In this document: positions 1 through 64,000 of the stretch, piece by piece
How the letters are laid out: each line of letters begins with the position of its first letter
Numbering within the stretch: the stretch's first letter is position 1
Virus record (IMG/VR): IMGVR_UViG_3300017613_002264
Location: 1 to 64,000 of that record
DNA: 64,000 nt
Source of the DNA: a virus
Reading direction: 5' to 3' (one strand)
Notes under the pieces: model-generated
The model's input: the letters and a program-made list of their open reading frames with translations, nothing else
What the model was told of the DNA's origin: nothing
Databases searched by the model: none
Program-made: the position numbers and the translations under genes

Positions 1-2
1 AT

Positions 3-350
3 GAACCTTATCAAAACGGTCCAAAGTTATTACCGATGAATGATAAAGGAAGTTTGACTACTCCAACATTCTCACCGGCAGGATGTGTCATCTCAAGTCC
101 ATGTTTTATAGTGGATGGGAACCACAATGATTTCTACGCAGATCAGCGTTGTCTCATGGATCTTTATGGGGTATATGCTTTGGCCTGCGATGGTGTTCAA
201 TCTGAGGATACAGTTATAATCGATGGTGATCGTTGCCGAGTATTTCAAAATGTACATCGGGTTACGGCTTATGACTTCTTTGCAGTACCAGAAGTTGAGC
301 AAACTACTACAACTACAACGACAAGTACTACAACTACCACAACAACCTAA
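3..350 (+). CDS. 3' part of a virion-module ORF entering from upstream of the window; C-terminal poly-Thr tail
   Basis: The frame is open from base 3, with no stop before the ATG at 36 used by the ORF track. It ends ...EVEQTTTTTTTSTTTTTTT-stop and directly precedes the tail genes. Confidence 0.5.
   Translation, partial: EPYQNGPKLLPMNDKGSLTTPTFSPAGCVISSPCFIVDGNHNDFYADQRCLMDLYGVYALACDGVQSEDTVIIDGDRCRVFQNVHRVTAYDFFAVPEVEQTTTTTTTSTTTTTTT
303..347 (+). repeat. poly-Thr coding tract (ACN)n
   Basis: Encodes TTTTTTTSTTTTTTT at the C-terminus of ORF 3-350. Confidence 0.95.
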
Positions 351-360
351 GGAGTAATCA

Positions 361-1404
361 ATGTCCGGCGTAACTTACGAATATGAGAGTTTTGATAATG
401 TGGCAGGAGGCCCTGATTTACTCAGCAAACTCCGTTCATTTGCAATTGCTCAGGGTTGGACGTCTGTAGAATATGAGACAGATGTTGATTGGGCAGATCA
501 AGGTGGAGGTAATTATGATTGGGATCCGGGGACAGATTATTATCTCGAATTACTCAGTGATGGATATGGAAATCAAAGTCTCAGGTGGAGGTTTGGAGTA
601 GTTACAGCGGCAGGGGATACAGGCGATGCGGCAGACCATTGGTTTACACCAAGGGGCGCACCTTTAACAGGATATGCAATAACTACTACATCCTCGAAAA
701 AACCTTGGCTCCAAAAGAAATGGAATACGGGCGCATCGTCTGATTGGTTTGGTAGACTTGTTATTCCATCCGCTAATATTCACCGAGTACATTTTATCGG
801 CAATGACAAATTAATTTGTTGCGTGATTGAGTTAAATGCTCTTTCAAGTTGGTCTTTCGGTTTTGGAACTTGGGAACTTTTTCCAGAGTTCCAAGATACA
901 GATGAGGGAATGAGAGAAGCGAGTGGTATCAATTGGGCAAGGATGGATAGTTGGCAAACTTTTATAGGGTCACAGAATTGGGAGAGAAGTTATACGAACT
1001 TTTGTTTTTGTGATACGTATATTGTTTATCAAACTACTCACTGCCCTTGGTACATGTTTGGCGAAGCTCAAAGTTATCTCTCAGGCGGTCAATCAGTCCA
1101 AATGAGAAATGCTAATTATGCCAATGACTATGAGGATTTAAGTGGTGTAGGTTTGAGAATGAGAAGAGCATTTTGCAATAATGCCTTTTCAAATAAACGT
1201 CCTATGCTCCAGCCTGCGCTGTATTTGCAAAATATGGAAGGAGATGAGCGGTTACATTGTGTCGGACACGAACCACATTACTACATGGAATTTACCGGAC
1301 TAACAGTAGGTCAAATCTTAGAGAATGGTGCTGATAAATACATCTGCTTTCCTTGTACGGATCAGTGGAGAAAACTTGGTTGGGCCATGAAGGTGAATGT
1401 CTAA
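361..1404 (+). CDS. hypothetical tail/virion-module protein
   Basis: 347-aa ORF with AAGGAG 6 nt upstream of the ATG, packed head-to-tail with its neighbours. No motif I can name. Confidence 0.5.
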   Translation: MSGVTYEYESFDNVAGGPDLLSKLRSFAIAQGWTSVEYETDVDWADQGGGNYDWDPGTDYYLELLSDGYGNQSLRWRFGVVTAAGDTGDAADHWFTPRGAPLTGYAITTTSSKKPWLQKKWNTGASSDWFGRLVIPSANIHRVHFIGNDKLICCVIELNALSSWSFGFGTWELFPEFQDTDEGMREASGINWARMDSWQTFIGSQNWERSYTNFCFCDTYIVYQTTHCPWYMFGEAQSYLSGGQSVQMRNANYANDYEDLSGVGLRMRRAFCNNAFSNKRPMLQPALYLQNMEGDERLHCVGHEPHYYMEFTGLTVGQILENGADKYICFPCTDQWRKLGWAMKVNV

Positions 1405-2504
1405 TGAGTAGTTATAAAGGAAGAAATATAAACGGTTATCGAGAAGATAATCCGTCTATTGTAAGATCGAGTAAAAACGGTATGGGTACGAGATATCGGG
1501 CTCCAAGGGGTCAACAGCCTTTACTCAATTCCGCAGGGGATGAATATCGAAATGTTTTACTCGGTTGTGGTTTTATAAGAGGAGTTCCTGTTATTATCTC
1601 ATCATCGTATTGCTCAAATTTGGTGAACAATGTTGGCGATGAATCTATATATGGTCGGGTTTGGTTGTATCCTATTTTGATCGATGCTGGATTTATTACT
1701 TCAGAAACAGAACATACAATTTATATTTGGAATGCTCATCTAGATAAATCAGTTACTGTCTCATCAATTGCCGAGACAAATGTTACGGGAACTACTCTAA
1801 ACGCCGTGGTTCCTGTAACTATGCCCGTTGGCACTGAGTTGAATTGGACTTTAACTGTACTCGTTGACGGGCCGGTAAATCAAAACGCATACTACAAGCC
1901 GACCATCGATTCAGTTCTTTACTCTATAAATGTCATCGGTACGAGACTACTCACGATAAGTCCCGAGCCGAATTGGCAAACACCACCAAATGTGAAATAT
2001 GGTTTTCAAACGGTCAAGGTAGTAAACAAGTATTTTAGAGAACAGAGAAGACCATTAACAAATGATCCCAAAAGATTGGTCACTGCTTCCTTCTTAATGG
2101 AAGCAATGGAGGCTCAGCGAGTATTTAATACATTATCTTATGCTCACGATAAGGTACTGGCAATACCCATCTACAATGAGAAAATGTATTCTGATAATCT
2201 GACTGAGGGGCTTTCGAGAATAGTGTTTACCGAGAGTCATGAGTATTTGTGGAACTTCAATAATCTTTGTACTCACATTATTCTTATCAATCACAGTACC
2301 GGCGATACTGACGTTGAGGAGATTGACAATATTGATACTACTACGTCGGTTGTTTTAGATACACCACTACCAAGGGATTTTGATGAGGGATACGTAACTA
2401 TATACCCAGTTATGATAGCCTCAGTAAGATCATTGGCTTATAATGAGCAAACCGAAAACGTGCAGGAACTAACTGCAGAATTTGAGGAGTATTGGAGTGG
2501 CTGA
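1404..2504 (+). CDS. hypothetical tail-module protein
   Basis: The ORF track starts at 1353. The ATG at 1404 overlaps the upstream stop (TAATG), which suggests translational coupling, so I prefer it. No named motif. Confidence 0.5.
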   Translation: MSSYKGRNINGYREDNPSIVRSSKNGMGTRYRAPRGQQPLLNSAGDEYRNVLLGCGFIRGVPVIISSSYCSNLVNNVGDESIYGRVWLYPILIDAGFITSETEHTIYIWNAHLDKSVTVSSIAETNVTGTTLNAVVPVTMPVGTELNWTLTVLVDGPVNQNAYYKPTIDSVLYSINVIGTRLLTISPEPNWQTPPNVKYGFQTVKVVNKYFREQRRPLTNDPKRLVTASFLMEAMEAQRVFNTLSYAHDKVLAIPIYNEKMYSDNLTEGLSRIVFTESHEYLWNFNNLCTHIILINHSTGDTDVEEIDNIDTTTSVVLDTPLPRDFDEGYVTIYPVMIASVRSLAYNEQTENVQELTAEFEEYWSG

Positions 2505-3117
2505 TAGTATAACAGGAACCGGAACTACTCAATTTTTTCCCATAGAACCGAACTGGGTAACTCGTCCGCGGTCAACTGTTTTAATGTCTCGCTTAATAGC
2601 AAAGAGAGAAGGAACAGTCGATGAGATGAATTCTATTACTCCAGACGTGCCGGTGAAGTTAGATATGGGATTCAGTGTTTTTAATAAAGAAGAAGAATAC
2701 AGTATCATTGACTTCTTTAATGATAGAAAAGGGATGGTCGAGAGGTTTTGGGTTGTCTGGCCTAGGCAACAGTTTATACTCAATAGGCTTCATACTTCTG
2801 GAGAAGCAACCCTTGAGTGTTATGGCAACTTCGCCGACTTACAATACCGAGGATATGAGAGAATAGAAATACTCATGAACAATGGAGATAGGATTATTCG
2901 TGAGGTAACTGGAACCTTTGGTGATGCAGATGAGACAAGTTTGCAGTTGGATTCTGGGCTTGATAGGGATGTAGGCCCGGGATACTATTTAAGAATATCT
3001 CGTCTTCTACTCGTTCGTTTTGGTTCTGATCTTCTCGATCTAAGAGCATTAACAGACCATGTAGGAGAAATTCCTTTTACTTTTGTTGAACTGGTTAATG
3101 AGTACGGAGATGTTTAA
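2497..3117 (+). CDS. tail protein, DUF2460 / GTA-g12-like (tentative)
   Basis: The N-terminus reads ..FFPIEPNW.. and the gene lies immediately upstream of the DUF2163-like, NlpC/P60 and gpJ-like genes. The start is ambiguous: TTG 2482 in the track, or GTG 2497, which overlaps the upstream TGA and has GAGGAG 7 nt upstream. Confidence 0.4.
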   Translation: MADSITGTGTTQFFPIEPNWVTRPRSTVLMSRLIAKREGTVDEMNSITPDVPVKLDMGFSVFNKEEEYSIIDFFNDRKGMVERFWVVWPRQQFILNRLHTSGEATLECYGNFADLQYRGYERIEILMNNGDRIIREVTGTFGDADETSLQLDSGLDRDVGPGYYLRISRLLLVRFGSDLLDLRALTDHVGEIPFTFVELVNEYGDV

Positions 3118-3917
3118 TGAGTTATGAAACAGAAATAGCGAAGACGCAAGTCCCTGCCCTGCCTGAGTTATATGAATTTCTCACTGGAGGGATTTATCAA
3201 AGGTATACTTCCTTTCATGAGACAATTAGTTTTGAGGGAAGAGACTATACCCCATCTCCAATAAAAAGAGGAAACATAGAATTTACTACCGAACTCAAAC
3301 ACGCTGAGGTATCTATCACTGCCCCTGTTTCTTCTTTGTTTATCTCATATGTTGCGAACCAACCCATTGAACCGGTTACAGTGAGGATTATACGAGCAGT
3401 GTATGGAGATGAGGATGCTCAATTCGTAACCGTATTCAAAGGGCGAGTAAAAGGTGTATCAGTAGAAAACTTAACCGCTACGGCAAGATGTAGATCCGGC
3501 AACTCAATACTCGAAGCGAGGATTCCGGGAATTACTTATCAAAGTTACTGCAACCATGATATGTATGATGGAGTATGCAAACTGAATTCTCTCGATTGGC
3601 GAGTAGAAGCAACGGTGGACGCCATAAGCGGTTCTGAACTTGACTTTAATGAGATAAGTGGTTATGATGCAAACTACTTTACTGGTGGATACGTTGTCTC
3701 GGGAGATGATTCACGTTTGATAACTGCTTACTCAGGGATTACTCTTTCTCTACATATTCCTTTCGACTCTCGGGTCATCGTTGGAAGTGAATGCGAGATA
3801 TATCCGAGTTGTAGACAAGACCCGGAGTTGTGTTTGGATACTTATGACAACATTGAGAACTATCTTGGAATGCCTTATATCCAAAGCAAGAACCCGGTCT
3901 ACTGGGGTTTCAAATGA
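3117..3917 (+). CDS. tail protein, DUF2163 / BR0599-like (lambda gpL / GTA g13 position)
   Basis: N-terminal LYEF.TGG..QRYTS....I.F.GRDYTP.PI.RG pattern and a C-terminal Cys pair (YCNHDMYDGVCKLN), as I recall for this family. Start and stop overlap the neighbouring genes. Confidence 0.5.
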   Translation: MSYETEIAKTQVPALPELYEFLTGGIYQRYTSFHETISFEGRDYTPSPIKRGNIEFTTELKHAEVSITAPVSSLFISYVANQPIEPVTVRIIRAVYGDEDAQFVTVFKGRVKGVSVENLTATARCRSGNSILEARIPGITYQSYCNHDMYDGVCKLNSLDWRVEATVDAISGSELDFNEISGYDANYFTGGYVVSGDDSRLITAYSGITLSLHIPFDSRVIVGSECEIYPSCRQDPELCLDTYDNIENYLGMPYIQSKNPVYWGFK

Positions 3918-4396
3918 TTCCTTTTTTTAATAGACAAGAGAATTGGCTCAAGTATAGACAAATACTCGAGGACTGGATTGGAACTCCTTATCGCCATTTG
4001 ACAATGGTTAAGGGACGCGGAGCCGATTGTACTTTATACCTTGCCGCGGCAATGCTCGAGATGAAAATACTCACTAAGGTGGAACATGATTACTACCCGA
4101 AGGAGTGGTTTCGTCATACAACAAAGGAACTTGTGATGGAAGGATTCTTCGAGCATATTGAGAACAATATGACTCCCGGTCTCAATATGATTTGGCTAGG
4201 TAAGGATGCTGATTTGATGAGAGGAGACATTGTAGCATTCAGCACCGCCGGGATAGGAGCCACAAACCATTGTGCAATAATGATGAGTAAACAGAGAATG
4301 ATAAATTCAATCGAACAAGGCGGAGTTCAAATACTCACCTACGGCAGTTGGTGGGAAAGACGCCTTAAATCAGTTTTCCGAGTAGTGGAGGTTTAA
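3914..4396 (+). CDS. NlpC/P60-family cysteine peptidase, tail-associated (gpK / GTA g14 position)
   Basis: GTPYRH..GRGADCTLY gives the catalytic Cys context; GDIVAFS...TNHCAIMM gives the His context. Confidence 0.65.
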   Translation: MIPFFNRQENWLKYRQILEDWIGTPYRHLTMVKGRGADCTLYLAAAMLEMKILTKVEHDYYPKEWFRHTTKELVMEGFFEHIENNMTPGLNMIWLGKDADLMRGDIVAFSTAGIGATNHCAIMMSKQRMINSIEQGGVQILTYGSWWERRLKSVFRVVEV

Positions 4397-6682
4397 ATGG
4401 CAGTCGGAGCCGCAATAGCAGTCGGGTTAATAGTCGGAGCCCTAATTGTCGCGGCCATAGTATCTACTATGGATCAAGATGATCAAGACAAAGCGACACT
4501 AGATGATTTCTCAACTACTCAATGTCGTGAGGGTTCAGTTGTACCTATCGTTTTTGGAAAAGTAAAAATTGCAGGCAACATTCTTTGGTGGGGTCAAATC
4601 GCTTCTAAAAAAGTTAAAACTGATCCTCCAACTTTACTCGGTTTTAGAGTAGGCGATTCAGTAACAACTGGATACAAGTATTACTTGGATATATGGACGG
4701 CCATTTGTATTGGGCCTATAACACTTCACTCGGCATATATTAAAGATGATCCAAAGTCTCTCGCCTCATTATGGGCGAAATGTAAAAATGGCCATGAGAC
4801 AAATGATGGGACTGAGACAACTACACCGAAGACTCGTATGGAAGCGAAAGGTGGTTCTTTTCCTTATGTCACTAAACTACCTGGAGTTGCATGGACTTAT
4901 TTTGACAAGTTCTACTTAGGTGAGAATGTAACAAATGTTCCGACAGTTGCTTTCGTTGTCTCAAAGGTTTCTACTGCTCCAGTTAACCATGCTGATATGT
5001 CCAATGGAACCAACCCAGCCGCGGTTATTTATGAACTACTCGTACTGGGTGGGGCATTGTATGGTGATTTCGATATCGCATCCTTTAATGATGCCGCCGA
5101 CTATTGGTACTCAAAGGGTTACGCCCTCAACCTTGCAATAAGTAGACAAGAAAAAGTTCAAGATCAAGTCAAAAAGATTTTCACTTATGTAGATGGATGT
5201 CTCACTGTAGATGGTGACGATAAGTTTGTACTCACTGCTTACAAGGATTCTGGCGAGACACCAGTTACTACTATTGATACCGAGAAGTTTCTCTCATTTC
5301 AATTTACTCGGAAAGATTGGAGTGAGACATCTAACTATTTCAAAGGGGCTTATGTAGACGAAGACCAAGACTTCACGAAGAGAAATGTCGTTTGTAATAA
5401 CCCCGCAAATATTCGACTACTCGGTTATAAGAAAACAATGTCGGTAAGCCTTGGGGCTTTTAGGGACGCTGATACAGCAAGTCAAAGGCTTTGGGAGATA
5501 ATGAAAGCCCAGTCTTATCCGGCGGCTTCGATTAAATGCACCGTCGATTTGGAATACTCAGAAGTGAGGGAAGGACAACTTGTTACTATTAACAATACCG
5601 AGTATGATATATCGAATGCTGATTACCGAGTAATAGATAAAGACCTATCAGGTATTGAGAGTAATGAGATAAAGTTTACCTTAGCGCAATACATTCACGG
5701 CTTATTCGATGATGCTTATCAGGCCGGAGGGGATGCTCAAGGAGTTGTGCCAGATACCACTCCCGCCCAACTTGCTTATCGTGATGCATTTGAAATGCCT
5801 TTCATGGGAACTACTCATGAACCAACTTGGTTAATGCTCGGAGCGAGACAAGGCACTGAGTCTTTTATGGACTTACTGGTTTCGACCGACGGTGGCACAT
5901 CGTATGAGCAGTTTAGAAGAATAACCAACTTCGCTCAAAGAGGATTACTCGATGCGATATATCCAATTACTCATGAGATTGACGACGGCGAAGATGGAAT
6001 ACTCTATACTCCTTACAGAGAAGATCCAGACTTCGAGACAATTAGTCGCGCCAACTTATTCTTCTATGGTCGATTTATAGTAATTGACGATGAGGTAATG
6101 GCATTTGAAACGGTGACGCCGGTCGGGGAAACTCAATTCCGTCTCACCGGAATTGTGAGAGGTTTGTTCAATACCGCGATTGTGTCTCACTCGGATGCTT
6201 CTCCTATTTGGATAACTGATGTAGAAGACAATTTGATATCTGGTATTTCTGCTACTTCGTTTCATGTTAAAATGATTCCCGGGTTTGGAGATGAGCAAGT
6301 TGATGCTTCTGGAGCGAGTGCTAAGGCTTGTACCTTAACTAACAAGGCCGCGACACCTTGGCCGCCTACGAGAATTCAGGCAGTGAGGAGTGGGTCTAGT
6401 GTTACCTTTACATGGTGGCCAACTACTCAAGACAATGTTGGTGGCGGTTTGTTGCCGGGAGATGGTCAAGTTGATTCTTATCCTTTTCCATTTGACGGAG
6501 ATTTTTGGTTTGATGCGAGTGAAGGATCTCATGAGCAATTCGTTTCAAATACTACTTTGGGAATTACTCAATCCGGTGCGTTCACTGCTTACTTGAAATC
6601 AAGGAGGGTCGGATTCTTAAGTTCTCAAATATCACTATCTGTCGGAGCAGGCGACGGAACATACACAGGACCTAATGCATAA
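4397..6682 (+). CDS. tail-tip / host-specificity protein (lambda gpJ / GTA g15-like)
   Basis: 761 aa with a hydrophobic Ala/Gly/Val N-terminus (MAVGAAIAVGLIVGAL..). It follows the peptidase gene as in lambda/GTA tail-tip modules. Called mainly on synteny and size. Confidence 0.55.
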   Translation: MAVGAAIAVGLIVGALIVAAIVSTMDQDDQDKATLDDFSTTQCREGSVVPIVFGKVKIAGNILWWGQIASKKVKTDPPTLLGFRVGDSVTTGYKYYLDIWTAICIGPITLHSAYIKDDPKSLASLWAKCKNGHETNDGTETTTPKTRMEAKGGSFPYVTKLPGVAWTYFDKFYLGENVTNVPTVAFVVSKVSTAPVNHADMSNGTNPAAVIYELLVLGGALYGDFDIASFNDAADYWYSKGYALNLAISRQEKVQDQVKKIFTYVDGCLTVDGDDKFVLTAYKDSGETPVTTIDTEKFLSFQFTRKDWSETSNYFKGAYVDEDQDFTKRNVVCNNPANIRLLGYKKTMSVSLGAFRDADTASQRLWEIMKAQSYPAASIKCTVDLEYSEVREGQLVTINNTEYDISNADYRVIDKDLSGIESNEIKFTLAQYIHGLFDDAYQAGGDAQGVVPDTTPAQLAYRDAFEMPFMGTTHEPTWLMLGARQGTESFMDLLVSTDGGTSYEQFRRITNFAQRGLLDAIYPITHEIDDGEDGILYTPYREDPDFETISRANLFFYGRFIVIDDEVMAFETVTPVGETQFRLTGIVRGLFNTAIVSHSDASPIWITDVEDNLISGISATSFHVKMIPGFGDEQVDASGASAKACTLTNKAATPWPPTRIQAVRSGSSVTFTWWPTTQDNVGGGLLPGDGQVDSYPFPFDGDFWFDASEGSHEQFVSNTTLGITQSGAFTAYLKSRRVGFLSSQISLSVGAGDGTYTGPNA

Positions 6683-9600
6683 TGGGAAAACTTGCCGATA
6701 CATTACTCGAGAAAGTAGACACTGGAGTTCAGGGTTGGACTAAAATCCTTTCTGACAACATGCAGAAGTTGGAAGACACTTTACTCAAGATAAGCGGAGT
6801 ATTAGACGTTGACCTGACCGGGCTTAACAATGGAGATGTTATAGTTTGGAATGCGAGTAGTCAGAAATGGGAAGCAGGCAAGATTCAGCCTCCATCAACT
6901 TCTACTTCAACAACCACAACTGCACTACCCGAAACTACAACGACTACAACTACTCACACAACAACTTCTCTCACAACTTCCACTTCTACAACGAGTACAA
7001 CTACGTCTCTGCCAGTCACTACAACCACTACGACCACTACTTATACAATGACCACCACAACGACTACAACACTCATCTCGCCATACCTTGACCTGACTAC
7101 GTTTACGGAAGTTGATAGTGCAGGAGATATAACTGTTACAGAACCAAAGGCCGACTTCTCAACGATGAGAAGAGATGCTGTGAGTTGGGTGACTTATGAT
7201 TTTGGGGCAGATTATTTTGGAGACTTTGAAATTGAATTTGAAGTCGCTATCTCCGGAAGCACCTCCCAGGGATTTGTTGATATTTGCCAAGTTGCAGATA
7301 CTCCCGGGACGTATCAAGACCTCCTTGATAATAGTGATGGTGTTCACACTTTTATATATTCAAATAGTAGCGATATAAGTTTAGGTTTGAGAGATGAGAT
7401 AAATGATCTCGGTGCAGGATGGGATGCTTCGGGGTTAACTACAATGGTTAAAAAATATGCTACCTTTACTCGTTCCGGTTCAGATATGACAATTACTCTT
7501 TATGATGAAATTGAAAGGACAACTCCTTATCTCACGAGAACTTTGGCAGGAGTTGCAACGGATAAATTTAGATATTTGGGAGTTCTCGCGTCAAGAGATG
7601 ATGGTTCGGGTGCTAATGCTATTTCTGGTTATACTCAAAATTGGGAAATCATACAAGCCGATATAACAACTACTACAACGACAACTACTACAACTACGAC
7701 AACGACCACAACGACTACCACTACTACGACCACTACCACAACGACTACCACTACTACGACCACTACCACGACTGAGCCTCCACCCGAGTATATAGACTAT
7801 ACTACATGGGATGAAACAGATCCTTCTGGAGTACTCACTGTTACTGAGAATAAAGTACGATGCGTAGCTATGGACAGAGATTATGAGGGGTACGTTCAGA
7901 ATTATTTAGGGTCTGCAGGAGTAAAAGATTTTACATATCGATTTAAAGTAAGAATAGAAACTACCCTTGCCCATTCAGGTCTGGGCTGTTTGAGTTTGTC
8001 TCAGGTTGGCGGCACTTTACAGGATGGGATTGATGACAATGCGTGTACTTATGTAATGATTGAGAGAATATCAACTCAATATTATGTAGGTGTTTGGGAT
8101 GTCGAAACTGCCGAATCCTCTAAACGGCTTGTCGCGCCGAGTACTGATATATACGTTGAATTTGAGAGGGACGGTAGTACAGCGTATATGCGACTTTACT
8201 CAGATTCTGATTACACAACTCATATACAAACATACACAATCAATTGTGGAACCAAACCTTATCGTTATATGGGAGTTGCCAGTTTGGGCTTTTCGTCTGG
8301 AGGTTACTGTACTGCTGAAACTGAATATTTATATATAGTCGATGAGGAATATGGAACAACGACCACAACGACTACCACTACTACGACCACTACCACGACC
8401 ACGAGTACAAGTACTACAACAACTTCTCTCATTGTTGAACATCTATATGAGGATTTTACTACATGGACAGAAATTGATCCAAGTGCTGATCTCACTATAG
8501 CTGAGAATAGAATTGATTGGACGACGTTAGAGCGGGAGGTTGTAACCACTGTATATAAAGATTATCTCACTGGACACTTCGATGACTTTACTCTTCAATT
8601 CCATATCAATTTGGATGATGATGAGGTTTCCTCATATTGTGCCCCTTTACTCCTGTCAAATGCTGCAGCGTCAACGGTTGAAGATGCTGATGTTGCCAAT
8701 GATGGAATTATGATTCAACTCTCAAGAGCTTCAGGTGGTGCGAGAGAATTGACGATTAGGGACTTCTCAAATGATAATGAGGATAGTTACGTTCCAAGTT
8801 TGGATACAGATTATTATTGTGAACTTGAACAAAATGGAACGACCCTGACGATGAAGATTTATTCAGACAGTGATTACTCTTCTCTCGTAGATACACTAAC
8901 CATAACGAGTGGCGGCAATGCTTATCGTTATCTCGGTTTCGCAAGTAGGGAAGCTTCAGTTGGTGGTTATACAACTGGATGGATTGAGAATTTAGAAATA
9001 ATCGATCCGCCTACTTTACTTGAGGACTTTGGAGATTTTACTGAGACTGATGCAACTGGAGATTTGACAGTTACAACATTTAGAAGTGCCTTCGATACAA
9101 TGAGAGCCGATTCAGTTTCACGGCTTATAAAAGATTATGGAACAGATTACTTTATTGATTTCTCAATCGATTTTGAAATTGAGATAACTGCACAGGATGT
9201 ATCGGCAAATGTATTACTACTCGGTCTTTCAAATTTATCGGATGCTACGTTTGGTGAAATAGAAGCTGACAATGAGGGTATTACTGTTTACGCAATTCAA
9301 AGTGGTGGCGTATTAGAAATCAGGATAAAAGATCAGAACAATGATAATAGAGATGATTTTACTCATTCTACAACAACGATTGGAAAAAGATGGCTAACAT
9401 TAACGAGAACTGGAGCTACTGCCACATGCACTATTTATAGTGATGCAGCGAGAACTACGGTTGTTGATACATTGAGTATTACTACCTCATCTGATAATTA
9501 TAGATACATGAATATTTCTACCGCCAAAGATAATAGTTCTCCTGCTGATGTTGAGTCAAGCGGTTTTGTCCAGAACCTTGAAATAATAAATCCGCCATAT

Positions 9601-10185
9601 GAGAACTTTAAAACTTTTAATGAGGTTGATTCTGGCGGTGATATTACTGTATCTAAGCGTAAGGTTGCATATGACTCAATGCTCAATAAGGAAACGAGTA
9701 GTAATACAAAAGACTTTGGAGCAGGACATTTCGATGAATGGGATATAGAATTTGAAATCGAAGTAACAGATAATGAGGAAAATGCTAATGTAGTAATGCT
9801 TGCATTATCAGATGTCGCTAATGCTACCTATGAGGATATTATTGTTGCGGGGAAAGGAATCGTTATACAATGCTCAGGCCAGTCTGGACCGCAGATAAAA
9901 TTAGGCCTCAAGGATTGGAATACTACCAATGGAGATGCGTATATAAGTGCGGGTGCTTATACATTAGCACAACGATGGTTGAAGTTTGAGAGAACTGGAA
10001 CAACTTGTACTCTCAAAATATATGACGATGCTGAGAGAACTTCTCTCGTCGATACATTGACTATCACAACGGCAAATGAGGATTATCGTTACTTGCATGT
10101 AGTAGCTACAAGAGATAATTTATTATTTGATCCTATTGAACAAACTGGATACGTGCAAAATCTTGAATTAATAAGTGTAAGCTAA
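6682..10185 (+). CDS. tail fibre / receptor-binding protein with five tandem paralogous domains and three Thr-rich linkers
   Basis: The N-terminal ~65 aa are shared with the two downstream small ORFs (..DTLLK.S..LDVD...L..GDV..). Thr-rich linkers lie at 6889-7075, 7666-7773 and 8356-8427. Five domains each open with (D/E)F(T/K)T(W/F)(T/N)E(V/I)D and close with (Q/E)N(W/L)E(I/L)I. Confidence 0.6.
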   Translation: MGKLADTLLEKVDTGVQGWTKILSDNMQKLEDTLLKISGVLDVDLTGLNNGDVIVWNASSQKWEAGKIQPPSTSTSTTTTALPETTTTTTTHTTTSLTTSTSTTSTTTSLPVTTTTTTTTYTMTTTTTTTLISPYLDLTTFTEVDSAGDITVTEPKADFSTMRRDAVSWVTYDFGADYFGDFEIEFEVAISGSTSQGFVDICQVADTPGTYQDLLDNSDGVHTFIYSNSSDISLGLRDEINDLGAGWDASGLTTMVKKYATFTRSGSDMTITLYDEIERTTPYLTRTLAGVATDKFRYLGVLASRDDGSGANAISGYTQNWEIIQADITTTTTTTTTTTTTTTTTTTTTTTTTTTTTTTTTTTTEPPPEYIDYTTWDETDPSGVLTVTENKVRCVAMDRDYEGYVQNYLGSAGVKDFTYRFKVRIETTLAHSGLGCLSLSQVGGTLQDGIDDNACTYVMIERISTQYYVGVWDVETAESSKRLVAPSTDIYVEFERDGSTAYMRLYSDSDYTTHIQTYTINCGTKPYRYMGVASLGFSSGGYCTAETEYLYIVDEEYGTTTTTTTTTTTTTTTTSTSTTTTSLIVEHLYEDFTTWTEIDPSADLTIAENRIDWTTLEREVVTTVYKDYLTGHFDDFTLQFHINLDDDEVSSYCAPLLLSNAAASTVEDADVANDGIMIQLSRASGGARELTIRDFSNDNEDSYVPSLDTDYYCELEQNGTTLTMKIYSDSDYSSLVDTLTITSGGNAYRYLGFASREASVGGYTTGWIENLEIIDPPTLLEDFGDFTETDATGDLTVTTFRSAFDTMRADSVSRLIKDYGTDYFIDFSIDFEIEITAQDVSANVLLLGLSNLSDATFGEIEADNEGITVYAIQSGGVLEIRIKDQNNDNRDDFTHSTTTIGKRWLTLTRTGATATCTIYSDAARTTVVDTLSITTSSDNYRYMNISTAKDNSSPADVESSGFVQNLEIINPPYENFKTFNEVDSGGDITVSKRKVAYDSMLNKETSSNTKDFGAGHFDEWDIEFEIEVTDNEENANVVMLALSDVANATYEDIIVAGKGIVIQCSGQSGPQIKLGLKDWNTTNGDAYISAGAYTLAQRWLKFERTGTTCTLKIYDDAERTSLVDTLTITTANEDYRYLHVVATRDNLLFDPIEQTGYVQNLELISVS
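6889..7075 (+). repeat. Thr/Ser-rich coding tract, fibre linker 1
   Basis: PPSTSTSTTTTALPETTTTTTTHTTTSLTTSTSTTSTTTSLPVTTTTTTTTYTMTTTTTTT (approximate bounds). Confidence 0.9.
7666..7773 (+). repeat. 36-codon uninterrupted poly-Thr tract, fibre linker 2
   Basis: ACA/ACT/ACG/ACC codons run from 7666 to 7773, followed by EPPPE. Confidence 0.95.
8356..8427 (+). repeat. poly-Thr tract, fibre linker 3
   Basis: TTTTTTTTTTTTTTTTSTSTTTTS. Confidence 0.95.
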
Positions 10186-10197
10186 GGAGAATGAGTA

Positions 10198-10410
10198 ATG
10201 ACATTATTGAGTACTGGTCTCGAGACCGCAAATTATAATATGCCCGGGTGGGAAAAGATCTACAATAAGAATGTTGAACTACTTAATGATACTTTACTCA
10301 AGGTCAACGCCTTGTTAGACGTGGATGTATCAACCCTTCAAGATGGTCAAGTACTCACTTGGGATGCGGGCCAGTCTAAATGGGTTCCCAGAACTTATGA
10401 AATGGTGTAA
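10198..10410 (+). CDS. stand-alone fibre N-terminal module protein
   Basis: 70 aa. Carries only the fibre N-terminal module (..NDTLLKVNALLDVDVSTLQDGQVLTWDAGQSKWVP..). AAGGAG RBS. Confidence 0.45.
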   Translation: MTLLSTGLETANYNMPGWEKIYNKNVELLNDTLLKVNALLDVDVSTLQDGQVLTWDAGQSKWVPRTYEMV

Positions 10411-10420
10411 AGGATTTTAA

Positions 10421-10693
10421 ATGGGATCAACACTACCAAATAGCGGGTTGAAAATTACAGACGACTATGGCGAAGAGACGTGGTATTCTGACTTCAATTA
10501 TAATTGGACGAGGCTTAATAATACTTTACTCAAGTTGAGCGCATTACTCGACGTCGATGTCTCTGGTCTGGGTGATGGAGATGTTCTACTTTATAATTCT
10601 GGGTCAGGTAAGTTTGAGGCTAACCCTCCAGTACGGCCGCCGTACCCTATAACCACCACAACTACAACTACTACAACAACCACTACTACGTAG
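10421..10693 (+). CDS. stand-alone fibre N-terminal module protein with poly-Thr tail
   Basis: 90 aa. The same module (..NNTLLKLSALLDVDVSGLGDGDVLLYNSGSGKFE..) is followed by PPVRPPYPI, 12 Thr and a TAG stop. Confidence 0.45.
   Translation: MGSTLPNSGLKITDDYGEETWYSDFNYNWTRLNNTLLKLSALLDVDVSGLGDGDVLLYNSGSGKFEANPPVRPPYPITTTTTTTTTTTTT
10655..10690 (+). repeat. 12-Thr C-terminal tail tract
   Basis: Tail of ORF 10421-10693. Confidence 0.95.
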
Positions 10694-10737
10694 AGGAGAA
10701 CGTATAAACCAATAACTCACATAATTAGGAGAGGAGA

Positions 10738-12000
10738 ATGAAAATAGCTATTCTCTCGCATTTCGGAAGCTTTCAGGCTTCGTATGCATTGCATGTCGGT
10801 TGGCAAGAACGAGCAAAACTACTACAACACTTTAACCAAGATTTCGATTTCCTTGTAGACAAACATTGTAAGGAGGGTTTATTCCCAAACCAGATAAACG
10901 CCCTATCAAGACGAGTAAAGACAAGTCGTAACTATAAGGAAAGAGCCGAATATTTCCGAGACCTTTATAAGGAGGTACTTGCTGACTACGACGTAATACT
11001 CACCGCAGATATTCTTTATCAAATCAAAGCAAACTTTCTTGCGTACAACCAAGGGATGCGCTGGGCGGCTCCACATCTAAAAGCTAGGTGGTGTCATTGG
11101 ATACATAGTGGATGGATGCGCCGCCCGAATCCTCTTCCTCGTTATCCTGAAAGTCTCAGGTGGGAACTTCCTGAACCAGAAAGGGGAAATCACAAAATCG
11201 TTTATCTCAACTCATGGGAGTTGAACGACGTCGCCAGGATGTACAATACCACAGGCAAGAATGTCTACTGCGTTTATAATCCAAAGGATCCGAGAACATT
11301 TTTTGACTTCTCACCAATGGCCTGCAAGATTGTGAAGGCGTTGGACTTGCCGAATAAAGACATCTTTCAAATCTTTCCTCATTCCGCTGAGCGCATGGAT
11401 TCAAAAGGAATTGACTCTGTAATTAGAGTATTTGCAGCATTAAAGAGACTTGGTGCAAGGGTCGCGATTGTCTTCGCAAACGCAAACTCTCGCAGTGTTC
11501 AGAGTGAGATAATTAACAAGAAGTTAATAATGAAACAACAGTACAACCTCATTGAGAATGAGGATTATCTTTTTACTTCTGATATCATGAGAAATCGTAG
11601 ACCCCTACCACGGAAGGATGTAGCGGATTTATTTCGCATGAGTAATTTGTTTGTGTTTGGCTCATGGAGAGAAACGGTCGGCAACTGCTTTCAGGAAGCC
11701 AAGGCCAGTGGGTGTCTACTAGTACTCAATCAAGGTTTACCATCAGCCTGTGAGATGGGCGGCAAGGACGCAATCTTTTTTCAGTCTACTCACAAAACTC
11801 CGGGGATAAGGGACGGGTATCCTGGAGACACTAGAGTAGTTAACTACCAACCGAATGAATCTACATACTTCGATCACTATGCCAAAGAAATCACCGAAAG
11901 ACTCAATCTGACAACACCATTGGCCGAGCGATGGCAGTTCTCGTGGGAATGGATATGGGAAAATCAATTCAAACAATTAATATACGAAGGGAATGAGTAA
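10738..12000 (+). CDS. glycosyltransferase, GT-B fold (group 1 / GT4-like)
   Basis: The C-terminal half (..SNLFVFGSWRETVGNCFQEAKASGCLLVLN..) resembles the E-x7-E donor-binding region of group-1 glycosyltransferases. GGAGAGGAG RBS. Confidence 0.55.
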   Translation: MKIAILSHFGSFQASYALHVGWQERAKLLQHFNQDFDFLVDKHCKEGLFPNQINALSRRVKTSRNYKERAEYFRDLYKEVLADYDVILTADILYQIKANFLAYNQGMRWAAPHLKARWCHWIHSGWMRRPNPLPRYPESLRWELPEPERGNHKIVYLNSWELNDVARMYNTTGKNVYCVYNPKDPRTFFDFSPMACKIVKALDLPNKDIFQIFPHSAERMDSKGIDSVIRVFAALKRLGARVAIVFANANSRSVQSEIINKKLIMKQQYNLIENEDYLFTSDIMRNRRPLPRKDVADLFRMSNLFVFGSWRETVGNCFQEAKASGCLLVLNQGLPSACEMGGKDAIFFQSTHKTPGIRDGYPGDTRVVNYQPNESTYFDHYAKEITERLNLTTPLAERWQFSWEWIWENQFKQLIYEGNE

Positions 12001-12777
12001 ATGATACACGCCTACTTTACGAATGGAATGATTAACAACGCTGAGATATTCCTGAGGAGTTTATACAAAACAAACGGAGACCAATTTCCTGTTTTACTAT
12101 CGACGAGAGACTTAACTGTTGGGCAGATGGGCGACCTCCATTGTCTACATCCAAGATTAGAGATTGAAAATGAGACATTGGATATGGATAGCCTGGCTAA
12201 AAGAGCCCAAGTATCTACAAAGACCCTTTGGAAGTATCGCAGGCAAGTAGAGAATCAATATATCTCACCTAAAAACAAAGTTTGGAAATTAATGATCGCC
12301 GCAGAAGACCGGCCACGTGCGTTGTATGATGTACTACAAAGAGGAGGTAATGATTATCCTTTACTACATTTCGATATCGATACTTTATTTCGTAAAGATA
12401 TCTCTCCTCTTCTTCCTCACGCAATGGCGAATGAGTGTTGTTTACTACTTCGCCCGAATATACAACCGATTAAAGCGAGGATTACTATTTCTACAATGAC
12501 GTGGAGAAAGACTGACAATACCATGAAGTTTTTCGAGCGGTGGTTTCATTGGCTTGACGGTTGCCCTCCTCCATTCAGGCCCATTGGGTATGGGCAGACC
12601 TCATGCTGGTTTGCCTTTGAGGAGTTGGAAAAAGAATTAGTATACTATAAACTTCCGCCTGAGTGGGCTTACCCCGGCGGGAATAAACCATCAAACTTTA
12701 TTTGGACGGGTGCCGTTCATAAGTTGAGTAAAAAAGATTGTGCGATAAAGTTTGAGAAAGAGATGCAGGCATTGTAA
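12001..12777 (+). CDS. putative GT-A-type nucleotide-sugar transferase (weak call)
   Basis: LLHFDIDTLF is a DxD-like motif. The gene sits between a glycosyltransferase and a sugar-nucleotide enzyme, and its stop and start abut the neighbours. Confidence 0.3.
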   Translation: MIHAYFTNGMINNAEIFLRSLYKTNGDQFPVLLSTRDLTVGQMGDLHCLHPRLEIENETLDMDSLAKRAQVSTKTLWKYRRQVENQYISPKNKVWKLMIAAEDRPRALYDVLQRGGNDYPLLHFDIDTLFRKDISPLLPHAMANECCLLLRPNIQPIKARITISTMTWRKTDNTMKFFERWFHWLDGCPPPFRPIGYGQTSCWFAFEELEKELVYYKLPPEWAYPGGNKPSNFIWTGAVHKLSKKDCAIKFEKEMQAL

Positions 12778-13976
12778 TGAGAATACTTGTACTTGGTGGA
12801 GATGGTTTCGTTGGTTGGCCGGTCTCATTGTCCTTATCTAGTAAAGGTCATGATGTTACCATAGTAGACAACTTTGCTAGAAGAACCGCCGACGCTGAAC
12901 TCGGTTGTGAGTCATTGACTCCAATACTCTTTCTTGGTGAACGAGTAAAGGTTTGGAATGAAGTCACCGGCCGACACATTAAATTCAAGCGAGTAGATGT
13001 CGCGAGGAATTACTATGGGCTTTATGACGTGATTAAAAAAGTAAAGCCTGAGGTGATTATTCACCTCGCTGAGCAAAGAGCCGCGCCGTATAGCATGAAA
13101 AGCGAAAGCCATAAGAGATATACTGTCTCCAATAATACCGCGGCCACTCATAATGTCTTGTGCTCCATTGTCGAATCGGATCTTGATATCCACCTTGTAC
13201 ATATAGGAACTGCAGGGGTTTACGGGTACGGGTATCAAGACTCGGCAATACCAATACCGGAAGGATATCTCGAGTATCAGGTATTCGATCCAAAGAGTAG
13301 TGAGTATGTAGTAATGAGAGACTACTATCCAATGAACCCGGGCAGTGTCTATCATATGACTAAGACAATGGATAGTATGATGTTCAGATTTTATGCGAAG
13401 AACGACGGTATCCGTATAACTGATTTGCACCAAGGGGTTATATGGGGAGTAAATACTCGTGAGACAGAAATGGACGAGGGACTCATAAATCGGTTTGACT
13501 ACTGCGGTGATTATGGCACTGTACTCAATCGTTTTATTACTCAAGGCGCAAACGGCCACCCAATAACGGTCTACGGCACTGGTCAGCAGACTCGTGCTTT
13601 CATTCACCTTTCTAACTGTTGCGATTGCATCAACCTTGCTATAGAAAATCCATCGAAGAGGTTTGATGAAGTAAAAATATTTAATCAAACTACCGAGCAG
13701 TTGACATTGATCGACCTCGCAAATATAGTGAGTAAATTAACTGGAGGAGAAGTTCAACACTGTACCAATCCGCGAGTAGAAGCAGAATCCAATGATCTCA
13801 TTTTAGAGAATAAGCAATTTCTAAAACTTGGTTTGGATCCTATCAAGGTTGATAGTATTCATCTCACTGAGATATGTACACTAGCCCATAGATACAGGGC
13901 CAGGATGAAAGAAGAAGTAATATACTGCAAAAGCCCGTGGAGAAAGGATTTATCGTGCGAACCATTGAAATGTTAA
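12777..13976 (+). CDS. sqdB: UDP-sulfoquinovose synthase-like extended SDR (SQD1/SqdB/Agl3 family)
   Basis: MRILVLGGDGFVGW...VTIVDNFARR (GxxGxxG), ESLTPI, AEQRAAPYSM, SVYHMTK (YxxxK), NRFDYCGDYGTVLNRF, HPITVYGTGQQTR and NPRVEAE. These blocks match what I recall of SQD1 rather than ordinary UDP-glucose epimerases. SDR membership is near certain; the SQD1 subfamily assignment is less so. Confidence 0.65.
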   Translation: MRILVLGGDGFVGWPVSLSLSSKGHDVTIVDNFARRTADAELGCESLTPILFLGERVKVWNEVTGRHIKFKRVDVARNYYGLYDVIKKVKPEVIIHLAEQRAAPYSMKSESHKRYTVSNNTAATHNVLCSIVESDLDIHLVHIGTAGVYGYGYQDSAIPIPEGYLEYQVFDPKSSEYVVMRDYYPMNPGSVYHMTKTMDSMMFRFYAKNDGIRITDLHQGVIWGVNTRETEMDEGLINRFDYCGDYGTVLNRFITQGANGHPITVYGTGQQTRAFIHLSNCCDCINLAIENPSKRFDEVKIFNQTTEQLTLIDLANIVSKLTGGEVQHCTNPRVEAESNDLILENKQFLKLGLDPIKVDSIHLTEICTLAHRYRARMKEEVIYCKSPWRKDLSCEPLKC

Positions 13977-14022
13977 ATGAGAAAAGGCAATACGCTGAGG
14001 CCGCGTGGAAAGGGGTTAGATA

Positions 14023-14556
14023 ATGTACGCCCATACAAAGTTCCTGATCAAACTTTTGAAAAATGAACCAGTACATAACTGCGTAGAAGTTGGTGTATTC
14101 AAAGGAGACAACGCTTTTCATCTTCTCGGTAAACTTCCAATCGATAGGCTTGTAGGAGTTGATCCATATGTACGTTATAAGAAGTTTGTCAAAAGTCTAC
14201 ATAATCAGAACGGCGTTGTAGCAAGGGCAAACTTGAAAAAAGTCGAAAGAGACATGCTCAATAGGATGCAAATATTTAAGGGTAGGTTTGATCACATGAG
14301 ATGTTTTAGTGATGAGGCTTCTTATGTTTTCAGAGATAAGTTTTTTGACTTTATCTTCATTGATGGAAATCACAACTATCACTACGTTAAAAAAGATATT
14401 AAGTGTTGGCTCCCGAAAGTGAAGTCAGGTGGCATTCTGGCCGGTCATGATTATATAGACAGACCTAAGTACGGAATAATCAAGGCCGTTAAAGAACTAC
14501 TACCTGATCACGAAGCAAATTTGGGAGCCAAAGTTTGGTGGAAGAGAATTGAGTAA
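14023..14556 (+). CDS. class I SAM-dependent methyltransferase (Methyltransf_24-like)
   Basis: VEVGVFKGDNAFHLL (SAM motif I-like) and FDFIFIDGNHNYHYVKKDI..LPKVKSGGILAGHDY. Confidence 0.6.
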   Translation: MYAHTKFLIKLLKNEPVHNCVEVGVFKGDNAFHLLGKLPIDRLVGVDPYVRYKKFVKSLHNQNGVVARANLKKVERDMLNRMQIFKGRFDHMRCFSDEASYVFRDKFFDFIFIDGNHNYHYVKKDIKCWLPKVKSGGILAGHDYIDRPKYGIIKAVKELLPDHEANLGAKVWWKRIE

Positions 14557-15108
14557 TTACCATCTTTGAAATATCTTTTTCTCATGATAGATATGATAGA
14601 CATATAAGCCGGGCATACGGTAGTGAGCATACCCAGCCCGGCTTAATGCTTGCGAGTATTTATTATCGACACCGAGTAGTCTTCTTCTGCTTTCATCAAA
14701 TCCGCCACATTTCTTCCATGCAGTTTTATTTGTGAGAATCCAGAAGCCACTCATCGCCCCGAGACATCGTTCTACTTTATTTCCATATCGATTATACAAT
14801 GCCTTAGCATATAGACAATGCTCTTCGATGTCGTGAGACATTGGTGCGCCTTCCGCCTTTTGGTGAGGATTTCCGATACGGTTAGTTACCGCGGATATCC
14901 AGCCGGTATCTCTTCCCACTTGAGTAATAGCGGCTATACTCATTTGATACCAGTGAGGATTACATAAAAAGATATCGTGGTCGATGAACAGAACCCATTC
15001 CGATGTCGCTCGATCCATACCTCTATTATAAGCCGACGCAAGCTTACTATTGATATCGTAAGCAATCATTACCTGTATTGGTTCAGCGGTATTTTTTGTT
15101 TTACTCAT
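14557..15108 (-). CDS. glycosyltransferase family 2-like (GT-A)
   Basis: ..VMIAYDINSKLASAYNRGMDRATSEWVLFIDHDIFL.. shows a DxD-type DHD motif, followed by ..GGFDES... Confidence 0.55.
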   Translation of the reverse strand: MSKTKNTAEPIQVMIAYDINSKLASAYNRGMDRATSEWVLFIDHDIFLCNPHWYQMSIAAITQVGRDTGWISAVTNRIGNPHQKAEGAPMSHDIEEHCLYAKALYNRYGNKVERCLGAMSGFWILTNKTAWKKCGGFDESRRRLLGVDNKYSQALSRAGYAHYRMPGLYVYHIYHEKKIFQRW

Positions 15109-15775
15109 CTACTCTAGGCCCTCCAGTTATAGTTGGATCGATAAAAGAGATATCCTCAATTTCTTTTCCAATGAAATCAGAGACACTTTTCGCTGTCTTC
15201 CTTGTGTTATGAATAAGATCATGGAAGGCGACCATTTTGTGTCTTAACCCTGTCACTTCAATATTAGTAAAGAGACTAGAATTATATCTACCAGCCAATT
15301 CTTCAAACTGCCCCTCATATTTCTCTTTGTTACCCCTTGCCTTCATTGAGTTAGAAACTTCTCTCACTGGTCGCACCATAAAAATGAGACGAATTGAATC
15401 AGTTAAACTTACCTCACGAATGACACTCCACCAACTGAGTAAAGTCAAATTAGTTCTCGGGTCTTTCCATCCCCAATACTTATACTGACCGAACTCAGCG
15501 ACCAGTCTTTTCATGGCCTGCCTGTGATGTATGTCGTCCGTGGGTTTAATATGAGGCATGTCTGGATCGAATGATTTTACTTTATACCCGCTGTCTCCGA
15601 GTATTTTATCGTTGATCCTTCTAAATCTTACATTCTCATAAAACCCGAGAGGATTTTCTCTCATCGGCGGTGGATACCAGTCTTCAGGCTTCCCCATGAC
15701 AATACCATTTCCGTGTAACATTCCGGCCATTGCAGACGTTCCGCTTCGATGCATACCGCAAACAATAATAATCAT
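15101..15775 (-). CDS. sulfotransferase family protein
   Basis: N-terminal IIIVCGMHRSGTSAMAG is a PAPS 5'-phosphosulfate-binding-loop type motif. WGWKDPR and FMVRPVREVSNS blocks are also present. Confidence 0.65.
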   Translation of the reverse strand: MIIIVCGMHRSGTSAMAGMLHGNGIVMGKPEDWYPPPMRENPLGFYENVRFRRINDKILGDSGYKVKSFDPDMPHIKPTDDIHHRQAMKRLVAEFGQYKYWGWKDPRTNLTLLSWWSVIREVSLTDSIRLIFMVRPVREVSNSMKARGNKEKYEGQFEELAGRYNSSLFTNIEVTGLRHKMVAFHDLIHNTRKTAKSVSDFIGKEIEDISFIDPTITGGPRVDE

Positions 15776-15930
15776 TTTCTATTTCTCCTTTTACTCGCTC
15801 TCGCGATTTTACGTTTTCTTTTCTTTACTAGAAAAGGTTTCCTCTTTTTATTTTTAGGCTTCCAGTGAACAGGCATGTCTCGCCCCTGCTTATCCTGTCT
15901 GGTTCCTTTTATGTTTTTTGTGAATCCCAT
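15772..15930 (-). CDS. small highly basic protein
   Basis: Lys/Arg-rich ORF. The track start at 15975 overlaps the upstream gene by 67 nt. The internal ATG at 15930 (MGFTKNIKG..) has an AAGGA-like RBS, so I prefer it. Confidence 0.3.
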   Translation of the reverse strand: MGFTKNIKGTRQDKQGRDMPVHWKPKNKKRKPFLVKKRKRKIARASKRRNRK

Positions 15931-16103
15931 TTTTCCTTTTTCTCTTTTATTTTCTCTCTTACAGCAAGGTCGCATATCATACGGGTAACAAGGTCTGGAG
16001 TTTCGTCAATCATCTTTCTGAGGAAATAGCATCGGTTACATTCTGTCTCGCCATTTGGCAAATCAAAAAATGCTTGCTTGCTATCGCACCATTTACAACT
16101 CAT
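15909..16103 (-). CDS. small Zn-ribbon protein
   Basis: 64 aa with CKWC...CNRC. Confidence 0.35.
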   Translation of the reverse strand: MSCKWCDSKQAFFDLPNGETECNRCYFLRKMIDETPDLVTRMICDLAVREKIKEKKEKWDSQKT

Positions 16104-16609
16104 GGTAATGTTCCCCTCGTTTTAGGAGTCAAGATTACTGATGGTTCTGTGTAACGGTACTCCTCGGGATAATCTTTTACGAAGAAAGGCCTATCGCAAA
16201 TTATATCCGCTTGACCAGTGGAAAGCCTTAATACATGGGCTTCTACAGCCTCGCATATCTTACAAGGCAATTTTGGAGATAGTTTTTTATCGAGTAGAAG
16301 TCTCAATAATTTGCATGAACCGGCCAGTTTTTTCTTCTCATTACCTCCGCTGAGTCTGGATTTAAGTTTGAGAGATATTAATCTGTTTCGATTTTGAACG
16401 TAAGCATAAAGCCATTTCACTTCTTTTAATGCCGCCGATACAAGGGTCTTCTCGAGATTCATTTTTGCGGTGAGACAAAAGTTTCCCCATTCTTGCCAGA
16501 CTTTATCTTCACTCTCTCGTTTGTTGATAGCATAGACTCCATTGTGGTAGTGAGTATCTATTATTTTGATAGCGGTCATACTACTCATGTTTAGCAGATC
16601 CAACATCAC
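16100..16609 (-). CDS. hypothetical protein
   Basis: 169-aa ORF coupled to its neighbours. No named motif. Confidence 0.45.
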   Translation of the reverse strand: MMLDLLNMSSMTAIKIIDTHYHNGVYAINKRESEDKVWQEWGNFCLTAKMNLEKTLVSAALKEVKWLYAYVQNRNRLISLKLKSRLSGGNEKKKLAGSCKLLRLLLDKKLSPKLPCKICEAVEAHVLRLSTGQADIICDRPFFVKDYPEEYRYTEPSVILTPKTRGTLP

Positions 16610-17060
16610 TAGCCTCCTTAGCTCCTGCTTTTACTACATCATAGATAATAACGTCGGGCTCCCCTTTGTCAGGATCCCATTCTTTCGTTAAAGCCTCGAA
16701 CGCTTCGGCTTTACTGGCATACCTTTCCTTCATTGGAAACTTATCGTTGTTCCAAAAAATATCTATCCTTTTGTTTATGTAGTAATCATGTCTCTCTTTT
16801 GTGAGGTCAATGAATATTCTCATGCCGTCGTGAGGTTTGAAGTCAGGCATCTTTCTATCCATGTGCCAGAAAGAATGTTGCATGGATCCTTTACAATACC
16901 GGCAGTTGATCATGAAAGGAGTTACACCATCTCTAGAATTCCAGAGGATTTCCATTGATCCACAAACCTCGCAGATGTAGAGCATTATGTTGAAAGCCTC
17001 GCCATGAGTATACTCGGGTAATGCTTTAGTAGGGTCAATCGGAATTATTTTATCAGGCAT
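16581..17060 (-). CDS. hypothetical Zn-ribbon protein
   Basis: 159 aa with CEVCGS...CRYCKG. Confidence 0.5.
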   Translation of the reverse strand: MPDKIIPIDPTKALPEYTHGEAFNIMLYICEVCGSMEILWNSRDGVTPFMINCRYCKGSMQHSFWHMDRKMPDFKPHDGMRIFIDLTKERHDYYINKRIDIFWNNDKFPMKERYASKAEAFEALTKEWDPDKGEPDVIIYDVVKAGAKEASDVGSAKHE

Positions 17061-17343
17061 TTCCGGCTCCTTCGTCTTTTACTTCTACTACACGGTTAGG
17101 GTTGAACATATTCAATACCGACTGAACAGCATTGAGTATTTCTTGATGGGTTTTGGTTGTGATGATCATGACCGCCGCGAATATCTCACCATTGCAGTGA
17201 GGACAATTACTCGACACTATCTTCGTTATCTCAGGCTTGAAGGCATCAATCATGAGATGTAATTCTCTTTCACAATGCGGGCAGATATTCTTCGGCGCTA
17301 GTCCATAGTCTCTTCCAACTTCAATAATACCGTCTTGACTCAT
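17053..17343 (-). CDS. hypothetical Zn-ribbon protein
   Basis: 96 aa with CPHCERE...CPHCNGE. Confidence 0.5.
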   Translation of the reverse strand: MSQDGIIEVGRDYGLAPKNICPHCERELHLMIDAFKPEITKIVSSNCPHCNGEIFAAVMIITTKTHQEILNAVQSVLNMFNPNRVVEVKDEGAGNA

Positions 17344-17486
17344 TTTATCATGCCTCCTTTTACTTTTGTAAGTTTCTTCTTCTCTTCAAACTTGGGGCAT
17401 TTCTTATGCTCCCAGACTCCTTGCCGTTTTTGTTTGTTGGCACTTCCCGTCAATACCCTTGTTTTGCAGTATGGACAGATACTCAT
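17340..17486 (-). CDS. 48-aa ORF not in the supplied track (small Cys-containing protein)
   Basis: Translated by hand: MSICPYCKTRVLTGSANKQKRQGVWEHKKCPKFEEKKKLTKVKGGMIK. Its TGA overlaps the downstream ATG at 17343 (ATGA). Confidence 0.35.
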   Translation of the reverse strand: MSICPYCKTRVLTGSANKQKRQGVWEHKKCPKFEEKKKLTKVKGGMIK

Positions 17487-17499
17487 TACTCACTCCTTT

Positions 17500-17736
17500 C
17501 TAATACTTATGCCATTTGTAAACAGTTGTTCCGTCCAGTTGTGTTATACATGTCTCGGCGATGTATCCCCACAAGGTTATAGCAAACCCGTTGAAGGCTT
17601 CCAACGCCGCGGCTCTAGAATTCCATGAGTAATCTGCTTTGGCAACTACTCTTTTGTTTGTCTCAAATTTCCACTTCCATCGACCTGAGTTTTTCACCGG
17701 ATAGATAGTTACCTTATGTCTCGTTCCTCTTCTCAT
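17500..17736 (-). CDS. hypothetical protein
   Basis: 78-aa ORF with AAGGAGGAAATAATG start context. Confidence 0.45.
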   Translation of the reverse strand: MRRGTRHKVTIYPVKNSGRWKWKFETNKRVVAKADYSWNSRAAALEAFNGFAITLWGYIAETCITQLDGTTVYKWHKY

Positions 17737-17903
17737 TATTTCCTCCTTTTGATTTTTCTAGGTGCCTTGATCATAGATATACATTCACTGCATATATATA
17801 CCTGAATAAAATGCTTGGGTTTTTTCTGAGTGGTTCTTTTGAAAAACTTTCCTTTAGAGTCATCCTTCTTAATACCACACGTTGAGCATATCCAACTACT
17901 CAT
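17736..17903 (-). CDS. 55-aa Zn-ribbon ORF not in the supplied track
   Basis: Translated by hand: MSSWICSTCGIKKDDSKGKFFKRTTQKKPKHFIQVYICSECISMIKAPRKIKRRK. The start overlaps the upstream stop (ATGA) and the stop overlaps the downstream start (TAATG). Confidence 0.4.
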   Translation of the reverse strand: MSSWICSTCGIKKDDSKGKFFKRTTQKKPKHFIQVYICSECISMIKAPRKIKRRK

Positions 17904-18268
17904 TTATTTATCCTCCTAATTACTCTTCTCTTCGGTTTTCTTTTCAATCTCTTTATTGGTCGGCGTTTGTTACTATACCAATTAATGAAGTCGTCTATTT
18001 TCATTATGATAAGATCAGTTCCCTTCCACCCTATCATACCATAGCTATAGTCAAATCCAGTTTTACCTTTGAGACGTTCCATTTTATGAAAGGCTTTTCT
18101 ACCGAGTACTATTCTGATTTCCTCATTGTAATCTACTATGAGGGCGAGTTTCTTTTTCTTTATTTTATTCCATCGTTCAGCGATATCAGCGACATTATCT
18201 ACATTAGATAATATTTTCACATGAGTAGTTGAAAGAAGTTTTTTAATCTTTTTAATCTTGCTTGCCAT
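17900..18268 (-). CDS. hypothetical basic protein
   Basis: The ORF is open to 18337. I prefer the ATG at 18268 (MASKIKK..), which has GAGGAG upstream and the smallest overlap with the upstream gene. Confidence 0.4.
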   Translation of the reverse strand: MASKIKKIKKLLSTTHVKILSNVDNVADIAERWNKIKKKKLALIVDYNEEIRIVLGRKAFHKMERLKGKTGFDYSYGMIGWKGTDLIIMKIDDFINWYSNKRRPIKRLKRKPKRRVIRRINK

Positions 18269-18713
18269 TGTTCTCCTCATACAAATATATTTCGTCAAGT
18301 ATGTCGGTTTCGTTGTCGTTATACCCGGCGAATCCACTCAATGCGACTGGGTGATCATAAAAGGGACTCTCTTTATTTTCAAAACAATACTCACATAAGA
18401 AATGGTTTCCTTTTTTCTTCCTTCTTATGTTGCAACATGTACATAAATCTTTTTTATCTATACTACTCTTTTTCTCAGGGGCTTCGGGCCTTGTTCCCTT
18501 TATCACCGCGGCTATTAAATTCTTTGAGCAGTTAAATAATGCACAACATTGCTTGATTGTGTATCCCTGATCTAATCTACTCAATACGTCATCATTAGAG
18601 ATATCAAATCGATATCTTCTTATCGCCGGTTTTCTGGTAGGTCTACTATGCCCCTTGGGCTTGCTTGATCTTTTTAATCGTCGCAAACCTTTCATTGTAC
18701 TCGCCTTAATCAA
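18252..18713 (-). CDS. putative DNA-binding protein (HTH-like segment plus Cys cluster)
   Basis: Basic N-terminus, YTIKQCCALFNCSKNLIAAVIKG, and CTCC...CEYC. Confidence 0.4.
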   Translation of the reverse strand: MIKASTMKGLRRLKRSSKPKGHSRPTRKPAIRRYRFDISNDDVLSRLDQGYTIKQCCALFNCSKNLIAAVIKGTRPEAPEKKSSIDKKDLCTCCNIRRKKKGNHFLCEYCFENKESPFYDHPVALSGFAGYNDNETDILDEIYLYEENNGKQD

Positions 18714-19356
18714 TAATAGTTAGATTACTCATCTTGTTTGCATATTCCACATGATAGGCTCTATCACTAATTTCACTCAATTCTCTTTCATGAGTAACTA
18801 TTAGTAATTGGAATGCAAGGCGACTAGATAACTCACTTAAAATTTTCCCTACTCGTTTAAGAATTACTCCTTTTCCGACAAACTTCATCGGTTCATCCAA
18901 TACAAATATATTACGGCTTCGCGGATCCTCAATTGACCACAGGACAACTCGCAAAGCAAGACTAATGATATCGATAATACCTACGCCCATTTCATCTTTT
19001 GGAAAATACTCATTACCATCTTCTTTTATAATGGGAGTACAAATAATTCGATTATACTTCTTCTGCATAAAAAGTTCAAAGGTAAAGTTCCTGTCAAACA
19101 CGGACTTGACGGCCAGTGTTACCAATGAGTCAATTCTTTCTTTCAGATTGTGGTGAGTAATGTCTACTACTTTATTTATTATTTCTCTAGCCTTCAGATT
19201 ATTTTTAAGATTCTTCTTTACTACTCTTCTTCTGATGGTTTTTCTTTTTAACTTCTTTTTCAGTTCCTTCTTCTTCCATATCAGTTCATCAATGTCCTCA
19301 CTGAAGGCATTGAGTTTCTTTTTTAATTCATAGTAATTACTCATTCCTAGCCTCAT
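18706..19356 (-). CDS. sbcC: SbcC/Rad50-like ATPase, C-terminal half
   Basis: Coiled-coil N-terminal part, then ..GVGIIDIISLALRV.. (signature-like), RNIFVLDEP (Walker B) and LLIVTHE (His loop). There is no Walker A. Confidence 0.6.
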   Translation of the reverse strand: MRLGMSNYYELKKKLNAFSEDIDELIWKKKELKKKLKRKTIRRRVVKKNLKNNLKAREIINKVVDITHHNLKERIDSLVTLAVKSVFDRNFTFELFMQKKYNRIICTPIIKEDGNEYFPKDEMGVGIIDIISLALRVVLWSIEDPRSRNIFVLDEPMKFVGKGVILKRVGKILSELSSRLAFQLLIVTHERELSEISDRAYHVEYANKMSNLTIID

Positions 19357-19588
19357 TAAATTCTTCTATGGCGTCTTCTACTTCACCAATAACAGCCTCG
19401 ACTTCTGCTTCGAGTTCATTTGCTTTCTCTTCATATTCCAATTTTAATTTCTTGGCCGACTTAATATTTTTAACGCTATGATCCCTTTTCATTTTACTTT
19501 TTGTCTCTTTTAATTTTTCAACAAGCACCGAGTACTTGGCTTGTATCCTATCGATTTCGTTCTTGAGTGTATCAATCCTGTTCGGCAT
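19337..19588 (-). CDS. small coiled-coil protein
   Basis: 83 aa, E/K-rich and heptad-like. It lies between sbcD and the sbcC C-terminal half. Confidence 0.4.
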   Translation of the reverse strand: MPNRIDTLKNEIDRIQAKYSVLVEKLKETKSKMKRDHSVKNIKSAKKLKLEYEEKANELEAEVEAVIGEVEDAIEEFNEARNE

Positions 19589-20495
19589 CGATTTTCCTTT
19601 CGATTATCTCAAGTATGTTTTGGTTGACATTGATTTTAGCCATGTACAGGTATAGGTTTTCCATGAGGTTTGCTCGGTAGGGATCATCTGGATCGATTTC
19701 CTCAACTGCGTCGAAGAATGTACTCATTATAGATCCTATTTCTCGTTCCCTTTCGATATGGTCTCTACTCAATACCTCGTCTGCATCTTCTACTGGAATA
19801 TATTTCTTAGTTAGCTCTCGAGTTTTTGTGTCGAGTAAATAGAAATGAGGCTTGTGAGTAAAGTTATATTTGGTCGCTTCTTTCCTCATCATTGGGCCAG
19901 TATTTATTATCGTGGTTTTACCCAACTTAAGATTGAATGATCTGTGAATGTCTCCGCAAAGAATTAAGTCAAACCGGTCAACATGTTTTTTGAGATATGT
20001 CTTCGCGCCGATAACTGATACGCCTTTTACTCGGTCGACCGCTATTGGAGCATGAGTAATGAGTATATTGTAATCGTGCGGCAATACCAAAGGGTTTACA
20101 GGAGGTAGTTTTTGATTCCACCCTGCTCCGTAAAGGCATACATGTTTCTTGGAGAGTAGAGTAGACTTTACTATTTTAATATAGCCTATGTTGACAAGTA
20201 TTCCTATTGTAGTAGCCGGTGATCCATCTACTCGTAGGTACTTATCATGCTGACCTTCTACAGCATAAGTTTTCACTCCCTTATACTTTTTAAATAAGTC
20301 CATCATGAAGGTGAGTAGTAACCAATCCCTCGTTCTATCAAACAAGTCGCCGGTTTGCAATACATGAGCCTTTCTCTTTTTTGCGAACTTGTAGACGTAG
20401 TGAAGTTTACTCATGCACGATTGAAGATATTTATCTTTACGGGCAATGGGTTGCTGACTTGACGCATGGACGTCCGATAGTAATACTAATTTCAT
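19572..20495 (-). CDS. sbcD: SbcD/Mre11-like metallophosphoesterase nuclease
   Basis: LLSDVHAS, TGDLFD, EGQHD, ITHAP and CGDIHR, the calcineurin-like phosphoesterase motifs in order. Confidence 0.8.
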   Translation of the reverse strand: MKLVLLSDVHASSQQPIARKDKYLQSCMSKLHYVYKFAKKRKAHVLQTGDLFDRTRDWLLLTFMMDLFKKYKGVKTYAVEGQHDKYLRVDGSPATTIGILVNIGYIKIVKSTLLSKKHVCLYGAGWNQKLPPVNPLVLPHDYNILITHAPIAVDRVKGVSVIGAKTYLKKHVDRFDLILCGDIHRSFNLKLGKTTIINTGPMMRKEATKYNFTHKPHFYLLDTKTRELTKKYIPVEDADEVLSRDHIEREREIGSIMSTFFDAVEEIDPDDPYRANLMENLYLYMAKINVNQNILEIIERKIDAEQD

Positions 20496-21427
20496 ATACT
20501 CCTCTCAATTCTTCTTATCACCTTGGAATTAATGTCTCCAAAGCAAGTAGGACACAAACCTTTCTTCTTGATTAATTTTATGAACTCATTTTTCAACTTC
20601 TCTTTCCGTCTGCCCAATTGTATCTTCTCCATACTATCGAAAATAAAGGAGCCGAGTACATCGATATCATCATTTAATTCGTTGATCTGGTCATCTAGAT
20701 TGCCATATAGCACCATTTTACCATCCAATGTACGGATGGTACGTTTGAACATATTTAATTGAGATGAGTATTCCTTATAATCTGCTATGAGTGTTTTAAT
20801 ATCATCCCATTTCTTTACTACTCGGACTCTTTTAGATAAGGTTCTTTTCCCTTCCTTTATTTTGATCGCTGTAGAGTCAACAAACTCAAGGCTTTGCAGT
20901 TCCTTCTTAATACCCTTTATCTCCTCATCGAGAGTCTCTTCTTCTGATTTGAGGTCGTTAATATCCCGGGTCAATGATTGAATCCATTTGTCTACTTTTT
21001 CGGATTTGGTTATTCGGTTGATGGTCTTGGTAATTTCTCCACCAGAAGAAGTAACGAGGAAAGGCGGATCTAATTGGGATTGAATATTGATAGAAGACAT
21101 TCTGAGAACTTGAGTAACTTCCTCAGGAACTTTTGTGCCAAACTTTCTGAACTTCCTTTTATTTACGTAGTAGATTCTCTCGGTAGGTGTCTTCTTTATT
21201 TTGACCGTGTTTCCTTCATAAGTTTTTACGGTAACAGAAGTAGTATTCTCTCCATGTCTCACAAACCGACCGCCTGATGGTCGATTATTAATAACCAACC
21301 CGAGTGCCCGTAGAATGGCGGTCTTACCGGCTTGCGTCCTACCTACAATAAAATTAACTCCCTTGGTCAATCTGATAATAGTCTTCTTATGACTTTGAAA
21401 GTTTTTTATAACGATGCTTTTTAACAT
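20492..21427 (-). CDS. sbcC: SbcC/Rad50-like ATPase, N-terminal half ending in a CxxC hook-like motif
   Basis: MLKSIVIKNFQSH.., GRTQAGKT (Walker A) and a long coiled-coil. CPTC lies 16 aa before the stop. There is no Walker B or signature motif. Confidence 0.7.
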   Translation of the reverse strand: MLKSIVIKNFQSHKKTIIRLTKGVNFIVGRTQAGKTAILRALGLVINNRPSGGRFVRHGENTTSVTVKTYEGNTVKIKKTPTERIYYVNKRKFRKFGTKVPEEVTQVLRMSSINIQSQLDPPFLVTSSGGEITKTINRITKSEKVDKWIQSLTRDINDLKSEEETLDEEIKGIKKELQSLEFVDSTAIKIKEGKRTLSKRVRVVKKWDDIKTLIADYKEYSSQLNMFKRTIRTLDGKMVLYGNLDDQINELNDDIDVLGSFIFDSMEKIQLGRRKEKLKNEFIKLIKKKGLCPTCFGDINSKVIRRIERSI

Positions 21428-21704
21428 TTTTCCTCTTCAATGTCTTGCGAGTAGTTATAGTTATGAGTTCTATCACTTTTGGCTTGCGTTGCTTCGGTTG
21501 CTTAATACCAGTATCCAACTCCATCCTCATCCTGTTCCATTCTTCGAGTATTGAGTGAATGAAATTGGTTATCCTCGCGTATTGCTCAGGACTAGCATTA
21601 GTATTTTGGATTGTAGTAATTACTCGGTGCTGTTGCCCAGTGAGTTCTACTTTCCAATCGGTATCATACCTTATATGATGCATTTGAGTACGGCGTCTAG
21701 CCAT
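21387..21704 (-). CDS. hypothetical protein
   Basis: 105-aa ORF with no named motif. Confidence 0.4.
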   Translation of the reverse strand: MARRRTQMHHIRYDTDWKVELTGQQHRVITTIQNTNASPEQYARITNFIHSILEEWNRMRMELDTGIKQPKQRKPKVIELITITTRKTLKRKNVKKHRYKKLSKS

Positions 21705-21708
21705 TGAT

Positions 21709-21915
21709 TTATCTCCTCATTAATTTTTTGAGTAATGATTTTAATTCAGAAGCAAAATCTTCCCAAGCAACTCGAAGTTTAATACTTGATGCGATGAAAG
21801 ATCCATGAAAGGCTTTGACCATCTTATCATCGCTAACATCCATAGGGGTTTGCGTGTATCTTCTCAAACGTCTCACATACTTCTTGAAGGCTTTATGCGA
21901 AAGTTCCTCTCCCAT
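21709..21915 (-). CDS. hypothetical protein
   Basis: 68-aa ORF with no named motif. Confidence 0.35.
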   Translation of the reverse strand: MGEELSHKAFKKYVRRLRRYTQTPMDVSDDKMVKAFHGSFIASSIKLRVAWEDFASELKSLLKKLMRR

Positions 21916-22736
21916 CTTTCAAAATTCTCCTCTTTTAAAAAGTGTATAAATCTTAACTTATCAAAGGTGGATATAAACTTCTTTCTACTCAATCGATTTT
22001 TCTTGTAGACAAACTTTAATTCTCTTCCACCTAAGTAGGGAAGGTTTATCAACCTCATGTTGAGGTTAATCTCTTTTTGATTTACCTTTATATTCTCGTA
22101 AGCCTTTGTGGTTGTTGGGAGTATACCCTTTATATATTTGAGGGCCGTCTTTTCTCCGACCCCTGCAATACCCTTGATGTTATCAGAAGAGTCTCCTGCA
22201 ATGGATTTCACTCGAGACCATTCCTTCGGTGATATACCATATGCTCTTCTAAAGTCATCCACAGTAAATTCTTTTTTGGTTTTGGGATTATAAATACTCA
22301 CTTTGCGACCGAGTAGTTGATACAAATCCTTGTCTGTGCTTACTATAATAGTTTTCCTCTTGTAGTATTTCAAAGCATAATAGGCGATGAGGTCGTCGGC
22401 TTCGTACCCCGATTTTATCTTTATGTTTTTGAATCCCATTTGAGGAAGGATTTCTCTTCTGATTTGAGTCAACTGTCGGTGCATGTGATGTAGTTCAATT
22501 AGTTTTTCTTCGGTGAGGTCTTTATGGCGGGTGCCTTTGTAGGAAGGTAGTACTCGTTTTCTTATATTCTTTTTACTATCAAAACAAAATACCATAGCAG
22601 TACCATGTCTTTGAGCGATACTATTCACCATGTTGAGGAAACCGAACACGGTTCCGGTGAGTATTTCTCCATCGGCTAGTTCGCCCAAAGAATGGTACGC
22701 CATGTAAGCAATATTATTGGCATCAATAAGAATCAT
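21873..22736 (-). CDS. 5'-3' exonuclease / flap endonuclease (PIN-like plus H3TH)
   Basis: MILIDANNIAYMAYH, FDSKKN.R...LPSYKG.R, GYEADDLIA, VSTDKDLYQLL and SDNIKGIAGVGEKTALKYI. Confidence 0.9.
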   Translation of the reverse strand: MILIDANNIAYMAYHSLGELADGEILTGTVFGFLNMVNSIAQRHGTAMVFCFDSKKNIRKRVLPSYKGTRHKDLTEEKLIELHHMHRQLTQIRREILPQMGFKNIKIKSGYEADDLIAYYALKYYKRKTIIVSTDKDLYQLLGRKVSIYNPKTKKEFTVDDFRRAYGISPKEWSRVKSIAGDSSDNIKGIAGVGEKTALKYIKGILPTTTKAYENIKVNQKEINLNMRLINLPYLGGRELKFVYKKNRLSRKKFISTFDKLRFIHFLKEENFERWERNFRIKPSRSM

Positions 22737-22741
22737 GAGAT

Positions 22742-22996
22742 TTATACGTGGCCGGGAACTCCAACAGTTGTTATATTACTCTCTTCTAGTTTTGCTGATA
22801 CCCAATATCCCGCGGCGAATGCCCTGATGTTTACACCTACCACTGGCATCCCGGGAACTGTGGGCGGAATACCATCTGGCATCTTTGTAATAATGAGGTC
22901 ACCGTTTGGAGATATACCGAATCCATTGCCTTCAGTTACCTTTTCTGTTTCACCTTCTGTTCCTTTTGCTGGATTCCAAGTTCTGACTTCGATCAT
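22742..22996 (-). CDS. hypothetical protein
   Basis: 84-aa ORF with no named motif. Confidence 0.4.
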   Translation of the reverse strand: MIEVRTWNPAKGTEGETEKVTEGNGFGISPNGDLIITKMPDGIPPTVPGMPVVGVNIRAFAAGYWVSAKLEESNITTVGVPGHV

Positions 22997-23008
22997 GAGT
23001 AATTCTCC

Positions 23009-24055
23009 TTATGAAATGGTTTTTGGTTTGCGAGTAGTTCTAAATTTCTTCTGAACATTTCGCCATAATTCAACTGTTCTATCTCTGAGTTCTGTTTCGT
23101 GCTCATGCTCCTCAACCCAGTTTATTGCTTGATCCATACGGACATAATTCTTACTTATACAATCATACTTCGTCGCGCCGGTCATTGTTTTGCAGTATTG
23201 AAGATTACCTCGAATGTCGTCAATACCATAACCGAAGACGATGAAAATTGGTGCATCCCTGTGAGGTTCATCAATTGAGGATTTGGTAACGGTGGCCGTA
23301 CTTATAATACCCTCAATCTTTTTTACTTTCTTACCGCCGATCTTTTTCTCTTTATAGATTTTACCCTTTGGAAACTGGGGCGCAATGCGGATTCGCAGGG
23401 ATGAGTAGTATGGAATACCTTTGCCACCGGGAGTTGTAATACCAGACGGCCCCATCCTCTCCTGATTACTACACGCCACTATCCATTTATTGTTGGCGAT
23501 AATACGAGCAGTTTTCCTCAACCCTTCTGAGAAGTCTTTTGCTCGTTTCATACCGTAGGCATCGCCACCACCTAACTCCATTTCAGTAGTTAAGGCGGCG
23601 AGTGAATCAGAAGCAATAACACTGATTGCCTTCTTTTTCTTTTGTCTCGGTTCCCAACCATAAATATGATCAAACATCTCATTGACCAAGTTCGGTCTGT
23701 AGTAGTCTTTTGATTTCAACATCATTCCATAAATCCTCGAGTATTCCTGATTTAGTCTTGCTTCAGGATCTAGGAACTTTACCGCGCCACCTTTTGATTG
23801 AGCACTAGCCGCCAAAGAGACGAGTATTGCAGTTTTGCCTGCTCCAGAAGGCCCATATACCTCAATGATAATACCGCCCGGGACTCCGCCGAGTCTTTTT
23901 ACCTTTCCAGATATGGCAAGATCAAGTAGGGTACTTCCTGTAGAAATAAGTTTGGTCATTGCGGGCTTGACTAATGCAGGCGTGATTCTTGATGGTCTTG
24001 GTCTTCTACTCAATGTTCGACGAGTAGTTCTACTTGATCTTGTTAGTGTCTTCAT
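23009..24055 (-). CDS. RecA-family recombinase-like ATPase
   Basis: LLDLAISG..LGGVPGGIIIEVYGPSGAGKT (Walker A in a RecA-like context) and ISVIASDSLAAL (Walker B-like). Confidence 0.7.
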   Translation of the reverse strand: MKTLTRSSRTTRRTLSRRPRPSRITPALVKPAMTKLISTGSTLLDLAISGKVKRLGGVPGGIIIEVYGPSGAGKTAILVSLAASAQSKGGAVKFLDPEARLNQEYSRIYGMMLKSKDYYRPNLVNEMFDHIYGWEPRQKKKKAISVIASDSLAALTTEMELGGGDAYGMKRAKDFSEGLRKTARIIANNKWIVACSNQERMGPSGITTPGGKGIPYYSSLRIRIAPQFPKGKIYKEKKIGGKKVKKIEGIISTATVTKSSIDEPHRDAPIFIVFGYGIDDIRGNLQYCKTMTGATKYDCISKNYVRMDQAINWVEEHEHETELRDRTVELWRNVQKKFRTTRKPKTIS

Positions 24056-24075
24056 TATACCACTCCTTTAGGAAT

Positions 24076-24152
24076 GGGCGAGTAATTAATAAGCCGTCTA
24101 CACCGCTACCTCCGAATCTTTTGCTCGGCTCCACTCATTAATATACTCGCCC
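24076..24152 (-). other. intergenic hairpin between SSB-like and RecA-like genes
   Basis: GGGCGAGTAATTAATAAG (24076-24093) pairs with CTCATTAATATACTCGCCC (24134-24152). The stem is 18 bp with one bulge and one A-C mismatch, which is U-G in the minus-sense RNA. Confidence 0.5.
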
Positions 24153-24159
24153 AAGAAAG

Positions 24160-25368
24160 TTATCTGTTTCTCAGTTTACGTTTCTTCTTTCCTTTAGTAG
24201 AGGGTTTTCTTTTCCTCTTCTTAGTGGTTTTCTTTTTCTTCCTTTTGGTGTTCTTCTTTCTTTTCTGTTGCTCAGCGAGACATTCTTCCCAAACGTCACA
24301 CTCCTCGCAACCATCTAACTCATTTGTATCTGAGCCGAAGTCGCCACCGCCGGGACATTCTTCCTCATCGTCCTCATCGTCGTCGTCTTCGTCTTCGTCC
24401 TCATCTTCTTCCTCATCCTCGTCTTCGTCTTCATCCTCCTCATCGTAATCCTCATCCTCGTTTTCCTCATCCTCATCATACTCGTCTTCGTCTTCATCAT
24501 CCCCATCATCAATGGGTTCGCCATAATACTCTTCGTAGACGCTTTCATATGTAGGAATGTGGATTAACTCATCGAGTATTTGAGCATCCTCGAGGGTATC
24601 ATCATCTATCTCATAATCCCTTTCCTCGAAGCGGTGGCCGATATACTCAGCGAAATCGTTTCTGGTTTTTGGAGGATTAATAGTGAAGGCAATTGACTTT
24701 CCTTCATCGGGATCTGTGAAAGGAACTAAAGTGCCTTCTCCTCCGCCGGGTCTGCGACCCCTTCCTTTCATGAGGGTATCGAGATGTTTCTGCATGTAGA
24801 ACTCAGCAACTTCCCAAACCTGTACGCCTTTATCCTCTTCTCTGGATGAGTCAAAGCAAAGGATATTGTAAATGGCGCGTTTCTTTGGATACAAGGCTTT
24901 CCAGATATCCTCATCTGCTCCCTCGGTTCTGAGGGCGAGTCGATGTTCACAAATAGGACAAGGTTGGCCGAATGTCTCATAAAGACACAAGGCAGACTTG
25001 TCTTCATTTGATCCAATACCGTAATGGACTTTTACTCGGAGACTATAGGCAACCTTTCCTTCTTGAACTGTCGGATGATTTTCTCCGGCGAGGAAAGGGA
25101 TGAAATCGATCAAGTGGTCTCCACCTTCAGGCGACCAGAAATTGACTCCGGTATCCCCTTTGAATATACCCTTGCCGCCCGCGTCTTTACGGTCCTGATC
25201 TTCTTGCAACCGCTTGAGTAAATCTTTTTTCATCTTGGCACGAACGCCTTTTGATATGCGTTTGTTCTTGCGCTTCGGCGTGCGTTTTGGCGGAGTCTTT
25301 TTCCTCATAGACTTCTTGCCTTTCGTGGTTTTCTTTTTCGTGGTTTTCTTCTTTCTCCTTACTACCAT
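24160..25368 (-). CDS. putative gp32-like ssDNA-binding protein with long acidic tract
   Basis: H...C......CPICEH resembles the T4 gp32 zinc site. A D/E-rich stretch of ~50 aa follows. The gene sits between the recombinase and clamp-loader genes. AAGGAGG RBS at 25368. Confidence 0.45.
   Translation of the reverse strand: MVVRRKKKTTKKKTTKGKKSMRKKTPPKRTPKRKNKRISKGVRAKMKKDLLKRLQEDQDRKDAGGKGIFKGDTGVNFWSPEGGDHLIDFIPFLAGENHPTVQEGKVAYSLRVKVHYGIGSNEDKSALCLYETFGQPCPICEHRLALRTEGADEDIWKALYPKKRAIYNILCFDSSREEDKGVQVWEVAEFYMQKHLDTLMKGRGRRPGGGEGTLVPFTDPDEGKSIAFTINPPKTRNDFAEYIGHRFEERDYEIDDDTLEDAQILDELIHIPTYESVYEEYYGEPIDDGDDEDEDEYDEDEENEDEDYDEEDEDEDEDEEEDEDEDEDDDDEDDEEECPGGGDFGSDTNELDGCEECDVWEECLAEQQKRKKNTKRKKKKTTKKRKRKPSTKGKKKRKLRNR
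24358..24510 (-). repeat. Asp/Glu-coding low-complexity tract
   Basis: GAY/GAR codon run in the SSB-like gene (approximate bounds). Confidence 0.85.
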
Positions 25369-25495
25369 TGTGTTTCCTCCTTTCCTGTGAATCGAAGTAA
25401 CTTCTCATTACTCCTAATGTTAATACTCGTAACGCTAAGTATAACCCAAACAATGCTATTATGTACGTCAAGAATATTTTGATAACTTCTGCCAT
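25187..25495 (-). CDS. possible small membrane protein (doubtful extent)
   Basis: The N-terminal 35 aa form a hydrophobic helix (IFLTYIIALFGLYLALRVLTLGV). The rest overlaps the start of the SSB-like gene in another frame, so the true product may be shorter or spurious. Confidence 0.25.
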   Translation of the reverse strand: MAEVIKIFLTYIIALFGLYLALRVLTLGVMRSYFDSQERRKHNGSKEKEENHEKENHERQEVYEEKDSAKTHAEAQEQTHIKRRSCQDEKRFTQAVARRSGP

Positions 25496-25571
25496 GTCTC
25501 ATTCCTTGGTTTTTCAATTTTCACTTACCTCTATTATACCAGAAACAAACCCCAAATTGATATTTAATTTT

Positions 25572-26480
25572 TTATTCTGTCAATTCAGTTGCTTGGTAGC
25601 AAGACAATACCAAACCGGCTTTTTTCGAGTAAATGTAGGATTCACGGAAACACTCAAGGATAAAGGCTGTACGAGCCTCTCCATCGTCGAGAAGAGTACT
25701 AGTGAAGTATTTCAATATTCTATATCTCACCATTTCTGGTTCAGCATCTAATTCTTTTAATATGCTAGCTATCACATTCCATTTGGCGTTTTTATTTAAT
25801 GCTCGACAAAGTTCAATGATGGTCGCTTTCTCATTTCTCACTTCGTCAATTACCTCGTCGATATCCTCATCGTCCATGTTAATAACCTTCGCCAACATGG
25901 TCAAGGCTTGCCTTGGCGACCCCTCAGCATTTTTTACGATGGAAGCAATTACTTTTGTTTTGACTTCTGCTTCTTCAGCATCAATAACATCTTTAACTAA
26001 TGAGGTCATGTCTGGACGATTGAGTCTACTCACTTTAAATTGAGTACATCTGCCCAATACCGTCTCCAACAACTTCTCTGGTTCGGTGGTGCAAAGAATA
26101 AAATACGTGTTTGGTGGAGGCTCTTCGAGTAATTCAAGCATTGCATTTTGAAATTCTTTTGTAGCCATGTGAACTTCATTGAGTATTATTACTCGGGAAA
26201 CATCAAAAGTATGATAGAATACCTTTTCAATTATCTTTCGAGCCGCGTCAATACCCCGAGTGTCTGATATGTTGTACTCCTTGGGTTTCTTGCAACCGAG
26301 ATAAACACTCATGATCCTTGCTAGAGTAGTCTTTCCACAACCACTCGGCCCGCGTAGTAGATATGTTGTAGGCTTTACTTTATCGTCCATCAAGGTGATT
26401 AGGGATTCAACTAAGGTACGGTTGCCATACATCTCCTCGAAGTCACTTGGCCGGTACTTTCGATGTATTGGTAAACTCAT
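25572..26480 (-). CDS. clamp-loader AAA+ ATPase (DNA pol III gamma/tau or delta-prime-like)
   Basis: LLRGPSGCGKTT (Walker A), VIILNEVH and LLEEPPPNTYFILCTTEPEKLL.TVLGRC. Confidence 0.8.
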   Translation of the reverse strand: MSLPIHRKYRPSDFEEMYGNRTLVESLITLMDDKVKPTTYLLRGPSGCGKTTLARIMSVYLGCKKPKEYNISDTRGIDAARKIIEKVFYHTFDVSRVIILNEVHMATKEFQNAMLELLEEPPPNTYFILCTTEPEKLLETVLGRCTQFKVSRLNRPDMTSLVKDVIDAEEAEVKTKVIASIVKNAEGSPRQALTMLAKVINMDDEDIDEVIDEVRNEKATIIELCRALNKNAKWNVIASILKELDAEPEMVRYRILKYFTSTLLDDGEARTAFILECFRESYIYSKKAGLVLSCYQATELTE

Positions 26481-26686
26481 TACTCATCTCCTAGTATATC
26501 TTTTAATCTGTTGAGTAGTTCCCGAGCATGTAATTTACAAAGGAAGAACATTTCTTTACTACCTACTCGAGTAAATACTAGTTTCACAGTACCATCACTT
26601 TTATCGAATGCTTGGTCTTGGTCGTTATTAAAACACTCGAGACAAATTCTGGGTATGCCCGACTTTTTTATCCTCATGTCGTCCAT
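26480..26686 (-). CDS. hypothetical protein
   Basis: 68-aa ORF whose stop abuts the clamp-loader start. Confidence 0.4.
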   Translation of the reverse strand: MDDMRIKKSGIPRICLECFNNDQDQAFDKSDGTVKLVFTRVGSKEMFFLCKLHARELLNRLKDILGDE

Positions 26687-26876
26687 CCTTTTTCTTTTGC
26701 GTGTTGTTTACAAAACAGTCCGCCCGGACCGTAACCGACTTTTCTACTTCATTGATATGAAAGGATCATACAGCCTTGAGCCCATACCTCTTTCCTACAA
26801 TACCGAGGATCTAATTTACTACCCTCGGGATTGCCTGCCCAACTTCCATATCTTTTATCTTTTTTCAAATGTCTCA

Positions 26877-29495
26877 TTACCATTCTTCCTTTTTATACCA
26901 TGATTGATCGATGCCTGTCATTTCTATTTCGCTTTTTAATGGCACGATGAGGAAATCATATCTTTCCCTTACCTTGTTTTCCATGTACTCGCACATGGCG
27001 TCTACTACTTCTATTTCTTCTTCAGGATGTATATTCCAAACTAACTCATCATGGATTTGAACAATGAGTCTACTTCTAAAGTATCGTTTCGAGTAGGCAT
27101 TTAGTTTTATGTATGACCATAGCAGGCAATGGAATGCAGTTGCCTGAATTGGAGTATTTACAATCATGTTAGGAGTGAGTAATCCTCTTCTTTGGTGGCC
27201 GAACATTGTCTCTATATACCCATGCTGTTGATAGAAGGCGATAGATCTTTGTTGCCATTCCCTTACCTCCGGAAACTTTTCCCAGAAGTTTTTCTCTACT
27301 CCTTTTACGTGGTTCTCAAATCCTTTGAAATCACTTTTACTTTGAATTACTCCTTCCTCAATGAGATGTCTCCATACAGGAATATCTTCGCCTGTTTTAA
27401 ATTCACTACATAAGTGCCAAAGGTTTCTGGCACATGTCACATAATACGAACCATAAAACTCGGGGAAGACAAATTGATTCTTAGTATAGAATCTTAAATC
27501 TTTTGTGATGGTCTCATCGGTGAGTACAAATATCTCTTCTGCTTGATCCCTATGCATATCGGTTGTCTCATCTTCTACATAGGCAATGAGGTTTTCATCT
27601 TTAGTGTAGCAAGCGATAATACGGACCTCCTGACTTCCATAATCGCCAAAGCCTAACCGGCAACCCAACTCAGGCTTGAATCCAGAGCGAGTAGACTTCT
27701 TGGCTTCTTCTTCTCTAGTAGGAACATTTTGTAAATTTGGATCACTGGAACTACTTCTATATGACCGAGGGATATGTAGATCAATGAAGGCATGTATATG
27801 GCCGTCTACAATTTCCTTCGTAATTTGATGCATGTAAGTACCCTTGGTTTTTTTCAACTTCTTCCACTCAACTAACTTCTTTGCAAAAACCACATTCAAT
27901 GACTCCAATACCTCGGCCGTCATTCTAGTATTGCCTTTCTCGGTTTTCTCAGTTAGCTTTACTCCCATTACATTTTTAAACAATTTGATTTGATCGTGAG
28001 ATGATCCAAGATTAATGTCTCGTTTATACTTCTTTTTGAATTTCTTCGCCCACTTGCTGTCCATCAATTTACCTTCTAACTTTTCAATCTTCTCACCTAG
28101 TGAGATATCCTCCTCAATGTAGTAGAGTTCATCGACCGGAAATCCCCTTAGTTGAGTATCCGAAAATGCAAGCAGGCCACGATGAGTCAAATCATATGCC
28201 CTTGATAGATCCTCACTGCGCTTGATTATACCGCGTTGCAAAAAGAAAAGGCTTCTGGTGATAGCGGAGTCAAGGCCACAATACATGAGTAATTCTTCAA
28301 GTGGAAACTCGCCCAATCTATTTCTACCAGTACCCGGCACTTCTTTCATGTATGGCTTTACTCTTTTATCGTAGCCCACAATACCGAAATGGATGTATGC
28401 TTGGAACTTCAAGCCAGTGTAGTCTTTCCTGTCATCGATTATATGAGACGCGTTCATGGTACACCACAACCAACTAACTACTCGTCTCATTTTAAAGGTT
28501 ACCCTACTCCATATATCCTCAAACTTTAAGTTTTGAGCCACCTTCTTTATATTGGGATGTTCGAGATATTCAACCACGTAAGATATTACTATTTCGTAGT
28601 CGTCATTATCCCAATGAGTATAATCAATAGGGAAGGAGAATGTCTCACGAGGAGTTGAAATACTCATACACCATATCTTTCTCATTGGATTGAAAGGCTT
28701 GACCGCAGATGTCTCATAATCGAAAGTAGAAATCACTTTTATTTTATCGGCCCTAGAGAAAAGATCATTGAAACATTTCTGCAGGGTGATCATGTCAGTT
28801 ACTATTTTTACTTTCTTCTTGAAGTTTATAAATTTAGGAGGCTCCAGATCCAACCATTCAACGGCTTTATCAAGGTCTCTATCAATCAACCCCTCTATAT
28901 TTTTATCATAGTAGACATACCCTCGCTTGGTTTTCTTTTTCGACCTGAGTAAAAAGGAGGGATGATACATAGGGACTATCCACGCCTTTGTCTTCTTATC
29001 TGGAATGCATAATCCTCGCCATCTTGAAATACTCAATCTGGAGAATCTTCCTAAGTAAAAAGACTCAATAGCAGATGCACCTACTAACCATATAAATTCT
29101 GGTCTGAGTTTTTTAATGAGGTTATCTACGTAATACTCTTTACAACACTTGATTTGTTTGCGCGTAGGTTTTTTATTCTTTACTGGCCTGCAATTGACGG
29201 CATTGATTTTCCAGAAGTCTCTTTCCAGATCCAGATCATGAGGTTCTAACTTCTCACGAAATAAACTTCCTGATGAACCAATGAATTGAGTGCCCGGGTC
29301 AAAGTATTGGTTCCCCTCATCTTCTTCTCGGCCGGGAGCCTCGCCAATGAGTAATACCTTTAGCCTTCCTTTGCCAGTGACCTTCATTTTAGGAGTCACG
29401 CAACCCTTCCACAATCCACATATCTCACAATGGGTTTTGGAAACACCTGAACCAGTAGGCTTCTTGACTTCCTTCTTAGAAAAGAATCCTTTCAT
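26877..29495 (-). CDS. polA: family A DNA polymerase with N-terminal family-4 uracil-DNA-glycosylase-like domain and 3'-5' exonuclease
   Basis: UDG-like: CEICGLW..C....GKG..KVLLIGEAPGREEDE.....G.SG.LF. ExoI: FDYETS. Polymerase: SSDPNLQNVP, FGDYGSQEVRIIA (motif A region) and VQIHDELV (motif C). Confidence 0.9.
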   Translation of the reverse strand: MKGFFSKKEVKKPTGSGVSKTHCEICGLWKGCVTPKMKVTGKGRLKVLLIGEAPGREEDEGNQYFDPGTQFIGSSGSLFREKLEPHDLDLERDFWKINAVNCRPVKNKKPTRKQIKCCKEYYVDNLIKKLRPEFIWLVGASAIESFYLGRFSRLSISRWRGLCIPDKKTKAWIVPMYHPSFLLRSKKKTKRGYVYYDKNIEGLIDRDLDKAVEWLDLEPPKFINFKKKVKIVTDMITLQKCFNDLFSRADKIKVISTFDYETSAVKPFNPMRKIWCMSISTPRETFSFPIDYTHWDNDDYEIVISYVVEYLEHPNIKKVAQNLKFEDIWSRVTFKMRRVVSWLWCTMNASHIIDDRKDYTGLKFQAYIHFGIVGYDKRVKPYMKEVPGTGRNRLGEFPLEELLMYCGLDSAITRSLFFLQRGIIKRSEDLSRAYDLTHRGLLAFSDTQLRGFPVDELYYIEEDISLGEKIEKLEGKLMDSKWAKKFKKKYKRDINLGSSHDQIKLFKNVMGVKLTEKTEKGNTRMTAEVLESLNVVFAKKLVEWKKLKKTKGTYMHQITKEIVDGHIHAFIDLHIPRSYRSSSSDPNLQNVPTREEEAKKSTRSGFKPELGCRLGFGDYGSQEVRIIACYTKDENLIAYVEDETTDMHRDQAEEIFVLTDETITKDLRFYTKNQFVFPEFYGSYYVTCARNLWHLCSEFKTGEDIPVWRHLIEEGVIQSKSDFKGFENHVKGVEKNFWEKFPEVREWQQRSIAFYQQHGYIETMFGHQRRGLLTPNMIVNTPIQATAFHCLLWSYIKLNAYSKRYFRSRLIVQIHDELVWNIHPEEEIEVVDAMCEYMENKVRERYDFLIVPLKSEIEMTGIDQSWYKKEEW

Positions 29496-30535
29496 TATTC
29501 ATCCTCATCATCTTGGTCATGTAGTAGAGCAATTAAATGAGTAAAGTTCTCGGTCTCGAACTTTGCTCGGTCTTCCCCTAATACCATCTTGTGAGCATCC
29601 CTTATTATATGCATGAGGAAGCCCGGGTTGATGGTAAAGGTAGGGACTCTTTTCTTCAAGGCTTTCCTCAATACTACATCCGAAGTCGCTTCTCCAATAT
29701 CAGGATCTTTGGTTAAGAAGTTGATGTTCTTCTTTTTCATTTTTACTTCCATCCAAGAAAAACCGTGCTCATCTTCTATCGCCATAGGAGCCACGTACCG
29801 TATGGCTTCTACAGTAGCCTTGATTGGAAAAGTAATAGTAGTAATTGGATCAAAGTCGAAATGCTCTTTATAATCAGGAAACTCAGCGGTGATAATACGA
29901 GCACAGAATTTCCTCTTCTTACTTTCATCCGTAAAATAAATCCATCTATCCTTGATACAGTACAGGCTCAAACCCTCATACATGATCAATTCCCTGATCG
30001 ATTTGGCCGGTATCAATACTTCTTCATCAATACCATGTTCCATAACATATTCGGAAATCCTCACTTCGTCGGTGGCGGCTACTACATCATCATTGATGGA
30101 GACACAAGACATCGCCGGTTCATTCATCTCTTTAGAAGCGGACGGGTAGCACATGTTCAGGGCTCGCATAAAATCAGGAGGAGTAGTTTTCCATTTCCTC
30201 TTCTTCTTTATACCCATTGACTTCACTGACTCCATGAGTTCAGGAACTTTTACTACATTGATTTTAGCAGTAGTGTTATCTGTCTTGATAACCAACTTTC
30301 CCGCATCCACAAACAAGTCGGCCTTACCCGACTTGGGGAGAACCGAGTAAAACTTTTTCGCAGGCAAGGCGCACTCAAGGTTTGTTCTATGCTTTATGAA
30401 TACACAGATCCTATCGTTATAAGACACAATACCATCGCCAGTAAAGATGATGTATTTATAAAACTCCTCGGTTCTAGCATCATCCAAAGGTCTCAATACT
30501 TTTGAAATCAAATTACTCAATTCTCCGCAATCCAT
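29495..30535 (-). CDS. putative sliding clamp (DnaN-like)
   Basis: 346 aa, immediately downstream of and coupled to the polymerase gene. Size and context fit a beta clamp, but there is no diagnostic motif. Confidence 0.4.
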   Translation of the reverse strand: MDCGELSNLISKVLRPLDDARTEEFYKYIIFTGDGIVSYNDRICVFIKHRTNLECALPAKKFYSVLPKSGKADLFVDAGKLVIKTDNTTAKINVVKVPELMESVKSMGIKKKRKWKTTPPDFMRALNMCYPSASKEMNEPAMSCVSINDDVVAATDEVRISEYVMEHGIDEEVLIPAKSIRELIMYEGLSLYCIKDRWIYFTDESKKRKFCARIITAEFPDYKEHFDFDPITTITFPIKATVEAIRYVAPMAIEDEHGFSWMEVKMKKKNINFLTKDPDIGEATSDVVLRKALKKRVPTFTINPGFLMHIIRDAHKMVLGEDRAKFETENFTHLIALLHDQDDEDE

Positions 30536-30620
30536 TATTTGTCCTCCTTTATTCTAAAATGAGTATGTATTATACCATTATCATCTACCCATACTATTAC
30601 TTCTAACAACATAATACCTC

Positions 30621-31730
30621 CTATGTTCTTTTACTCAATCCAAAGCCTATTTTTTTCACCATCGCCTTCTTTTCAGGATCCATATAATCGGCTCCAGTTA
30701 TTTCCGCTTCTACTCGGTTTTTTATAATACTCACATTTGATTTATATAACTCCAACCCTACCCAACGGCGGTGCAACCTTTCAGCCGCCACTGCAGTAGT
30801 ACCACTACCCATGAATACATCAAGTACTCGGCAAGGTTTTATCTTCTTGGTTTTGCAGGAGCATTGTTTCTCCCATCCAACTGTTTCTCTATACTGCGCC
30901 GGTTCCCCATCTGCAAGGTCTACTGATGAACGTAGTAGTCCAATACCTCGCTCTTCTTTTTTGATGCGAGGCTTCCTTTTTAATTTGATCCTTTTAATCT
31001 TTCGAGTATATGGAGTTCCGCACTTGGCACAACATCCATGCTCGGATGTACCGGCCTTGATGCATTGAATAGGCAACTCTATAGGGAAGGTGGCCCAGTG
31101 TTTAAGATTCTTTTCCTTCTTATTACCCATGAGCCAAACGTCTCGAGGAAATGTACCGCGGGGAGTGAGTATTGCAAACTGGTCGTAATAATACTTCTCA
31201 TTCTTAGTTAATAAAAAGATATGTTCATGTGAAGACATGGGCCTATTCCTTACTGAGTTAGGCATGAAAGACTTTTTGTGCCAGATGATATCGGCCCTTA
31301 AATACCATCCCGCTTGTCTCATTGCAAAGGCGGTCAACCAAGGGATACCGAGTAGATCCCTTTTCTTTACTCCCGGTGCTTTCCTCGGTTCCTTTATTCT
31401 CGATACTCCAGATGATTGTCTTTTTCCACCCGGGTCGAAGTCACTTCCAAACAAGCCCGAGTCATTGTAGCAGTCGCCAAGATTCAACCATATAGTACCA
31501 TCGTCCCTCAATACTCGTTTGACTTTGCTGAATAGCTTTACTAGGTTGGCGACATACTCATCGGGAGTTTCTTCTTGTCCTAACTCGCCTTTGGTTTCCT
31601 CATCATCTAGGTCGTATGATCTTAGTCTCCAATAGGGAGGAGAAGTAATAACGGTCTGGATTGATTTGGATTTTACTTTTCGGATTGACTTGAGACAATC
31701 TCCTCGGAAGATTTTGCCGTGGGTTTTCAT
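30621..31730 (-). CDS. DNA methyltransferase, beta-class N6A/N4C (N6_N4_Mtase-like)
   Basis: Motif IV (VITSPPYW) lies near the N-terminus and motif I (DVFMGSGTTAVAA) near the C-terminus. Confidence 0.85.
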   Translation of the reverse strand: MKTHGKIFRGDCLKSIRKVKSKSIQTVITSPPYWRLRSYDLDDEETKGELGQEETPDEYVANLVKLFSKVKRVLRDDGTIWLNLGDCYNDSGLFGSDFDPGGKRQSSGVSRIKEPRKAPGVKKRDLLGIPWLTAFAMRQAGWYLRADIIWHKKSFMPNSVRNRPMSSHEHIFLLTKNEKYYYDQFAILTPRGTFPRDVWLMGNKKEKNLKHWATFPIELPIQCIKAGTSEHGCCAKCGTPYTRKIKRIKLKRKPRIKKEERGIGLLRSSVDLADGEPAQYRETVGWEKQCSCKTKKIKPCRVLDVFMGSGTTAVAAERLHRRWVGLELYKSNVSIIKNRVEAEITGADYMDPEKKAMVKKIGFGLSKRT

Positions 31731-31763
31731 TATACCATCTCCTTTTCTGAGGTAGGAAACACC

Positions 31764-31798
31764 AAGGCCCGAGTCACTTTACTCATGACCCGGGCCTT
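31764..31798 (-). terminator. GC-rich hairpin between the acidic-protein gene and the methyltransferase gene
   Basis: AAGGCCCG ... CGGGCCTT forms an 8-bp stem. The U-run after it in the minus sense is poor (GGUGUUUCC). Confidence 0.25.
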
Positions 31799-31830
31799 AA
31801 TTACTCACATGAACGAATGGAGACAGGTGG

Positions 31831-32736
31831 TTATTTGGTCATGTACCATCCTGCTTTCGTGAAAGCCTTTCTTACGGCCTTGACCTGACCATCAGTAGCA
31901 CCGCTTTCTTGGGCGAAGGTAACAACCTTTTTAATGACCAGTTTCAATTTCTTTTTGTCCGACTTCTTCGCCGGCATTTTGTAGGCTTTACCTTTCTCAC
32001 CCTCAAACTTGATCCGGAACTTGTCACCATCAACGGCCGCCGACATTTTCTTTGTGGCAACCCTTGTGCGGGTTTTCGGTGAGGAGTCGGCCTGTCCGCC
32101 CTTGGTTTTCTTACCTTTTTTCTTGATGGTTTTTTTGCCTTTCTTTCCCTTGGCGGTTTTCTTGGCTTCGGCCGCTTTCTTTTTCTCAAGGGCCTTTTCG
32201 ATTTGCTTGCGGGCCTTTTTGACATTTTTCTTGAGAACTTTTTTGATAGCGATTTTGAGTTTGTTCTCTTTGATGAAGATATTGAGTTCTTTTGGAGTCA
32301 TATCATGGATGTCGTCTTCTTCATCCTCCTCCTCATCCTCATCTTCTTCCTCATCTTCTTCCTCATCTTCTTCCTCATCTTCATCATCATCGCCATCGTC
32401 GTCCTCATCATCCTCATCGTCTTCGTCGTCCTCATCATCTTCGTCGTCTTCGTCTTCGTCCTCATCTTCGTCCTCATCCTCATCAACTTCCTCATCCACA
32501 TCATCGTCCTCTTCTTCCTCATTTTCAGAGAGAGAATTGTAGAATTCAAATGCATCATCCGGAAGATCATCGGTGAGACCTTCATCATCCAACTTCTCGA
32601 CATTGGCGACGAATTGTTCGACCATTTTGCCTTTCTTCAACCCGACCAGTTTGATCTTTTTCTTCATCAAACCAGAGTCGTTAAGTGATTTACAGGCACC
32701 TTTGAGTTGGTTAAAATTGATTGCTGACAAATCCAT
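31831..32736 (-). CDS. hypothetical protein with ~70-aa D/E tract and Lys-rich C-terminal half
   Basis: 301-aa ORF with an acidic run encoded at about 32311-32520, followed by KKAAEAKKTAKGKKGKK... Confidence 0.5.
   Translation of the reverse strand: MDLSAINFNQLKGACKSLNDSGLMKKKIKLVGLKKGKMVEQFVANVEKLDDEGLTDDLPDDAFEFYNSLSENEEEEDDDVDEEVDEDEDEDEDEDEDDEDDEDDEDDEDDEDDDGDDDEDEEEDEEEDEEEDEDEEEDEEDDIHDMTPKELNIFIKENKLKIAIKKVLKKNVKKARKQIEKALEKKKAAEAKKTAKGKKGKKTIKKKGKKTKGGQADSSPKTRTRVATKKMSAAVDGDKFRIKFEGEKGKAYKMPAKKSDKKKLKLVIKKVVTFAQESGATDGQVKAVRKAFTKAGWYMTK
32311..32520 (-). repeat. Asp/Glu-coding low-complexity tract
   Basis: ~70 consecutive D/E codons in ORF 31831-32736 (approximate bounds). Confidence 0.85.
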
Positions 32737-32921
32737 GTTGAACCTCCTAATATAAAATGATTAATGGAACATAAAAAACAATGGCCTTTTCCATTGTTGC
32801 TTCTAATTCTATTATACCAGAATCTTTTGCCAAAGTGCGATTTAATCTTTATTTATTTTGGACTCCTTTGGCATAAGCAAGAAGTCTCCCAGACCCTTTA
32901 TTCATGGGCTTTTACGGGACT

Positions 32922-34523
32922 CTAGTGATTGTCAAAAGGAGTATTGTACATCCATTCAGAATCGAAAACTGGATTTCCTATACCAAGGGCTTGAAGGGTG
33001 ATTACCTCTTTTCGCGTAATCTCGAAGTGTCTATGGTTTATCATTCCATATCTCATATACCCATTTGCCCTTTCCCGGGGCGTTTGGTTTAATGTAAACA
33101 TGGCGTCGCAGTGGGCCAATTTCCTCACATCTTCCGAGACATTTGTTTCACTCAGGCTTTCAATTTCAAAAGACTTTCGATTTCCTTGAGTCGCAGTGAC
33201 TACGAGACAATTGAACTCTACCGACAAGTTTTTTAAGTATTTCCATATATGGTCAACCCTGCCCCGTTCAGATAAAGTTCTCATCTCATCGGGTTCTAGT
33301 TGGATCAAATCGGCGTAATCCAATACCAATATATCTGGAGTTTTCTTTTTCGTTTTGGTTACTTCAATCATGTCGTTTCTTATGTTGGCAAGGGTTCCGT
33401 CAAATGAGTAAGACTTGGTTGTCAGGTCTCCTCCTCCGTGGATCTTAAAGTTTTTCATATGAGTAGAAACAATACGAGGAGTCATCTTCTTTGTTTTTAA
33501 ATTGTAATACCAAACGGCGGGAATGAACTTGTCTCTTATTTTTTGCTTCTCATGATTGCGACAGGCGGTGCATGGTTTATATCTCATCCGTGGTTTGAAC
33601 TCAGGTAGTATTAACTCGCCTTCATCACTCACTCCTATAGCAAGTTTTACTGGGTTCGTTCTTCTATCAAGTCGGCATGAACCATCTTGGTTACTGAGAC
33701 AATCGAAACAAGGCACTTTCGTCATACCGCCCTCATCACTCGTTCCTGTCATCATTTTATACATTCTTCTTGCTTGTTCCCGCGGCGACATTTCCAATGA
33801 GGCTTTGAATACAAATAAGCCTTTCCATAGTCCCTGCAGGCCTATATGATCAAGGTTCCATGACTTTCCTCTTTTCATCGGGGCGAGTATTGCTATCAAC
33901 CACTTGCGTTTCAACATACCGAGTAGTTCACCAAGGTCTCCATCACATTGTAGTAGTTCCTCGGTTCTATCCTCATCGGACGAATACTCATTGATAATAG
34001 CCTTGTTCATGGAGTCATGCATATCATCTACTTTATCGAGTCCAGTGAGACTATAATACCCGCCCTCCATATATAACTCCGTAAGTTTTTTCGCCCTATC
34101 AAACTTACCCGCTTTTGTAAGTCTACTCACGTCCTCAAGCATTACTATAATACCACGTTCCTGAAAATACTTATCCGCCTTCTTCAATAGGTATTTGTAA
34201 TTGAATTTCTTGCGGTAGACATACTCATCGGAAAGGTTTGATAGGAAAGCTTCTACAAGTAGTTGAGTAGTTGCAGTTAGGGATTCTTTTTCTAGTTCAA
34301 ATATAGTCTCTATTCTTTTCCTTGGTGCTTTGCCTTCTGAATCGAAATACTCAATACACCACTTCGTTATTATTGAGGAGTGATCCATCGCAAACAGTCG
34401 TGGGTTCAAATGGTCTCTTATTTTCTCCAAGAATTTGTGAGAGGTAATTATACCAGTGAGTATAAGTTTTTCAATTGAACTATCTACTAGTACTCGTCTT
34501 AGTTTTTTTCTTCTCATTATCAA
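32922..34523 (-). CDS. DnaB/gp4-family replicative helicase-like ATPase
   Basis: ILAPMKRGKS (Walker A), DILVLDYADLI (Walker B) and VVTATQGNR. A Cys-rich insert (CFDC...C...CTAC) lies in the ATPase domain. Confidence 0.6.
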   Translation of the reverse strand: MIMRRKKLRRVLVDSSIEKLILTGIITSHKFLEKIRDHLNPRLFAMDHSSIITKWCIEYFDSEGKAPRKRIETIFELEKESLTATTQLLVEAFLSNLSDEYVYRKKFNYKYLLKKADKYFQERGIIVMLEDVSRLTKAGKFDRAKKLTELYMEGGYYSLTGLDKVDDMHDSMNKAIINEYSSDEDRTEELLQCDGDLGELLGMLKRKWLIAILAPMKRGKSWNLDHIGLQGLWKGLFVFKASLEMSPREQARRMYKMMTGTSDEGGMTKVPCFDCLSNQDGSCRLDRRTNPVKLAIGVSDEGELILPEFKPRMRYKPCTACRNHEKQKIRDKFIPAVWYYNLKTKKMTPRIVSTHMKNFKIHGGGDLTTKSYSFDGTLANIRNDMIEVTKTKKKTPDILVLDYADLIQLEPDEMRTLSERGRVDHIWKYLKNLSVEFNCLVVTATQGNRKSFEIESLSETNVSEDVRKLAHCDAMFTLNQTPRERANGYMRYGMINHRHFEITRKEVITLQALGIGNPVFDSEWMYNTPFDNH

Positions 34524-35613
34524 TCATCCTTTGTCTGTGGGTTTCTATGGTAGGGGCTTCTTCTCTATCCCAACTCCTTTCGAGTCGGATGAACATATGT
34601 CTCGTTTTCTTTACGGACCGTTGAGATAGTTTTTTACTAAAGTTTTCATAAAGGAAGGGCATCCTCAATATTTTAGTACTACTCATTCCGGCTTCGCGGA
34701 CGGTATTAACAAACACCTGAACGGGACTAACTCCTTTTTGTAGTTTGTATTTACTCACCGTGTTGGAGAATAATTTTGATGATCGCATTAACTCCGGTAT
34801 TGTGGCCTTAAAACCAGTTGCTAGCAGTACCTCCTTTCCAATTGTTTTCGCCAACTTCTCATTTCCTTGTGAGTATTTATAGACAAGGCCGGTATTACCG
34901 CACTCCTCAAACCATGAATCGTGGTTGAAAGTAAATCCTGTACGCTGTTTTGTTTCGGTAGTGAATGAGAAGAATTCGGCGAGGTTTACTACAAGGCCTG
35001 GAGGGTGGAAGGGTATGCGATGCTGTAGGTCTGTTTTTGTGAGAAGCCAAAAGTATTTATCAATACGAGTACAAATGTCTTTGCGTGAGTAGTTCTTCAA
35101 TGCTCTTCTCACTTGTAAATCTATCTTGCTATAAAGTCTCGTCCCGCCGTTATTGTGTACGGTCAAGGGTTTACCTTTGGAGTTCCAATGCTTAAGAATA
35201 TACTTAGTCCAACTTCTACTACTTCGTTTAAGTTTTTGTCTACGTTGAGCAGGAGATAACCTAGTGGCGGTTTCCGCCACTATCTTTTCCGAAGGAAAAG
35301 ATTTCTTCTTATTCTTTATACTAGTACTAGTACTCTTAGTGGTGACATTTTTTGAAATGATAAAATCGGCCATTGCTCCAGTATTTATATGGTAGTAATT
35401 CTTTCTTTTCCAACCGACAGTTGACCGTTGTACTATTAATATTTTAAGCATCTCTAATGTTTTTATTTGACGAATAACTGTTCTTCTATTCATCTTTACT
35501 TCTTTCGCTATCCTGTTTATTTGAAAGAAGAATTTTTTATTTCCAAACTTCTTGCGGAAATAGTTTTGTTTCTTTTTGAGATAAAATAATAAGGTGAGAG
35601 TTGATTTACTCAT
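34480..35613 (-). CDS. hypothetical protein with N-terminal wHTH-like segment
   Basis: INRIAKEVKMNRRTVIRQIKTLEMLKIL. The rest is unassigned. Confidence 0.4.
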   Translation of the reverse strand: MSKSTLTLLFYLKKKQNYFRKKFGNKKFFFQINRIAKEVKMNRRTVIRQIKTLEMLKILIVQRSTVGWKRKNYYHINTGAMADFIISKNVTTKSTSTSIKNKKKSFPSEKIVAETATRLSPAQRRQKLKRSSRSWTKYILKHWNSKGKPLTVHNNGGTRLYSKIDLQVRRALKNYSRKDICTRIDKYFWLLTKTDLQHRIPFHPPGLVVNLAEFFSFTTETKQRTGFTFNHDSWFEECGNTGLVYKYSQGNEKLAKTIGKEVLLATGFKATIPELMRSSKLFSNTVSKYKLQKGVSPVQVFVNTVREAGMSSTKILRMPFLYENFSKKLSQRSVKKTRHMFIRLERSWDREEAPTIETHRQRMIDNEKKKTKTSTSR

Positions 35614-35852
35614 TAATAAAAGACTCCTTCCTTTATATGACTCATATACTCATGATCGATTATTTTTTCTTTACGATATCTCCATATAGTGGTTCTTGAT
35701 ATATTTAAGTCGTGGATAGTTTGATTAATGGTAGGAGTAATTCCTTCCCTTTCCGCCATTAACATGTAAAGACAATAGTTCTCAATTTTGTCTAGTCCTT
35801 CTCCCATAAGGGGAAAACCGTCGTCTATATTTATATTTGGTTTATATGCCAT
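35613..35852 (-). CDS. small HTH DNA-binding protein
   Basis: TINQTIHDLNISRTTIWRYRKEK. Confidence 0.5.
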   Translation of the reverse strand: MAYKPNINIDDGFPLMGEGLDKIENYCLYMLMAEREGITPTINQTIHDLNISRTTIWRYRKEKIIDHEYMSHIKEGVFY

Positions 35853-35910
35853 GTTTCACCGATGTTTCATATAGGTGCAATTTTTATCTATCAAGAGTAT
35901 AAAACACAAA

Positions 35911-36019
35911 AACCCCTACAATCTTAACTTGATGGATAGGCGATATTACAAGACAACGCCGCTTATCTGGGGAAGAAGGCAAATACTCACCTGTCCACCA
36001 AGTTAAAACTATAGGGGTT
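35911..36019 (-). other. 25-bp long-stem hairpin in the leader of the HTH gene
   Basis: Arms at 35911-35935 (AACCCCTACAATCTTAACTTGATGG) and 35995-36019 (CCACCAAGTTAAAACTATAGGGGTT) with a 59-nt loop. All four mismatches are A-C/C-A on the + strand, which are G-U pairs in the minus-sense RNA. Confidence 0.6.
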
Positions 36020-36073
36020 ATTTACTCCCTATATGCGCTGCCTTGTATTCACCATTCCCCAATGATGTTATAT

Positions 36074-36102
36074 ATTATGAATGAATTTATTAATTATGTC
36101 AA
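36074..36102 (-). promoter_or_regulatory. sigma70-type promoter candidate (TTGACA-17 nt-CATAAT) reading leftward
   Basis: Reverse complement: TTGACA (36102-36097), a 17-nt spacer, then CATAAT (36079-36074). It lies in the 282-bp gap upstream of the HTH gene. Confidence 0.4.
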
Positions 36103-36134
36103 TGATTTTTATACTCAATAAATTCAACGAGTAG

Positions 36135-36932
36135 TTATTTTGTGAATCCAAAGAGGATTTTAATACTACCCTCGACCTGCACTTTTACTCCCAATGTCTT
36201 CTCAAGCCCTTGTTTCATAAGGTCATAAAGGTCATTGGAGATTTCTTCAGATTCTTCTGCGTCCTCATTGAGTATTTCAATTACTTTTTTCTCGGTCTCA
36301 AGATCCGGTTGGTTCTCAGGTTCTACAGGAGGCTCATCGTTAAGGAATGAGTATTTCTTCATCCAAGGATACTTCTCGGTCAATGTATCATATGTGACCT
36401 TTTTATTTCGGCGGTTTGCAAGGTCGTATATCTCATCCGTGGTCATGTCGTAGGCTTCTTCTACAAGACCCCATGAGTAGATTGGTTTTTTACCGGCCGC
36501 GATATTCTTACGAAGCATGAGTCTTTGTAATGGGCTACGATATAGACCAGTGAGTATTCCCGGGATACCCAAGTCTTTCTTGTGGGTATAAATATTGAGG
36601 TTATCGTCTTCTCTGATTATGTCGTTAATTTCTTTTGCTCGTATTCTTCTTCCTGTCAATAGTAATGCGATTGTCTTCTTTTTCAAATTCTTCGATTTCA
36701 TGTTGTTCCTCCAATATTCACGATTTATTTGGCGTCTAGGTAGTAGAGTAGTTATTGTACTACGTCCATTTTTTTTACCTACTTTAGTTCTTGGACTATA
36801 ATAACGACTCGGCTCCTTCTCCTTTTGGTGGAAGTCTTTGAGTGATTCCTTCTTTTTGATATCGTCATCTTTCTCAATGAGATATTCGGTCAAAGCCTTC
36901 CCACCGACCGTAATACCGTTTTGTGCATTCAT
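36135..36932 (-). CDS. hypothetical protein
   Basis: 265-aa ORF coupled to the primase gene. No named motif. Confidence 0.45.
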   Translation of the reverse strand: MNAQNGITVGGKALTEYLIEKDDDIKKKESLKDFHQKEKEPSRYYSPRTKVGKKNGRSTITTLLPRRQINREYWRNNMKSKNLKKKTIALLLTGRRIRAKEINDIIREDDNLNIYTHKKDLGIPGILTGLYRSPLQRLMLRKNIAAGKKPIYSWGLVEEAYDMTTDEIYDLANRRNKKVTYDTLTEKYPWMKKYSFLNDEPPVEPENQPDLETEKKVIEILNEDAEESEEISNDLYDLMKQGLEKTLGVKVQVEGSIKILFGFTK

Positions 36933-37852
36933 AGTAGTAATCCTCTTATTGAGGAGATTGTTCTCATGTCTTGTTCATTAGGATCTCCTCGGTCTAGTTC
37001 GACAATTTCTACTTCCATAAAAGCAGACAATTTATTAGCGTACCGATACGCCTTTTCAATTGCATCCTCATCAGGTATAATAAAAACTTTTTTAATCCTC
37101 CTTTCTGTGAGTAGTAGTAATTGCTCATCGGTAATTAAAGTTCCAGACGCGCCTATTGCTCCTTTCCCTATACTCCATACATCTGTAACTCCCTCAACTA
37201 TAACGGCTTTGCGACCATGTACATTATCGATATTATAAAATGTACTCTTTATAGGTATGGCCGCTGATTCATTAGGACATGCGAGATATTTCTTCTCGGC
37301 CCTGTTGGTTATGTCTCGAGCAACAAAGTTGACTATATGGCCATTCAGGTAATATGGAATGATGATTCTGAATCGATATTTGCTTGTAGTATACACGGCC
37401 CTGATTTTATACTCATCTTTTAAATGTCTCAATGAGAAACCCCTACTCCTTATATATTTACGATGCGGCTTCGGAAACAAAGAAGAGGAAATGTTGGGGA
37501 GTATGCCTTTTCCGGCTGGAGACCGGCTGGAGGCAGAAGTGTAGGAGGACAAGTCCGTGGAACCACTTCCTAGGGCATACTCCCCGAGGTCTAATTCTTC
37601 TACTACATCTTTCGCATGACCCCAACTGCATTCGAGTATTTCTCTTATCAACTTTACTATACTACCTGTCTCACCACATTTCCAACATGAGAATTTTGTC
37701 TTGTCAGGAGTCACGCCAAGGTGGTTCAAGTCGTCATCGCAAAAAATGCAATTAAGACCAGTCCACCCTTTACTCACATTCTCACCTTCGGTAGAATATT
37801 CAATACCGTTATCTTCAAGCCACTCTATAAAATCTACCATTATTTGATCCAT
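36929..37852 (-). CDS. dnaG: DNA primase (Zn-finger plus TOPRIM)
   Basis: CIFCDDDLNHLGV....KFSCWKCGETG, then VIVEGVTDVWS and FIIPDEDA (TOPRIM E and DxD). Confidence 0.8.
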   Translation of the reverse strand: MDQIMVDFIEWLEDNGIEYSTEGENVSKGWTGLNCIFCDDDLNHLGVTPDKTKFSCWKCGETGSIVKLIREILECSWGHAKDVVEELDLGEYALGSGSTDLSSYTSASSRSPAGKGILPNISSSLFPKPHRKYIRSRGFSLRHLKDEYKIRAVYTTSKYRFRIIIPYYLNGHIVNFVARDITNRAEKKYLACPNESAAIPIKSTFYNIDNVHGRKAVIVEGVTDVWSIGKGAIGASGTLITDEQLLLLTERRIKKVFIIPDEDAIEKAYRYANKLSAFMEVEIVELDRGDPNEQDMRTISSIRGLLL

Positions 37853-39207
37853 CCTTCTCGATAATACACTGCCAACCTTTGAATGGTATGCTCCGCCAAA
37901 TACCGGTACGGGTCAAGGAAGTCTACTACTTCTACTTGTGACTTCTCATCCGTAACCCTAAAACCTCGCCCGATAGCTTGCAATGTCATTATCTCAGATT
38001 TTCCTCCGCAGGCATTTACTACTACGTCAAGCGAAGGTATGTTAATACCCTCACGCCAGACAGCAGTAGATATTACTACTTTTATTTTTTTACTACTCAA
38101 GGCCACCTTTGTCTCCTTGCGTAATACCGACGCCGTTGACCCCTGTACAAATGCAACCTTTACTCGAGCCCGCCTGAGTAGACTTCTTAATATGTCGCCA
38201 TGATCGATATCTTTGATCATTATCAATACCGACTTTTGTTGTTCTACTCGGTTATGGACTATTTGAACTATGCTCCCATTTCTTACCCTACTATTTACGA
38301 TCCCATGAGTATAAAGGTCTCGGTACTTATGATATTGACCGACCATCTTAGTTCTAGCAACCGGAACCAAAGTGATTTTGGGCTCTGCTAATACTTTACT
38401 CTTTATTCCTTCCTTAGTTGTGTACTCATACAATACTGGCCCGATGATTCCCTCAAGTGCCAACTTCTCTTTTCTACCTTCTGGCAGGGTCGCCGTGAAT
38501 CCCAATTTTACAGGAGCCAACATGCTTTGAACTACTTCTCCGAATTGGCAACTCCTCGAGTTTACATGGTGGCACTCATCTACTATCACCATACCGAAGT
38601 AGTCTGAGTAATCCATCGCATTTATTTTTGAAAAAGATTGGATGGTAGACATTATTATATCAGCATTATGATCAATTACTCTACTCATCCCTCCGCCTAT
38701 AATTTGAGGACGCAAGTGTGCCATGTGAATTTGGGATTCTTCAACCATTTGAGCGAGTAGATCTTTGGTATTGCATAGGAATAAAATAGGAGTATTACGA
38801 AAGACAGAACAAGCCGCCAAAATTATGAACGTCTTGCCTGAGCCGGTAGGTGAGAGGATTACTCCTCTTTGTGAAAAGATTATCCTGCGGAGTGATTTGG
38901 TTTGGTACTTTCTAAGAACGATATCCAAATCGTATTTTGAATGTCTCAATTTCTCAATGGGGTTTTTACTCACTGAGTATTTGATCCTTCTTTTATTGAG
39001 GTACTTCTTAACCTTTGGTAGTAGTCCAGTAAGGAACAACCCAGACCGCTTATCTATAAAGGATCTGGTTTTGATACTACTCTTTGTACCGAAGGCCGCG
39101 GCCCGAGTTACAGTTTCCTTAAAGGAAAGGCATTTGTAAATCTCGGACCGCAGGCTTTTGTCGGCGCGACAGTGTACGGTGTCTAGTATTTCTATTTTCG
39201 ATTTCAT
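37840..39207 (-). CDS. superfamily-2 DEAD/DEAH-box helicase
   Basis: LSPTGSGKTF (I), VIVDECHH (II), GFTATLP (III) and QAIGRGFR (VI). Confidence 0.85.
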   Translation of the reverse strand: MKSKIEILDTVHCRADKSLRSEIYKCLSFKETVTRAAAFGTKSSIKTRSFIDKRSGLFLTGLLPKVKKYLNKRRIKYSVSKNPIEKLRHSKYDLDIVLRKYQTKSLRRIIFSQRGVILSPTGSGKTFIILAACSVFRNTPILFLCNTKDLLAQMVEESQIHMAHLRPQIIGGGMSRVIDHNADIIMSTIQSFSKINAMDYSDYFGMVIVDECHHVNSRSCQFGEVVQSMLAPVKLGFTATLPEGRKEKLALEGIIGPVLYEYTTKEGIKSKVLAEPKITLVPVARTKMVGQYHKYRDLYTHGIVNSRVRNGSIVQIVHNRVEQQKSVLIMIKDIDHGDILRSLLRRARVKVAFVQGSTASVLRKETKVALSSKKIKVVISTAVWREGINIPSLDVVVNACGGKSEIMTLQAIGRGFRVTDEKSQVEVVDFLDPYRYLAEHTIQRLAVYYREGWIK

Positions 39208-39240
39208 GCTTTCATTATAACAGAATTTAATGTGAAATTG

Positions 39241-39657
39241 TTAATTAATTTTTTTGATGTATCCATTTAATTCGCTGAACACTTTCCTCACTTTTAATCT
39301 ACTACCCCACTTCTTACGAAAGAATTTCTTTATGAAATATGTATGGTCGTTTTTCCTTCTTCGTATAAGCCCAGTTTTAACGGATATACAGGCATTTACG
39401 AAATCCACAGGCGAATTGAGTATTGTCGAAATCACTTCTTTTGCTTCGTCTGAGAGTTTGTTATAAGTGTCATTTTTAATGACCGCTTCTTCGGGATTTA
39501 CTACATCGTCAGATATAATATCGTAGTCGTCTAGAATTTCTACTCCTCCCTCCTTTATTATCATCCAAGCGGAGAAAAGGTCACTATCGTCTAAATCCCT
39601 TTTTGCCCTTTGTCTTCTTAACTTTACCATCTTACGGGATCTTTTTAATTTTCTCAT
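39241..39657 (-). CDS. hypothetical protein
   Basis: 138-aa ORF with no named motif. Confidence 0.4.
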   Translation of the reverse strand: MRKLKRSRKMVKLRRQRAKRDLDDSDLFSAWMIIKEGGVEILDDYDIISDDVVNPEEAVIKNDTYNKLSDEAKEVISTILNSPVDFVNACISVKTGLIRRRKNDHTYFIKKFFRKKWGSRLKVRKVFSELNGYIKKIN

Positions 39658-39658
39658 G

Positions 39659-40168
39659 TCATGACGCCCTCCTTAAACGCTTAGGTTTTTTAAGGGACGT
39701 TCTACTAATTACTCTTTTTGGTTTTACGGATTTACTTATTTTTTTCAACTTCTTTGTAGCGGGTTTTCTCGTTAACTTCTTCGTTTTCTTTTTCCTCGTC
39801 AAAGCCTTTGTAGTCGGGGCCTTGGCGAAATGTTCTTCGGAATAACGAATTACTCTATCAATATGAAAATGTTGTCGGTCGCAACTACTACATTTTAATT
39901 TTTTAAATGTTTCCATCATGCCACTTGAACGTCTATTCTCGCACTCATTGAGTGTTATCCAATACTCACACTCATCGCACCAGAACCATTTGGCAGGGCG
40001 GAACTTCTTGCAACCTTTGTCTCTACTATCGACCCATTTGGCTTTAGGTCTACAATACCGTAATACTTTTTTAGGGTCTCGGATCTTTGCTTTTTTATGA
40101 CCGACACAATACCGACAAAATAATGTACTCGGTTTTACTTCAATTTTCCCTCTACTGATTTGTTTCAT
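39659..40168 (-). CDS. hypothetical Cys-rich protein with basic tail
   Basis: 169 aa with several CxxC pairs and a K/R-rich C-terminus. First gene downstream of hairpin copy 1. Confidence 0.45.
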   Translation of the reverse strand: MKQISRGKIEVKPSTLFCRYCVGHKKAKIRDPKKVLRYCRPKAKWVDSRDKGCKKFRPAKWFWCDECEYWITLNECENRRSSGMMETFKKLKCSSCDRQHFHIDRVIRYSEEHFAKAPTTKALTRKKKTKKLTRKPATKKLKKISKSVKPKRVISRTSLKKPKRLRRAS

Positions 40169-40221
40169 GTTTCCTCCTCGGTCTAAATTGTTAATATAAA
40201 ACTACTACATAAGTATAATCT

Positions 40222-40264
40222 CCAATGAGTACTACGAATGATTACTCACTCGTAGTACCGATGA
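40222..40264 (-). repeat. intergenic hairpin element, copy 1
   Basis: + strand: CCAATGA GTACTACGA atgattactcac TCGTAGTAC CGATGA. Lies 3 nt downstream of the stop at 40268. Confidence 0.9.
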
Positions 40265-40267
40265 TAA

Positions 40268-40510
40268 TTATACCTCAACTACTCGGCCCTGATGATCATC
40301 ACCATAAAACCCTCGAATAACTTCACGGTAGCAAATGTCTATCATCCGTTCAGCTTCTTCCTTTGTCTCATACTCATAAGGTTTTTCGTCTTTACCATTG
40401 GGCTTAATACTCACCCACTCATTGTTCGTGTTAGGTGTCTTCAACTGCATTTGCCATGCCATATAATACCTCCTTACATCCTTATGATATTGATTTCCGC
40501 CATTCCCCAC
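40268..40510 (-). CDS. hypothetical protein
   Basis: 80-aa ORF. The stop is followed 3 nt later by hairpin copy 1. Confidence 0.45.
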   Translation of the reverse strand: MGNGGNQYHKDVRRYYMAWQMQLKTPNTNNEWVSIKPNGKDEKPYEYETKEEAERMIDICYREVIRGFYGDDHQGRVVEV

Positions 40511-40698
40511 TTCTCGGGAACTCCCATTCCTTCAGGAACCGGCTCAATGCATTCCATTCCTACATTGCCACAAACAGTACAAATACAATAAATATCGCCC
40601 CAGTGATTTGTTCCTGTTTCTATTTCATTTCGACAATACTCATTTTTACATCTATAGGGCTTGATTGAGTATTTGCCTGTGACTGGTTTACTCGCCAT
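40474..40698 (-). CDS. hypothetical Cys-rich protein
   Basis: I prefer the ATG at 40698 (MASKPV..), which has GGGAGGTGA upstream, over the track start at 40782. Contains CKNEYC...CICTVC. Confidence 0.4.
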   Translation of the reverse strand: MASKPVTGKYSIKPYRCKNEYCRNEIETGTNHWGDIYCICTVCGNVGMECIEPVPEGMGVPEKWGMAEINIIRM

Positions 40699-41029
40699 CT
40701 TCGTCACCTCCCTGTATACTTTTAATTTTAGGGATAATACAATCCGACGTGTGTTCAGGATTCGCTTCTGTCCATTGACCACAATACCAACATTTATCTG
40801 CGATCAATGAGAAGTTCAAAACCTTATCGAGAATGTCTTCTACTTCGCCAAAGCCTTTCATTTTCAACATCCGATAGGCCTTGTTCGCAAAGTCGAAAAA
40901 CTCCCATTCCGTTTTACTCAGAAAGTTTTGACCATAACGATTAATTTGAAAAGTGTAATAGTCACTGTCATGGGCGACCGCCTTAATAAAACTAAATGGG
41001 TCTTCTACTTGTCGTGCTCTTCTAAACAT
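40688..41029 (-). CDS. hypothetical protein
   Basis: 113-aa ORF with AAGGAGGACAACATG start context downstream of hairpin copy 2. Confidence 0.45.
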   Translation of the reverse strand: MFRRARQVEDPFSFIKAVAHDSDYYTFQINRYGQNFLSKTEWEFFDFANKAYRMLKMKGFGEVEDILDKVLNFSLIADKCWYCGQWTEANPEHTSDCIIPKIKSIQGGDEDGE

Positions 41030-41076
41030 GTTGTCCTCCTTGGTTTAAGTTAACTACTTTACTACTCGGTAAGCCT

Positions 41077-41119
41077 CCAATGAGTACTACGAATGATTAC
41101 TCACTCGTAGTACCGATGA
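41077..41119 (-). repeat. intergenic hairpin element, copy 2
   Basis: Core identical to copy 1. Lies 4 nt downstream of the stop at 41124. Confidence 0.9.
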
Positions 41120-41123
41120 GGGT

Positions 41124-41366
41124 TTACTTCCATGCTTTAGGGATCATCAAGTCTTCCGCCATGTGCATGAACTTTGTTCCTTGTGCGTTCATGAGTATTC
41201 GGCCTTTTGGATTTACTACTTTGTGCGGGCCATAAGCACAACCGACCGAAACATGTTCATCTGTCAGGTATCGGCCTTGTAGAAATACTACATCGCCTTC
41301 TTCTACTTTTTTCCATTTGAGATGTTTGAATCCTTTTACTTTAATCTTCTCACCCATAATACTCAT
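41124..41366 (-). CDS. hypothetical protein
   Basis: 80-aa ORF. The stop is followed 4 nt later by hairpin copy 2. Confidence 0.45.
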   Translation of the reverse strand: MSIMGEKIKVKGFKHLKWKKVEEGDVVFLQGRYLTDEHVSVGCAYGPHKVVNPKGRILMNAQGTKFMHMAEDLMIPKAWK

Positions 41367-41611
41367 CTCCTTTTTGGTACGGGTTGAATGAGGAAATATC
41401 TCCCCTCATTATTATTAAGTGCATAATACCCTTTACTCGGTTTGTCCGGCTCGCCGATGAATATCTCGCCTTCTTCTATCTTTCGTCTTACCAGATTAAT
41501 AACTTCAAATTGATCTAGTTCGGTCTCATACCTTTGATAATACTGAGCCGCGGCAATAAAAGAAACAAAGTACGGCGATCCTGAAATAACCCTTCTACTC
41601 ACTAGTGGCAT
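41363..41611 (-). CDS. hypothetical protein
   Basis: 82-aa ORF with ATGA-type overlap with the next gene. Confidence 0.45.
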   Translation of the reverse strand: MPLVSRRVISGSPYFVSFIAAAQYYQRYETELDQFEVINLVRRKIEEGEIFIGEPDKPSKGYYALNNNEGRYFLIQPVPKRR

Positions 41612-41634
41612 TTTTATTCTCCTTTATAGAGGTT

Positions 41635-41988
41635 TTACCTAGATAATACCATCTCGCCAGTTATATCATTTTCCCACAACTTAGCATCTAGTTCCGCAGA
41701 AACGTAATTAATATCTTTCTGCTCAATACCCCATAAGGCGCAAGCCTCATTTAAAGTAAATCGATCATTTGAAGGGTTTTTATCTACTACTTTACTCAAT
41801 ACGTTTATGAACTCCAACGCCATCGCGGTTGTCATGCAAACAGAAAGATATCTGTCGTTTCCGGTTCTTTGGAACTCCATACGAATCAAGTCAGTTCCTT
41901 CTACTCGATCAATTCTTCCTTCACCCATTTTGTGCATAGGATCTGAGTGAGTAGTCGCAATACCAGTACTGATTTTTTTCACGATCAT
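41635..41988 (-). CDS. hypothetical protein
   Basis: 117-aa ORF with AAGGAGGACAAAATG start context downstream of hairpin copy 3. Confidence 0.45.
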   Translation of the reverse strand: MIVKKISTGIATTHSDPMHKMGEGRIDRVEGTDLIRMEFQRTGNDRYLSVCMTTAMALEFINVLSKVVDKNPSNDRFTLNEACALWGIEQKDINYVSAELDAKLWENDITGEMVLSR

Positions 41989-42035
41989 TTTGTCCTCCTT
42001 GGTTGTGGTTGTTATTGTACTACTTGGTTAAGCCT

Positions 42036-42078
42036 CCAATGAGTACTGCAGACGATTACTCATCTGCAGTACCGATGA
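42036..42078 (-). repeat. intergenic hairpin element, copy 3 (compensated stem)
   Basis: CCAATGA GTACTGCAGA cgattactca TCTGCAGTAC CGATGA. Both arms are changed together. Lies 4 nt downstream of the stop at 42083. Confidence 0.9.
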
Positions 42079-42082
42079 GGGT

Positions 42083-44740
42083 TTAACTCAGTACCGCCTT
42101 GGCGTTCTTCTTAATTGTTTTCGCTATTGAAGGAGTCAGCACCTTGCAAAGATCCTTAAGTTTGGCCTTCGCTATAATACCGATTGTTGTGAATCCCTTA
42201 TTATAAAGAGCAATTGCTCTTTTCCCGCCGACCATTTTGATTTTGGTCAAAGGAACAATTTCCTCGGAAACGCCATACTTAAATCTCAATGGCAATGTCT
42301 CCCAGATTTCACTTTCCCACAAAGCGTATTGAGTATCGATCAATTTGAGTGCTTGATTTATTCGTTGGATATCCCATATCAATTGACGTTGGAGACCCTT
42401 CAAAACATCAGGCACTTTCTCTTTTCCAGTGAGTGAGTAATGTAAAGCAATTGCTCCGCGCACTGAATTAATACTCGGGCGAATATCGAAGTCATTTGTC
42501 ATTGTACTCACAAAGTCACTGACCTCATTATATATTTGTTTTTGTTCGTATGGCAAGGCGTTCATGGGAACGTCGCCAACTGCCCAAGCGAGTAAAGCAT
42601 CATTCGTTTTGTCTACGTTAAAAACTTTATCGAAGTTTTTATACCACGCATAGACATCTGAGGGATGGAAGTAAAGCCAAGCACAGACCCGGCCTAGGCC
42701 GGTCGGGCTTATACGAAGACCATCGCCTTCGATCATTTCCATCTCACTGTATGAATTGAGTAGATGCTCACCTTGTTCTTTACTCATTGAGTTTTCCCCG
42801 GCCTGTAACGATGCCAGACTTCTGCCGTACCATTGGAGAAGTGAAAGGCTATCTTGAATTGTCTTTGTCTCAATTTCGGCAATGACATGGAACGGCATAA
42901 AATTATCTAGCACTGATAATACCGGCCTTGGGTTTGCAAACTTGTCTCGCCATGTAGATGTCTCATATGGCGGGATGAGAAGATAAACAAAACCTTCTTC
43001 GTCAATACCATAACGGCCCGCACGTCCGGCCATTTGTATGATATCAAGTTCGTCTACTTCGTTAATACCACGATGTATTCCTACTATGATAACGTTTCTA
43101 GCAGGAAGGTTTCTTCCCCATGCCAAAGTAGAAGTACTCACAAGAATTCTGATACCATTTTCTCGATCAGAAAACTTTCCTTCTACTTCCAACCTATCGG
43201 CAAGTTCAAGGTCGGCAGAATGAAAGTGAGCATTTTCACCTTCTTCCTGCAACCGCTTGACAAGACGACGGCCGGAACCTTTGTCATGTACGAAGATAAG
43301 GAACTTCTCTTTTGGTTTACTCATTGCAATTGCTATCGATGAATTTATTTTAACTGCCTGAGTTGCCCAGTAATCTTCCTGGCCACTTCCATAATACGCC
43401 GGAGTATACTCAACAAAATTATAATTGAGTTCAACCGGCCGCCATGTAGAAAAGACTACTCGTGTAGCTTTACCGTTCAACTGTTCGAGCCATGTTGCCA
43501 ACTCATTACAGTTGGGCATTGTAGCAGACAAGAAAAGTATTCGCGCCTTTTTATTAATAGAGGTAAATCTCATAATACCGGTCTCAACGGCATGACCTCG
43601 ATCAGTAGTGAGTATATGACTTTCGTCAACTACTACAAGCCCGGTTTGTTTGAGCCAGTAGTTTTTCTCAGACTTCATACGTCGAGTCCTTGAGTCGCAC
43701 ATTTCAGAAGTCATAACAATAATATGAGCATTTGAAAGTTCCTTCATTCGCTTTTCAGATAAAGTATAATCACCAGTGAGTATACTTATATTGTAATCAG
43801 CAAACCGAATCTTCCAATCCTCATATTTTTCCTGAGTCAAGGCCTTGAGTGGAGACAAGTAAATTACTCGCTTACCTTTACTCAAAGTCGCATCCATCAA
43901 TAGCTCCGCACATACAGTTTTACCGGCAGAAGTATTTGCTCCGATTATAAGATTGCCGTCCTCATTTGCATAAGGTAGTACCTCAGACTGAACCGGGTTG
44001 AATTTAGGAAATGAGTATTTGAATGGTTTGTACTTTTTGGTACTAACCAGTTTAATATCATTTGATTCATTTACTACCGGCTCATTGATTATATCCCTCA
44101 TTTCTTCGATGGATCTTCTTTCTTCTTCTTCAGTGAGTATTTCTTCTTCGGCTTCAGTGAGTATTTCTTCTTCGGCCGATCTATCAACCCACTCATCTTT
44201 AAAATAAGGATCATGTTTAAGTACCGTTGCTTCAAAAGTATTACGTCCCTTGGGATTCTTCTCGCCCAATACCCACGCCAACTGTTTATCAGAAAGAGTA
44301 TTACGTTCTTCTACTTGTTCAAGTAGAGAAGTTGCAAACTCAGACCAGTTAACAGCATCATGAGAAAGAATCGCCTTAACGTATGGAATATCAATGTCTA
44401 TAATTTCCAGAATATGGGCTTGATTATAGAACTCATCAATACGAGACTTGAGACGTTCGCCAATTGAAGTGGCTCCTTCTACTCGGAGTATCTTCTTGCC
44501 TTTACCAATAGGTCTATTGTTTACCTTATCCCAAAATACTACTCGGATAGCATCACTGCCAATCCGCCGGGTTACACCGGTTCTAATGTCGATAGTTGAG
44601 TAAACGCGAACGTCTACTTTATCGGAATTACTCGGTGTTTGATAAACAACTTCCTTGCAGTTAGGAACTTCTACTACATAAAAATTACGCGGCAGATGGT
44701 TCTCGAACTGCTCCTGTGTTAGTGTTACGAAGTTACTCAT
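42083..44740 (-). CDS. Ski2/Hel308-like superfamily-2 helicase with unassigned ~230-aa N-terminal extension
   Basis: GANTSAGKT (I), VVDESHIL (II), LSATMPN (III), TSTLAWGRNLPA (V) and MAGRAGRYG (VI). Confidence 0.8.
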   Translation of the reverse strand: MSNFVTLTQEQFENHLPRNFYVVEVPNCKEVVYQTPSNSDKVDVRVYSTIDIRTGVTRRIGSDAIRVVFWDKVNNRPIGKGKKILRVEGATSIGERLKSRIDEFYNQAHILEIIDIDIPYVKAILSHDAVNWSEFATSLLEQVEERNTLSDKQLAWVLGEKNPKGRNTFEATVLKHDPYFKDEWVDRSAEEEILTEAEEEILTEEEERRSIEEMRDIINEPVVNESNDIKLVSTKKYKPFKYSFPKFNPVQSEVLPYANEDGNLIIGANTSAGKTVCAELLMDATLSKGKRVIYLSPLKALTQEKYEDWKIRFADYNISILTGDYTLSEKRMKELSNAHIIVMTSEMCDSRTRRMKSEKNYWLKQTGLVVVDESHILTTDRGHAVETGIMRFTSINKKARILFLSATMPNCNELATWLEQLNGKATRVVFSTWRPVELNYNFVEYTPAYYGSGQEDYWATQAVKINSSIAIAMSKPKEKFLIFVHDKGSGRRLVKRLQEEGENAHFHSADLELADRLEVEGKFSDRENGIRILVSTSTLAWGRNLPARNVIIVGIHRGINEVDELDIIQMAGRAGRYGIDEEGFVYLLIPPYETSTWRDKFANPRPVLSVLDNFMPFHVIAEIETKTIQDSLSLLQWYGRSLASLQAGENSMSKEQGEHLLNSYSEMEMIEGDGLRISPTGLGRVCAWLYFHPSDVYAWYKNFDKVFNVDKTNDALLAWAVGDVPMNALPYEQKQIYNEVSDFVSTMTNDFDIRPSINSVRGAIALHYSLTGKEKVPDVLKGLQRQLIWDIQRINQALKLIDTQYALWESEIWETLPLRFKYGVSEEIVPLTKIKMVGGKRAIALYNKGFTTIGIIAKAKLKDLCKVLTPSIAKTIKKNAKAVLS
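44129..44176 (-). repeat. perfect 24-bp tandem duplication inside the Ski2-like helicase gene
   Basis: TTCAGTGAGTATTTCTTCTTCGGC twice (44129-44152 and 44153-44176). Encodes AEEEILTE twice. Confidence 0.9.
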
Positions 44741-44807
44741 TTTGTCCTCCTTGTTGTTGTTTTAATTAAACTTCCTCCCAATTATAACGCCTTTCACAAT
44801 TGAATCT

Positions 44808-44850
44808 CCAATGAGTACTACGAGCAATTACTCACTCGTAGTACCGATGA
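44808..44850 (-). repeat. intergenic hairpin element, copy 4
   Basis: CCAATGA GTACTACGA gcaattactcac TCGTAGTAC CGATGA. Lies 8 nt downstream of the stop at 44859. Confidence 0.9.
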
Positions 44851-44858
44851 TGATTCAA

Positions 44859-45248
44859 CTACTCAATATCATCTGTGCTGTGAAAAGATACTCGGTTCCA
44901 CTTCCGAGTAGTCTTCTTCGCCATGCTTTCAAACACGGCATCGCCCAACTCAGAACGGGCCTTGGTATTACTCACTGAAGCAAGCAGACCAAATTTCTTT
45001 GGCCCGACTTTCTTCTTCAGTTTCGCAGGGGAAAGAGTAAAAACATCTACGTCCTCAATTACTACGCATGATTTATTATACCCTTTGATAAACCCCTTTT
45101 CTGTTGCTTCAGCGTGGGTTCTCAAATCAGTTTTGATTTCGTCCAGTCTGGCAGTGAGGTCTTTAATATGGCCGGCGAGTTCCTTGCCTTCCGTAACTAA
45201 TTCTCTCACGCCCCGAATTCGTTTGAGTAATCTTTTTTTCTTAGGCAT
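44859..45248 (-). CDS. hypothetical protein
   Basis: 129-aa ORF whose start overlaps the end of the upstream GGCT gene and which lies just upstream of hairpin copy 4. No named motif. Confidence 0.45.
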   Translation of the reverse strand: MPKKKRLLKRIRGVRELVTEGKELAGHIKDLTARLDEIKTDLRTHAEATEKGFIKGYNKSCVVIEDVDVFTLSPAKLKKKVGPKKFGLLASVSNTKARSELGDAVFESMAKKTTRKWNRVSFHSTDDIE

Positions 45249-45654
45249 TGTTTTGTCTCCTTGTTTCTTTGTTCCATTCCTCTACTACTACAGCATTTTC
45301 AGGAATGGTGAAGTTAAAAACATACGTCCATGCTTTTGTCTCATCTACTACTATCTGGATTCGGTGATAAAAACTACCTTTCAAATCTTCCGGATTGTAT
45401 CCTTCGAGCCTGTCGCACTTTCTCAATGTCTCATCGATATCACTCACTTTCATGAGTTCTCCGATTACTCGATCTTTGCCTTTGGTCAATACCATTGCAG
45501 GGAACGGCCCGAGGTCGAAAAGTCTCGCGCCGAAGAAAATGCTTCTGGTAATTGTCTCAGTCAAGTTTTTCAAAAGGTACTCATAATTTGAAAATCCTTT
45601 TTTGAGCGTGCCATAGACAAAGATGTAGCCTGATTTTTTCTCCTCGTTGTTCAT
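45241..45654 (-). CDS. gamma-glutamylcyclotransferase (GGCT/AIG2-like)
   Basis: YIFVYGTLKKG, GPFPAMV, VIGEL and CDRLEGY. Confidence 0.8.
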   Translation of the reverse strand: MNNEEKKSGYIFVYGTLKKGFSNYEYLLKNLTETITRSIFFGARLFDLGPFPAMVLTKGKDRVIGELMKVSDIDETLRKCDRLEGYNPEDLKGSFYHRIQIVVDETKAWTYVFNFTIPENAVVVEEWNKETRRQNNA

Positions 45655-45700
45655 GTTGTCCTCCTAGTTGTGGTTAATAATGTACTACATGGTTAAATCT

Positions 45701-45742
45701 CCAATGAGTACTACGAGTAATTACTACTCGTAGTACCGATGA
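45701..45742 (-). repeat. intergenic hairpin element, copy 5 (extended stem)
   Basis: CCAATGA GTACTACGAGTA attac TACTCGTAGTAC CGATGA, a 12-bp stem. Lies 4 nt downstream of the stop at 45747. Confidence 0.9.
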
Positions 45743-45746
45743 TGAT

Positions 45747-46301
45747 TTAACTATTTAGAATCGCGTCAATGTCTTCTTGGCGCGGTCTATGGCGAATCAA
45801 CGTATGCTTTGAATGATCCAACTTCGCGAACTGTTTTGGAAATACTCTTTTGAAAAGATTGATTGACCATCTACAGGTCTGTTTCTCATTCTTTCCTAGA
45901 GCATGGCCAAATTCATGTAGAAAAGTAATTATGGAAAGATTACCACTCATAATTATTTCGTGCAACGCCGGGACATAACAACTCGATCCTGACTGGTTCA
46001 TTTTTGTCTCACGCACTGTCGCGTCAAGATCAATACCGCCACCGCTAATACTCGGTACTTCTATATCATACAGTGGTGAAAGTTCCTGAGCGAGTACAGT
46101 GAGACCTTCTAACCTTTGCCGATTTGTTTTACTACCCCATAGTTTTTTATCTCGCCATCGTTTGAGTGCGGGAATTACTCCCAACCGATACTTAATACCA
46201 TCATCGATTGATTCTTCAACCGTTTCAGGGTACGCGTTATCATTACTCATTGATGGAATGATAGATCTAACTATAGCGTCATTGTTTTCTGAATTACTCA
46301 T
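45747..46301 (-). CDS. putative zinc metallopeptidase (HExxH)
   Basis: FLHEFGHALG. I prefer the ATG at 46301, which has AGGAGGACAAAAAATG context, over the track start at 46364. Confidence 0.45.
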   Translation of the reverse strand: MSNSENNDAIVRSIIPSMSNDNAYPETVEESIDDGIKYRLGVIPALKRWRDKKLWGSKTNRQRLEGLTVLAQELSPLYDIEVPSISGGGIDLDATVRETKMNQSGSSCYVPALHEIIMSGNLSIITFLHEFGHALGKNEKQTCRWSINLFKRVFPKQFAKLDHSKHTLIRHRPRQEDIDAILNS

Positions 46302-46350
46302 TTTTTGTCCTCCTATTGGTTGTTGATTTGTTTTGCATACGTTTGATCCT

Positions 46351-46388
46351 CCAATGAGCCCCATGAGTAATACTCATGAGGCCGATGA
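46351..46388 (-). repeat. intergenic hairpin element, copy 6 (different stem, same flanks)
   Basis: CCAATGA GCCCCATGAGTA a TACTCATGAGGC CGATGA. The stem sequence is replaced but still self-complementary, with one mismatch. Confidence 0.8.
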
Positions 46389-46399
46389 TAAATCAAACT

Positions 46400-47917
46400 T
46401 TACTCATTGTACGACCGGCGTCTCCGCCGGGGCAGTGGGTTTCTTCTACTCACTCGATCAGGAACGTTAATACCAACAAGTTCCTCATCGGGTTCTTCTT
46501 CGCCGATTCCTAATTCATAATCGTCATCGTCATCGTCATCGTCATCGTTAGAGGTATTGTGTTCCTGTTGTTCCTCGGCACTTTCATTGAAAGCATAATC
46601 GCCAAGGTTGTCAGGATTTCTACGTCCCTCAAACAATTGAGCACGAGAAAGAAAAAACCGAACGGCTTCGAGTTGTTCATTACTGCAACTACTCATTTCA
46701 ACTTCATGTAGTATTTCTTCTTCAGGTTCTTCTACTACTTCTGGAACTGACCGAGTAATTGGTATTTCTTCAATACCAATAGGGAGAAGTCTGAACTTCT
46801 TACGATTCTTAATAATATTAAAACCGTATCCCCATTTGTTGTTTTTAAGGTTGGTCAATTGGCCTGAGACAAACTTCTTTTGAGCCCCAGTTCTCAATGA
46901 TCCAAACTCCTCATTGAGGGCAGTTACAATTTTCTCTTTTGTAACCCAATCACTCAAAAGCATCCTTACAATCGCACCCGTTTTGGCGTGGACTTTAGGA
47001 GGCTTTTGTTTCTTAGCCTCAGGATGAATAAACTTCTGAGCAAACCTTGACCTAGCAACATACGAATGAGCGGACCTTATAAAGTCTTGTTCGTAATTTG
47101 GCTCATCCGAATCAGAACTACTCGGCGTTGCCCGTTGAAGGGTTCGCCGAACCTGAATAGAACTACTCTTTAAGGCATCAATAAATTCCTTAAAGGTTTT
47201 GGTATTACTGGAAACGACACCACCGCAAAGGGCAATGTCAAGCCAGCGTTGAGTAATCAGGATCCAAGTACTCACTTTAGGCCACTCAACTGTTCCCGAA
47301 TGCAATCGCCATTCGAGCGTATTTCTCATTGAGATGGATCTAAAATTGAGTGAAGATCGCCTATCGCCAATATTGTTTCCGTACCAATAAACTGCTTGAC
47401 TTTGGCACTCGGGAGGGTTTCCCCATTGTCTACAGTAAGTATTACTCAAACGACTATTTGGTAATGCGTAATAGAAAAACTTCTCATCTACTCGCCAAGC
47501 ATTTGCTACTTTTACCAATTGCTCATCTGTGCAACCGCCTACATAATGGTGAACATGAAAGCCACAAGTTCTACTCGCAGTAGCAAATGGAGAACCAAAT
47601 CCATCGTCTAAAGCCTTGCAGACTACTTGTACTGCTTTCATTCCTTCCGTGCCTTTCAATACCGGTGAGACAATCTCCATGTTATATGGAAACTGACTAC
47701 TCATGTTCTCATTGAGTGCAATCACTGACCCGTCAGGCTTGATATGCCAAGTTGACTCATTCGAGGCATCTGTATCATGACCATAGGAGCCGTCGACTAC
47801 TACTTGATGATTAATCATGTTGTCTGAGAAGAATTGTCTAATCCTCTCAGCCATACGATGATCGCCTACGGATGAGTGACACTCAATCTCAATACCGAAA
47901 GTTCGTTCTTCGTTCAT
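46400..47917 (-). CDS. amidoligase (Amidoligase_2 / glutamine-synthetase-like COOH-NH2 ligase family)
   Basis: FGIEIECH, W.IKPDGS, MEIVSPVL.G and CGFHVHHYVGG, as I recall for the family. A long C-terminal extension ends in an acidic-then-basic tail. Confidence 0.7.
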   Translation of the reverse strand: MNEERTFGIEIECHSSVGDHRMAERIRQFFSDNMINHQVVVDGSYGHDTDASNESTWHIKPDGSVIALNENMSSQFPYNMEIVSPVLKGTEGMKAVQVVCKALDDGFGSPFATASRTCGFHVHHYVGGCTDEQLVKVANAWRVDEKFFYYALPNSRLSNTYCRQWGNPPECQSQAVYWYGNNIGDRRSSLNFRSISMRNTLEWRLHSGTVEWPKVSTWILITQRWLDIALCGGVVSSNTKTFKEFIDALKSSSIQVRRTLQRATPSSSDSDEPNYEQDFIRSAHSYVARSRFAQKFIHPEAKKQKPPKVHAKTGAIVRMLLSDWVTKEKIVTALNEEFGSLRTGAQKKFVSGQLTNLKNNKWGYGFNIIKNRKKFRLLPIGIEEIPITRSVPEVVEEPEEEILHEVEMSSCSNEQLEAVRFFLSRAQLFEGRRNPDNLGDYAFNESAEEQQEHNTSNDDDDDDDDDYELGIGEEEPDEELVGINVPDRVSRRNPLPRRRRRSYNE

Positions 47918-47967
47918 TTTGTCCTCCTTGTTGTTATTAAATATTTTCTCCAGTTTAAATCAAATCT

Positions 47968-48010
47968 CCAATGAGTACTACGAGCGATTACTCACTCGTA
48001 GTACCGATGA
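47968..48010 (-). repeat. intergenic hairpin element, copy 7
   Basis: CCAATGA GTACTACGA gcgattactcac TCGTAGTAC CGATGA. Lies 9 nt downstream of the stop at 48020. Confidence 0.9.
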
Positions 48011-48019
48011 TCATTTGAT

Positions 48020-48901
48020 CTACTCACCATGAACTACTCGTTTGGGATTGTTACCGATTGCCGTTGCCGGAGCAGGAACTCCAGTAACGTCAGGGTAATG
48101 CTCAAACTCGTATGTCTCTTCTGCATCATAGTCAACGGGTTCAACTACTTCAATTACCGGATCTTCTTCGTACCGGCCGAGGTTTTTGAACTCGAGTGTA
48201 TTAAGGTCAACGGTGTACATATGTAAAGGCTTAGTGAAAAAAGACTTTACTTTTTTGACCTTAATGTTGGTAAGACCGGCCGCGTTGGTGTATTGGATTG
48301 TATCTTGAACAAGTTGCTTAGTAGAACAAAATACTCGCACGCCCAAGGTCTTTCTCAAATCCATAATGCACATAGGCCGATGAAGGTCACGCGCAAAGAG
48401 TAATTCTCTATTAGCGAAGTTCATTGCCACCATTGAGTAGCATTCAACTTCTGAAAGAATTTCTTTTACGAATCCCTTCTTCTCAACACATCTAAAAAAT
48501 GCTTCCGTATCCGACTCACCCTCAATTTTCGATTTTACTCGATGAGTAGTTGCCAGTTCAAAAGCCTCAGTCATGGTGCCGTTGTGGACTATCGCCCACT
48601 CATCGCCGACATATGGCTGAGTATTTAATGTATTGACCGTACCTACACTCGCGTTCCGGTTGTGGCCGACGAATACTTGACATTGTTTATTTACTACACT
48701 GTCTCGGTAATACTCACTTCTCTCATAGAATTCTGATGCTTTCACCGCCGACTTCTCAGTGATCAATTCTGAATCACTTGTGGCGAAAAAACCAGTTCCA
48801 TCAATTCCCCTTGCTTCGGAAACGACGGCCAGGATTCTCATGAATTTTGCGAGTACATCCGCATTCTTCGGCTTTCCTACATAACCATAGATACCGCACA
48901 T
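48020..48901 (-). CDS. class II (Ntn) glutamine amidotransferase
   Basis: MCGIYGY (N-terminal nucleophile Cys), VGHNRNASVG, IVHNGT and ESDTEAFF. Confidence 0.8.
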   Translation of the reverse strand: MCGIYGYVGKPKNADVLAKFMRILAVVSEARGIDGTGFFATSDSELITEKSAVKASEFYERSEYYRDSVVNKQCQVFVGHNRNASVGTVNTLNTQPYVGDEWAIVHNGTMTEAFELATTHRVKSKIEGESDTEAFFRCVEKKGFVKEILSEVECYSMVAMNFANRELLFARDLHRPMCIMDLRKTLGVRVFCSTKQLVQDTIQYTNAAGLTNIKVKKVKSFFTKPLHMYTVDLNTLEFKNLGRYEEDPVIEVVEPVDYDAEETYEFEHYPDVTGVPAPATAIGNNPKRVVHGE

Positions 48902-48969
48902 ATTGTCCTCCTTTTGCCGAGATAATACTCGGCGTTTATAAAATTAAACTACTACGTACATTCAAGCCT

Positions 48970-49012
48970 CCAATGAGTACTACGAACAACTACTCATTCG
49001 TAGTACCGATGA
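48970..49012 (-). repeat. intergenic hairpin element, copy 8
   Basis: CCAATGA GTACTACGA acaactactcat TCGTAGTAC CGATGA. Lies between IR arm 49026-49054 and the GATase gene. Confidence 0.9.
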
Positions 49013-49025
49013 TAACTTGAATTTG

Positions 49026-49054
49026 ATTAAACAATTTATTTCGAGGGCCGAGTA
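49026..49054. repeat. left arm of inverted repeat bracketing ORF 49060-49326
   Basis: ATTAAACAATTTATTTCGAGGGCCGAGTA. The first 18 nt are a perfect reverse complement of 49350-49367. There are 3 mismatches over 29 nt. Confidence 0.85.
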
Positions 49055-49059
49055 TTTGT

Positions 49060-49326
49060 TTAGGGTCTATTTTTCATATGATAGAAACATACATCTAATT
49101 CTTTACTTTTTGTATGAACCATATTGAATGAGTATTCGAGATTTTCTGCTCCCCAATTCTTAACATGTTTTACTCGTTTGACCGGGCTATCTTTGTCAAC
49201 TACTACATGCACAGGGGAATTGCAATACAGACACTTTTTTGTGATGATATGCGGGCCGTGTTGAATCCGACGCAATACTCGTCGTCGCCTACTTGGTCGT
49301 TGATTTGATCTATATAATCGTCGCAT
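49060..49326 (-). CDS. small basic Cys-containing protein bracketed by a 29-bp inverted repeat
   Basis: 88 aa with an Arg-rich N-terminus and CLYC. Flanked by the IR arms at 49026-49054 and 49339-49367. Confidence 0.45.
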   Translation of the reverse strand: MRRLYRSNQRPSRRRRVLRRIQHGPHIITKKCLYCNSPVHVVVDKDSPVKRVKHVKNWGAENLEYSFNMVHTKSKELDVCFYHMKNRP

Positions 49327-49338
49327 AGATTACTCCTT

Positions 49339-49367
49339 TACTCAGCCGCCGAAATAAATTGTTTAAT
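49339..49367. repeat. right arm of inverted repeat bracketing ORF 49060-49326
   Basis: TACTCAGCCGCCGAAATAAATTGTTTAAT. Two of the three mismatches become G-U pairs only in the minus-sense RNA. Confidence 0.85.
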
Positions 49368-50379
49368 AAATTATAGCAGGCAGTGAGTAGTTCACATTGA
49401 CTTTCCTAGGTCTTAATATGCCCAGTACTATGCAATCCAAACAACCCACTACCCATGCTATAACGGCCTATCCATGAATTACTCATTAGACAATACCAAC
49501 ACGTTTCGCCCTCTAGTATATTTTTATATTGAGACTACTGTATTGGCGGAAATTTAATGAGTAAAACACTTCTAGTACCACGGACTTTATAGGGCCGACT
49601 TTCGTCTTTTCCGCTACCGCGATTCTACTCACTGCGAATTTACTATAGCGGTCAATTTTTCATGCTCAATTTTTAGACATTACTATCATGACCATTGCAT
49701 TTCAATTCGGTACGCCTACAGTGTTTACTCGCCTGCCGTTCCCTAGAGATTTTGGAGGTGCGGGATTATGAACTAAACCACCTAAGGAGGAGGAGGGCGG
49801 TGGATTTATTTTGTCCTAACGGGTTATGGCATTTGATTACTCATTCAGTTGGATGAATTATGCCGTCGGGAGTATCATGTAGGATTTCGTTTTTGAATCG
49901 TGCAACCTTTGTATGTAGTATTTTTCCGCTGATGATCATTCCCTACATACCGAGTAGTAGTTGCCATATACTCGACGTGGCGAATTTTGTTTCATTAAAG
50001 TCTCGCTACCACGATTAATTTTTTATTGGGATATTTAAAACCCCTTCCGACATGGTATTGGATTTCCATTTCGCCTACATCAATTATTAATGTCTACATC
50101 AAAAGACGATGCATCCTATTGCTCAGCGGTTATCAAAATGAGTAGTACTCATTAAGGAATGTTTTCCATACCTAGAAAGCCACCATGTCAGGTGCGGATG
50201 TTTTGAACCGGCCAGCTCCAGAGGGGATTTTGAAAAAATGAGTAAAACAAAATACTCGCAAAAGCCCGTGGGCGGCGGCCCCAACCAAACAACCGAATAT
50301 GTAAAAGAACTCAAAATCAGTGCATTTGTAACATTTTCAGGGACTTAAGTCAACCCCTTTTTTTCATGGGGAAGCCTCC

Positions 50380-50401
50380 AGGCCCAGAGTTGGGCTTTTT
50401 T
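50380..50401 (+). terminator. weak intrinsic-terminator-like hairpin on the + strand inside the ORF-free region
   Basis: AGGCCCA gagt TGGGCTT followed by a T-run (tttttt). The stem is short. Confidence 0.3.
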
Positions 50402-50671
50402 CACTCCTAACACGTTGAATTTATTGCATAAAATAGGGGCAAAATAAATGCAAAAAAAATGAAAAAAAGTGCGTTTTTTACCTTTCTAAGAGCATGATTT
50501 CATTGGGAAAAATGGCGGGTGTAGGTAGGTGATTTTATTAGGGAAAAGGAGTACCACAGGGTAGGGAATTAGCGGAAAATGGGCAAAAAAGGGCGATTTT
50601 AGCGGCTCTACTCATTTTTCGCCCATTTCTGGCCATATATAGCGGAACTACTCATTCGTCAAATAATGGAA

Positions 50672-50881
50672 CTACTCATCAAAGTCTCTATCTATATCAT
50701 CTACATCGTAAATGCCCATCAATTTATCATACTCTTCTTGATGATTTGTTATGATATGATCCATCAAGACATTGTAGTTATCTTTTTTTCCGCCGTATGA
50801 TAAAGTTCTCACTCGAGGGCAACTCCATCCGCAGAATTTACAGACATAATTATATTTTGGATTACTCATACCGTAACCCAT
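50672..50881 (-). CDS. small Cys-containing protein
   Basis: 69 aa with CKFCGWSC. Confidence 0.4.
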   Translation of the reverse strand: MGYGMSNPKYNYVCKFCGWSCPRVRTLSYGGKKDNYNVLMDHIITNHQEEYDKLMGIYDVDDIDRDFDE

Positions 50882-51393
50882 CCCTCATATTCCGACCAAC
50901 ACTCAGGACAACATGAGTGTTCTACATCGAAAGTAGTCTTATGAACTTTGCAACTCCAAATAGTATTTTCTACATATTCAAATCTCTCTTCTTGAATTTT
51001 ATCGAAGTAGCACATGCCCCTCATCTCCCCGTCAGAAGCACCATTATATTCTTGATCATAATTGATCAAATCTCCGAGGCTGTAGAATATAGGAATATTC
51101 AATCTATTCGCCACTACTATTTCTTTCATCACGCCTTTACTCACTCCGATTTCATGAACCAACATATAGTCGGATACTTCCAACCACGCCATTGAGTAGT
51201 CGTAATAGTTGCCTACATTCAACTTCTCATTGCGTTGCAACATCAAAGAGAAATGATAATCCAACCACGGAACAAATGGAGCATATCCTTTGAGTAGTAC
51301 TCGAACTCCAACCCTCATTCCCCGTCTCATGTTATCAAGTACAGATATCACATTGTCTGCCGAATACGGTCCGGCCACGTATACTTTTCTCAT
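50866..51393 (-). CDS. nucleoside 2-deoxyribosyltransferase-like (DUF4406-type) protein with C-terminal Cys cluster
   Basis: MRKVYVAGPYSADN.. at the N-terminus. The C-terminus carries CKVH...CCPEC. Confidence 0.45.
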   Translation of the reverse strand: MRKVYVAGPYSADNVISVLDNMRRGMRVGVRVLLKGYAPFVPWLDYHFSLMLQRNEKLNVGNYYDYSMAWLEVSDYMLVHEIGVSKGVMKEIVVANRLNIPIFYSLGDLINYDQEYNGASDGEMRGMCYFDKIQEERFEYVENTIWSCKVHKTTFDVEHSCCPECWSEYEGWVTV

Positions 51394-51752
51394 ATTGTTG
51401 TCCTCCCTTCTTCGTCTATTATTGAGTTCCCGATATGGGCTTCCTTAAACCATCTTGTGTAGTAGTTTCGTTTTCTCTCTACTACAAACGCTCCTGCTGT
51501 GTCCTCATGAGATAAGCATAAGTTGTGCCTATTAAAAACCTCCTCGATATCATTAAGGAAATATTCTACTTCAGCACACGTTATCATTTGTCTCATCGCC
51601 ATACTATACCTCGGTGTTATTGGTACATACTCATCATCTACTTCTTCTTTCCTCCTTTGTTTATAGGCGTTCACAACGACGCATACTCCTCCAAAGATAA
51701 CACAACAAACGATTGCCACAATAACAAGTACTACTATTCCTACGTCACTCAT
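51390..51752 (-). CDS. membrane protein (single N-terminal TM helix)
   Basis: GIVVLVIVAIVCCVIFGGVCVVV. Confidence 0.45.
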   Translation of the reverse strand: MSDVGIVVLVIVAIVCCVIFGGVCVVVNAYKQRRKEEVDDEYVPITPRYSMAMRQMITCAEVEYFLNDIEEVFNRHNLCLSHEDTAGAFVVERKRNYYTRWFKEAHIGNSIIDEEGRTTI

Positions 51753-51870
51753 TACTCATCCTCCTTTCATGAGTTTATTTAGCTTTCATAATATATGCCG
51801 AAAACCTATATTTCTGAGGTTTTCAAGAGTGCGATTTCATCAAGATCATATGGCGCATACTTTAATCTAC

Positions 51871-52041
51871 TCATAGTTCACATGATGTACTACTCATAAT
51901 ACCATTGCATACAACGCACTTAACTTCTAAATACATTGTATCTTCGCCATGAGGGATATCTAAAGGGTAATACTCAAGTACTATCGCTTCTTCAAACCCG
52001 CACTTATCGCAGTTAGTTACTATTCTATCTCCTCTTTTCAA
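51871..52041 (-). CDS. 56-aa Zn-ribbon ORF not in the supplied track (TTG start)
   Basis: Translated by hand: (M)KRGDRIVTNCDKCGFEEAIVLEYYPLDIPHGEDTMYLEVKCVVCNGIMSSTSCEL. AAGGAG lies 8 nt upstream of the TTG. Confidence 0.3.
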   Translation of the reverse strand: MKRGDRIVTNCDKCGFEEAIVLEYYPLDIPHGEDTMYLEVKCVVCNGIMSSTSCEL

Positions 52042-52045
52042 TTAC

Positions 52046-52201
52046 TCATCTCCTTAAGTTTATCTTATGACCACAATGAACACATATATATCCGAACTTC
52101 TTTTTTACCAAAGCCTTATCTTTAAGGCATTTACTACATTGACCTTCTTTACTCATCTCCATCTTCATCCTTTTCGTCAACTTCTCTTTTCTCTTTGCCA
52201 T
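52046..52201 (-). CDS. 51-aa Zn-ribbon ORF not in the supplied track
   Basis: Translated by hand: MAKRKEKLTKRMKMEMSKEGQCSKCLKDKALVKKKFGYICVHCGHKINLRR. AAAGGAGG lies 5 nt upstream. Confidence 0.4.
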   Translation of the reverse strand: MAKRKEKLTKRMKMEMSKEGQCSKCLKDKALVKKKFGYICVHCGHKINLRR

Positions 52202-52354
52202 AATACCTCCTTTGAATTAATAGATAACCACGCCTACCCTCAAGATCTTCTACAATGAATGCTAAACAAAATAGACAAGATTCTTGAGGATAGACGCAAC
52301 TACTGCCCGGTTAAGGGTCGTCTACATATTGTCCTCCTATTGTTATGAGTAATA

Positions 52355-52666
52355 CTAATCGCCATAATAATATCTATAATCGGCTTCTGTCCATGTCTCA
52401 TCAAACGGCGACTCCTCATCTATCTCTAGACTACTCAAATGTCGCCGCCTTAGATTATCTTCTATAAATAATACATCAAGAATATTCTCATGATCATAAA
52501 GCCACTGCTCCCGTTTCAATTCTCTTTCAAGGATATCGTACGGCTCACCATCTGATCTAAATAGACATTGACTTGATATAGGCATACTACTTATCTCACT
52601 TCTCCAATAGCGCCAAGGAATACAACAAATACCTCTATTTCTAATCCGTTGTCTTAGCGATATCAC
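52355..52666 (-). CDS. hypothetical protein
   Basis: 103-aa ORF with no named motif. Confidence 0.4.
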   Translation of the reverse strand: MISLRQRIRNRGICCIPWRYWRSEISSMPISSQCLFRSDGEPYDILERELKREQWLYDHENILDVLFIEDNLRRRHLSSLEIDEESPFDETWTEADYRYYYGD

Positions 52667-52832
52667 TGGAAGTTTCTTTCTTGATTATCTCATCTAATTG
52701 AGCAAATGTCTCTTCTACTCGCGCAGAAACAGATAACATTTTCTTCATTTGTATTTCCAACTGTCCTGCCGTAAATAATAGGGTATGTAGTTTCTTTCTA
52801 TACTCCTTCTCTAACTCCTCATTAGTAAACAT
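52641..52832 (-). CDS. hypothetical protein, first gene of the leftward block
   Basis: 63-aa ORF with AAAGGAG RBS, next to the divergent intergenic region. Confidence 0.4.
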   Translation of the reverse strand: MFTNEELEKEYRKKLHTLLFTAGQLEIQMKKMLSVSARVEETFAQLDEIIKKETSSDIAKTTD

Positions 52833-53050
52833 GTCTACTCCTTTTTAATATAAAATAATTGGTTTACCCAATATTGCCTGATACTACTCGTTGCTACCTG
52901 TAGAACCCCATTCTATAAGGGTTTATAACCTGACTTGGTACTATTTTAATTGTAACATATTTTATCACCAAACTGATATTTAATTTTAACTTTATTAATT
53001 TAAAAAAGGATGGTATTATAAAGGTAATAAATAACAACTTTGAGGTACTG
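52833..53050. promoter_or_regulatory. AT-rich divergent intergenic region between the leftward and rightward gene blocks
   Basis: A 218-bp gap from which transcription must diverge, since the gene on each side reads away from it. There are several TATAAT-like hexamers, but I could not fix a unique -35/-10 pair. Confidence 0.4.
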
Positions 53051-53767
53051 ATGAAACGTCTACGTAGAAATAAGAAAATACTCAAGCGCTTGCCAAGAAG
53101 GACAATGGTTCAACGCTTTGTGAGTACTCGGGGCTCATATATCGGCGATGGTGATGATCCCAATAAGCGGCTCACAAGGCTTCAAGCGAGGATGGTTGAG
53201 GAGTATGTAAAGGATTTCAACGGGTATAGGTCTTACTGCTCCGCCGGAGGAAAAGCGAGGAATGCAGCCGGTCGGGCGTGCGCCTCTCAAATACTTTCTT
53301 ACGCCCACGTACAAGCCCACATAAAGGAAAAGCAAAGAGAAATGCGTGAGAAGAGTGGAATTGAAGCGATGGACGTTATAAAGGAGTTAATGAGGATAGG
53401 CTTCGCCGACATGACCGACTTTGCTTCATGGACTTCCGGAATGGTAACACTCAAATCCTCAGAAGATCTTTCCTCATCCCTAACATGCGCCGTACAAGAG
53501 ATTACTGAAACTCCCGCCAAGTTCGGAAGTACCGTTAAAATCAAACTCCACCCAAAGATATCCGCACTCAAAATGCTCGGAGAACATCTCAACCTATTCA
53601 CCAAAGAGAAGATGGCCGATGAGGAAGGCGCGGAGGATAAGGCCCAGAAGATAAGGAAAGCAGTAAACGACATCTTCTCATCGGTACCTAACGCCCCTAT
53701 TGAAAAAGTAAAGACGAAAGCCAAAATACTTAAACTCACAAAGACAAAGGAGAAGAACGATGGCTAA
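53051..53767 (+). CDS. terS: terminase small subunit (Terminase_2-like)
   Basis: LTRLQARMVEEYVKDFNGYRSYCSAGGKARNAAGRACASQILSYAHVQAHI fits the small-terminase HTH region. It is the first gene of the rightward block, with terL 1.3 kb downstream. Confidence 0.7.
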   Translation: MKRLRRNKKILKRLPRRTMVQRFVSTRGSYIGDGDDPNKRLTRLQARMVEEYVKDFNGYRSYCSAGGKARNAAGRACASQILSYAHVQAHIKEKQREMREKSGIEAMDVIKELMRIGFADMTDFASWTSGMVTLKSSEDLSSSLTCAVQEITETPAKFGSTVKIKLHPKISALKMLGEHLNLFTKEKMADEEGAEDKAQKIRKAVNDIFSSVPNAPIEKVKTKAKILKLTKTKEKNDG

Positions 53768-54074
53768 AGGCAAGAAAGGCGGCGGTCGGAAAGTGAGTAT
53801 TACTCCACGTCAGCGAGCGGCACGTCGAAAGAACATGGCTATTGCAAGAGCCGCAAGATCACGGTACTCCAAGGCCGGAGGTGTTTTGAAGAGTGTTGGT
53901 AGGAAAGCCACCTCAATCGGAGGAAAGAATTTTCTGGAAGCCGCGTCTATGGGAAAAAGTAAACGTGGCGGCAGATTGTTCTCTACTATGGGTCATACCA
54001 GAAGAATCACTTCAGGCTTGAAAAAGGCCGGCGTTAGTTTCAAAAGGAAAGGCCAGATTATCCGTATCCAGTAA
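53760..54074 (+). CDS. small basic protein, distant member of the RAATKGLRP family
   Basis: 104 aa. The KVSITPRQRAARRKNMAIARAARSR segment parallels ..TITGAQRKARKINIAVARKAKK in the three close paralogues. Confidence 0.5.
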   Translation: MAKGKKGGGRKVSITPRQRAARRKNMAIARAARSRYSKAGGVLKSVGRKATSIGGKNFLEAASMGKSKRGGRLFSTMGHTRRITSGLKKAGVSFKRKGQIIRIQ

Positions 54075-54098
54075 ACTACCATGAATGAAGGGTCTACA

Positions 54099-54434
54099 AT
54101 GAGTAAATTACCTCTAGAACCATTAGACTGCAAGGGTTGCTATGAATGCTGTAAGTGGCTGACTTTTATCGTCGCCTTATCTCCTGAGACGTTTACTGAG
54201 CATATAGACTTTTATACTCGGAGAGGAGCGAAAATTCAAATACTCACAGGTTCAGTAGCGATCACAGTTCCTTCCCCTTGTCCTCACCTTATTGGCGGGA
54301 GTTGTAGTATCCATAAGGATAAACCTTATCTCTGCAAAAAATATGATTGCAGAAAAGATCCCTTTTTGAAAGGAGGGAAGTATTATGGCGGGGAAGAGAA
54401 GTCGAGCGGCAACAAAGGGTTTGCGACCGAGTAA
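54099..54434 (+). CDS. YkgJ-family CxxCxxCC cysteine-cluster protein
   Basis: CKGCYECC near the N-terminus, with later CPHL...C and CKKYDC. The track start is 54081; the ATG at 54099 has GAAGGG 6 nt upstream. Confidence 0.5.
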   Translation: MSKLPLEPLDCKGCYECCKWLTFIVALSPETFTEHIDFYTRRGAKIQILTGSVAITVPSPCPHLIGGSCSIHKDKPYLCKKYDCRKDPFLKGGKYYGGEEKSSGNKGFATE

Positions 54435-54714
54435 AACTATCACCGGAGCCCAACGCAAGGCTCGGAAAATTAATATCGCGGTCGCAAGGAAAGCAAAGAA
54501 GAGGAAAATTGCTTTCATGGGCAAGGGCCGTACTTTTCGATCCGGTGATAAGATAACTGTCTCAGGAAAGAAGGGAACTGTCATACCAAGTAAATCAATG
54601 CAGGCCTATGTGTTCAGGGCCAAGGGCTCAGTAAAGAAGGCGAAAAGACTCGGATTGAAATCTACTAACTATGATAGGCGTCTTTCCGGCATCGATATGA
54701 TGTTTATTAAATAA
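54385..54714 (+). CDS. small basic protein, RAATKGLRP family, paralogue A
   Basis: MAGKRSRAATKGLRPSKTITGAQRKARKINIAVARKAKK... Its 5' end overlaps the YkgJ-like gene by 50 nt. Confidence 0.55.
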   Translation: MAGKRSRAATKGLRPSKTITGAQRKARKINIAVARKAKKRKIAFMGKGRTFRSGDKITVSGKKGTVIPSKSMQAYVFRAKGSVKKAKRLGLKSTNYDRRLSGIDMMFIK

Positions 54715-54726
54715 GGAGAATTACTC

Positions 54727-55053
54727 ATGGCAGGCAAACGATCACGAGCGGCGACTAAGGGACTCCGACCGAGTAAAACTATTACTGCTTCGCAAAGGAA
54801 GGCTCGTAAGTTGAATATTGAAGTTGCTAGGAAGGCGAAGAAACACGGCAAGTCGGCGAGTCAAATAAAATCCAAGCTGAAAAGCGGGGCATGGAAAAAG
54901 GGAGGTAGTAGTTATTTGAGATCGAGTGAAGCGGCTTACTACCTACGAGAAAGAGGTCTTGGTCGCAGTAAATCAGTATCCCGGGTCAGAGCAATTAAAA
55001 GAACCGAGGGGCAAGCAAAACGCCTTATCAAAGCCGGTGTTTTCAAACCATGA
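54727..55053 (+). CDS. small basic protein, RAATKGLRP family, paralogue B
   Basis: MAGKRSRAATKGLRPSKTITASQRKARKLNIEVARKAKK... GGAGAATTACTCATG start context. Confidence 0.6.
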   Translation: MAGKRSRAATKGLRPSKTITASQRKARKLNIEVARKAKKHGKSASQIKSKLKSGAWKKGGSSYLRSSEAAYYLRERGLGRSKSVSRVRAIKRTEGQAKRLIKAGVFKP

Positions 55054-55070
55054 CAAAGGAGTAATACTCA

Positions 55071-56426
55071 TTGGCAGATATACTACCATTCAATAGAATG
55101 TACACTATGAGGTATCATCCTGAGCAGGCGAGACTTTGGTCTTCTACTGCTCGTTTTAATGTGGTGCCTGCTGGTCGTCGTTCCGGCAAGACCGAGATAT
55201 GCGGAAAGAGGAAACTCATTTTAAAAGCATTACTCGGTAGTGACTTTCCCGACCCTCGCTTCTTTGCGGCCGCCCCTACTCGAGATCAGGCGAAGAGAAT
55301 TTACTGGAAAGACCTCAAGTTGATGACTCCCAAAGAATTCATCACGAATATATCTGAGACAATGTTGTGTATCACTTTATTGAATAATGCCGAAATTCAT
55401 GTGCTAGGGATGGATAAACCTGAAAGGATTGAGGGTTCCCCTTGGGATGGTGGATGTCTCGATGAGTACGGCAACATGAAAAAAGAGACATGGGGCGAGC
55501 ATGTGAGACCTTCTCTTTCTGATAGGCTGGGATGGTGCGATTTCATTGGGGTTCCGGAGGGTAGGAATCACTACTATGATCTATATAAAGATGCTCAAGT
55601 CAAATGTCTCGACGATATCGGAAAAGGCATACCTCCCGAGTGGAACCACTTCCACTGGATCTCAGCAGACATCTTGCCCGATGAGGAAATCGCGGCCGCT
55701 AAAAGAGACCTTGATGAACTCACCTTCCAACAAGAATACGAAGCCTCATTCGTTAACTTCTCCGGCCGTGCTTACTATCCATTCGACGAAAGGAAACACT
55801 GCGCCGCATTAGAGTATGATAAAAGAGCCGACCTTGAGATATGTCTCGATTTCAATGTCTCACCCGGGGTTGCTTCGGTTATACAGGAGCAATGGCTTCC
55901 TACGAGTATTAATGAGGAAACGTGGGGAGATGGAATAATCGGAGAAGTCTACATCCCCAAGAACTCCAACACAGTAAGGGTTTGCGACAAGTTGATTCAA
56001 GACTTTGGTAGGCATAAAGGCAAACTCTACTTCTACGGCGATTTTACTGGTGGGGCGAAAGGCACTGCTAAAATACTCGGTAGTGATTGGCAACTTGTCA
56101 AGCATAAGATGTGGGCTCACTTCGGCCGGGATAGATGCATCTTTAATCTGAAGGCAAATCCTCGAGAAAGGGATCGAGTCAATTCCGTCAACTCCCGACT
56201 ACTCACTATGGATAACGATGTTAAATGCATGGTAGATCCAAGTAAAGCACCGAAGACAATAAGAGACTTTGAGGGTGTCGCTTTACTCGAGGGTGGTAGT
56301 GGAGAAATCGATAAAAACAAAAACCCTGAACTTACTCACTTATCTGACGCAATAGGTTATAGGGTTTGGATGAAGTACCCAGTGAAAAGAAGATATCAAC
56401 CATCAGGCCAACGTTATTGGAAGTAA
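55071..56426 (+). CDS. terL: terminase large subunit
   Basis: VPAGRRSGKT (Walker A), GGCLDEYG (Walker B) and IGVPEG, with an acidic nuclease-type C-terminal half. TTG start with GGAG upstream. Confidence 0.85.
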   Translation: MADILPFNRMYTMRYHPEQARLWSSTARFNVVPAGRRSGKTEICGKRKLILKALLGSDFPDPRFFAAAPTRDQAKRIYWKDLKLMTPKEFITNISETMLCITLLNNAEIHVLGMDKPERIEGSPWDGGCLDEYGNMKKETWGEHVRPSLSDRLGWCDFIGVPEGRNHYYDLYKDAQVKCLDDIGKGIPPEWNHFHWISADILPDEEIAAAKRDLDELTFQQEYEASFVNFSGRAYYPFDERKHCAALEYDKRADLEICLDFNVSPGVASVIQEQWLPTSINEETWGDGIIGEVYIPKNSNTVRVCDKLIQDFGRHKGKLYFYGDFTGGAKGTAKILGSDWQLVKHKMWAHFGRDRCIFNLKANPRERDRVNSVNSRLLTMDNDVKCMVDPSKAPKTIRDFEGVALLEGGSGEIDKNKNPELTHLSDAIGYRVWMKYPVKRRYQPSGQRYWK

Positions 56427-56439
56427 AGGAGAATTACTC

Positions 56440-56661
56440 ATGGGAAGACGATCGAGAGCAGCGACCAAAGGTCTCAGACCAAAGAAGTCAATCACTGGTG
56501 CTCAAAGGAAAGCACGGAAAGTAAATATCGAAATCGCTCGCAAGGCGAAAAAGAAAGGCACCAAGAAACATTTCAAGGCGGCCTATCAGGAGCAAAGGTC
56601 TCATGGAATGCCAAAGAAGATTGCTCGAAACGTGGCATGGGGAATAGTGAGGAGAAGATAA
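56440..56661 (+). CDS. small basic protein, RAATKGLRP family, paralogue C
   Basis: MGRRSRAATKGLRPKKSITGAQRKARKVNIEIARKAKK... GGAGAATTACTCATG start context. Confidence 0.6.
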   Translation: MGRRSRAATKGLRPKKSITGAQRKARKVNIEIARKAKKKGTKKHFKAAYQEQRSHGMPKKIARNVAWGIVRRR

Positions 56662-56997
56662 TTGAATAATATCGGCGTATGGGCAGAAACACTCAAAGCT
56701 ATTCCGTGGGTACTGATTCTACAGATATCCGTCATAGGCATAGTTGTACTCATCGCAAAAAAGTATTATGAGAACATCTCATCTTACTTTATGTTTCGGG
56801 CGAATAAGGATCTCAGCAAAAACGTCAAGGTTATTGTCAACGGTGATAAGGGAGTTATCTCATACTACACATGGAAATTTATCTACGTCAAATTGAGTAA
56901 ATCAGGTAATGAACTTGTAATCCCTATTACTCGTTGGACTTCCCTACGATGGGAGATTGATAAGAACGGCATTGAAAGGGATTTGAAAGAGACATGA
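56662..56997 (+). CDS. membrane protein (one TM helix)
   Basis: WVLILQISVIGIVVLIA. TTG start immediately after the upstream stop. Confidence 0.4.
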   Translation: MNNIGVWAETLKAIPWVLILQISVIGIVVLIAKKYYENISSYFMFRANKDLSKNVKVIVNGDKGVISYYTWKFIYVKLSKSGNELVIPITRWTSLRWEIDKNGIERDLKET

Positions 56998-57281
56998 AAG
57001 ATAATGTAATCCAATTAAAAGGCGGTTCTGCAGGAGCCGAGACATTACGTAAGTTAGCAGATTTACTCGAGCAAGATAAAATCACTTCACTCATTGTAGC
57101 CGCAAATGAACCATACAATGAGGAAAAGAGAAAAGAGTTTGACTCCCGAGGAGTCATCCATCGCTATTGGTTTAGTGGCGGGGATATGGGATGCCTTGAG
57201 TTAGTGGGGCTTTGCGACTACATGAAACAGTTAATACTCATTTATATGCTTGACGATGTTGACCTTATAAGAGGAGAATAA
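56994..57281 (+). CDS. hypothetical protein
   Basis: 95-aa ORF with ATGA overlap upstream. Confidence 0.45.
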   Translation: MKDNVIQLKGGSAGAETLRKLADLLEQDKITSLIVAANEPYNEEKRKEFDSRGVIHRYWFSGGDMGCLELVGLCDYMKQLILIYMLDDVDLIRGE

Positions 57282-57282
57282 A

Positions 57283-58941
57283 ATGGCTACGGATACGAAG
57301 AAGAAAAAGAGTAATACTATGTCTGCTGAGGAAACCAAACTCAGGGCAACTCATCCGATCCACGATAAGTATTACGATGAGTGGACATTTTTAAATGCGG
57401 CTTATGAAGGTGTCCGGGCCTTGATTGCGTGGGGAGCATTGTACAAACACGAACGGGAGAGTGAGACAAACTATCAGAGAAGATTGAAAGCCGCCTATGG
57501 ATTCTCATACTCCAAATCTGTCGTCGATATCTTCAACTCGTACTTGTTCAAAAAGGAGTTTCCCTCGGAGATCCCTGAGTCATTGAGTAATGATGAGCAA
57601 TGGAAGCAATTCCAAAAAGACTGCAATCTGGAGGGAAGCACCTTTGATAACTTCTTCGTGGATGAGCAAAGGAATGCATCTATACTCGGTCATGTAGGAC
57701 TACTCGTTGATAAGCCTCAATCGGAAAAGGCAACGGTTGCTGAGGAAAAGGAAGCCAACATATATCCTTACGTAGTCGCCTACAAACCAATGGCAATAAT
57801 GGATTGGAAGATTGAGCGAGACGAGTTCGGTCGGAAAAAACTTACTTATCTCAAAGTACTCGATGACGATGACCGCTATCGCATTTGGACTCCCGAGAAG
57901 TGGGAAGTATGGGAGTTGCAGAATACCAAGACCGGTGAGAGGATAGGCGTTACCGAGATTACTCAAGTTGGTGAGCAACCAACTGCCGCCGAGAATAAAG
58001 GTAAAGGCATGGCGGCAGTGAAAGTCTCAGAAGGAGATCACGACCTCAAAGAAATTCCATTTGTTTTACTCTATAATCAGAAGAGTAATATCGATAAAGA
58101 AGTCGGCGTGAGTGATATCACCGATATCAGTAGGGTTGATGGAAGTCTCATTCGTAACCTTTCGCAGATTGAGGAAATCATTGACTACGCTGCCTTTCCC
58201 ATGATGAGGAAACCAATGAAGGAAGCCGGTGCCTCCGCGGATCCTGCAGATGAGGTCGGGGCAACTGCAGTACTCGAATTTGATCCCGACAATCCTGATA
58301 GTAAATCAGATTGGCTCGATGCTGTAGTAGAAGGCCCGATTAAGGCGATCATAGAAGTCATCGATAAAAAGATAGGTGAAGTTTATCGAAGTAGTAATAT
58401 CGGCGGTATGAGTGCAACCGAAATGAGTACATCTGCCAAGTCAGGTGTCGCCCTCAAAACAGAATTCCAACTACTCAATTCCAAACTCGTAAAGAAAGGA
58501 AAGAATGTCTCTAAGGCGAAGTATGATGTAACAAGGCTTTGGTTAATGTGGCAAGACCAATGGGATAAGTATAAAGATGATGTACACTTTTATCACATTA
58601 AGTCTTTTGAGATTGAAGACCTTGCCACTGACCTTGAGAATATACTCACTTCCTCGGTCATCGTTACTCAGTCCGATACATACAAGAAGGAATACCAGAA
58701 AGTCGTGGTACGTATGATTCTACCATCGGTCGATGAGGAAGTACTCACTGCAATAGATAAGGAAATCGAAGATGGTACCTATACTGGACTTGGTGACTTC
58801 TTCGCCGGTCAACAAGGTGAAGACGAAGGCGGTGAATTTGGTAAAGAAGGCAAACCAGAAGAAGGAGCACCAAGTTCTGAGGAAATAGGTGCTAAAGCAG
58901 TATCGACCGCTAAGGCAAAAGGAAAAGAGGAGAGTAAATAA
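57283..58941 (+). CDS. portal protein (putative)
   Basis: 552 aa, downstream of terL, with an acidic and Gly/Lys-rich C-terminal tail. Called on size and position; the N-terminal YDEW.FLNAAYEG pattern is reminiscent of DUF4055-type portals. Confidence 0.65.
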   Translation: MATDTKKKKSNTMSAEETKLRATHPIHDKYYDEWTFLNAAYEGVRALIAWGALYKHERESETNYQRRLKAAYGFSYSKSVVDIFNSYLFKKEFPSEIPESLSNDEQWKQFQKDCNLEGSTFDNFFVDEQRNASILGHVGLLVDKPQSEKATVAEEKEANIYPYVVAYKPMAIMDWKIERDEFGRKKLTYLKVLDDDDRYRIWTPEKWEVWELQNTKTGERIGVTEITQVGEQPTAAENKGKGMAAVKVSEGDHDLKEIPFVLLYNQKSNIDKEVGVSDITDISRVDGSLIRNLSQIEEIIDYAAFPMMRKPMKEAGASADPADEVGATAVLEFDPDNPDSKSDWLDAVVEGPIKAIIEVIDKKIGEVYRSSNIGGMSATEMSTSAKSGVALKTEFQLLNSKLVKKGKNVSKAKYDVTRLWLMWQDQWDKYKDDVHFYHIKSFEIEDLATDLENILTSSVIVTQSDTYKKEYQKVVVRMILPSVDEEVLTAIDKEIEDGTYTGLGDFFAGQQGEDEGGEFGKEGKPEEGAPSSEEIGAKAVSTAKAKGKEESK

Positions 58942-58960
58942 ATAAAGGGGAGTAATACTC

Positions 58961-59860
58961 ATGTCTCACCAAACAATAAAAATATTCGACCGTGATACAG
59001 AACCACAAGGCTTAAACATCGACATCGATGGTAATGTAGGAGTAGTACTTTATGATCAGTACGGAGACCCTTTGGTTACAGACGATGGCAAGGTATTAAC
59101 TAAAACATATCTCGCAGATCATTTTACCGATGAAGCAAGGGGAGTAAACGTAGACCGTGAGGGGCACGTAGGAGTTGCCACTCATGGGGATGATCGAAAT
59201 GGTGATTTAGTTCCTATCAGTGTTACTCCCGGCGGAAAGATAATAACAAAATCATCTCATGATGATGCTGTTGACTCTGGTGAGATATTTTTTTTAAAGG
59301 ATTTTACAAGGCCATCGGGTGCTGATACAGAACAAACTTTTACTATAACGATTCCCGCAAACCCTTATGGGTCATACTCGGAAGTCCATTTACATTGGGC
59401 TGTTCATGCTGAAGCCGAATTTGAAATGAGAACTTATTATGCCCCGACAATAAATGCTCCCGGGACATTACTCACTCCTCTCAATAGAAATGCAAACTAC
59501 CAAGGTCCCGGTGGTCCTGTTCCCATTTCTCAATGGAGGCGGGATGCTACATTTACAGACTATGGTGCTGAAACATATGCTGATGTCGTTGGTAATGGAA
59601 AGAGAAATGTAGCAGGACATAGTTTTCAGGGCGAATTTATACTCAATGCGAATTCCCTATGGAGTATGGTCTTTAAGAAAGTTGCGACGGGTACTCATTG
59701 GCTATCGTGGGAATTTAACTTCTCAGAAGATTTATATGGGGCGCAATCTTCAACAACTACAAGTACTACAACTACTGAACCTGGACCTGAGACTTACTCG
59801 GTGAGTAGTGATGGAGACGATGTAGTTCATGAAGGCGATTCAGTTATTCATACATTTTAA
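58961..59860 (+). CDS. virion-module protein, paralogue 1 (YYAPT...W.W...EDL domain), Thr-rich segment near C-terminus
   Basis: 299 aa. Its C-terminal ~130 aa align by eye with ORF 60592-61341. Contains SSTTTSTTTTEPGPE. Confidence 0.5.
   Translation: MSHQTIKIFDRDTEPQGLNIDIDGNVGVVLYDQYGDPLVTDDGKVLTKTYLADHFTDEARGVNVDREGHVGVATHGDDRNGDLVPISVTPGGKIITKSSHDDAVDSGEIFFLKDFTRPSGADTEQTFTITIPANPYGSYSEVHLHWAVHAEAEFEMRTYYAPTINAPGTLLTPLNRNANYQGPGGPVPISQWRRDATFTDYGAETYADVVGNGKRNVAGHSFQGEFILNANSLWSMVFKKVATGTHWLSWEFNFSEDLYGAQSSTTTSTTTTEPGPETYSVSSDGDDVVHEGDSVIHTF
59749..59778 (+). repeat. Thr/Ser-rich tract
   Basis: SSTTTSTTTT in ORF 58961-59860 (approximate bounds). Confidence 0.8.
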
Positions 59861-59873
59861 AAGGAGATGAGAA

Positions 59874-60578
59874 ATGGCTGAAAGAGAATTAAAAAACATT
59901 ATGAAATCTGGTGAACTGCTTGCGTCCCTTGTTGGCGGGAGTGTTAATGGATTGAAGGTCAGGGAGGGAGGGCAAATACAGCGAGTAGGGGATGCTACCA
60001 TCTGGGATGATCTTCGAGGAGATATGCTTGGGACCAGACTGCACGCTGGACAGGGAAAGGTTGATTATAATCTCACTGAGAATACAGTTACGTTTAACCC
60101 AGGTGGTTCATGGGGAAGAGAAGCAGATATAGTAGGCATGAATATTCAAACTCCTCACTCCATGAAGTTAGGTTCGTTGATACATCCTCATCTCCATTTC
60201 AAACAAGAGTCAAATACTGATTATGTTTTTGAATTGAGATATAGGATTCAGCAGAACGGCCAGGCTCCAGTAGTCCCATGGACCACAATCATTGCCACTA
60301 CTGTATATCCTGCCGTTGCAGATGTTGGTCTCTTATTTGATCCATCCAGTTTGCCAATTAATAATATACTCGAGTTTGGAGCCATCGCAGTACCCGGACT
60401 TTCCACCGCTGTCCAGTTCCAAATGATACGTTCTGATGGAATTGGCGGTGATATTGAGACTTACTTTTTCGATGTCCATGTTGAGAAAGATACAGAGGGT
60501 AGTGGGCGTGAGTATTTGAAATTCGACACAACCACTACAACCACTACGACTACTACCACGACCACAACTACTACCTAA
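59874..60578 (+). CDS. virion-module protein with 16-Thr C-terminal tail
   Basis: 234 aa ending ..LKFDTTTTTTTTTTTTTTTT-stop. AAGGAG RBS. Confidence 0.5.
   Translation: MAERELKNIMKSGELLASLVGGSVNGLKVREGGQIQRVGDATIWDDLRGDMLGTRLHAGQGKVDYNLTENTVTFNPGGSWGREADIVGMNIQTPHSMKLGSLIHPHLHFKQESNTDYVFELRYRIQQNGQAPVVPWTTIIATTVYPAVADVGLLFDPSSLPINNILEFGAIAVPGLSTAVQFQMIRSDGIGGDIETYFFDVHVEKDTEGSGREYLKFDTTTTTTTTTTTTTTTT
60528..60575 (+). repeat. 16-Thr C-terminal tail tract
   Basis: Tail of ORF 59874-60578. Confidence 0.95.
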
Positions 60579-60591
60579 GGAGAAATGAGTA

Positions 60592-61341
60592 ATGTCAAAT
60601 GTAACGCCAAAATATAAGGTTGGAGATGAGGTATGGTTTTGGGATCCTATAGATAGCCCGAAAGAAATTGTTGGAACGCATATAGCAGAGGTTCACTTCC
60701 GTTTAGCAGATGAGACATACTCATATGAGTTGGTTGACTATGTGCATCAGTCAATTAGCACTGTTCTGTTCCCTGAGGCAAACTTATACTCAACATTTTT
60801 AAAAGCGAAAAATGCTTATGAGGGTCATCCTGTCGAGGAGCTTATTGGTAGCGGTGAGGAATGGTATAATAAGGATTGGCAAGACGTTACTGATTTAAAG
60901 GCTTTTCTCATTCGTATGCCTCAAGTCAGTGAAGGCGGATTATTTGAAACTCATTGGAAATATCTTCTCGGTGCTGAGGGAGAATGCTCAATAGCAATTT
61001 ACTACGCCCCAACCTTTACCAGTCTTGGAACGCCAATGAGAATTTGGAATACCCATGGTGGTGGACCTCAAACTGGATATTACTCACAGTTGTATGAAGA
61101 TCCTGTTATCACTGATAATGGTGTCCTTATCTACCGAGATATTATGGGATCCGGTAGAAAAAATGATATGGGATATAGACTCAAAGGTAATTTCTTTCTT
61201 GAACAAAACAGTATCTATATAATGATTGTAGATAAAATAAGGGCAGGAGGACGTTCTTGGTTTGCTTGGGAATGGAAGTGGACCGAAGATTTACTTTCTG
61301 GTTATATAGTTCCTTGGACGACCACCACTACTACTTCATAA
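60592..61341 (+). CDS. virion-module protein, paralogue 2, short Thr tail
   Basis: 249 aa with ..IYYAPTF..GSGRKN..G.FFLEQNS...W.WKWTEDL... Ends WTTTTTS-stop. Confidence 0.5.
   Translation: MSNVTPKYKVGDEVWFWDPIDSPKEIVGTHIAEVHFRLADETYSYELVDYVHQSISTVLFPEANLYSTFLKAKNAYEGHPVEELIGSGEEWYNKDWQDVTDLKAFLIRMPQVSEGGLFETHWKYLLGAEGECSIAIYYAPTFTSLGTPMRIWNTHGGGPQTGYYSQLYEDPVITDNGVLIYRDIMGSGRKNDMGYRLKGNFFLEQNSIYIMIVDKIRAGGRSWFAWEWKWTEDLLSGYIVPWTTTTTTS
61321..61335 (+). repeat. 5-Thr C-terminal tail tract
   Basis: Tail of ORF 60592-61341. Confidence 0.9.
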
Positions 61342-61353
61342 GGAGATGAGAAA

Positions 61354-64000
61354 ATGGTGAGGAAACGAAGAGTGAGAAAACCGAAAAAGGTTAAGAAGAA
61401 AAAGTCCAAACGAGTGGTTGTCCCAAAAGCAAAAACTACTCGCCAGCAAGCAAGATTTATGACCACGAATAAGCGAGTATTGAGAAAATTCGGGCGTATT
61501 ACACATAGGACTGGTGCCCATGGTAGTAGGCAGCGTTGGAAAGACCCAGTTGGCGCAACGACTACCACTACTACGACCACAAGCATAAGTACAACTACTT
61601 CTCTCCCTCTGGTTACTACGACAACGACAACGACATTGCCGGTTACAACTACTTCAACTACAACGACGTTGCCAGCCACGACAACCACTACGACCACTAC
61701 GTTGCCAGTCACTACTACCACTACTACGACTACGACAACGACCACAACTACTACAACCACTACGACTGCGGCACCTCCGGCTCCGGTGAGTACTTTGTTT
61801 ACTTGTGGTGAAAGTGATCGAGGTCAAATTGGACATGGAGATCTCGTTAGCCGTAGTAGTCCTACTCAAATTGGAGCAGACACAGACTGGGATGATGTTT
61901 CAGTCGGCTTTGATTATATGACAGCTATTAAAGATGGTGAACTCTACTCATGGGGATATAATAATTGGGGAAGTTTAGGTCTTGGAGATGTTACTAATCG
62001 TAGTAGTCCAGTACAAGTTGGATTACTCACTGATTGGAAATCTGTCTGGAACGGAAGCAGTGCGTCATCGGCTTTAAAAGATGATGGAAGTCTTTGGATG
62101 TGGGGGTATAATCAGGATGGAGAACTTGGATTAGGAAATGCTGGAGCTGGTACTTATAGATCATCGCCTGTTCAAGTTGGAGCACTTACAGACTGGTCAA
62201 AGGTTAGGCCAGGGAAAGGTGTCACTTTAGCAATTAAAGACAATGGAACCTTATGGACTTGGGGTAGTAATTCAAATGGAGGATTCGGTTCAGGGGAACC
62301 TACATCAACTAAATACTCATCTCCTGTTCAAGTAGGCGCATTAACTACTTGGGCTGATTTGGCAGTTAGTCACCAATCAAATACTTTTTGTGCAGCAGTA
62401 AAGACTGACGGAACACTCTGGACTTGGGGTGAGAATTTCTATGGCCAGTTAGGACATAATAATAGGACTGATATTTCTCTTGCTACTCAAGTTGGAGCAC
62501 TTACAGACTGGGCAAAGGTTTCTTGCGGGGATTATCATCTTCTCGCTATCAAAACAGATGGTTCATTATGGGCATGTGGTTCTGGTCAAGCAGGATGTAC
62601 AGGATTAGGCCATACTAATAATGTCTCATCTCCAGTACAAGTAGGCTCGGATACAGACTGGGATGATGTTGCGGCAGGAACTTTTGTTTCTCTCGCTATC
62701 AAAACTGATGGAAGTGTTTACTCATGGGGTAGTAATAATAATGGTGAACTTGGACAAGGTGATACTACCGGAAGATCAACGCCAGTACAAGTTGGATTAC
62801 TCACTGATTGGGCGGTTATTTCAACTGATGGTACTGCGTCGGCATTTTTAAGCGTGATTCCCATAACCACTACAACCACTACGACAACTACAACCACTAC
62901 GACCACTACGTTGCCAGTCACTACAACCACTACGACTGCGGCACCTCTTGTTGAAACAACCTTGTGGGCTTGTGGAGATAATTGGGATGGTCAATTAGGC
63001 CAAGGCACAAGTGGGAACACCGATGTTTCCTCACCCGTACAAGTAGGTGCATTGAGTAATTGGGAATCTATTAAAGTTAGCGGAAACGGCATAAGTCAAT
63101 TAGCAATTAAAGACGGTGAACTCTGGGCATGGGGAGCAAATACCTATGGCCAATTAGGCCAAGGAAATATAACTTCATATTCCTCTCCCGTGCAGGTTGG
63201 AGCAGGAACAGACTGGGCAATAGTTGACATAGGTAGTAATGGAGCAGTACTCGCTATTAAAGATGATGGAACCTTATGGTCATGGGGGAACAATGGCAAT
63301 GGAGAATTAGGACAAGGTAATACTACTCATCTCTCCTCACCTGTTCAAATTGGTTCTCTTGATACATGGGAATCAGCAATTGCTTTCTCTTCATCTTGTT
63401 ATGCTATCAAGACCGATGGAACCCTTTGGGCATGGGGTCGTAATAGCGAAGGTCAATTAGGTCAGGGTGAGAACAATAACAAATACTCATCTCCTGTACA
63501 AATCGGTGCGTTAACTACATGGGCAAAAATAAGTAAAGGCAACTCAACTTGGGCTCATTTTATTAAAGACGATGGAACCTTGTGGGCTTGTGGTGCTAAT
63601 GGATATGGAGTACTCGGTACAAATAGTATTACTCCTTACTCATCTCCAGTACAGATTGGAGCAGATACAGACTGGGCTGATGTTTTCTCAGGCACATATC
63701 ATTCCATCGCAGTCAAAACAGATGGTTCACTTTGGGCATGGGGCAGAAGTAATTATGGTCAATTAGGACAAGGAGATGAGACTACTCATTCCTCACCTAT
63801 TCAGGTAGGATTACTCACCGATTGGGAACAACCATCGGTGGGATCATATTCAAATCTTGTTATCAAAACCGATGGTTCATTATGGGCATGGGGAAACAAT
63901 GATCAAGGTCAGTTGTGCCTTGGTAATATTACTCCTTACTCATCTCCAGTTCAAGTAGGAGCAGATACAGACTGGTCTTATGTTTCTGCGGCAGATGCCT
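61354..64000 (+). CDS. RCC1-repeat (beta-propeller) protein with basic N-terminus and two long Thr-rich linkers; 3' end beyond the window
   Basis: This ORF is not in the supplied track. I translated frame 1 from the ATG at 61354 (AAGGAG 8 nt upstream) through to 63999 and saw no stop across 882 codons. It has at least 13 blades of the pattern DG.LW.WG.N..GQLG.G......SSPVQ(V/I)G...DW. Confidence 0.85.
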   Translation, partial: MVRKRRVRKPKKVKKKKSKRVVVPKAKTTRQQARFMTTNKRVLRKFGRITHRTGAHGSRQRWKDPVGATTTTTTTTSISTTTSLPLVTTTTTTTLPVTTTSTTTTLPATTTTTTTTLPVTTTTTTTTTTTTTTTTTTTAAPPAPVSTLFTCGESDRGQIGHGDLVSRSSPTQIGADTDWDDVSVGFDYMTAIKDGELYSWGYNNWGSLGLGDVTNRSSPVQVGLLTDWKSVWNGSSASSALKDDGSLWMWGYNQDGELGLGNAGAGTYRSSPVQVGALTDWSKVRPGKGVTLAIKDNGTLWTWGSNSNGGFGSGEPTSTKYSSPVQVGALTTWADLAVSHQSNTFCAAVKTDGTLWTWGENFYGQLGHNNRTDISLATQVGALTDWAKVSCGDYHLLAIKTDGSLWACGSGQAGCTGLGHTNNVSSPVQVGSDTDWDDVAAGTFVSLAIKTDGSVYSWGSNNNGELGQGDTTGRSTPVQVGLLTDWAVISTDGTASAFLSVIPITTTTTTTTTTTTTTTLPVTTTTTTAAPLVETTLWACGDNWDGQLGQGTSGNTDVSSPVQVGALSNWESIKVSGNGISQLAIKDGELWAWGANTYGQLGQGNITSYSSPVQVGAGTDWAIVDIGSNGAVLAIKDDGTLWSWGNNGNGELGQGNTTHLSSPVQIGSLDTWESAIAFSSSCYAIKTDGTLWAWGRNSEGQLGQGENNNKYSSPVQIGALTTWAKISKGNSTWAHFIKDDGTLWACGANGYGVLGTNSITPYSSPVQIGADTDWADVFSGTYHSIAVKTDGSLWAWGRSNYGQLGQGDETTHSSPIQVGLLTDWEQPSVGSYSNLVIKTDGSLWAWGNNDQGQLCLGNITPYSSPVQVGADTDWSYVSAADA
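61558..61767 (+). repeat. 70-codon Thr-rich linker with repeated T(n)-LP(V/A) units
   Basis: TTTTTTTTSISTTTSLPLVTTTTTTLPVTTTSTTTTLPATTTTTTTTLPVTTTTTTTTTTTTTTTTTTT in the RCC1 ORF. Confidence 0.95.
62866..62937 (+). repeat. Thr-rich linker between the two RCC1 propellers
   Basis: TTTTTTTTTTTTTTTLPVTTTTTT. Confidence 0.95.

Follow-up and report, generated by a model that had tools for sequence, protein, structure and literature searches.

Background

Primases start synthesis at short words: the gp4 protein of phage T7 reads 5'-GTC-3' (in GGGTC, TGGTC, GTGTC and TTGTC), T4 gp61 reads GTT/GCT and DnaG reads CTG/CTA. Phage NrS-1 has an 8-nt primase word, its prim-pol using TTTGGTTA/GTG, which we compare here as a primase recognition word (PMC8718748). 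Other dispersed words have other readers. In the Chi-rich lambdoid phages LLS and MD8 a genic word has accumulated above chance (PMC12315714; Bobay et al. 2013, PMC3784561); this word, Chi, belongs to the host and occurs there once per 1.9 kb with a strong orientation bias (20:3, about 7:1) and clustered at one end, in phages which lack recombination genes of their own (PMC12315714). The DUS of Neisseria, the USS of Pasteurellaceae and the HIP1 of cyanobacteria are words of 8-12 bp found in cellular genomes, where they are linked with competence or with methylase/repair systems; their copies, on both strands, number in the hundreds to thousands, are placed synonymously within genes and form lineage dialects. 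The nick words of phages (T5 R/GCGCRGG, phiKMV CGACN5CCTA/CTCCGG, tf/LUZ24 TACT/RTGMC; PMC3517423) are private to each phage and co-evolve with a phage enzyme, while the stoperators of Cluster A mycobacteriophages and the C1 operators of P1 are dispersed protein-binding words of 13-17 bp, 17-36 per genome, oriented with transcription and in part located inside genes.

The word described here belongs to the lytic-type genome of an uncultured phage (IMG/VR record IMGVR_UViG_3300017613_002264). By "the window" we mean positions 1 to 64,000 of this record, that is, the whole stretch of 64,000 nucleotides which was analysed. The word is, like DUS, USS and HIP1, a both-strand word with synonymous placement and lineage dialects, but it is only 5-8 bp long and about 5-8 times denser. 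We found no paper describing phage words of such a private kind.

Over-representation of the word

The first-pass annotation had reported, from hand counts in three segments, an excess of TACTC and of its reverse complement GAGTA. These hand counts were nearly exact (15/9, 13/12 and about 11/7, against 16/9, 13/13 and 11/7 by exact count). Over the window, TACTC occurs 316 times and GAGTA 217 times, where base composition predicts 78.9 and 59.5; the excess is 4.0x and 3.6x, the two words are ranked 1 and 2 of the 1024 pentamers, and the observation as a whole proves stronger than first stated. This amounts to 533 copies, 316 on the + strand and 217 on the - strand, and the whole genome of 83,017 bp holds 409 TACTC and 264 GAGTA. 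We then permuted synonymous codons within each of 110 ORFs (the codon null). On the sense strand, TACTC is observed 322 times against 98.1±8.7 under this permutation (z 26) and GAGTA 280 times against 125.3±8.4 (z 18), while shuffling the codon order yields only 84 TACTC and 99 GAGTA. For the annotation, codon-preserving shuffles which reproduced the counts would have refuted the observation; they do not reproduce them, and fall short by z 18-39. Hence, the signal lies in the nucleic acid rather than in codon usage, as had been suspected from the sequence alone, and this is borne out by flanks which do not depend on the strand (see below) and by the excess in non-coding DNA, where the pentamers reach 14.8 per kb against 7.7 per kb in coding DNA. 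The word occurs in all three codon phases, as first described, and is enriched in each of them. Where the protein sequence permits the word, the opportunity is used in 322 cases out of 848 for TACTC and 259 out of 802 for GAGTA.

Could such an excess arise with no reader at all, as a by-product when restriction sites are avoided, when codon pairs or dinucleotides are used unevenly, or when mutation or repair has a context-dependent drive? HIP1-like words in cyanobacteria are ascribed to repair drives, and a by-product of this sort does exist here: an excess of CCSGG (+114 in the cultured Vibrio phage MAR10, +38 in the studied phage) mirrors a deficit of CCWGG (-116 and -61). However, the approximately 380 excess copies of our word outnumber the roughly 100-180 avoided sites, whose synonymous alternatives are different ones; the one-letter neighbours of TACTC and GAGTA stay at about 1x, neither enriched nor depleted as sources would be; and the word is densest in non-coding DNA. 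We consider this explanation very improbable, the more so as the sites of MAR10 and of its relative KF4 are kept in place well above composition-matched controls (see below).

Flanks, strand and spacing

The enrichment of TACTC is limited to copies with A or T at -2 and A or G at +1. This shows the full word to have 8 bp, 5'-W-N-T-A-C-T-C-R-3', with the pentamer as its core; there are 486 copies in the genome and 385 in the window (positions 1-64,000; 229 on the + strand, 156 on the - strand). On each strand the word is met about once per 250 nt. In coding DNA the 8-bp word is found 241 times on one strand against 36.8 under the codon null and 175 times on the other against 35.8, which is a 5-7x enrichment on both strands. 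The flank preferences are identical for words on the sense and on the antisense strand, and the enrichments on the two strands are about equal in each of three transcription blocks (5.5/5.9, 6.2/4.6 and 7.0/6.3). Nearly all genes longer than 450 nt have an enrichment ratio of about 2-4, and every gene module of the phage carries the word. The copies are spaced nearly as a Poisson process (mean gap 123 nt, CV 0.96), with no helical or other periodicity and only a weak deficit of close pairs. Once the word is masked, near-cognate T-N-CTCA words remain enriched 1.4-1.8x. These counts show that the word has been written into synonymous positions, Shine-Dalgarno-ATG (SD-ATG) spacers and intergenic DNA, genome-wide and on both strands.

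The equality of strands and flanks, together with the graded specificity towards near-cognates, would suit the docking site of an abundant binder of double-stranded DNA, be it an architectural, condensing, shielding or global regulatory coat protein; the corresponding word of MAR10 is, moreover, palindromic. Candidate binders are four very basic small paralogues which adjoin the terminase genes, an acid/basic protein (31831-32736) and a ParB-like protein of MAR10. On the other hand, no spacing rule or helical periodicity is seen and close pairs are not excluded beyond their weak deficit, the word of the studied phage is asymmetric, and no candidate binder is detectably common to this phage and MAR10. 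The small basic proteins, proposed at first as readers, have no recognisable sequence-specific fold and give no sign of sequence specificity. We therefore regard docking as rather improbable. Stoperators and C1 operators are likewise dispersed words bound by proteins, but the 8-bp sites of the studied phage number in the hundreds and follow no rule of orientation.

A nicking or packaging word had also been envisaged, and it fits poorly. The known nick words occur in 5-17 copies on one strand only (PMC3517423), whereas a genome nicked 673 times over both strands would fall into fragments. Some features are shared with phage tf: its word contains TACT, and tf-like phages have, as here, genes for an amidoligase and a glutamine amidotransferase, gene arms which converge and direct terminal repeats; no core-gene homology of the studied phage to LUZ24-like phages was seen.

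The reader might instead be a host factor, with the word acting as a Chi-like signal for RecBCD/AddAB, as an uptake or "self" tag, or as the site of a nucleoid protein, and with different hosts having different words. Chi-rich lambdoid phages offer a precedent (PMC12315714, PMC3784561), and the differing words found in related phages of one sediment assembly (see below) could reflect different hosts. Yet our word, at one copy per 123 bp, is 15 times denser than Chi in those phages, strand-symmetric, evenly spread and private to its lineage, in a phage which encodes a RecA-like protein and a flap nuclease for its own recombination; Chi was rejected on density, orientation and distribution. MAR10 grows on Vibrio, whose Chi is the enterobacterial one. 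TACT-type words recur across habitats (Vibrio phages and marine-sediment contigs), and in five bacterial MAGs the word is at or below the control level. A host reader thus seems very unlikely to us. We also considered the SlmA site GTGAGTACTCAC: its half-site equals the word, yet the whole site never occurs.

Relatives and cultured phages

Four relatives of the studied phage have words of their own. In L024 it is CTACA which is enriched (2.4x, as CTACAT) while TACTC reaches only 1.2x; L027 has TACTA/TACTT at 2.0x (TACTW); L032 and L033 have ACAGG at 2.3-2.5x. The positions of the word are mostly unconserved between the studied phage and these four. The strongest saturation is found in the cultured Vibrio phages MAR10 and KF4, where TTASTAA occurs 294 and 286 times and its reversed control only 9 and 8 times; 202 of 317 synonymous opportunities are used (64%), and in MAR10 the word stands 9x above the null. 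Between MAR10 and KF4, 67% of the TTASTAA sites are fully kept at an overall nucleotide identity of 77%, against 24-32% for control 7-mers, and at 14 sites the central C and G are swapped with no loss of the site. That the sites are kept in place well above composition-matched controls indicates selection on them, and in this pair individual sites are under purifying selection. MAR10 and KF4 can be regarded as a cultured analogue of the saturation seen in the studied uncultured phage. Phages in general do not show such saturation: in T7, T5, 26 related-terminase loci and the cultured phages ZHS, DP SC_6_H4 and YungSlug the top word does not exceed about 2.0x.

The word is thus lineage-specific, relatives carrying CTACAT, TACTW or, in the Vibrio phages, TTASTAA at a like density. 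Across the word-bearing lineages there is one site per 247, 248, 268 and 264 nt per strand, despite chance expectations which differ about 8.5-fold. TACT is common to the studied phage, L027 and MAR10, and it is the 3' flank that differs (C-R, W and A-A). Because relatives carry their own versions at the same density, an enzyme of the phage probably reads the word, most likely within the machinery which copies DNA. We infer that a phage-encoded protein working all along the DNA is the reader, and that its specificity and the genome co-evolve.

Which proteins do the studied phage and MAR10 have in common? We found a primase, DnaB, PolA, a clamp, a clamp loader, an SSB-like protein, RecA, a flap nuclease, TerL and three tail proteins; a methyltransferase and a RuvC-like gene are not among them. 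The annotation had pointed to the methyltransferase encoded at 30621-31730 (- strand). It is a genuine, intact, orphan beta-class N6-adenine/N4-cytosine DNA methyltransferase (PF01555, E 1.5e-38), with distant matches to CcrM and MboIIA, and by methylating its target densely it might mark or shield the phage DNA. Methylases of the beta class and of types IIS and III typically read asymmetric 5-bp words (GAAGA in the case of MboIIA, a distant structural relative), and a fast-changing methylase specificity would fit the turnover of the word. As the reader, however, this enzyme is less likely than the primase: MAR10 and KF4 are more strongly saturated and no homologue was found in either, nor is any methyltransferase annotated in MAR10 at 30-78 kb. 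Phages very commonly encode enzymes of this family (of the 8,000 candidates scored, 7,428 are homologues at E<=1e-20), while saturation is absent from all tested phages outside the lineage, and a protective methylase gives no reason for multiplying its own sites. The studied phage avoids AGCT, GCWGC and CCWGG five-fold; since these are still avoided, its DNA is exposed to restriction. All this makes the methyltransferase an unlikely reader.

A nuclease could also use the word for cleavage or loading on recombination or replication intermediates, for instance a RuvC-like resolvase of Holliday junctions. Before packaging, branched concatemers have to be cut, and a resolvase with a long consensus would need a cognate site within the reach of branch migration everywhere and on both strands, for which one site per about 250 nt is suitable. 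A protein of the RuvC family is encoded by MAR10 and KF4 (PF02075, 24.5 bits) but by none of the three cultured phages which lack a word; this correlation rests on one genus. The consensus of E. coli RuvC is W-T-T-S. TTASTAA consists of two inverted overlapping copies of TTA-S, which resembles this consensus in form, so that it could be cut across either axis, and swaps of its central C and G are tolerated. The studied phage has a RecA/UvsX-like gene (23009-24055, - strand) and a 5'-3' flap nuclease (21873-22736, - strand), both from a PF00154/PF02739 search of recombination genes, and encodes a branch-migration-type helicase. But its word is asymmetric, and no RuvC, RusA or endonuclease VII was found in it with Pfam models, a profile of MAR10 gp079 homologues, or hhalign on four candidate ORFs. 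A nuclease reader is, in our opinion, improbable.

The primase as candidate reader

By elimination and by resemblance, the most likely reader is the phage's own DnaG-type primase (36929-37852, - strand; CHC2 zinc ribbon and TOPRIM) working with its partner, a DnaB-like replicative helicase (32922-34523, - strand; phrog_19, E 5e-35), and we put this forward as a tentative reading. The primase is favoured because it is the sole shared protein from a family with a known built-in sequence specificity. It matches TIGR01391 dnaG (E 2e-15), weakly the Pfam models Zn_ribbon_DnaG and DNAG_N, and is 26% identical to its MAR10 homologue. Profile matches identify a family A DNA polymerase (26877-29495, - strand), whose neighbours are a clamp-like gene (29495-30535) on one side and a clamp loader (25572-26480) on the other, a gene order also found in MAR10.

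In this reading 5'-TA-CTC-3' would be for the primase what 5'-NN-GTC-3' is for T7 gp4, an enzyme of the same family (zinc ribbon and TOPRIM): its 3' C would be left uncopied (the "cryptic" base), and a primer of sequence pppAGUA would be begun opposite the T. To a primase that depends on a single stringent start word of 5-8 nt, chance would offer too few sites, one per 930 nt for the word of the studied phage and one per 8,000 nt for TTASTAA, and selection would then fill the genome up to the chance frequency of T7's four words (about one per 200-270 nt). Both strands would need sites, because recombination-dependent replication takes either strand as the lagging template. The shape of the word counts for the primase as well: like the T7 sites, it has five sharply defined letters ending in T-C, needed on the lagging-template strand, and the densities are close (one per 199 nt in T7, one per 247 nt per strand here). 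Unlike here, chance gives the T7 words their density, and they exceed the codon null by only 1.1-1.3x (163 against 124±9 on the T7 sense strand), whereas a single word is 5-7x above it in the studied phage or 9x in MAR10, with one third to two thirds of the synonymous opportunities rewritten; and the primase is here only a candidate. The uniform random spacing, the strand-equal enrichment, the turnover between lineages and the common density all count for the primase reading, as do the mild excess of T7's own primase words and the 8-nt word of NrS-1.

Several facts count against the primase. Homologous primases occur in Edwardsiella phage ZHS and in others which lack a word, so that the presence of the primase is not sufficient. 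The palindromic word of MAR10, with its 14 tolerated C/G swaps, is what one expects of a symmetric reader of double-stranded DNA; to explain it by a primase one must assume in addition that self-complementarity is an advantage because such a word serves both strands. The L024 word CTACAT fits poorly a start pattern ending in T-C, and it is not obvious why Okazaki fragments of 1-3 kb should require a site every 250 nt.

The word at gene starts and in non-coding DNA

The word lies in the SD-ATG spacer or in codons 1-3 at 25 of 109 gene starts. It fills the spacer at 54709-54729 (+ strand), as AAGGAGAATTACTC-ATG, and in a like arrangement at 56440, 58961 and 55071; inverted over the start codon, it gives genes which begin with ATGAGTA, for example at 44734-44740 (- strand) and also at 15108, 17486, 17903, 35613, 46301, 1404 and 54099. 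The coordinates given earlier for these four spacer starts and eight ATGAGTA starts proved correct. The association with start codons is real and, since the word occurs in the spacer in both orientations, is best read as an unconstrained SD-ATG spacer serving as a free slot.

An ORF-free stretch (49327-50671) holds 18 copies of the pentamer (13 per kb) and contains ATGAGTAGTACTCAT as an inverted pair (at about 50139-50155) and CTACTCAT in three direct copies (50600-50680). Finally, a repeated intergenic hairpin (40215-40275, - strand; further copies near 41096, 44827 and 47987) has a 14-bp stem and a GUAA loop, and its RNA folds at -27 to -31 kcal/mol. The word, placed by the annotation in the loops of these hairpins, is indeed present, as one GAGTA at the border of stem and loop and one TACTC at the 3' end of the stem.

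Counts and shape of the word

When counted exactly, the window contains 316 TACTC and 217 GAGTA, while 79 and 60 are expected from composition, and these two words are the most over-represented of all 1024 pentamers. The first-pass annotation had claimed such an excess from hand counts in three sampled segments; the hand counts turn out to be nearly exact, and the claim itself is borne out. In G000, the whole 83,017 bp genome of the same record (IMGVR_UViG_3300017613_002264), the pentamer has 673 copies, divided 409 to 264 between the strands. We compared the sense-strand copies in 110 ORFs (mechanically called) with a codon null, in which synonymous codons are permuted within ORFs: 322 + 280 copies are observed against 98 ± 9 + 125 ± 8. 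Codon-preserving shuffles, which the annotation had named as what might reproduce the counts, clearly fail to do so, and codon usage and protein sequence are thereby ruled out as the cause; shuffling the order of the codons gives 84 and 99. All three codon phases, in each of which the word had been reported to occur, are enriched. Where the encoded amino acids leave room for the word, it is used in 38% (TACTC) and 32% (GAGTA) of cases.

Changing any single letter gives a word that stays at about 1x. There is no excess of TACTC when a C or a G is found at position -2, or a T at position +1. Hence the real unit is W-N-TACTC-R (in IUPAC letters), of which G000 has 486 copies: against the codon null, 241 are found in sense where 36.8 are expected, and 175 in antisense where 35.8 are expected. 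The flank preferences are identical for both orientations. Once the word is masked, its relatives T-N-CTCA are still enriched 1.4-1.8x.

Placement along the genome

The window covers the opening 64 kb of the record, which has a terminal repeat of 121 bp, and its genes form three blocks: 1-14556 on the + strand, 14557-53050 on the - strand, and from 53051 onwards on the + strand again. In these blocks the sense/antisense enrichment over the codon null is 5.5/5.9, 6.2/4.6 and 7.0/6.3. In raw counts, every block has more copies on the + strand, but the codon-null ratios are equal on both strands, so that we rejected a polarity along the genome. The spacing of the word is random and Poisson-like (CV 0.96), without any helical or dimer spacing of the sites. 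Nearly every gene is enriched 2-4x, and there are no patches or foreign islands. The single long gap (1,137 nt) lies at the gene 31831-32736, because its low-complexity codons, rich in Asp/Glu and in Lys, cannot spell the word.

The density is 14.8 per kb in non-coding DNA and 7.7 per kb in coding DNA. The word had also been reported at start codons, correctly at all 12 of the positions then located; we find it, in either orientation, in the SD-ATG spacer or the first codons of 25 of 109 starts. It is frequent there because non-coding DNA is twice as dense in the word.

Gene content

G000 has no close cultured phage (the best portal identity is 31%), and a search of the phage collection by DNA gave no near relatives. 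Tail genes, both terminase subunits (small and large) and a portal gene were found. The replication genes comprise a family A DNA polymerase, a clamp-like protein, a clamp loader, an SSB-like protein, a DnaB-like hexameric helicase (32922-34523, phrog_19) and a DnaG-type primase with zinc ribbon and TOPRIM (36929-37852; weak matches to Zn_ribbon_DnaG and DNAG_N; TIGR01391, E 2e-15). Two SF2 helicases, a RecA-like protein (PF00154, E 7e-27), a flap nuclease, and a cluster of amidoligase, glutamine amidotransferase and gamma-glutamyl cyclotransferase are encoded as well. A Methyltransf_24/O-methyltransferase-like protein (14023-14556, + strand, E 1.5e-15) stands at the end of a glycosyltransferase/sulfotransferase island; a sugar, not DNA, is its probable substrate. 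The SDR gene of this sugar island gave no clue to the host among 185,579 genomes. The window has no Rfam families or tRNAs, and for the ORF downstream of the primase the ESM Atlas returned weak winged-helix leads only, all below 0.8.

Words in other phages

Such a saturation is not ordinary for the phages tested. The same test applied to T7 and T5 gives no more than 1.5-1.6x for the top strand-symmetric word. The maximum is 1.74x among three further cultured phages (Edwardsiella phage ZHS, DP SC_6_H4 and Bacillus phage YungSlug), and the range is 1.3-2.0x in 26 loci that carry a related terminase, all taken from bacterial assemblies and none shorter than 15 kb. In the nearest contigs, whose portal is 45-76% identical to that of G000, the word of G000 is replaced by words of their own. 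In contig L024 (JAAUXZ010032130.1, 84.4 kb) CTACA/TGTAG is enriched 2.4x and its full form is W-CTACA-T, whereas TACTC reaches 1.2x there; in contig L027 (Ga0164310_10000021, 82.9 kb) the enriched words are TACTA/TACTT, at 2.0x and again with W at -2; the word of L031 is CTACA, and that of L032 and L033 is ACAGG (2.3-2.5x). In the shared genes, TACTN is found at 13 of 63 sites of G000 in L027 and at 4 of 25 in L024. This means that word sites turn over. L032 and L033 (JAAUXZ010088342.1 and JAAUXZ010094613.1) are moreover nearly devoid of N-CTC words (TCCTC 0 vs 11, TGCTC 1 vs 12, CTCAT 3 vs 16), the opposite of G000, which suggests avoidance of a CTC-containing site.

A stronger case is provided by easily grown phages of Vibrio parahaemolyticus (MAR10, KF4, PG288 group). 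The order of the replication module of G000 (clamp, PolA, clamp loader, RecA, Mre11-like) matches that of Vibrio phage vB_VpaS_MAR10 (NC_019713.1), and its primase, DnaB, PolA, clamp, clamp loader, SSB-like protein, RecA, flap nuclease, TerL and three tail proteins are 22-34% identical to those of MAR10 and KF4 (MF754114.1). The primase gene of MAR10 lies at 45059-46183, and its helicase is gp061. The palindrome TTASTAA has 294 sites in MAR10 and 286 in KF4, where the reversed control word has 9 and 8. In the coding DNA of MAR10 it occurs 210 times, where the codon null gives 24 ± 5, and 202 of 317 synonymous opportunities (64%) spell it. The two phages are 77% identical; 67% of the TTASTAA sites are fully kept between them and 14 more swap only the central C/G. 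Of 7-mers in general only 24% survive intact, and of those matched for composition 32%; the bases flanking each site are conserved at the 77% average. Hence, we concluded that individual TTASTAA sites are under purifying selection. TTACTAA is one letter away from TTACTCA, the commonest form in G000, and TACT is also the core in L027. A link between the word of G000 and TTASTAA is suggested by this similarity of the words and by the shared core genes. A literature search found no paper on the words, on TTASTAA saturation or on Mardecavirus repeats, and the saturation of cultured Mardecaviruses appears to be unreported.

A common density

By chance, these words would be spaced, per strand, by 928 nt in G000, 934 nt in L024 and 7,954 nt in MAR10. 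The observed spacings are one per 247 nt in G000, 248 nt in L024, 268 nt in MAR10 and 264 nt in KF4. The four primase words of T7 occur once per 199 nt per strand (265 by chance). We tentatively propose, with more doubt than confidence, that a lineage running from Vibrio Mardecaviruses to sediment phages keeps a private word of 5-8 bp at a set-point of about one per 250 nt per strand, co-evolving with a core replication or recombination enzyme. Such an enzyme would evolve an unusually long sequence requirement, after which enzyme and genome would co-evolve; the word would drift (TTASTAA, TACTW, TACTCR, CTACAT), the genome being rewritten each time.

If a phage enzyme does force one third to two thirds of the available synonymous positions to spell one word, few non-coding constraints known from virus genomes would be as strong, and on synonymous sites in phages this one would be undescribed and measurable. 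The word would then be a signature giving the specificity of an unstudied replisome or recombination enzyme straight from the sequence. This would bear on the modelling of codon usage and synonymous rates, on host prediction from k-mers, the word being the phage's own and not its host's, and on the design of recoded or synthetic phages, since removal of the word could cripple the phage.

Candidate readers of the word

A Chi-like word fails on orientation, on clustering and on the recombination genes of the phage itself. In Chi-rich phages, sites occur once per 1.9 kb with an orientation of 20:3 (LLS) and cluster toward one end, and these phages are devoid of recombination genes (PMC12315714). 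The enrichment of G000 is near equal in sense and antisense in all three blocks, and the genome has its RecA-like protein and flap nuclease. In five bacterial MAGs with related terminases, which need not be hosts of G000, the word is at or below the control level. The SlmA site GTGAGTACTCAC, of which the word is a half-site, was also rejected: the complete 12-bp palindrome never occurs, no match has fewer than two mismatches, and the 12 matches with exactly two are mostly single half-sites.

The first-pass annotation had put forward a nicking word and the target of a methyltransferase. In T5, phiKMV and tf, nick words number 5-17, every copy being on the same strand (14-17 sites in tf), and that of tf, TACT/RTGMC, has TACT in common with the word of G000 (PMC3517423); with 409 + 264 copies on both strands, a localized nick word fails on copy number and strandedness. 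The methyltransferase gene is real (beta-class, PF01555, E 1.5e-38), and its product is a candidate for reading the word as its target. However, the TTASTAA-saturated phages MAR10 and KF4 have no tblastn match to this methylase, and G000 still avoids AGCT, GCWGC and CCWGG five-fold, which we counted against this reading.

For MAR10, a resolvase of the RuvC type would be an attractive reader: TTASTAA consists of two inverted TTA-S units, and among five cultured phages only MAR10 and KF4 have RuvC-family genes. In G000, however, no RuvC, RusA or endonuclease VII is detectable; for RuvC, neither PF02075 at E≤10, nor a profile of MAR10 gp079 homologues, nor hhalign applied to four ORFs gave any. 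The genome is thus devoid of a recognisable Holliday-junction resolvase despite its RecA-like protein and flap nuclease, and one of its ORFs without assigned function may be a new resolvase.

By analogy, the reader might be the DnaG-type primase of the phage. We favour this, though with more doubt than confidence, because the other readers fail or fit poorly, and because of the shape of the word, the enrichment in T7 and the word of NrS-1. The primase and hexameric helicase predicted from domain matches are G000's own. To our knowledge, among the proteins common to G000 and the Vibrio phages, only the DnaG-type primase family has a built-in sequence specificity. NN-GTC of T7 gp4 and TA-CTC of G000 both have five defined letters ending in T-C, a likeness of shape only; CTACAT of L024 fits the T7-type form, an asymmetric template word with a pyrimidine as start base and a 3' base left uncopied, poorly. 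The part that a pppAGUA primer would copy is TACT, and this is what G000, L027 and MAR10 have in common, their words differing on the 3' side. In T7, the primase words KKGTC number 163 in sense against 124 ± 9 for the synonymous-shuffle null (1.3x), and 1.1x on the other strand. A primase word of 8 nt is known from phage NrS-1 (PMC8718748). Against the primase, the word of MAR10 is a palindrome, and phages with homologous primases can be without a word.

Restriction-site avoidance and other observations

G000 strongly avoids AGCT (45 vs 223), GCWGC (18 vs 80), CCWGG (19 vs 80) and, more mildly, CTAG and GCGC; MAR10 avoids GGCC (0 vs 171) and CCWGG (1 vs 117). This shows that both are exposed to type II restriction; they are probably not globally hypermodified. 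CCCGGG is 5x over the codon null in G000 (24 vs 4.7), with 25 sites in the genome (for example 2976, 6278, 7303, 31789 and 36559) and no extended consensus. In MAR10, the excess of CCSGG (+114) matches the deficit of CCWGG (-116). Hence CCSGG/CCCGGG was rejected as a second word, being mostly a mirror, or by-product, of CCWGG avoidance in both phages.

The gene 31831-32736 (- strand), which sits between the methylase and DnaB genes, encodes a protein of 301 aa with a run of about 75 nearly pure Asp/Glu residues followed by a Lys-rich basic half. No family matches this protein; it may act as a mimic of DNA or in the manner of a histone chaperone.

Finally we must note repeated intergenic hairpins on the - strand, at about 40215-40275, 41070-41130, 44800-44860 and 47960-48020, with a 14-bp stem, a GUAA (GNRA) tetraloop and a predicted fold of -27 to -31 kcal/mol. 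Downstream of each comes a ribosome-binding cassette that hardly varies, CAAGGAGGACAA(A/C/T)-ATG, and at least six genes have this cassette in front of them.

Follow-up and report, generated by a model that had tools for sequence, protein, structure and literature searches.

Our analysis of the window, i.e., the whole 64-kb stretch of viral DNA studied here, revealed eight copies of a bipartite RNA hairpin at 40.2-49.0 kb, all on the transcribed (-) strand and set in linkers that run from a stop codon through the hairpin to a ribosome-binding site (RBS). The element is folded on the sense strand, its stems covary, it is conserved in related phages, keeps its position between cistrons and resembles hairpins of the T7 early region, and the gene modules that it bounds are permuted between relatives. 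By analogy with T7, the elements are, on balance, probably RNase III-type intercistronic processing and 3'-stabiliser signals.

Detection, architecture and strand of the element

A sequence search found CTCCAATGAG eight times in the window, on the + strand every time, with CCGATGA 40-45 nt past each occurrence (8/8), and a repeat finder returned the same eight hairpin copies as its family D2. A covariance model was built from the eight copies and run over the window with filters off; these copies were the sole true matches (70-89 bits, - strand; Table 1), the top unrelated match in the window scoring 12.5 bits. No Rfam family matched the hairpin element. All eight copies are intercistronic. 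The repeat described in the earlier note (eight copies, one orientation, all intergenic) is real, the three methods being in agreement and the model recovering the known copies and no further ones.

Each copy is 63-74 nt long. The lower stem, 8-10 bp around a conserved core, varies from copy to copy with compensating changes. The invariant core consists of UCA:UGG and then a 2x3 internal loop (5'-UC / 3'-CAU) bordered by conserved U.G and G.U pairs. The upper stem measures 12-14 bp in the window copies (12-18 bp across the elements measured, relatives included) and is capped in most of them by a GUAA tetraloop (GNRA). All copies adopt one long-hairpin fold with dG of -28 to -34 kcal/mol and z-scores of -5.2 to -7.3; the coaxial helix totals approximately 26-32 bp, with at least 12 bp between the internal loop and the apex. 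The length of ~43 nt given in the earlier note overlooked the lower stem, and the flanks that it read as a near-direct repeat (TCATCGG and TCATTGG) are really the two strands of the partly paired core. Since the lower stem belongs to the element, a start 3-11 nt after the stop codon had to be abandoned as well: the upstream stop codon lies within the predicted paired stretch in 6/8 copies, and copy 8 lies 37 nt beyond the stop codon of an 88-aa gene. The stems quoted for copies 1, 2, 4, 5, 7, and 8 were found as claimed, as were the stem of copy 3, which has co-varied, and that of copy 6, which is unrelated. The pyrimidine-rich 5' strand of the core and its SD-like 3' strand (GGAG) would also be compatible with a translational role.

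Among the eight window copies, 94.8% of cells are paired and 16/27 pairs are changed on both sides, compared with just 29-44% pairing in a slid-partner control. Addition of three copies from the related phage L090 gave 95.2% paired cells and 18/27 compensatory pairs, and an independent run of MAFFT and RNAalifold yielded the same fold, with 17/26 pairs compensatory. The element is a structured RNA of the sense strand, because G.U cells on this strand greatly exceed A.C cells favouring the antisense strand (47 vs 5), the sense strand gives the more stable fold in 16/20 elements, the apical loops (GUAA in the window, UUCG in the relative L084) belong to stable RNA tetraloop classes, and the coding strand carries all copies in all phages compared. 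The GNRA tetraloop class is named in PMC1540722.

Table 1. Hairpins and RBS-start blocks of the window in transcription order, with the motif occurrences
Feature	Coordinates	Strand	Covariance model (bits)	Description
Hairpin copy 8, first transcribed	48960..49022	-	84.7	Lower stem AUUCAAGUU/GCUUGAAU; core AUCAUCGG...CUCAUUGGAG; upper stem 14 bp
RBS-start block AGGAGGACAATATG	48899..48912	-		Glutamine amidotransferase gene 48020-48901
Hairpin copy 7	47956..48022	-	88.3	Amidotransferase stop UAG within 5' arm of lower stem
RBS-start block AGGAGGACAAAATG	47915..47928	-		Amidoligase gene 46400-47917
Hairpin copy 6	46335..46403	-	69.9	Standard core; distinct upper stem GCCUCAUGAGU/ACUCAUGGGGC with one U.G pair
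RBS-start block AGGAGGACAAAAAATG	46299..46314	-		184-aa gene 45747-46301
Hairpin copy 5	45685..45758	-	86.4	Upper stem 13 bp (fold); stop UAA within lower stem GUUAAAUC/GAUUUAAC
RBS-start block AGGAGGACAACATG	45652..45665	-		GGACT gene 45241-45654
Hairpin copy 4	44797..44861	-	88.9	Lower stem UUGAAUC/GAUUCAA; stop UAG at base
RBS-start block AGGAGGACAAAATG	44738..44751	-		885-aa SF2 helicase 42083-44740
Hairpin copy 3	42021..42093	-	82.1	Upper stem GUACUGCAGA/UCUGCAGUAC, compensating changes; helicase stop UAA within lower stem GUUAAACC/GGCUUAAC
RBS-start block AGGAGGACAAAATG	41986..41999	-		117-aa ORFan 41635-41988
Hairpin copy 2	41066..41130	-	80.1	Stop UAA within lower stem GUAAaCC/GGcUUAC
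RBS-start block AGGAGGACAACATG	41027..41040	-		113-aa ORFan 40688-41029
Hairpin copy 1, last transcribed	40211..40275	-	87.8	Lower stem GGUAUAAUU/GAUUAUACU
Variant RBS-start block GAGGAGGAAACATG	40166..40179	-		169-aa gene 39659-40168
CTCCAATGAG occurrences	40220, 41075, 42034, 44806, 45699, 46349, 47966, 48968	+		Sequence search

Genes, RBS blocks and transcription signals of the linkers

An RBS-start block, AGGAGGACAAnATG, lies 30-58 nt downstream of the hairpins. Seven exact matches to it are present in the window; six lie downstream of hairpins, and near-variants stand after copies 1 and 6. With a conserved block after every copy, the repeat unit of hairpin, spacer and RBS holds. The spacer is unstructured and A/U/C-rich. 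Genes of the region encode an 885-aa SF2 helicase conserved in the clade, a class-II glutamine amidotransferase, an amidoligase, a GGACT enzyme, and ORFans, so that the region is not accessory throughout.

No conserved sigma-70 -35/-10 pair was found in the units by a promoter scan and manual check, the match at copy 4 being at chance level; the region has no more promoter-like or terminator-like sites than shuffles do; and none of the eight copies has a U-run or a terminator-like site, as expected from the earlier statement that the stem is not a classical intrinsic terminator. In L084, a sigma-70-like promoter repeat (TTGTCA-17 nt-TATAAT) is present in two copies ~13.7 kb apart with the hairpins between them, which are therefore inside a long operon. 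A role as transcription signal, be it as a PeSL-like cassette of promoter and terminator, as a factor-dependent terminator or as a promoter in hairpin form, would fit the intergenic spacing ahead of each gene or gene group and has a formal analogy in the PeSLs of T4-type phages (PMC2839356); however, given the results of these scans, the stem without a following U-run, the separate position of the L084 promoter repeats outside the hairpin stretch, and no phage RNA polymerase among the ORFs scanned, it is extremely improbable.

In all phages examined, the 3' strand of the core resembles an SD sequence: the window has GGAG(G), L084 has AAGGG, and the relative L087 has GGAGG. Together with the stop codon inside the paired stretch in most copies, this would suit translational coupling, in which the terminating ribosome melts the lower stem, frees the SD-like UUGGAGG and is held for downstream re-initiation. 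We consider such coupling quite improbable, as the actual RBS, itself very strong, is located 30-58 nt further downstream, copy 8 is remote from its stop codon, and the upper stem and 2x3 loop would be left without a role.

Related phages and permuted modules

The related uncultivated phages L090 and L084 hold homologous elements at the same type of junction, and L086-L089 do so more loosely. L090, with a helicase 63% identical to that of the window, has three copies with an identical core and upper stems that are different yet fully compensated; L084 (helicase 60% identical) has eight copies with UC / UAU or CAU loops; similar hairpins, 11 folded altogether, were found in each of L086-L089 (helicase 52-55% identical), with clear UC/YAU 2x3 loops in L086 (8051) and L089 (2785). 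Across 11 copies from two phages the core letters do not vary, and the core is recognisable clade-wide. Lower stems are kept at orthologous junctions, that of copy 4 being identical to the lower stem of L090b, the orthologous junction in L090, and upper stems are uniform inside each genome; the upper stem of copy 6 is similar to those of L090. A TGAGTA motif is found genome-wide; in the window and L090 it is also located at the apex of the hairpin.

Comparison of gene content between hairpins showed that the modules are permuted or replaced in relatives. The order in the window is amidotransferase, amidoligase, 184-aa gene, GGACT with a 129-aa gene, helicase, and in L084 it is 129-aa homologue, 184-aa homologue, amidoligase, amidotransferase with an 81-aa gene, helicase, GGACT, with hairpins at the junctions in both. 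Hairpin-bounded modules without detected homologues differ between the two phages, and the helicase junctions of L086, L088, and L089 are tight, without hairpins. Given this permutation and replacement of modules and the homogenisation of upper stems within each genome, the linkers probably also act as PeSL-like recombination points; the permutation could also have come about without the hairpins. At the DNA level, the repeated linkers of ~110-140 bp would give homology for gene conversion and would allow exchange, gain and loss of the modules between them.

The PeSLs of T4-type phages combine a strong sigma-70-like promoter with a terminator stem-loop (Arbiol et al., 2010, PMC2839356; Comeau et al., 2014, PMC4122927). 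Like the units described here, they are short, repeated and regulatory, flank small genes, many of which are ORFans, and coincide with insertion, deletion or replacement differences among related phages, suggesting recombination between repeats; in contrast to PeSLs, the present units are putative processing-type RNA hairpins within an operon, joined to an RBS. The identification of the units as PeSLs was rejected because they contain neither a conserved sigma-70 promoter nor a terminator, and of the mobile regulatory cassette suggested earlier only the permuted and replaced modules stand, as an analogy.

A primarily DNA-level repeat, such as a MITE-like palindrome or recombination site, could, by spreading or being homogenised through recombination, itself enclose gene cassettes and drive cassette shuffling, with the RNA structure as a by-product. 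It would account for modules permuted, gained or lost between relatives, for upper stems homogenised per genome and lower stems that go with the local junction, and for the presence or absence of the element at helicase junctions, and the lower-stem arms are similar to GTTRRRY / RYYYAAC. However, integron attC sites have these arms in the opposite order, neither an integrase nor a transposase was found among the ORFs scanned, the orientation is always with transcription and tied to stop codons and RBS blocks, and both the near confinement of G.U pairs to the sense strand and the RNA-type tetraloop classes (GUAA, UUCG) argue against it, so that we regard this explanation as improbable.

Among bacterial repeats, Correia/NEMIS (Neisseria) and ERIC (enterobacteria), which De Gregorio et al. 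are said to have characterized, are reportedly MITEs of the chromosome that carry conserved inverted repeats at their ends and show target-site duplications. They are reported as intergenic palindromes that are transcribed together with the genes on either side and fold as long RNA hairpins; those of Correia/NEMIS are reportedly cut by RNase III and reportedly alter mRNA stability. Our elements are likewise repeated intergenic palindromes, transcribed together with their neighbouring genes and folding into long RNA hairpins, but their outer stem changes from one junction to the next, and each is linked to a stop codon and an RBS. In Cluster K mycobacteriophages, the SAS/ESAS that Pope et al. 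(2011) are said to have reported form a conserved RBS and start-codon block before many genes, sometimes with an inverted-repeat element ahead at a variable distance. This repeated block with an occasional inverted repeat is like the arrangement here, whereas sequences, phage group and architecture are all different. To our knowledge, no covarying bipartite internal-loop hairpin has been described for SAS/ESAS.

Resemblance to T7 hairpins and proposed role

The T7 early-region hairpins that we take to be the RNase III sites R0.3, R0.5, R1, and R1.1 fold with a 2-nt (5') by 3-nt (3') loop beneath a 9-10-bp upper stem, and the loop letters are UC/UAU in R0.3, R0.5, and R1.1 (UC/CAU or UC/UAU here). 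The cleavage coordinates used for the comparison are presumably those of Dunn and Studier (1983); the records consulted do not annotate them. The R1.1 fold has a GCAA tetraloop, in agreement with PMC1540722. A strict descriptor (lower stem, UC, at least 9 bp, YAU, lower stem) matched five window copies, four in L084, two in L090, one in L086, and two in L089, one of the latter being the hairpin at 2785, as well as the T7 R0.3 and R0.5 hairpins. Shuffled controls gave ~0 matches, and 1.35 Mb of unrelated viral DNA gave only two unrelated matches plus two in L109, which carries L084-type elements.

In T7 (R0.3, R0.5, R1, R1.1, and R1.3) as here, a family of ~60-nt intercistronic sense-strand hairpins is placed in a long early transcript, begins at or near the upstream stop codon, and is built of a lower stem, an asymmetric 2-nt/3-nt loop, an upper stem and a stable tetraloop. 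The phages are unrelated, with no sequence homology past the loop letters. Unlike in T7, the upper stem is longer here (12-18 vs 9-10 bp), eight copies occur in 9 kb, each fused to a conserved RBS-start block, and module shuffling and within-genome homogenisation are seen. Substrates of E. coli RNase III are approximately two helical turns long, and internal loops confine cleavage to one phosphodiester, the T7 signals being cut in a single strand with a protective 3' hairpin left; the T7 early precursor of ~7 kb has five such signals (PMC1540722; PMC3867540). The RNase III-type, 3'-stabilising role as in T7, which had been among those suggested earlier, is thus the best-supported reading, by virtue of the sense-strand, covarying, T7-like geometry; the cleavage itself, the enzyme and the effect on expression are what we infer here.

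RNase III requires no specific sequence. The core letters and two flanking G.U pairs, invariant in 11 copies, go beyond its usual need, and a sequence-specific RNA-binding protein might therefore be an alternative: a phage or host protein bound at the invariant loop would determine how stable the flanking cistrons are or how they are translated. In a passive version, also without RNase III, the hairpin would stop 3'-to-5' exonucleases after RNase E or RNase Y cuts in the spacer. Placement right after stop codons fits such a 3' protector, and so does the unstructured, A/U/C-rich spacer; however, a passive block would not need the conserved asymmetric loop and lower stem, neither an RNA-binding protein nor a nuclease was recognised in those ORFs of the window that were scanned, and the geometry and letters of the loop match the T7 hairpins presumed to be RNase III signals. 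We therefore consider a protein-binding site or passive stabiliser fairly unlikely.

Under RNase III-type processing, one long polycistronic transcript, read leftward from ~49.4 kb in the direction of the helicase and primase genes, would hold all eight elements, each in a composite linker made of the lower stem, in which the 5' arm generally provides the stop codon of the preceding gene or shares nucleotides with it, the invariant core, the upper stem, and a spacer followed by the strong RBS-start block. Once the upstream ribosome has gone, a coaxial helix of ~27 bp would form and be recognised by the host RNase III or a comparable double-strand-specific endonuclease. Because of the internal loop, only one strand would be cut, that on the 3' side, as happens in the early mRNA of T7; as the upper stem varies in length, the position of any cut has to be counted from this loop rather than the apex. 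The upstream cistron would keep a protective 3' hairpin and the downstream cistron would be freed with its own leader and RBS, which may result in independent expression and decay of each gene.

Architecture of the hairpin elements

In the 64-kb window there are exactly eight occurrences of the 10-mer CTCCAATGAG, all on the + strand (see the table), with CCGATGA located 40-45 nt beyond every copy (8/8), and a repeat finder recovered the same eight copies. As the genes from about 14.5 to 52.8 kb all point leftward, the transcribed sense of the hairpins is the reverse complement, in which the copies read ..AUCAUCGG-stem-loop-stem-CUCAUUGGAG(A/G)..; the flank 3' of the upper stem is CUCAUUGG. Read as RNA, every copy also has an outer (lower) stem of 8-10 bp, whose sequence varies from copy to copy (e.g., GUAUAAU/AUUAUAC, UUGAAUC/GAUUCAA, AUUCAAG/CUUGAAU). 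This stem is followed by a 1x1 mismatch, three invariant pairs (U.G, C-G and A-U), an internal loop, which in most copies has 2 nt on one side and 3 nt on the other (5'-UC, 3'-CAU), and an upper stem of 12-14 bp that opens with invariant G.U and G-C pairs and mostly carries a GUAA apical loop. Folding energies range from -28 to -34 kcal/mol, with z-scores of -5.2 to -7.3. The stems quoted in the earlier note, including the co-varied stem of copy 3 and the unrelated one of copy 6, were correct; the extent that it gave to the element was too small, as the further outer stem brings the whole structure to 63-74 nt.

The hairpin is an RNA structure of the sense strand. In the alignment of the eight copies 94.8% of the cells are paired and both sides have changed in 16 of the 27 pairs, while sliding the partners by 1-3 columns reduced pairing to 29-44%. 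With three copies of a relative added, these values are 95.2% and 18/27; MAFFT and RNAalifold, run independently, yielded the same fold, with compensatory changes in 17 of 26 pairs. A covariance model built from the eight copies, the search proposed in the earlier note, matched only these copies in the window (70-89 bits), the next, unrelated match scoring 12.5 bits. As for the strand, the 11-sequence alignment contains 47 G.U cells on the sense strand and only 5 A.C cells favoring the other one, the sense fold is better than the antisense fold in 16 of 20 elements from three phages, and every copy in all phages examined lies on the coding strand. The apical loops, GUAA (GNRA class) in the window and C(UUCG)G in the syntenic relative L084, are classic stable RNA tetraloops.

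Several known identities were considered and rejected. No Rfam family matched anywhere in the window at gathering thresholds, and none matched a hairpin at E up to 5 within 40100-49500. A hammerhead-like ribozyme, suggested by CCGAUGA and AAUGAG on the + strand, was discarded since gene direction and G.U pairs assign the RNA to the opposite strand, the GAAA element and the three-way junction are lacking, and Rfam gave no match. The sense strand has no tandem G.A pairs of a K-turn or box C/D motif. The stops upstream, read directly in six copies, are ordinary UAA or UAG codons with no extended frame after them, which disagrees with a SECIS or another recoding signal. In the case of integron attC sites, the arms run GTTRRRY-like and then RYYYAAC-like, the reverse of the attC order RYYYAAC...GTTRRRY; moreover, there is no integrase among the ORFs scanned, and the G.U asymmetry favors RNA. 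Finally, an attenuator, in which a downstream GUAGUA would pair with the 5' arm, was rejected as GUAGUA is kept in the relative L090 despite its different stems.

Linkers between genes and their surroundings

Each of the eight copies is located between genes, on the coding (-) strand, as are those of L084 and L090. The upstream stop codon falls within the predicted paired stretch in 6/8 copies; one more copy begins 2 nt past the stop, and copy 8, the first in transcription order, 37 nt past it. The 5' arm follows the loose consensus GUUAAAYC, with UAA inside, and L084 has the same stop-in-stem arrangement (G-UAA-AAYC). The next AUG is located 30-58 nt beyond the end of the lower stem. The RBS-start block AGGAGGACAAnATG has seven exact matches in the window, six of which follow hairpins, and near-variants of it are found at copies 1 and 6. 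The placement of stop-in-stem, hairpin, A/C-rich spacer and RBS-start block indicates that the repeated unit is a linker, which bears out the unit of hairpin, spacer and RBS described in the earlier note. A translational coupling device seems highly improbable as an explanation. Elsewhere in the window a perfect block (AGGAGGACAATATG) without a neighboring hairpin is immediately followed by TAG. The resulting start-stop mini-ORF may be a scar left by the deletion of a cassette, or a start-stop with a regulatory role.

As regards a role as a transcription signal, the only promoter match at a hairpin is a chance-level one at copy 4 (TGGAGA-18-TATAAT). The promoter scan of the region gave 37 sites against 41 expected from shuffles, none of them common to the units, and manual inspection of the 16-19 nt past TTGGAG in all eight copies showed no conserved -10. 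The terminator scan flagged 0/8 copies, terminator-like sites were not above shuffles, and the stems have no directly adjoining U-run, so that an intrinsic terminator was rejected, as it already had been on the latter ground. A phage RNA polymerase was not found in the ORFs scanned, which speaks against N4-type hairpin promoters and T7-type promoters. A transcription signal is, all in all, hardly credible.

The gene content of the region is listed in the table. The remaining leftward arm forms a replication module (UDG-PolA, clamp-loader-like ATPase, RecA, 5'-3' exonuclease and SbcCD-like proteins), and TerS and the structural genes are directed rightward. The scan of ORFs revealed neither RNase III nor transposase. 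The phage is remote from those in GenBank: megablast of the region against them gave no match, and its DNA polymerase has at most 26% identity to that of any known phage.

Hairpin copies, genes and other features of the window
Feature	Position	Strand	Remarks
CTCCAATGAG starts, copies 1-8	40220, 41075, 42034, 44806, 45699, 46349, 47966, 48968	+	Exact pattern search
885-aa SF2 helicase	42083-44740		
GGACT	45241-45654		Gamma-glutamyl cyclotransferase-like
Amidoligase_2	46400-47917		
Class-II glutamine amidotransferase (GATase)	48020-48901		
GATase, Amidoligase_2 and GGACT trio	45241-48901		Kept in L084, order changed
Small ORFans	Several in hairpin region		
Second helicase, primase, DnaB-like helicase	Downstream of hairpin region		
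First gene of hairpin operon	49060-49326		88 aa, very basic, Cys/His-containing, no family match
32-nt inverted repeat	49023-49054, 49339-49370		88% complementary
Stretch without convincing ORF	about 49400-50670		About 1.27 kb
Start-stop mini-ORF	52322-52338	-	
Family-A DNA polymerase	26877-29495		N-terminal uracil-DNA-glycosylase-superfamily domain fused to exonuclease and polymerase domains
GT1 glycosyltransferase, NAD-dependent epimerase/dehydratase, GT2 glycosyltransferase, sulfotransferase	10738-15775		End of structural arm; GT1 score just below Pfam cut-off
TGAGTA/TACTCA, examples	38964-38982, 48533-48551, 50140-50160		

Several other features were observed in or near the operon. The trio of glutamine amidotransferase, amidoligase and GGACT genes, represented in the short contig of L090 by the GGACT gene only, reportedly corresponds to a peptide/amide-ligation system predicted for phages by Iyer et al. 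in 2009. The sugar and sulfate genes at the end of the structural arm may serve modification of the virion or host surface. The whole first gene of the hairpin operon is enclosed by the inverted repeat, which in RNA would form a predicted long-range duplex around the 88-aa cistron, ending beside its RBS and hairpin 8; it could be an additional double-stranded-RNA target or a translational lock. No equivalent of this repeat was found in L084. The stretch without a convincing ORF separates the small early genes from the hairpin operon. Promoter-like sites (e.g., TTGACT-17-TACAAA near 50350-50320, - strand) are present in it, along with T-rich and structured segments; it could be an origin of replication or a regulatory/non-coding RNA region.

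TGAGTA/TACTCA is by far the most over-represented hexamer of the window (on the + strand, TACTCA 165 times and TGAGTA 108 times, against about 20 expected for each), and no pentamer is more frequent than TACTC. The hexamer occurs on both strands and in all frames without an in-frame stop, is denser in intergenic DNA, is also located at the hairpin apex, and has the extended consensus A(A/G)TGAGTA(A/T)T. The enrichment is present in L090 and absent from L084. Inverted (palindromic) TACTC...GAGTA pairs showed no enrichment beyond the hairpins themselves. TGAGTA is possibly a DNA modification, nicking or binding site.

Relatives and the order of modules

A search with the helicase gave 779 metagenomic homologs at E below 1e-10, and the conservation of the motif, a point raised in the earlier note, was checked in relatives. 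L090 (helicase 63% identical) contains three hairpins in 4.5 kb with an identical core (AUCAUCGG...CUCAUUGGAG) and with different upper stems, which are fully compensated and similar to that of window copy 6. The syntenic L084 (60%) has eight clear copies and a doubtful one, with the core UUUAUCGG...CYAUUAAGG, the loop UC / UAU or CAU, UUCG apical loops and an RBS block of its own, AAAGGGGGACUUAAAnAUG. From the four loci L086-L089 (52-55%), two to three long hairpins of the sense strand were folded per locus, eleven in all, and the 2x3 loop is present in some of them (e.g., L086 8051, ..UUCAAUC-AAGGGG...CCCUUU-CAU-UUGAGG). The element was not found in L074 (41%). The two distant relatives L086 (14981-15078/17882-17979) and L089 (13907-13973/15850-15916) also contain near-identical duplicated gene starts, spaced about 2-3 kb, with an RBS and a glycine-rich N-terminus (MGGTGAGVRGRG...).

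Outside these loci, exact scans of viral, metagenome and genome contigs for the core pattern yielded single matches only, at about the rate expected by chance. The L084-type pattern gave 99 reported matches; the approximately 80 listed are single and mostly chance-like, and include the contig of L084 itself and L109, a viral locus with L084-type elements. One hairpin in a GC-rich phage contig (L007, 7960-8029) has core halves exactly as in the window (UCAUCGG...CUCAUUGGAGG) and a covariance score of 37.9 bits; it is located directly between stop and start codons, and its GGAGG apparently acts as the RBS. As this contig has one copy only and no protein in common with the window, the match is probably due to chance, although it may be a distant occurrence of the motif.

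In the transcription direction, with slashes marking hairpins, the window has the order GATase / amidoligase / 184aa / GGACT and 129aa / helicase / three ORFans / three ORFans, where the small genes are named by length. In L084 it is three modules without window homologs / 129aa-homolog / 184aa-homolog / amidoligase / GATase and 81aa / helicase / GGACT. Thus, the common genes keep their orientation and are permuted in order; hairpins occupy the junctions, and those modules for which no homologs were detected are not the same in the two phages. The gene order of L090 is that of the window. The helicase junctions of L086, L088 and L089 are tight and lack a hairpin. Orthologous junctions keep their lower stems (UGAAUC/GAUUCA is common to copy 4 of the window and hairpin L090b), and upper stems are alike within one genome and unlike between genomes, a pattern expected from gene conversion among copies.

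Comparable module shuffling is known for the promoter-early stem-loops (PeSLs) of T4-type phages (PMC2839356, PMC4122927), and in both cases the repeats are located at indel or replacement breakpoints between related phages. However, PeSLs are defined by a strong sigma-70-like early promoter and an effective terminator, and the units described here have neither. The mobile regulatory cassette of the earlier note remains an analogy: modules bounded by hairpins are permuted or replaced, and the units are not PeSLs. L084 has a 54-nt sigma-70-like promoter repeat (TTGTCA-17 nt-TATAAT) in three copies (620-673, 14304-14357 and 20880-20933), which probably mark the starts of successive operons; all three are outside the hairpin stretch, so the hairpins are within a long operon. 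No counterpart of this repeat was found in the window. The shuffling would fit a primarily DNA-level mobile or recombination element, an explanation that we consider improbable in view of the G.U asymmetry and the confinement of the copies to the coding strand; recombination between linkers would rather be a secondary, DNA-level consequence.

Similarity to T7 RNase III signals and proposed function

Hairpins processed by RNase III have long been known, as families, from the early operons of phages. The RNase III sites of T7 are not annotated in records NC_001604 and V01146, and usable coordinates were not found in the literature; the early intercistronic regions were folded at the positions 890, 1468, 3138, 5887 and 6448, which we take, after Dunn and Studier 1983, to be the sites. 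The folds of R0.3, R0.5, R1 and R1.1 consist of a lower stem, a 2-nt/3-nt internal loop and an upper stem of 9-10 bp; the loop is UC/UAU in R0.3, R0.5 and R1.1, and the GCAA tetraloop of the R1.1 fold is the one stated in the literature (PMC1540722). The elements described here are similar to the T7 early signals in the lower stem and the 2x3 loop with UC/YAU letters. Their upper stem is longer (12-18 bp over the window and relatives), and, beyond the T7 precedent, they are fused to a stop codon and RBS block and associated with the shuffling of modules.

A strict descriptor, independent of the covariance model (at least 6/7 lower pairs, 5' UC, at least 9 contiguous upper pairs, 3' YAU), matched five copies in the window, all on the - strand, four in L084, two in L090, one in L086 and two in L089, including the hairpin at 2785. 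Its only matches in the T7 early region (7.6 kb) were the R0.3 and R0.5 hairpins, and shuffles gave about zero. In 1.35 Mb of unrelated viral loci there were two unrelated matches and two in L109, the background being about 0.75 matches per Mb of strand.

Substrates of E. coli RNase III comprise about two helical turns, internal loops confine the cut to one phosphodiester, the 3' hairpins left are exonuclease-protective, and the T7 early precursor of roughly 7 kb has five such signals (PMC1540722; PMC3867540). The elements have 26-32 predicted pairs in the window and L090 and 22-26 in L084, so that the predicted helices attain two helical turns (20 bp or more of dsRNA; PMC1540722), and the upper stems exceed the required distance of at least 11 bp from the internal to the apical loop. 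Their location is intercistronic, as in T7, on the sense strand of polycistronic RNA, and their units have neither promoter nor terminator. The RNase III-type role proposed in the earlier note is therefore the most likely reading: on balance, we regard the hairpins as candidate RNase III-type intercistronic processing and 3'-stabilizer signals within a portable linker. The conservation of the core exceeds what RNase III would need, which is a weakness of this reading and would suit a site for a sequence-specific protein; the latter, or a passive stabilizer, is rather unlikely beside the descriptor in common with T7.

A tentative extension, to which we give limited credence, is that the linkers form a distinct class of self-homogenizing cassettes, in which a dedicated factor, not generic RNase III, reads the UC/CAU core, and which double as portable gene-reordering junctions. 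Any gene could then be excised, inserted or reordered and would bring along a stop codon, processing site and RBS; RNA processing and gene shuffling would be united in a single element.

With respect to the preferred RNase III-type reading, the hairpins would be a non-homologous new addition to phage RNase III-type hairpins, from an uncultivated clade and absent from Rfam. A well supported structured RNA family that is not in Rfam is added to a large clade of uncultivated phages so far known through its helicase only. If the T7 parallel holds, unrelated phages have adopted the same UC/YAU loop, placed below a stem of 11 bp or more, for splitting polycistronic mRNAs, and the rules for cleavage of a single strand by RNase III would become more precise. 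The hairpin design could be of use in synthetic operons as a source of compact natural "insulator" parts. The association of the linkers with permuted or replaced modules extends the PeSL idea, that repeats are both regulatory units and recombination points, to another kind of signal.

Follow-up and report, generated by a model that had tools for sequence, protein, structure and literature searches.

Four adjacent genes in a 64,000-nucleotide stretch of the viral record IMGVR_UViG_3300017613_002264 (the window) raise the question of what an amidoligase, a glutamine amidotransferase, a gamma-glutamylcyclotransferase and a putative metallopeptidase do together, and on what target. An earlier note, made from the letters alone, had described this cluster; all four ORFs lie on the minus strand where it had placed them (Table 1), and every motif it had listed was found: YGTLKKG, GEL and LEGY in the GGACT/AIG2 protein, GIEIECH, DGS, EIVSP and CGFHVHH in the Amidoligase_2 protein, and MCGIYGY, HNR and HNG in the stand-alone class-II (Ntn) GATase. 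In a Pfam search, each of these three exceeded its curated cut-off (22.8 bits for GGACT, 22 for Amidoligase_2 and 27 for GATase_6). All four proteins are predicted to be soluble, with no transmembrane or signal segments and a maximum KD19 of at most 1.35, compared with 3.29 in a control ORF. The triad of amidoligase, GAT-II and GGCT is a phage module already in the literature; the note had named Iyer et al. 2009 as its source, which agrees with passages of the later citing papers PMC5498523, PMC10580990 and PMC3890496. Our literature searches found no substrate and no experimental test of module function. New here are an undescribed zinc-protease-like HExxH protein as a regular partner of the triad enzymes, and a conserved structured RNA element that separates genes of the early operon.

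Table 1. Features of the four-gene module and its surroundings in the window.
Feature	Position (nt)	Strand	Basis
GATase: stand-alone class-II (Ntn) glutamine-amidotransferase-like amidohydrolase, 293 aa	48020..48901	-	GATase_6, PurF alignment
Amidoligase_2 enzyme, 505 aa	46400..47917	-	PF12224, predicted fold
Amidoligase_2 catalytic domain, aa 1-230	47228-47917	-	Pfam
DUF3489-like winged-helix domain in amidoligase C-terminal extension, aa 312-378	46784..46984	-	AF2, hhalign
Amidoligase C-terminal strand and long helix, aa 401-441, motif A-x-x-W/F-x-x-R-x-x-x-F	46595..46717	-	alignment, model
Amidoligase disordered poly-Asp and Arg-rich tail, aa 446-505	46400..46582	-	pLDDT <50
Zincin-like HExxH protein, 184 aa	45747..46301	-	motif, homologue family
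HEFGHALGKNE (HExxHxxGxxE) motif of HExxH protein	45885-45917	-	sequence
GGACT/AIG2-like gamma-glutamyl(amine) cyclotransferase, 137 aa	45241..45654	-	PF06094, PHROG 2520
Basic ORF, 129 aa	44859..45248	-	stop-codon overlap with GGACT
Hel308-like DEAD/Helicase_C/HHH_5 helicase, 885 aa	42083..44740	-	Pfam
RNA element copy 1, upstream of GATase	48953..49028	-	CM R1 86.1 bits
RNA element copy 2, GATase/amidoligase gap	47951..48026	-	CM R1 87.9 bits; MFE -32.2 kcal/mol, z -7.25
RNA element copy 3, amidoligase/HExxH gap	46334..46404	-	CM R1 71.2 bits; MFE -30.7 kcal/mol, z -6.67
RNA element copy 4, HExxH/GGACT gap	45684..45758	-	CM R1 85.7 bits
RNA element copy 5, 129-aa ORF/helicase gap	44791..44866	-	CM R1 89.1 bits
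RNA element copy 6, after helicase, upper stem compensated	42019..42094	-	CM R1 82.9 bits
RNA element copy 7	41060..41135	-	CM R1 81.0 bits
RNA element copy 8	40205..40280	-	CM R1 87.3 bits

Profile search assigned the 505-aa ORF to Amidoligase_2 (86.5 bits, 3.3e-24, spanning aa 3-225) and to no unrelated family, and residues E10, E12, E81, H121, H123, R186, N191, E202 and R204 are invariant across 51 homologues. The AF2 model (pLDDT 83.5) was matched by Foldseek to Dop (7oxv, E 4.8e-4) and YbdK (1r8g, 9e-4), then to glutamine synthetases, GmaS and GCL; its predicted fold is that of the GS/GCL/PafA-Dop carboxylate-amine ligases. Dop, YbdK, glutamine synthetases, gamma-glutamylmethylamide synthetase and GCL all act on the gamma-carboxylate of glutamate. 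Three parts make up the extension beyond the catalytic domain: a winged helix resembling DUF3489, a conserved helix and a tail that is disordered. The modelled winged helix consists of three helices and a beta-hairpin at pLDDT above 90 and is conserved in 10 homologues; a Pfam search of the extension did not detect DUF3489, and an hhalign comparison of this subfamily with DUF3489-bearing amidoligases (E 6e-40) aligned through the winged-helix region. The terminal helix, present in the AF2 model, is likewise found in DUF3489-type amidoligases, and the subfamily alignment shows no variation at A418, R425 and F429. Homologues lack the poly-Asp and Arg-rich tail, which is specific to this phage. 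The modelled winged helix and conserved terminal helix suggest recognition of a macromolecule; alternatively, the winged helix could bind DNA or RNA.

The GATase ORF matched GATase_6 at 46.7 bits (4.1e-12) as well as GATase_4 and GATase_7, and EgtC was among its weak NCBIfam matches. It has no synthase domain and ends in an acidic tail. Aligned with PurF (1ao0), it keeps the Cys1 nucleophile (MCGIYGY), the GHNR Arg, the HNG Asn-Gly and the SDTE Asp, and its glutamine/gamma-glutamyl pocket is intact. Characterised stand-alone GAT-II enzymes, EgtC and DUG3 among them, are gamma-glutamyl amidohydrolases. The GGACT ORF matched PF06094 at 73.2 bits (3.6e-20) and PHROG 2520 (2.5e-16); it carries the YGTLKKG pocket motif, in an N-terminal segment alignable to 1vkb, and the Glu of VIGEL. 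The substrates known for GGACT-type enzymes are gamma-glutamyl amines in free form; protein-bound ones are not among them.

For the fourth gene, the HExxH motif described earlier is present, but the label of peptidase is a guess at the level of the fold, with no family assignment. The reading frame is open to 46364, and a ribosome-binding site, AGGAGGACAAAAAATG, sets the start used in Table 1. Searches against Pfam, PHROG, NCBIfam and PADLOC models gave no match, only sub-threshold Pfam similarities to DUF6782, M78, M10 and Reprolysin_3, and none of the 92 homologues collected has a Pfam domain. The family nonetheless counts 1,311 representatives at 50% identity, lacks a curated model, and keeps H129, E130, H133, E139 and WSxNLF invariant. 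Its AF2 model (pLDDT 88.9) has no significant neighbour in the PDB, the best being IrrE/PprI (E 0.36), and a single BFVD match, an uncharacterised phage protein. From the motif and these weak similarities our guess is a putative zincin.

Using loci picked by the HExxH protein alone (25 viral and 26 genome loci), we found that 33 of 51 had an Amidoligase_2 gene no more than 10 kb away, mostly adjacent (17 of 25 viral and 16 of 26 genome loci). Ligase and HExxH protein are a recurrent gene pair. Linkage among all four families is retained by homologues in three divergent lineages, with the gene order shuffled. GAT-II and GGACT are mostly alternative third partners: modules with only GAT (12 loci) and with only GGACT (12 loci) both occur, which suggests that the two enzymes are interchangeable. 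The HExxH protein may also have an independent role, because about 35% of its loci lack the amidoligase, some of them having polyamine or methionine-salvage genes, and one copy lies within a polyvalent protein. No further conserved partner was found in the 51 loci. A Pup-like tag was excluded, as these loci contain no tag or substrate gene conserved alongside the module.

We tentatively propose, at somewhat less than even confidence, that the products of these genes, expressed early, act in the cytoplasm to form and also break gamma-glutamyl amide bonds, with a peptide or protein as the most likely target, and that their mRNA is punctuated by hairpins for RNase III-type processing or for stabilisation. 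At the expense of ATP, the ligase would link free glutamate, through its gamma-carboxylate, to a primary amine of the target, such as a Lys side chain or an N-terminus; the winged-helix and C-terminal region of the ligase would recognise this target. GAT-II and GGACT require gamma-glutamyl groups whose alpha-amino and alpha-carboxyl groups are free, and therefore would remove or recycle the mark, the former by hydrolysis and the latter by cyclisation to 5-oxoproline. With a peptidase-like protein as partner, the substrate should contain a peptide bond; the zincin would cut this peptide portion, so as to uncover the acceptor or to break down the product. The module may serve in host takeover or in conflict during the early phase of infection.

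The literature usually attaches a cell-wall target to the amidoligase cassette and favours it, a prediction credited to Iyer et al. 2009 and Hardies et al. 2013 in passages of PMC5498523, PMC10580990 and PMC11318856. Within the cytoplasm, such a module would remodel stem peptides that contain gamma-D-Glu, in peptidoglycan precursors or muropeptides, altering the surface and blocking superinfection; stem peptides hold both gamma-glutamyl and peptide bonds, the latter something for a zincin to cut, and the accessory, moron-like positions that the module occupies in several phages fit this purpose. However, the proteins here lack signal peptides and transmembrane segments, murein ligase or lysis genes are linked to the module in none of the 51 loci, and the GAT-II and GGACT pockets require an L-glutamyl group with a free alpha-amino group, whereas the D-iGlu of stem peptides is N-acylated. 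The canonical cassette also has three ligases (COOH-NH2_lig, Amidoligase_2 and ATP-grasp; PMC3890496) against one here, and literature searches gave no experimental support, leaving this target unlikely.

It is equally doubtful that the module serves small-molecule metabolism, with a transient gamma-glutamyl handle placed on a small amine (a polyamine or an amino-acid derivative) and later removed by GAT-II or GGACT, as in PuuA/PuuD, EgtA/EgtC and BtrJ/BtrG, or with a glutathione-like peptide being made or gamma-glutamyl compounds turned over. A direct precedent is EgtA/EgtC, in which a ligase of the GCS2 type is paired with a stand-alone GAT-II, with the weak EgtC match noted above; GS-like ligases that gamma-glutamylate small amines (GmaS 9qur, 1-naphthylamine GS 8wwu and GCL 2gwc) are among the structural neighbours of the amidoligase, and at some loci the HExxH homologues adjoin AdoMet decarboxylase, Sacchrp_dh_C and IF-2B/MtnA-like genes. 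Such chemistry, however, leaves no obvious role for the linked metallopeptidase-like partner or the winged helix of the ligase, and in the 51 loci the module has no additional tailoring enzyme conserved beside it. An auxiliary role in nitrogen or amino-acid metabolism, which we include here, was put forward in PMC10945688, but as speculation without biochemistry.

The earlier, speculative suggestion of a DNA-base target finds no support and is very improbable. In this reading, the winged helix would bring the ligase to phage DNA, where a modified base would be amidated or glutamylated and the adduct tailored by the other enzymes. Although the ligase carries a winged helix, Lee et al. 2021 (PMC8989533) found amidoligase and amidotransferase domains beside thymidine-hypermodification genes on some viral contigs, and a nucleoside-deoxyribosyltransferase-like gene, part of the original hint, lies 2 kb upstream, that gene is near the module only in the closest relative and unlinked outside this clade, the early/replication block (14.5-53 kb) lacks dUMP/dCMP hydroxymethylase, 5-HMUDK, aGPT-Pplase, TET/JBP and DpdA genes, none of the 51 loci has another conserved partner, and the module is also found at Planctomycetota loci that appear chromosomal and in the terminase-portal interval of lambda-like phages.

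The hairpins that were said to set off each gene are real and lie between genes, but none separates GGACT from the 129-aa ORF, and they also flank the helicase and the small ORFs down to 40205; they belong to the early operon and are not specific to the four-gene cluster. The pattern CATCGG-N24-40-CATTGGAG occurs eight times (0.00 expected), always intergenic and on the coding strand, and these copies span 9 kb. Each forms a 26-bp helix directly after a stop codon, with an invariant asymmetric internal loop. Pairing holds in 96.4% of cells compared with 31-46% in slid controls, double changes occur at 16 of 26 pairs, and the upper stem of copy 3 is fully compensated; sense strands score 71-89 bits and antisense strands 22-36 bits. 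Copies sit at orthologous positions in relative L003, and hairpins of like architecture but different sequence occur in L008 and L010.

RNase III sites in the early region of T7, on which we model these elements, have the same anatomy: a helix of about 26 bp with an asymmetric internal loop, placed between early-operon cistrons. By this analogy, RNase III-type processing at the hairpins would uncouple the cistrons of a long early transcript and stabilise 3' ends. Across 14 copies the loop boxes UCAUCGG and CUCAUUGGAG do not vary, whereas both stems covary; this points to sequence-specific protein recognition, which is not a strict requirement of host RNase III, and the loop could equally mark a phage-encoded RNA-binding protein. 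This, with the dispersed repetition of the element, would also suit sites of a phage translational or antitermination regulator, factor-independent terminators or attenuators, or a selfish MITE-like repeat, a set of readings we consider rather unlikely. No U-tract follows the stem and no copy received a terminator call; against a mobile repeat stand the strictly intergenic, strand-specific placement, the orthologous positions in diverged relatives and outer stems that covary independently per copy.

Around the module, the 129-aa ORF overlaps GGACT by 8 nt at the GGACT stop codon and is probably translationally coupled to it. It had no family match in Pfam, PHROG, NCBIfam or PADLOC searches, and its homologues adjoin the module only in L003 (8e-38) and L008 (3e-15); it is a clade-specific neighbour outside the core module. 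The Hel308-like helicase is syntenic with the module in this phage clade, the same neighbour being present in L003, L008, L010 and L188. Directly upstream of the module lies a candidate structured RNA, conserved and about 470 nt long.

The four ORFs that an earlier note had described as an amidoligase cluster were all found on the minus strand at the positions it gave, and its assignment of three of them to the Amidoligase_2, class-II glutamine amidotransferase (GATase; here GAT-II) and GGACT families was borne out by Pfam matches above the curated thresholds, with which PHROGs concurs. The amidoligase matched Amidoligase_2 (PF12224) at 86.5 bits (cut-off 22; 3.3e-24), with aa 3-225 corresponding to profile positions 1-244 of 245, as well as PHROG 2443 (2.8e-24). 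Amongst 51 homologues, residues E10, E12, D62, S64, E81, H121, H123, R186, N191, E202 and R204 are invariant. The closest structural neighbours of its AF2 model (pLDDT 83.5) were Dop (7oxv, 9cku and 7oyh; best), YbdK/GCS2, glutamine synthetases, the gamma-glutamylmethylamide synthetase GmaS and plant GCL, with match probabilities of 0.9-1.0 yet low TM-scores of 0.2-0.3. These enzymes are carboxylate-amine ligases that work on the gamma-carboxylate of glutamate, and the model places the amidoligase, as a predicted glutamine synthetase-like fold, in the GS-GCL-PafA carboxylate-amine ligase superfamily. A profile of the amidoligase subfamily identified no solved homologues by sequence, and a scan of IMG/VR with a back-translated amidoligase peptide gave no confirmed match.

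The GAT-II protein matched GATase_6 (Pfam, 4.1e-12). Its nucleophilic Cys directly follows the initiator Met (MCGIYGY) and aligns with Cys1 of PurF, and the GHNR, HNG and SDTE motifs of its glutamine pocket align with GHVR, HNG and SDTE of PurF 1ao0, an alignment that retains Cys1, the Arg of GHNR, the Asn-Gly oxyanion hole and the Asp of SDTE. The pocket is predicted to hold glutamine or a gamma-glutamyl group whose alpha-amino and alpha-carboxyl groups are free. No fused synthase domain was found; the Ntn domain (aa 1-240) was the sole match, and the rest of the protein is an acidic tail. As the pocket is intact and a synthase domain is lacking, we predict a stand-alone Ntn amidohydrolase, which resembles the EgtC, YafJ and DUG3 type more closely than a true amidotransferase. 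The GGACT protein matched PF06094 at 73.2 bits (threshold 22.8; 3.6e-20) and contains both the YGxL pocket motif (YGTLKKG), with the N-terminal motif aligning to 1vkb, and a conserved catalytic-type Glu (VIGEL). None of the four module proteins has a hydrophobic N-terminus or transmembrane segment.

The start of the HExxH gene reported previously, at 46301, also held: although the frame is open to 46364, a strong AGGAGG precedes the ATG at 46301, and because such a site is common to all genes of the block we consider this start correct. The ORF had no match at threshold amongst Pfam, PHROG, NCBIfam and PADLOC models, and none of the 92 homologues from a word-indexed search carried a Pfam domain. 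An exhaustive profile search (E <=1e-3) expanded the family to 1,311 representatives at 50% identity. The invariant residues H129, E130, H133 and E139 form an HExxHxxGxxE motif; WSxNLF and a C-terminal His, also invariant, lie beyond it. In Foldseek searches with the AF2 model (pLDDT 88.9) the best PDB neighbour, IrrE/PprI, was non-significant (E 0.36) and the sole significant BFVD neighbour was an uncharacterised phage protein; the profile retrieved noise only from PDB sequences, while the sub-threshold Pfam similarities were all to zincins (DUF6782, M78, M10 and Reprolysin_3). Phages commonly encode small HExxH proteins of the IrrE/ImmA (M78) and SprT-like zincin types, and it is to these that the HExxH protein comes closest by structure and profile, at non-significant scores. 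It differs from them in that HExxHxxGxxE has metzincin-like spacing but with Glu as the third residue and the invariant WSxNLF thereafter, and an HTH partner or repressor context is absent around the gene. From its motif and model, the protein appears to be zincin-like and lies outside every curated family. An HExxH-amidoligase fusion, sought amongst the longest family members, was not found. One of these members, the 1,320-aa P0280, is of the polyvalent type and combines the HExxH domain (aa 347-491) with DUF5661, HAD-like and RelA_SpoT domains, an architecture which hints that HExxH can be a conflict effector in its own right.

A survey of gene neighbourhoods, of the kind proposed in the earlier note, bore out the linkage of the four families. 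Two homologous loci at 56-67% identity, L003 and L004, share the window's order (GATase, amidoligase, HExxH, GGACT, the small basic orf129 and a helicase), and all four families are kept in other orders by the more distant L008/9 (~40%) and L010 (~31%). Loci were sampled by HExxH alone, with partners scored using HMMs built in this analysis and Amidoligase_2 counted within 10 kb. On this basis 17 of 25 viral loci from IMG/VR had an amidoligase (13 within ~2 kb), as did 16 of 26 genome loci, mostly from Planctomycetota MAGs (12 adjacent and 2 more within ~1 kb). In about two-thirds of the sampled loci, then, HExxH shows genetic coupling to the ligase, and roughly one HExxH gene in three lacks a nearby amidoligase. 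Loci with the amidoligase-HExxH pair contained GAT only (12), GGACT only (12) or neither within reach (~10), and amongst these pair-bearing loci both were found beside the pair in the window's clade only; GAT-II and GGACT therefore appear to be interchangeable removers. When the neighbours at 33 loci were clustered, no further conserved family was identified beyond HExxH, amidoligase, GAT and GGACT; two neighbour 'families', F3 and F5, were dropped as artefacts, comprising overlapping alternate-frame ORFs in high-GC loci.

The setting of the pair varies. In a lambda-like phage (L013) it lies between the terminase and portal genes, and in L012 its surroundings are chromosomal or those of a prophage. 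Geobacillus phage GR1, which is cultured, possesses the ligase (40057-40812), GGCT (40873-41289) and HExxH (51813-52253) genes, with HExxH located 11 kb from the other two. The nearest genomic pairs (L040-L062) are mostly from MAGs of Planctomycetota (Phycisphaerae and Tepidisphaerales), with a few from Verrucomicrobiota and Acidobacteriota, a taxonomic spread that is biased because the scan used exact peptide patterns. Some phage contigs of 75-100 kb (L005/L006 6514-9855; L007 6547-12685) encode HExxH homologues of ~43% identity with no adjoining amidoligase; here the neighbours are IF-2B/MtnA-like, Sacchrp_dh_C and AdoMet-decarboxylase (AdoMet_dc) genes, with tRNA-synthetase-like genes nearby, hinting at a context of polyamine metabolism or methionine salvage.

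The window is a phage genome whose early and replication genes occupy a minus-strand block from ~53 kb to 14.5 kb, with plus-strand structural genes on either side. This block encodes two helicases, a DnaG-like Zn-ribbon protein, a DnaB-like protein, an N6/N4 methyltransferase, a sliding-clamp-like protein, a clamp-loader-like ATPase, PolA fused to a UDG-superfamily domain, SSB-like and RecA-like proteins, a 5'-3' exonuclease and an SbcC/D-like pair. Of the leftward transcription units, the first holds the cluster, 4-8 kb from its start. Upstream of the cluster, at ~52.95 kb, is one copy of a repeated element (family D20) that resembles a promoter with an extended -10, and the next copy lies downstream at ~39.2 kb. 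The four copies of this repeat probably show where successive leftward transcription units begin. Repeats like it flank the early regions of L003 and L008. The cluster had no blastn match amongst 50,697 phage records, and the polymerase and amidoligase share at most 30% identity with those of any isolated phage; by these comparisons, no isolated phage is close to this one. Features of the window and its relatives are listed in the table. A glycosyltransferase-2-like gene and a Sulfotransfer_3 gene close the leftward block, and OM43-phage-like genomes list the same 'AMG' set of metallophosphoesterase, amidoligase, GATase and sulfotransferase (PMC10580990).

Coordinates of features in the window and of counterparts in related loci
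Feature	Position	Strand	Remarks
GGACT gene	45241-45654	minus	
HExxH gene	45747-46301	minus	
Amidoligase gene	46400-47917	minus	505 aa; catalytic domain aa 1-230
GAT-II (GATase) gene	48020-48901	minus	
orf129	44859-45248	minus	129-aa basic ORF
Helicase gene	42083-44740	minus	Hel308-like
Hairpin elements, eight copies	between 40205 and 49028	minus	intergenic
Family-A DNA polymerase	26877-29495	minus	single 872-aa ORF: N-terminal UDG-superfamily domain and 3'-5' exonuclease domain
43-nt repeat, four copies	25530-25572, 32808-32850, 39211-39253, 52946-52988	minus-strand reading	extended -10 promoter (…TGGTATAAT…)
DUF7768 / nucleoside 2-deoxyribosyltransferase-like gene	50866-51393	minus	Cys-rich C-terminus
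Glycosyltransferase-2-like and Sulfotransfer_3 genes, adjacent	14557-15775	minus	end of leftward block
Long Thr-rich ACN-codon repeat tracts of the structural genes, and the run of ~150-nt repeats	6890-8450, 10640-10830, 59750-61800, 61800-64000	plus	families D2-D14
Conserved non-coding block	49580-50045	minus	inside ORF-free gap 49330-50670; 0.7 kb upstream of GATase
Non-coding block counterpart, L003	4125-4596		
Non-coding block counterpart, L186	5314-5790		

The C-terminal extension of the amidoligase is common to about ten homologues. A variable linker comes first, then a Lys-rich stretch, a domain of three helices plus a wing (aa 312-378), a conserved strand with a long helix (aa 401-441) and a poly-Asp and Arg-rich tail; the AF2 model shows the three helices and wing, and a disordered tail that is found in this phage only. 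In many shorter Amidoligase_2 proteins, DUF3489 precedes a terminal helix that is similar to this one. No direct Pfam match of the extension to DUF3489 (PF11994) was found, but hhalign aligned the window's subfamily with DUF3489-bearing amidoligases at an E of 6e-40. Because this alignment passes through the winged-helix region, the extension is best described as a predicted divergent form of a widespread DUF3489-like architecture, and would not by itself be a novelty.

Widespread amongst phages, the amidoligase/GAT-II/GGCT cassette has been flagged since 2009, its description reportedly going back to Iyer et al. 2009. In podoviruses of the phiEco32-, LUZ24- and RIO-1-like groups it is accompanied by a second ligase and an ATP-grasp enzyme, and later papers repeat, with citation of Iyer et al. 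2009, a prediction of cell-wall modification against superinfection (PMC5498523, PMC10580990, PMC3890496 and PMC11318856); one names it a 'peptidoglycan modification cassette' (PMC5498523). The window's module is like the cassettes of phiEco32-, LUZ24/PaP3/tf/UFV-P2- and RIO-1-type phages in that Amidoligase_2, class-II GATase and AIG2/GGCT genes are clustered amongst early or DNA-metabolism genes (UFV-P2 gene table, PMC3890496), and for both the function is predicted only. It differs in having one ligase rather than three, as neither COOH-NH2_lig (PF14395) nor the ATP-grasp enzyme was detected in a Pfam scan of minus-strand ORFs of at least 250 aa, in the winged-helix extension of that ligase, and in the addition of the HExxH zincin-like gene, which is not mentioned in the literature we found on the cassette. 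The cluster is real and was correctly read, and is a variant of a known but unsolved kind, with one ligase, not three, plus a zincin. Such cassettes are usually annotated as 'auxiliary metabolic' or 'cell-wall modification' without evidence; an auxiliary role in nitrogen metabolism has been proposed without biochemistry (eLife, PMC10945688), and our literature searches found no experimental test of cassette function. What is new here is the HExxH-amidoligase coupling, the alternation of GAT and GGACT, an explanation for the extension and the characterisation of the RNA element described below.

What might the module do? The chemistry can be narrowed, as each component that can be assigned points to gamma-glutamyl amide bonds and all are predicted to be cytoplasmic. 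We therefore favour, as a tentative reading that falls somewhat short of an even chance, a module that adds gamma-glutamyl groups to a peptide or protein and takes them off again. That a zincin is so tight a partner implies that the substrate contains a peptide bond, and the ligase's winged helix suggests that the target is a macromolecule; the apparent exchange of GAT-II for GGACT between loci is in keeping with a joint role in gamma-glutamyl removal. Remodelling of peptidoglycan precursors, which would agree with the customary annotation of the cassette, is unlikely.

A role in small-molecule metabolism, or in attaching a gamma-glutamyl handle, has precedents. In the EgtA/EgtC (ergothioneine), PuuA/PuuD (putrescine) and BtrJ/BtrG (butirosin) pathways a ligase adds a gamma-glutamyl group that a dedicated enzyme later removes, with EgtC being a stand-alone GAT-II, BtrG an AIG2/GGCT-family cyclotransferase and PuuA, like GmaS, a GS-like ligase. 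Unlike the module, these pathways include tailoring enzymes that act after the addition and before the removal, and they lack both a zincin partner and a winged helix; to our knowledge none is phage-borne. The comparison draws on established knowledge and weak matches, not orthology. Such a role is likewise unlikely. DNA hypermodification, which the earlier note had raised, is highly improbable: amidoligase and amidotransferase domains do occur near thymidine-hypermodification genes (Lee et al. 2021, PMC8989533), but the window's deoxyribosyltransferase-like gene is conserved in the closest relative, L003, only and elsewhere occurs without linkage to the module.

Pupylation offers a further comparison. 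PafA and Dop are the actinobacterial Pup ligase and depupylase/deamidase, which make and remove a gamma-glutamyl-lysine isopeptide. Dop is the top structural match of the amidoligase model, a similarity at the level of the fold only (TM ~0.25, 10% identity), and the module's ligase is likewise paired with amide-cleaving enzymes. Unlike in pupylation, no gene for a Pup-like tag is conserved near the module (33 loci), and its predicted erasers have unrelated folds (Ntn GAT-II, GGACT and zincin) whereas that of pupylation is a paralogue of the ligase. As a long shot, the amidoligase-HExxH pair with GAT-II and/or GGACT could be a tag-less Pup-like post-translational modification system of phages and other mobile elements, in which a ligase targeted by its winged helix would gamma-glutamylate lysines on DNA-associated or defence-related proteins of the host early in infection, and a dedicated zincin and two chemically distinct erasers would edit or recycle the marks. 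If true, phage-encoded protein modification would gain a new class. A PADLOC search for known defence systems revealed no link to the module. The zincin-like protein adds to the cassette a fourth player, from a large family without a curated model, that is coupled to the ligase; a ligase, the zincin and one remover make up a minimal system for reconstitution, and since phage GR1 is cultured and carries ligase, GGCT and zincin, genetics is possible.

The genes of the cluster are separated by hairpin elements of ~63-76 nt. From outside to inside, each consists of a copy-specific lower stem, the invariant boxes UCAUCGG and CUCAUUGGAG, whose three pairs surround a 2x3 internal loop, an upper stem and a small loop, with 26 pairs in all by RNAalifold. 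A covariance model identified exactly eight sense-strand copies in the window (71-89 bits versus 22-36 antisense) and six in L003 at the same intergenic positions, with further copies in L186 and L188. Across 14 copies, 96.4% of cells were paired compared with 31-46% in slid controls, and both sides had changed in 16 of the 26 pairs. The hairpins begin at a stop codon or within a few bases of one, and are followed by an AT-rich spacer of 45-60 nt and then the SD sequence of the next gene. No U-tract follows the stem, no copy was flagged as terminator-like, and Rfam gave no credible match. A metagenome scan with the boxes (ATCGG-N24-40-CTCATTGGAG), an over-permissive pattern, gave single chance matches amongst those listed, none confirmed by the covariance model. 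Elements of the same architecture and different sequence occur in L008 and L010 (z-scores -5.6 to -7.3). The earlier note had these hairpins punctuating the four-gene cluster specifically, which is ruled out as they also flank the helicase and several small ORFs, in relatives too; because they bracket these genes, we regard them as a feature of the operon.

The early RNase III sites of T7 (R0.3 to R1.3) offer a parallel. Both span about two helical turns with an asymmetric internal loop, both lie between cistrons of an early transcript (made by host RNAP in T7), after the upstream stop codon, and in both the copies form a sequence-related family; there is no sequence similarity between the two, and no Rfam family. 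With 26 pairs, where at least ~20 bp of dsRNA are typical of such sites, the 2x3 loop and a position directly after stop codons, the hairpins match T7-type RNase III sites in anatomy, and by this analogy are putative processing sites. Alternatively, an RNA-binding protein dedicated to the element may recognise the internal loop, as the loop sequence is invariant over 14 copies in two diverged phages and a dedicated reader is therefore possible.

Further upstream, a conserved non-coding block is 70-72% identical amongst three phage lineages, equal to the flanking genes, and no ORF was called in it in any of the three. RNAalifold predicted 87 pairs in 16 helices; with the structure derived from the same alignment of 3 sequences, 94% of cells were paired (30-52% in slid controls) and 28 pairs had compensatory changes (0-4 in controls), while the G-U pairs favour the minus strand. 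No match was found in Rfam even at E<=10, in ARAGORN for tRNA or tmRNA, or in IMG/VR with an exact 25-mer. We put the block forward as a candidate for a novel structured RNA of phages, ~470 nt in length, which together with the hairpin element provides new, testable cases of RNA-level organisation in a phage early operon.

Near the 3' end of the window there is a run of ~150-nt repeats with WGxNxxGQLG-type motifs that resemble RCC1/beta-propeller repeats. The composition of the window is also unusual: CCWGG is strongly depleted (14 observed versus ~62 expected), and the most over-represented pentamers are GAGTA (217 copies) and its complement TACTC (316), at ~3-4.6x the base-composition expectation and a z of 5-6 against a third-order Markov model. 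They are spread over the whole window in both orientations, in the context YGAGTA[AGT][TA], and GAGTAAT is present in the hairpin loops.
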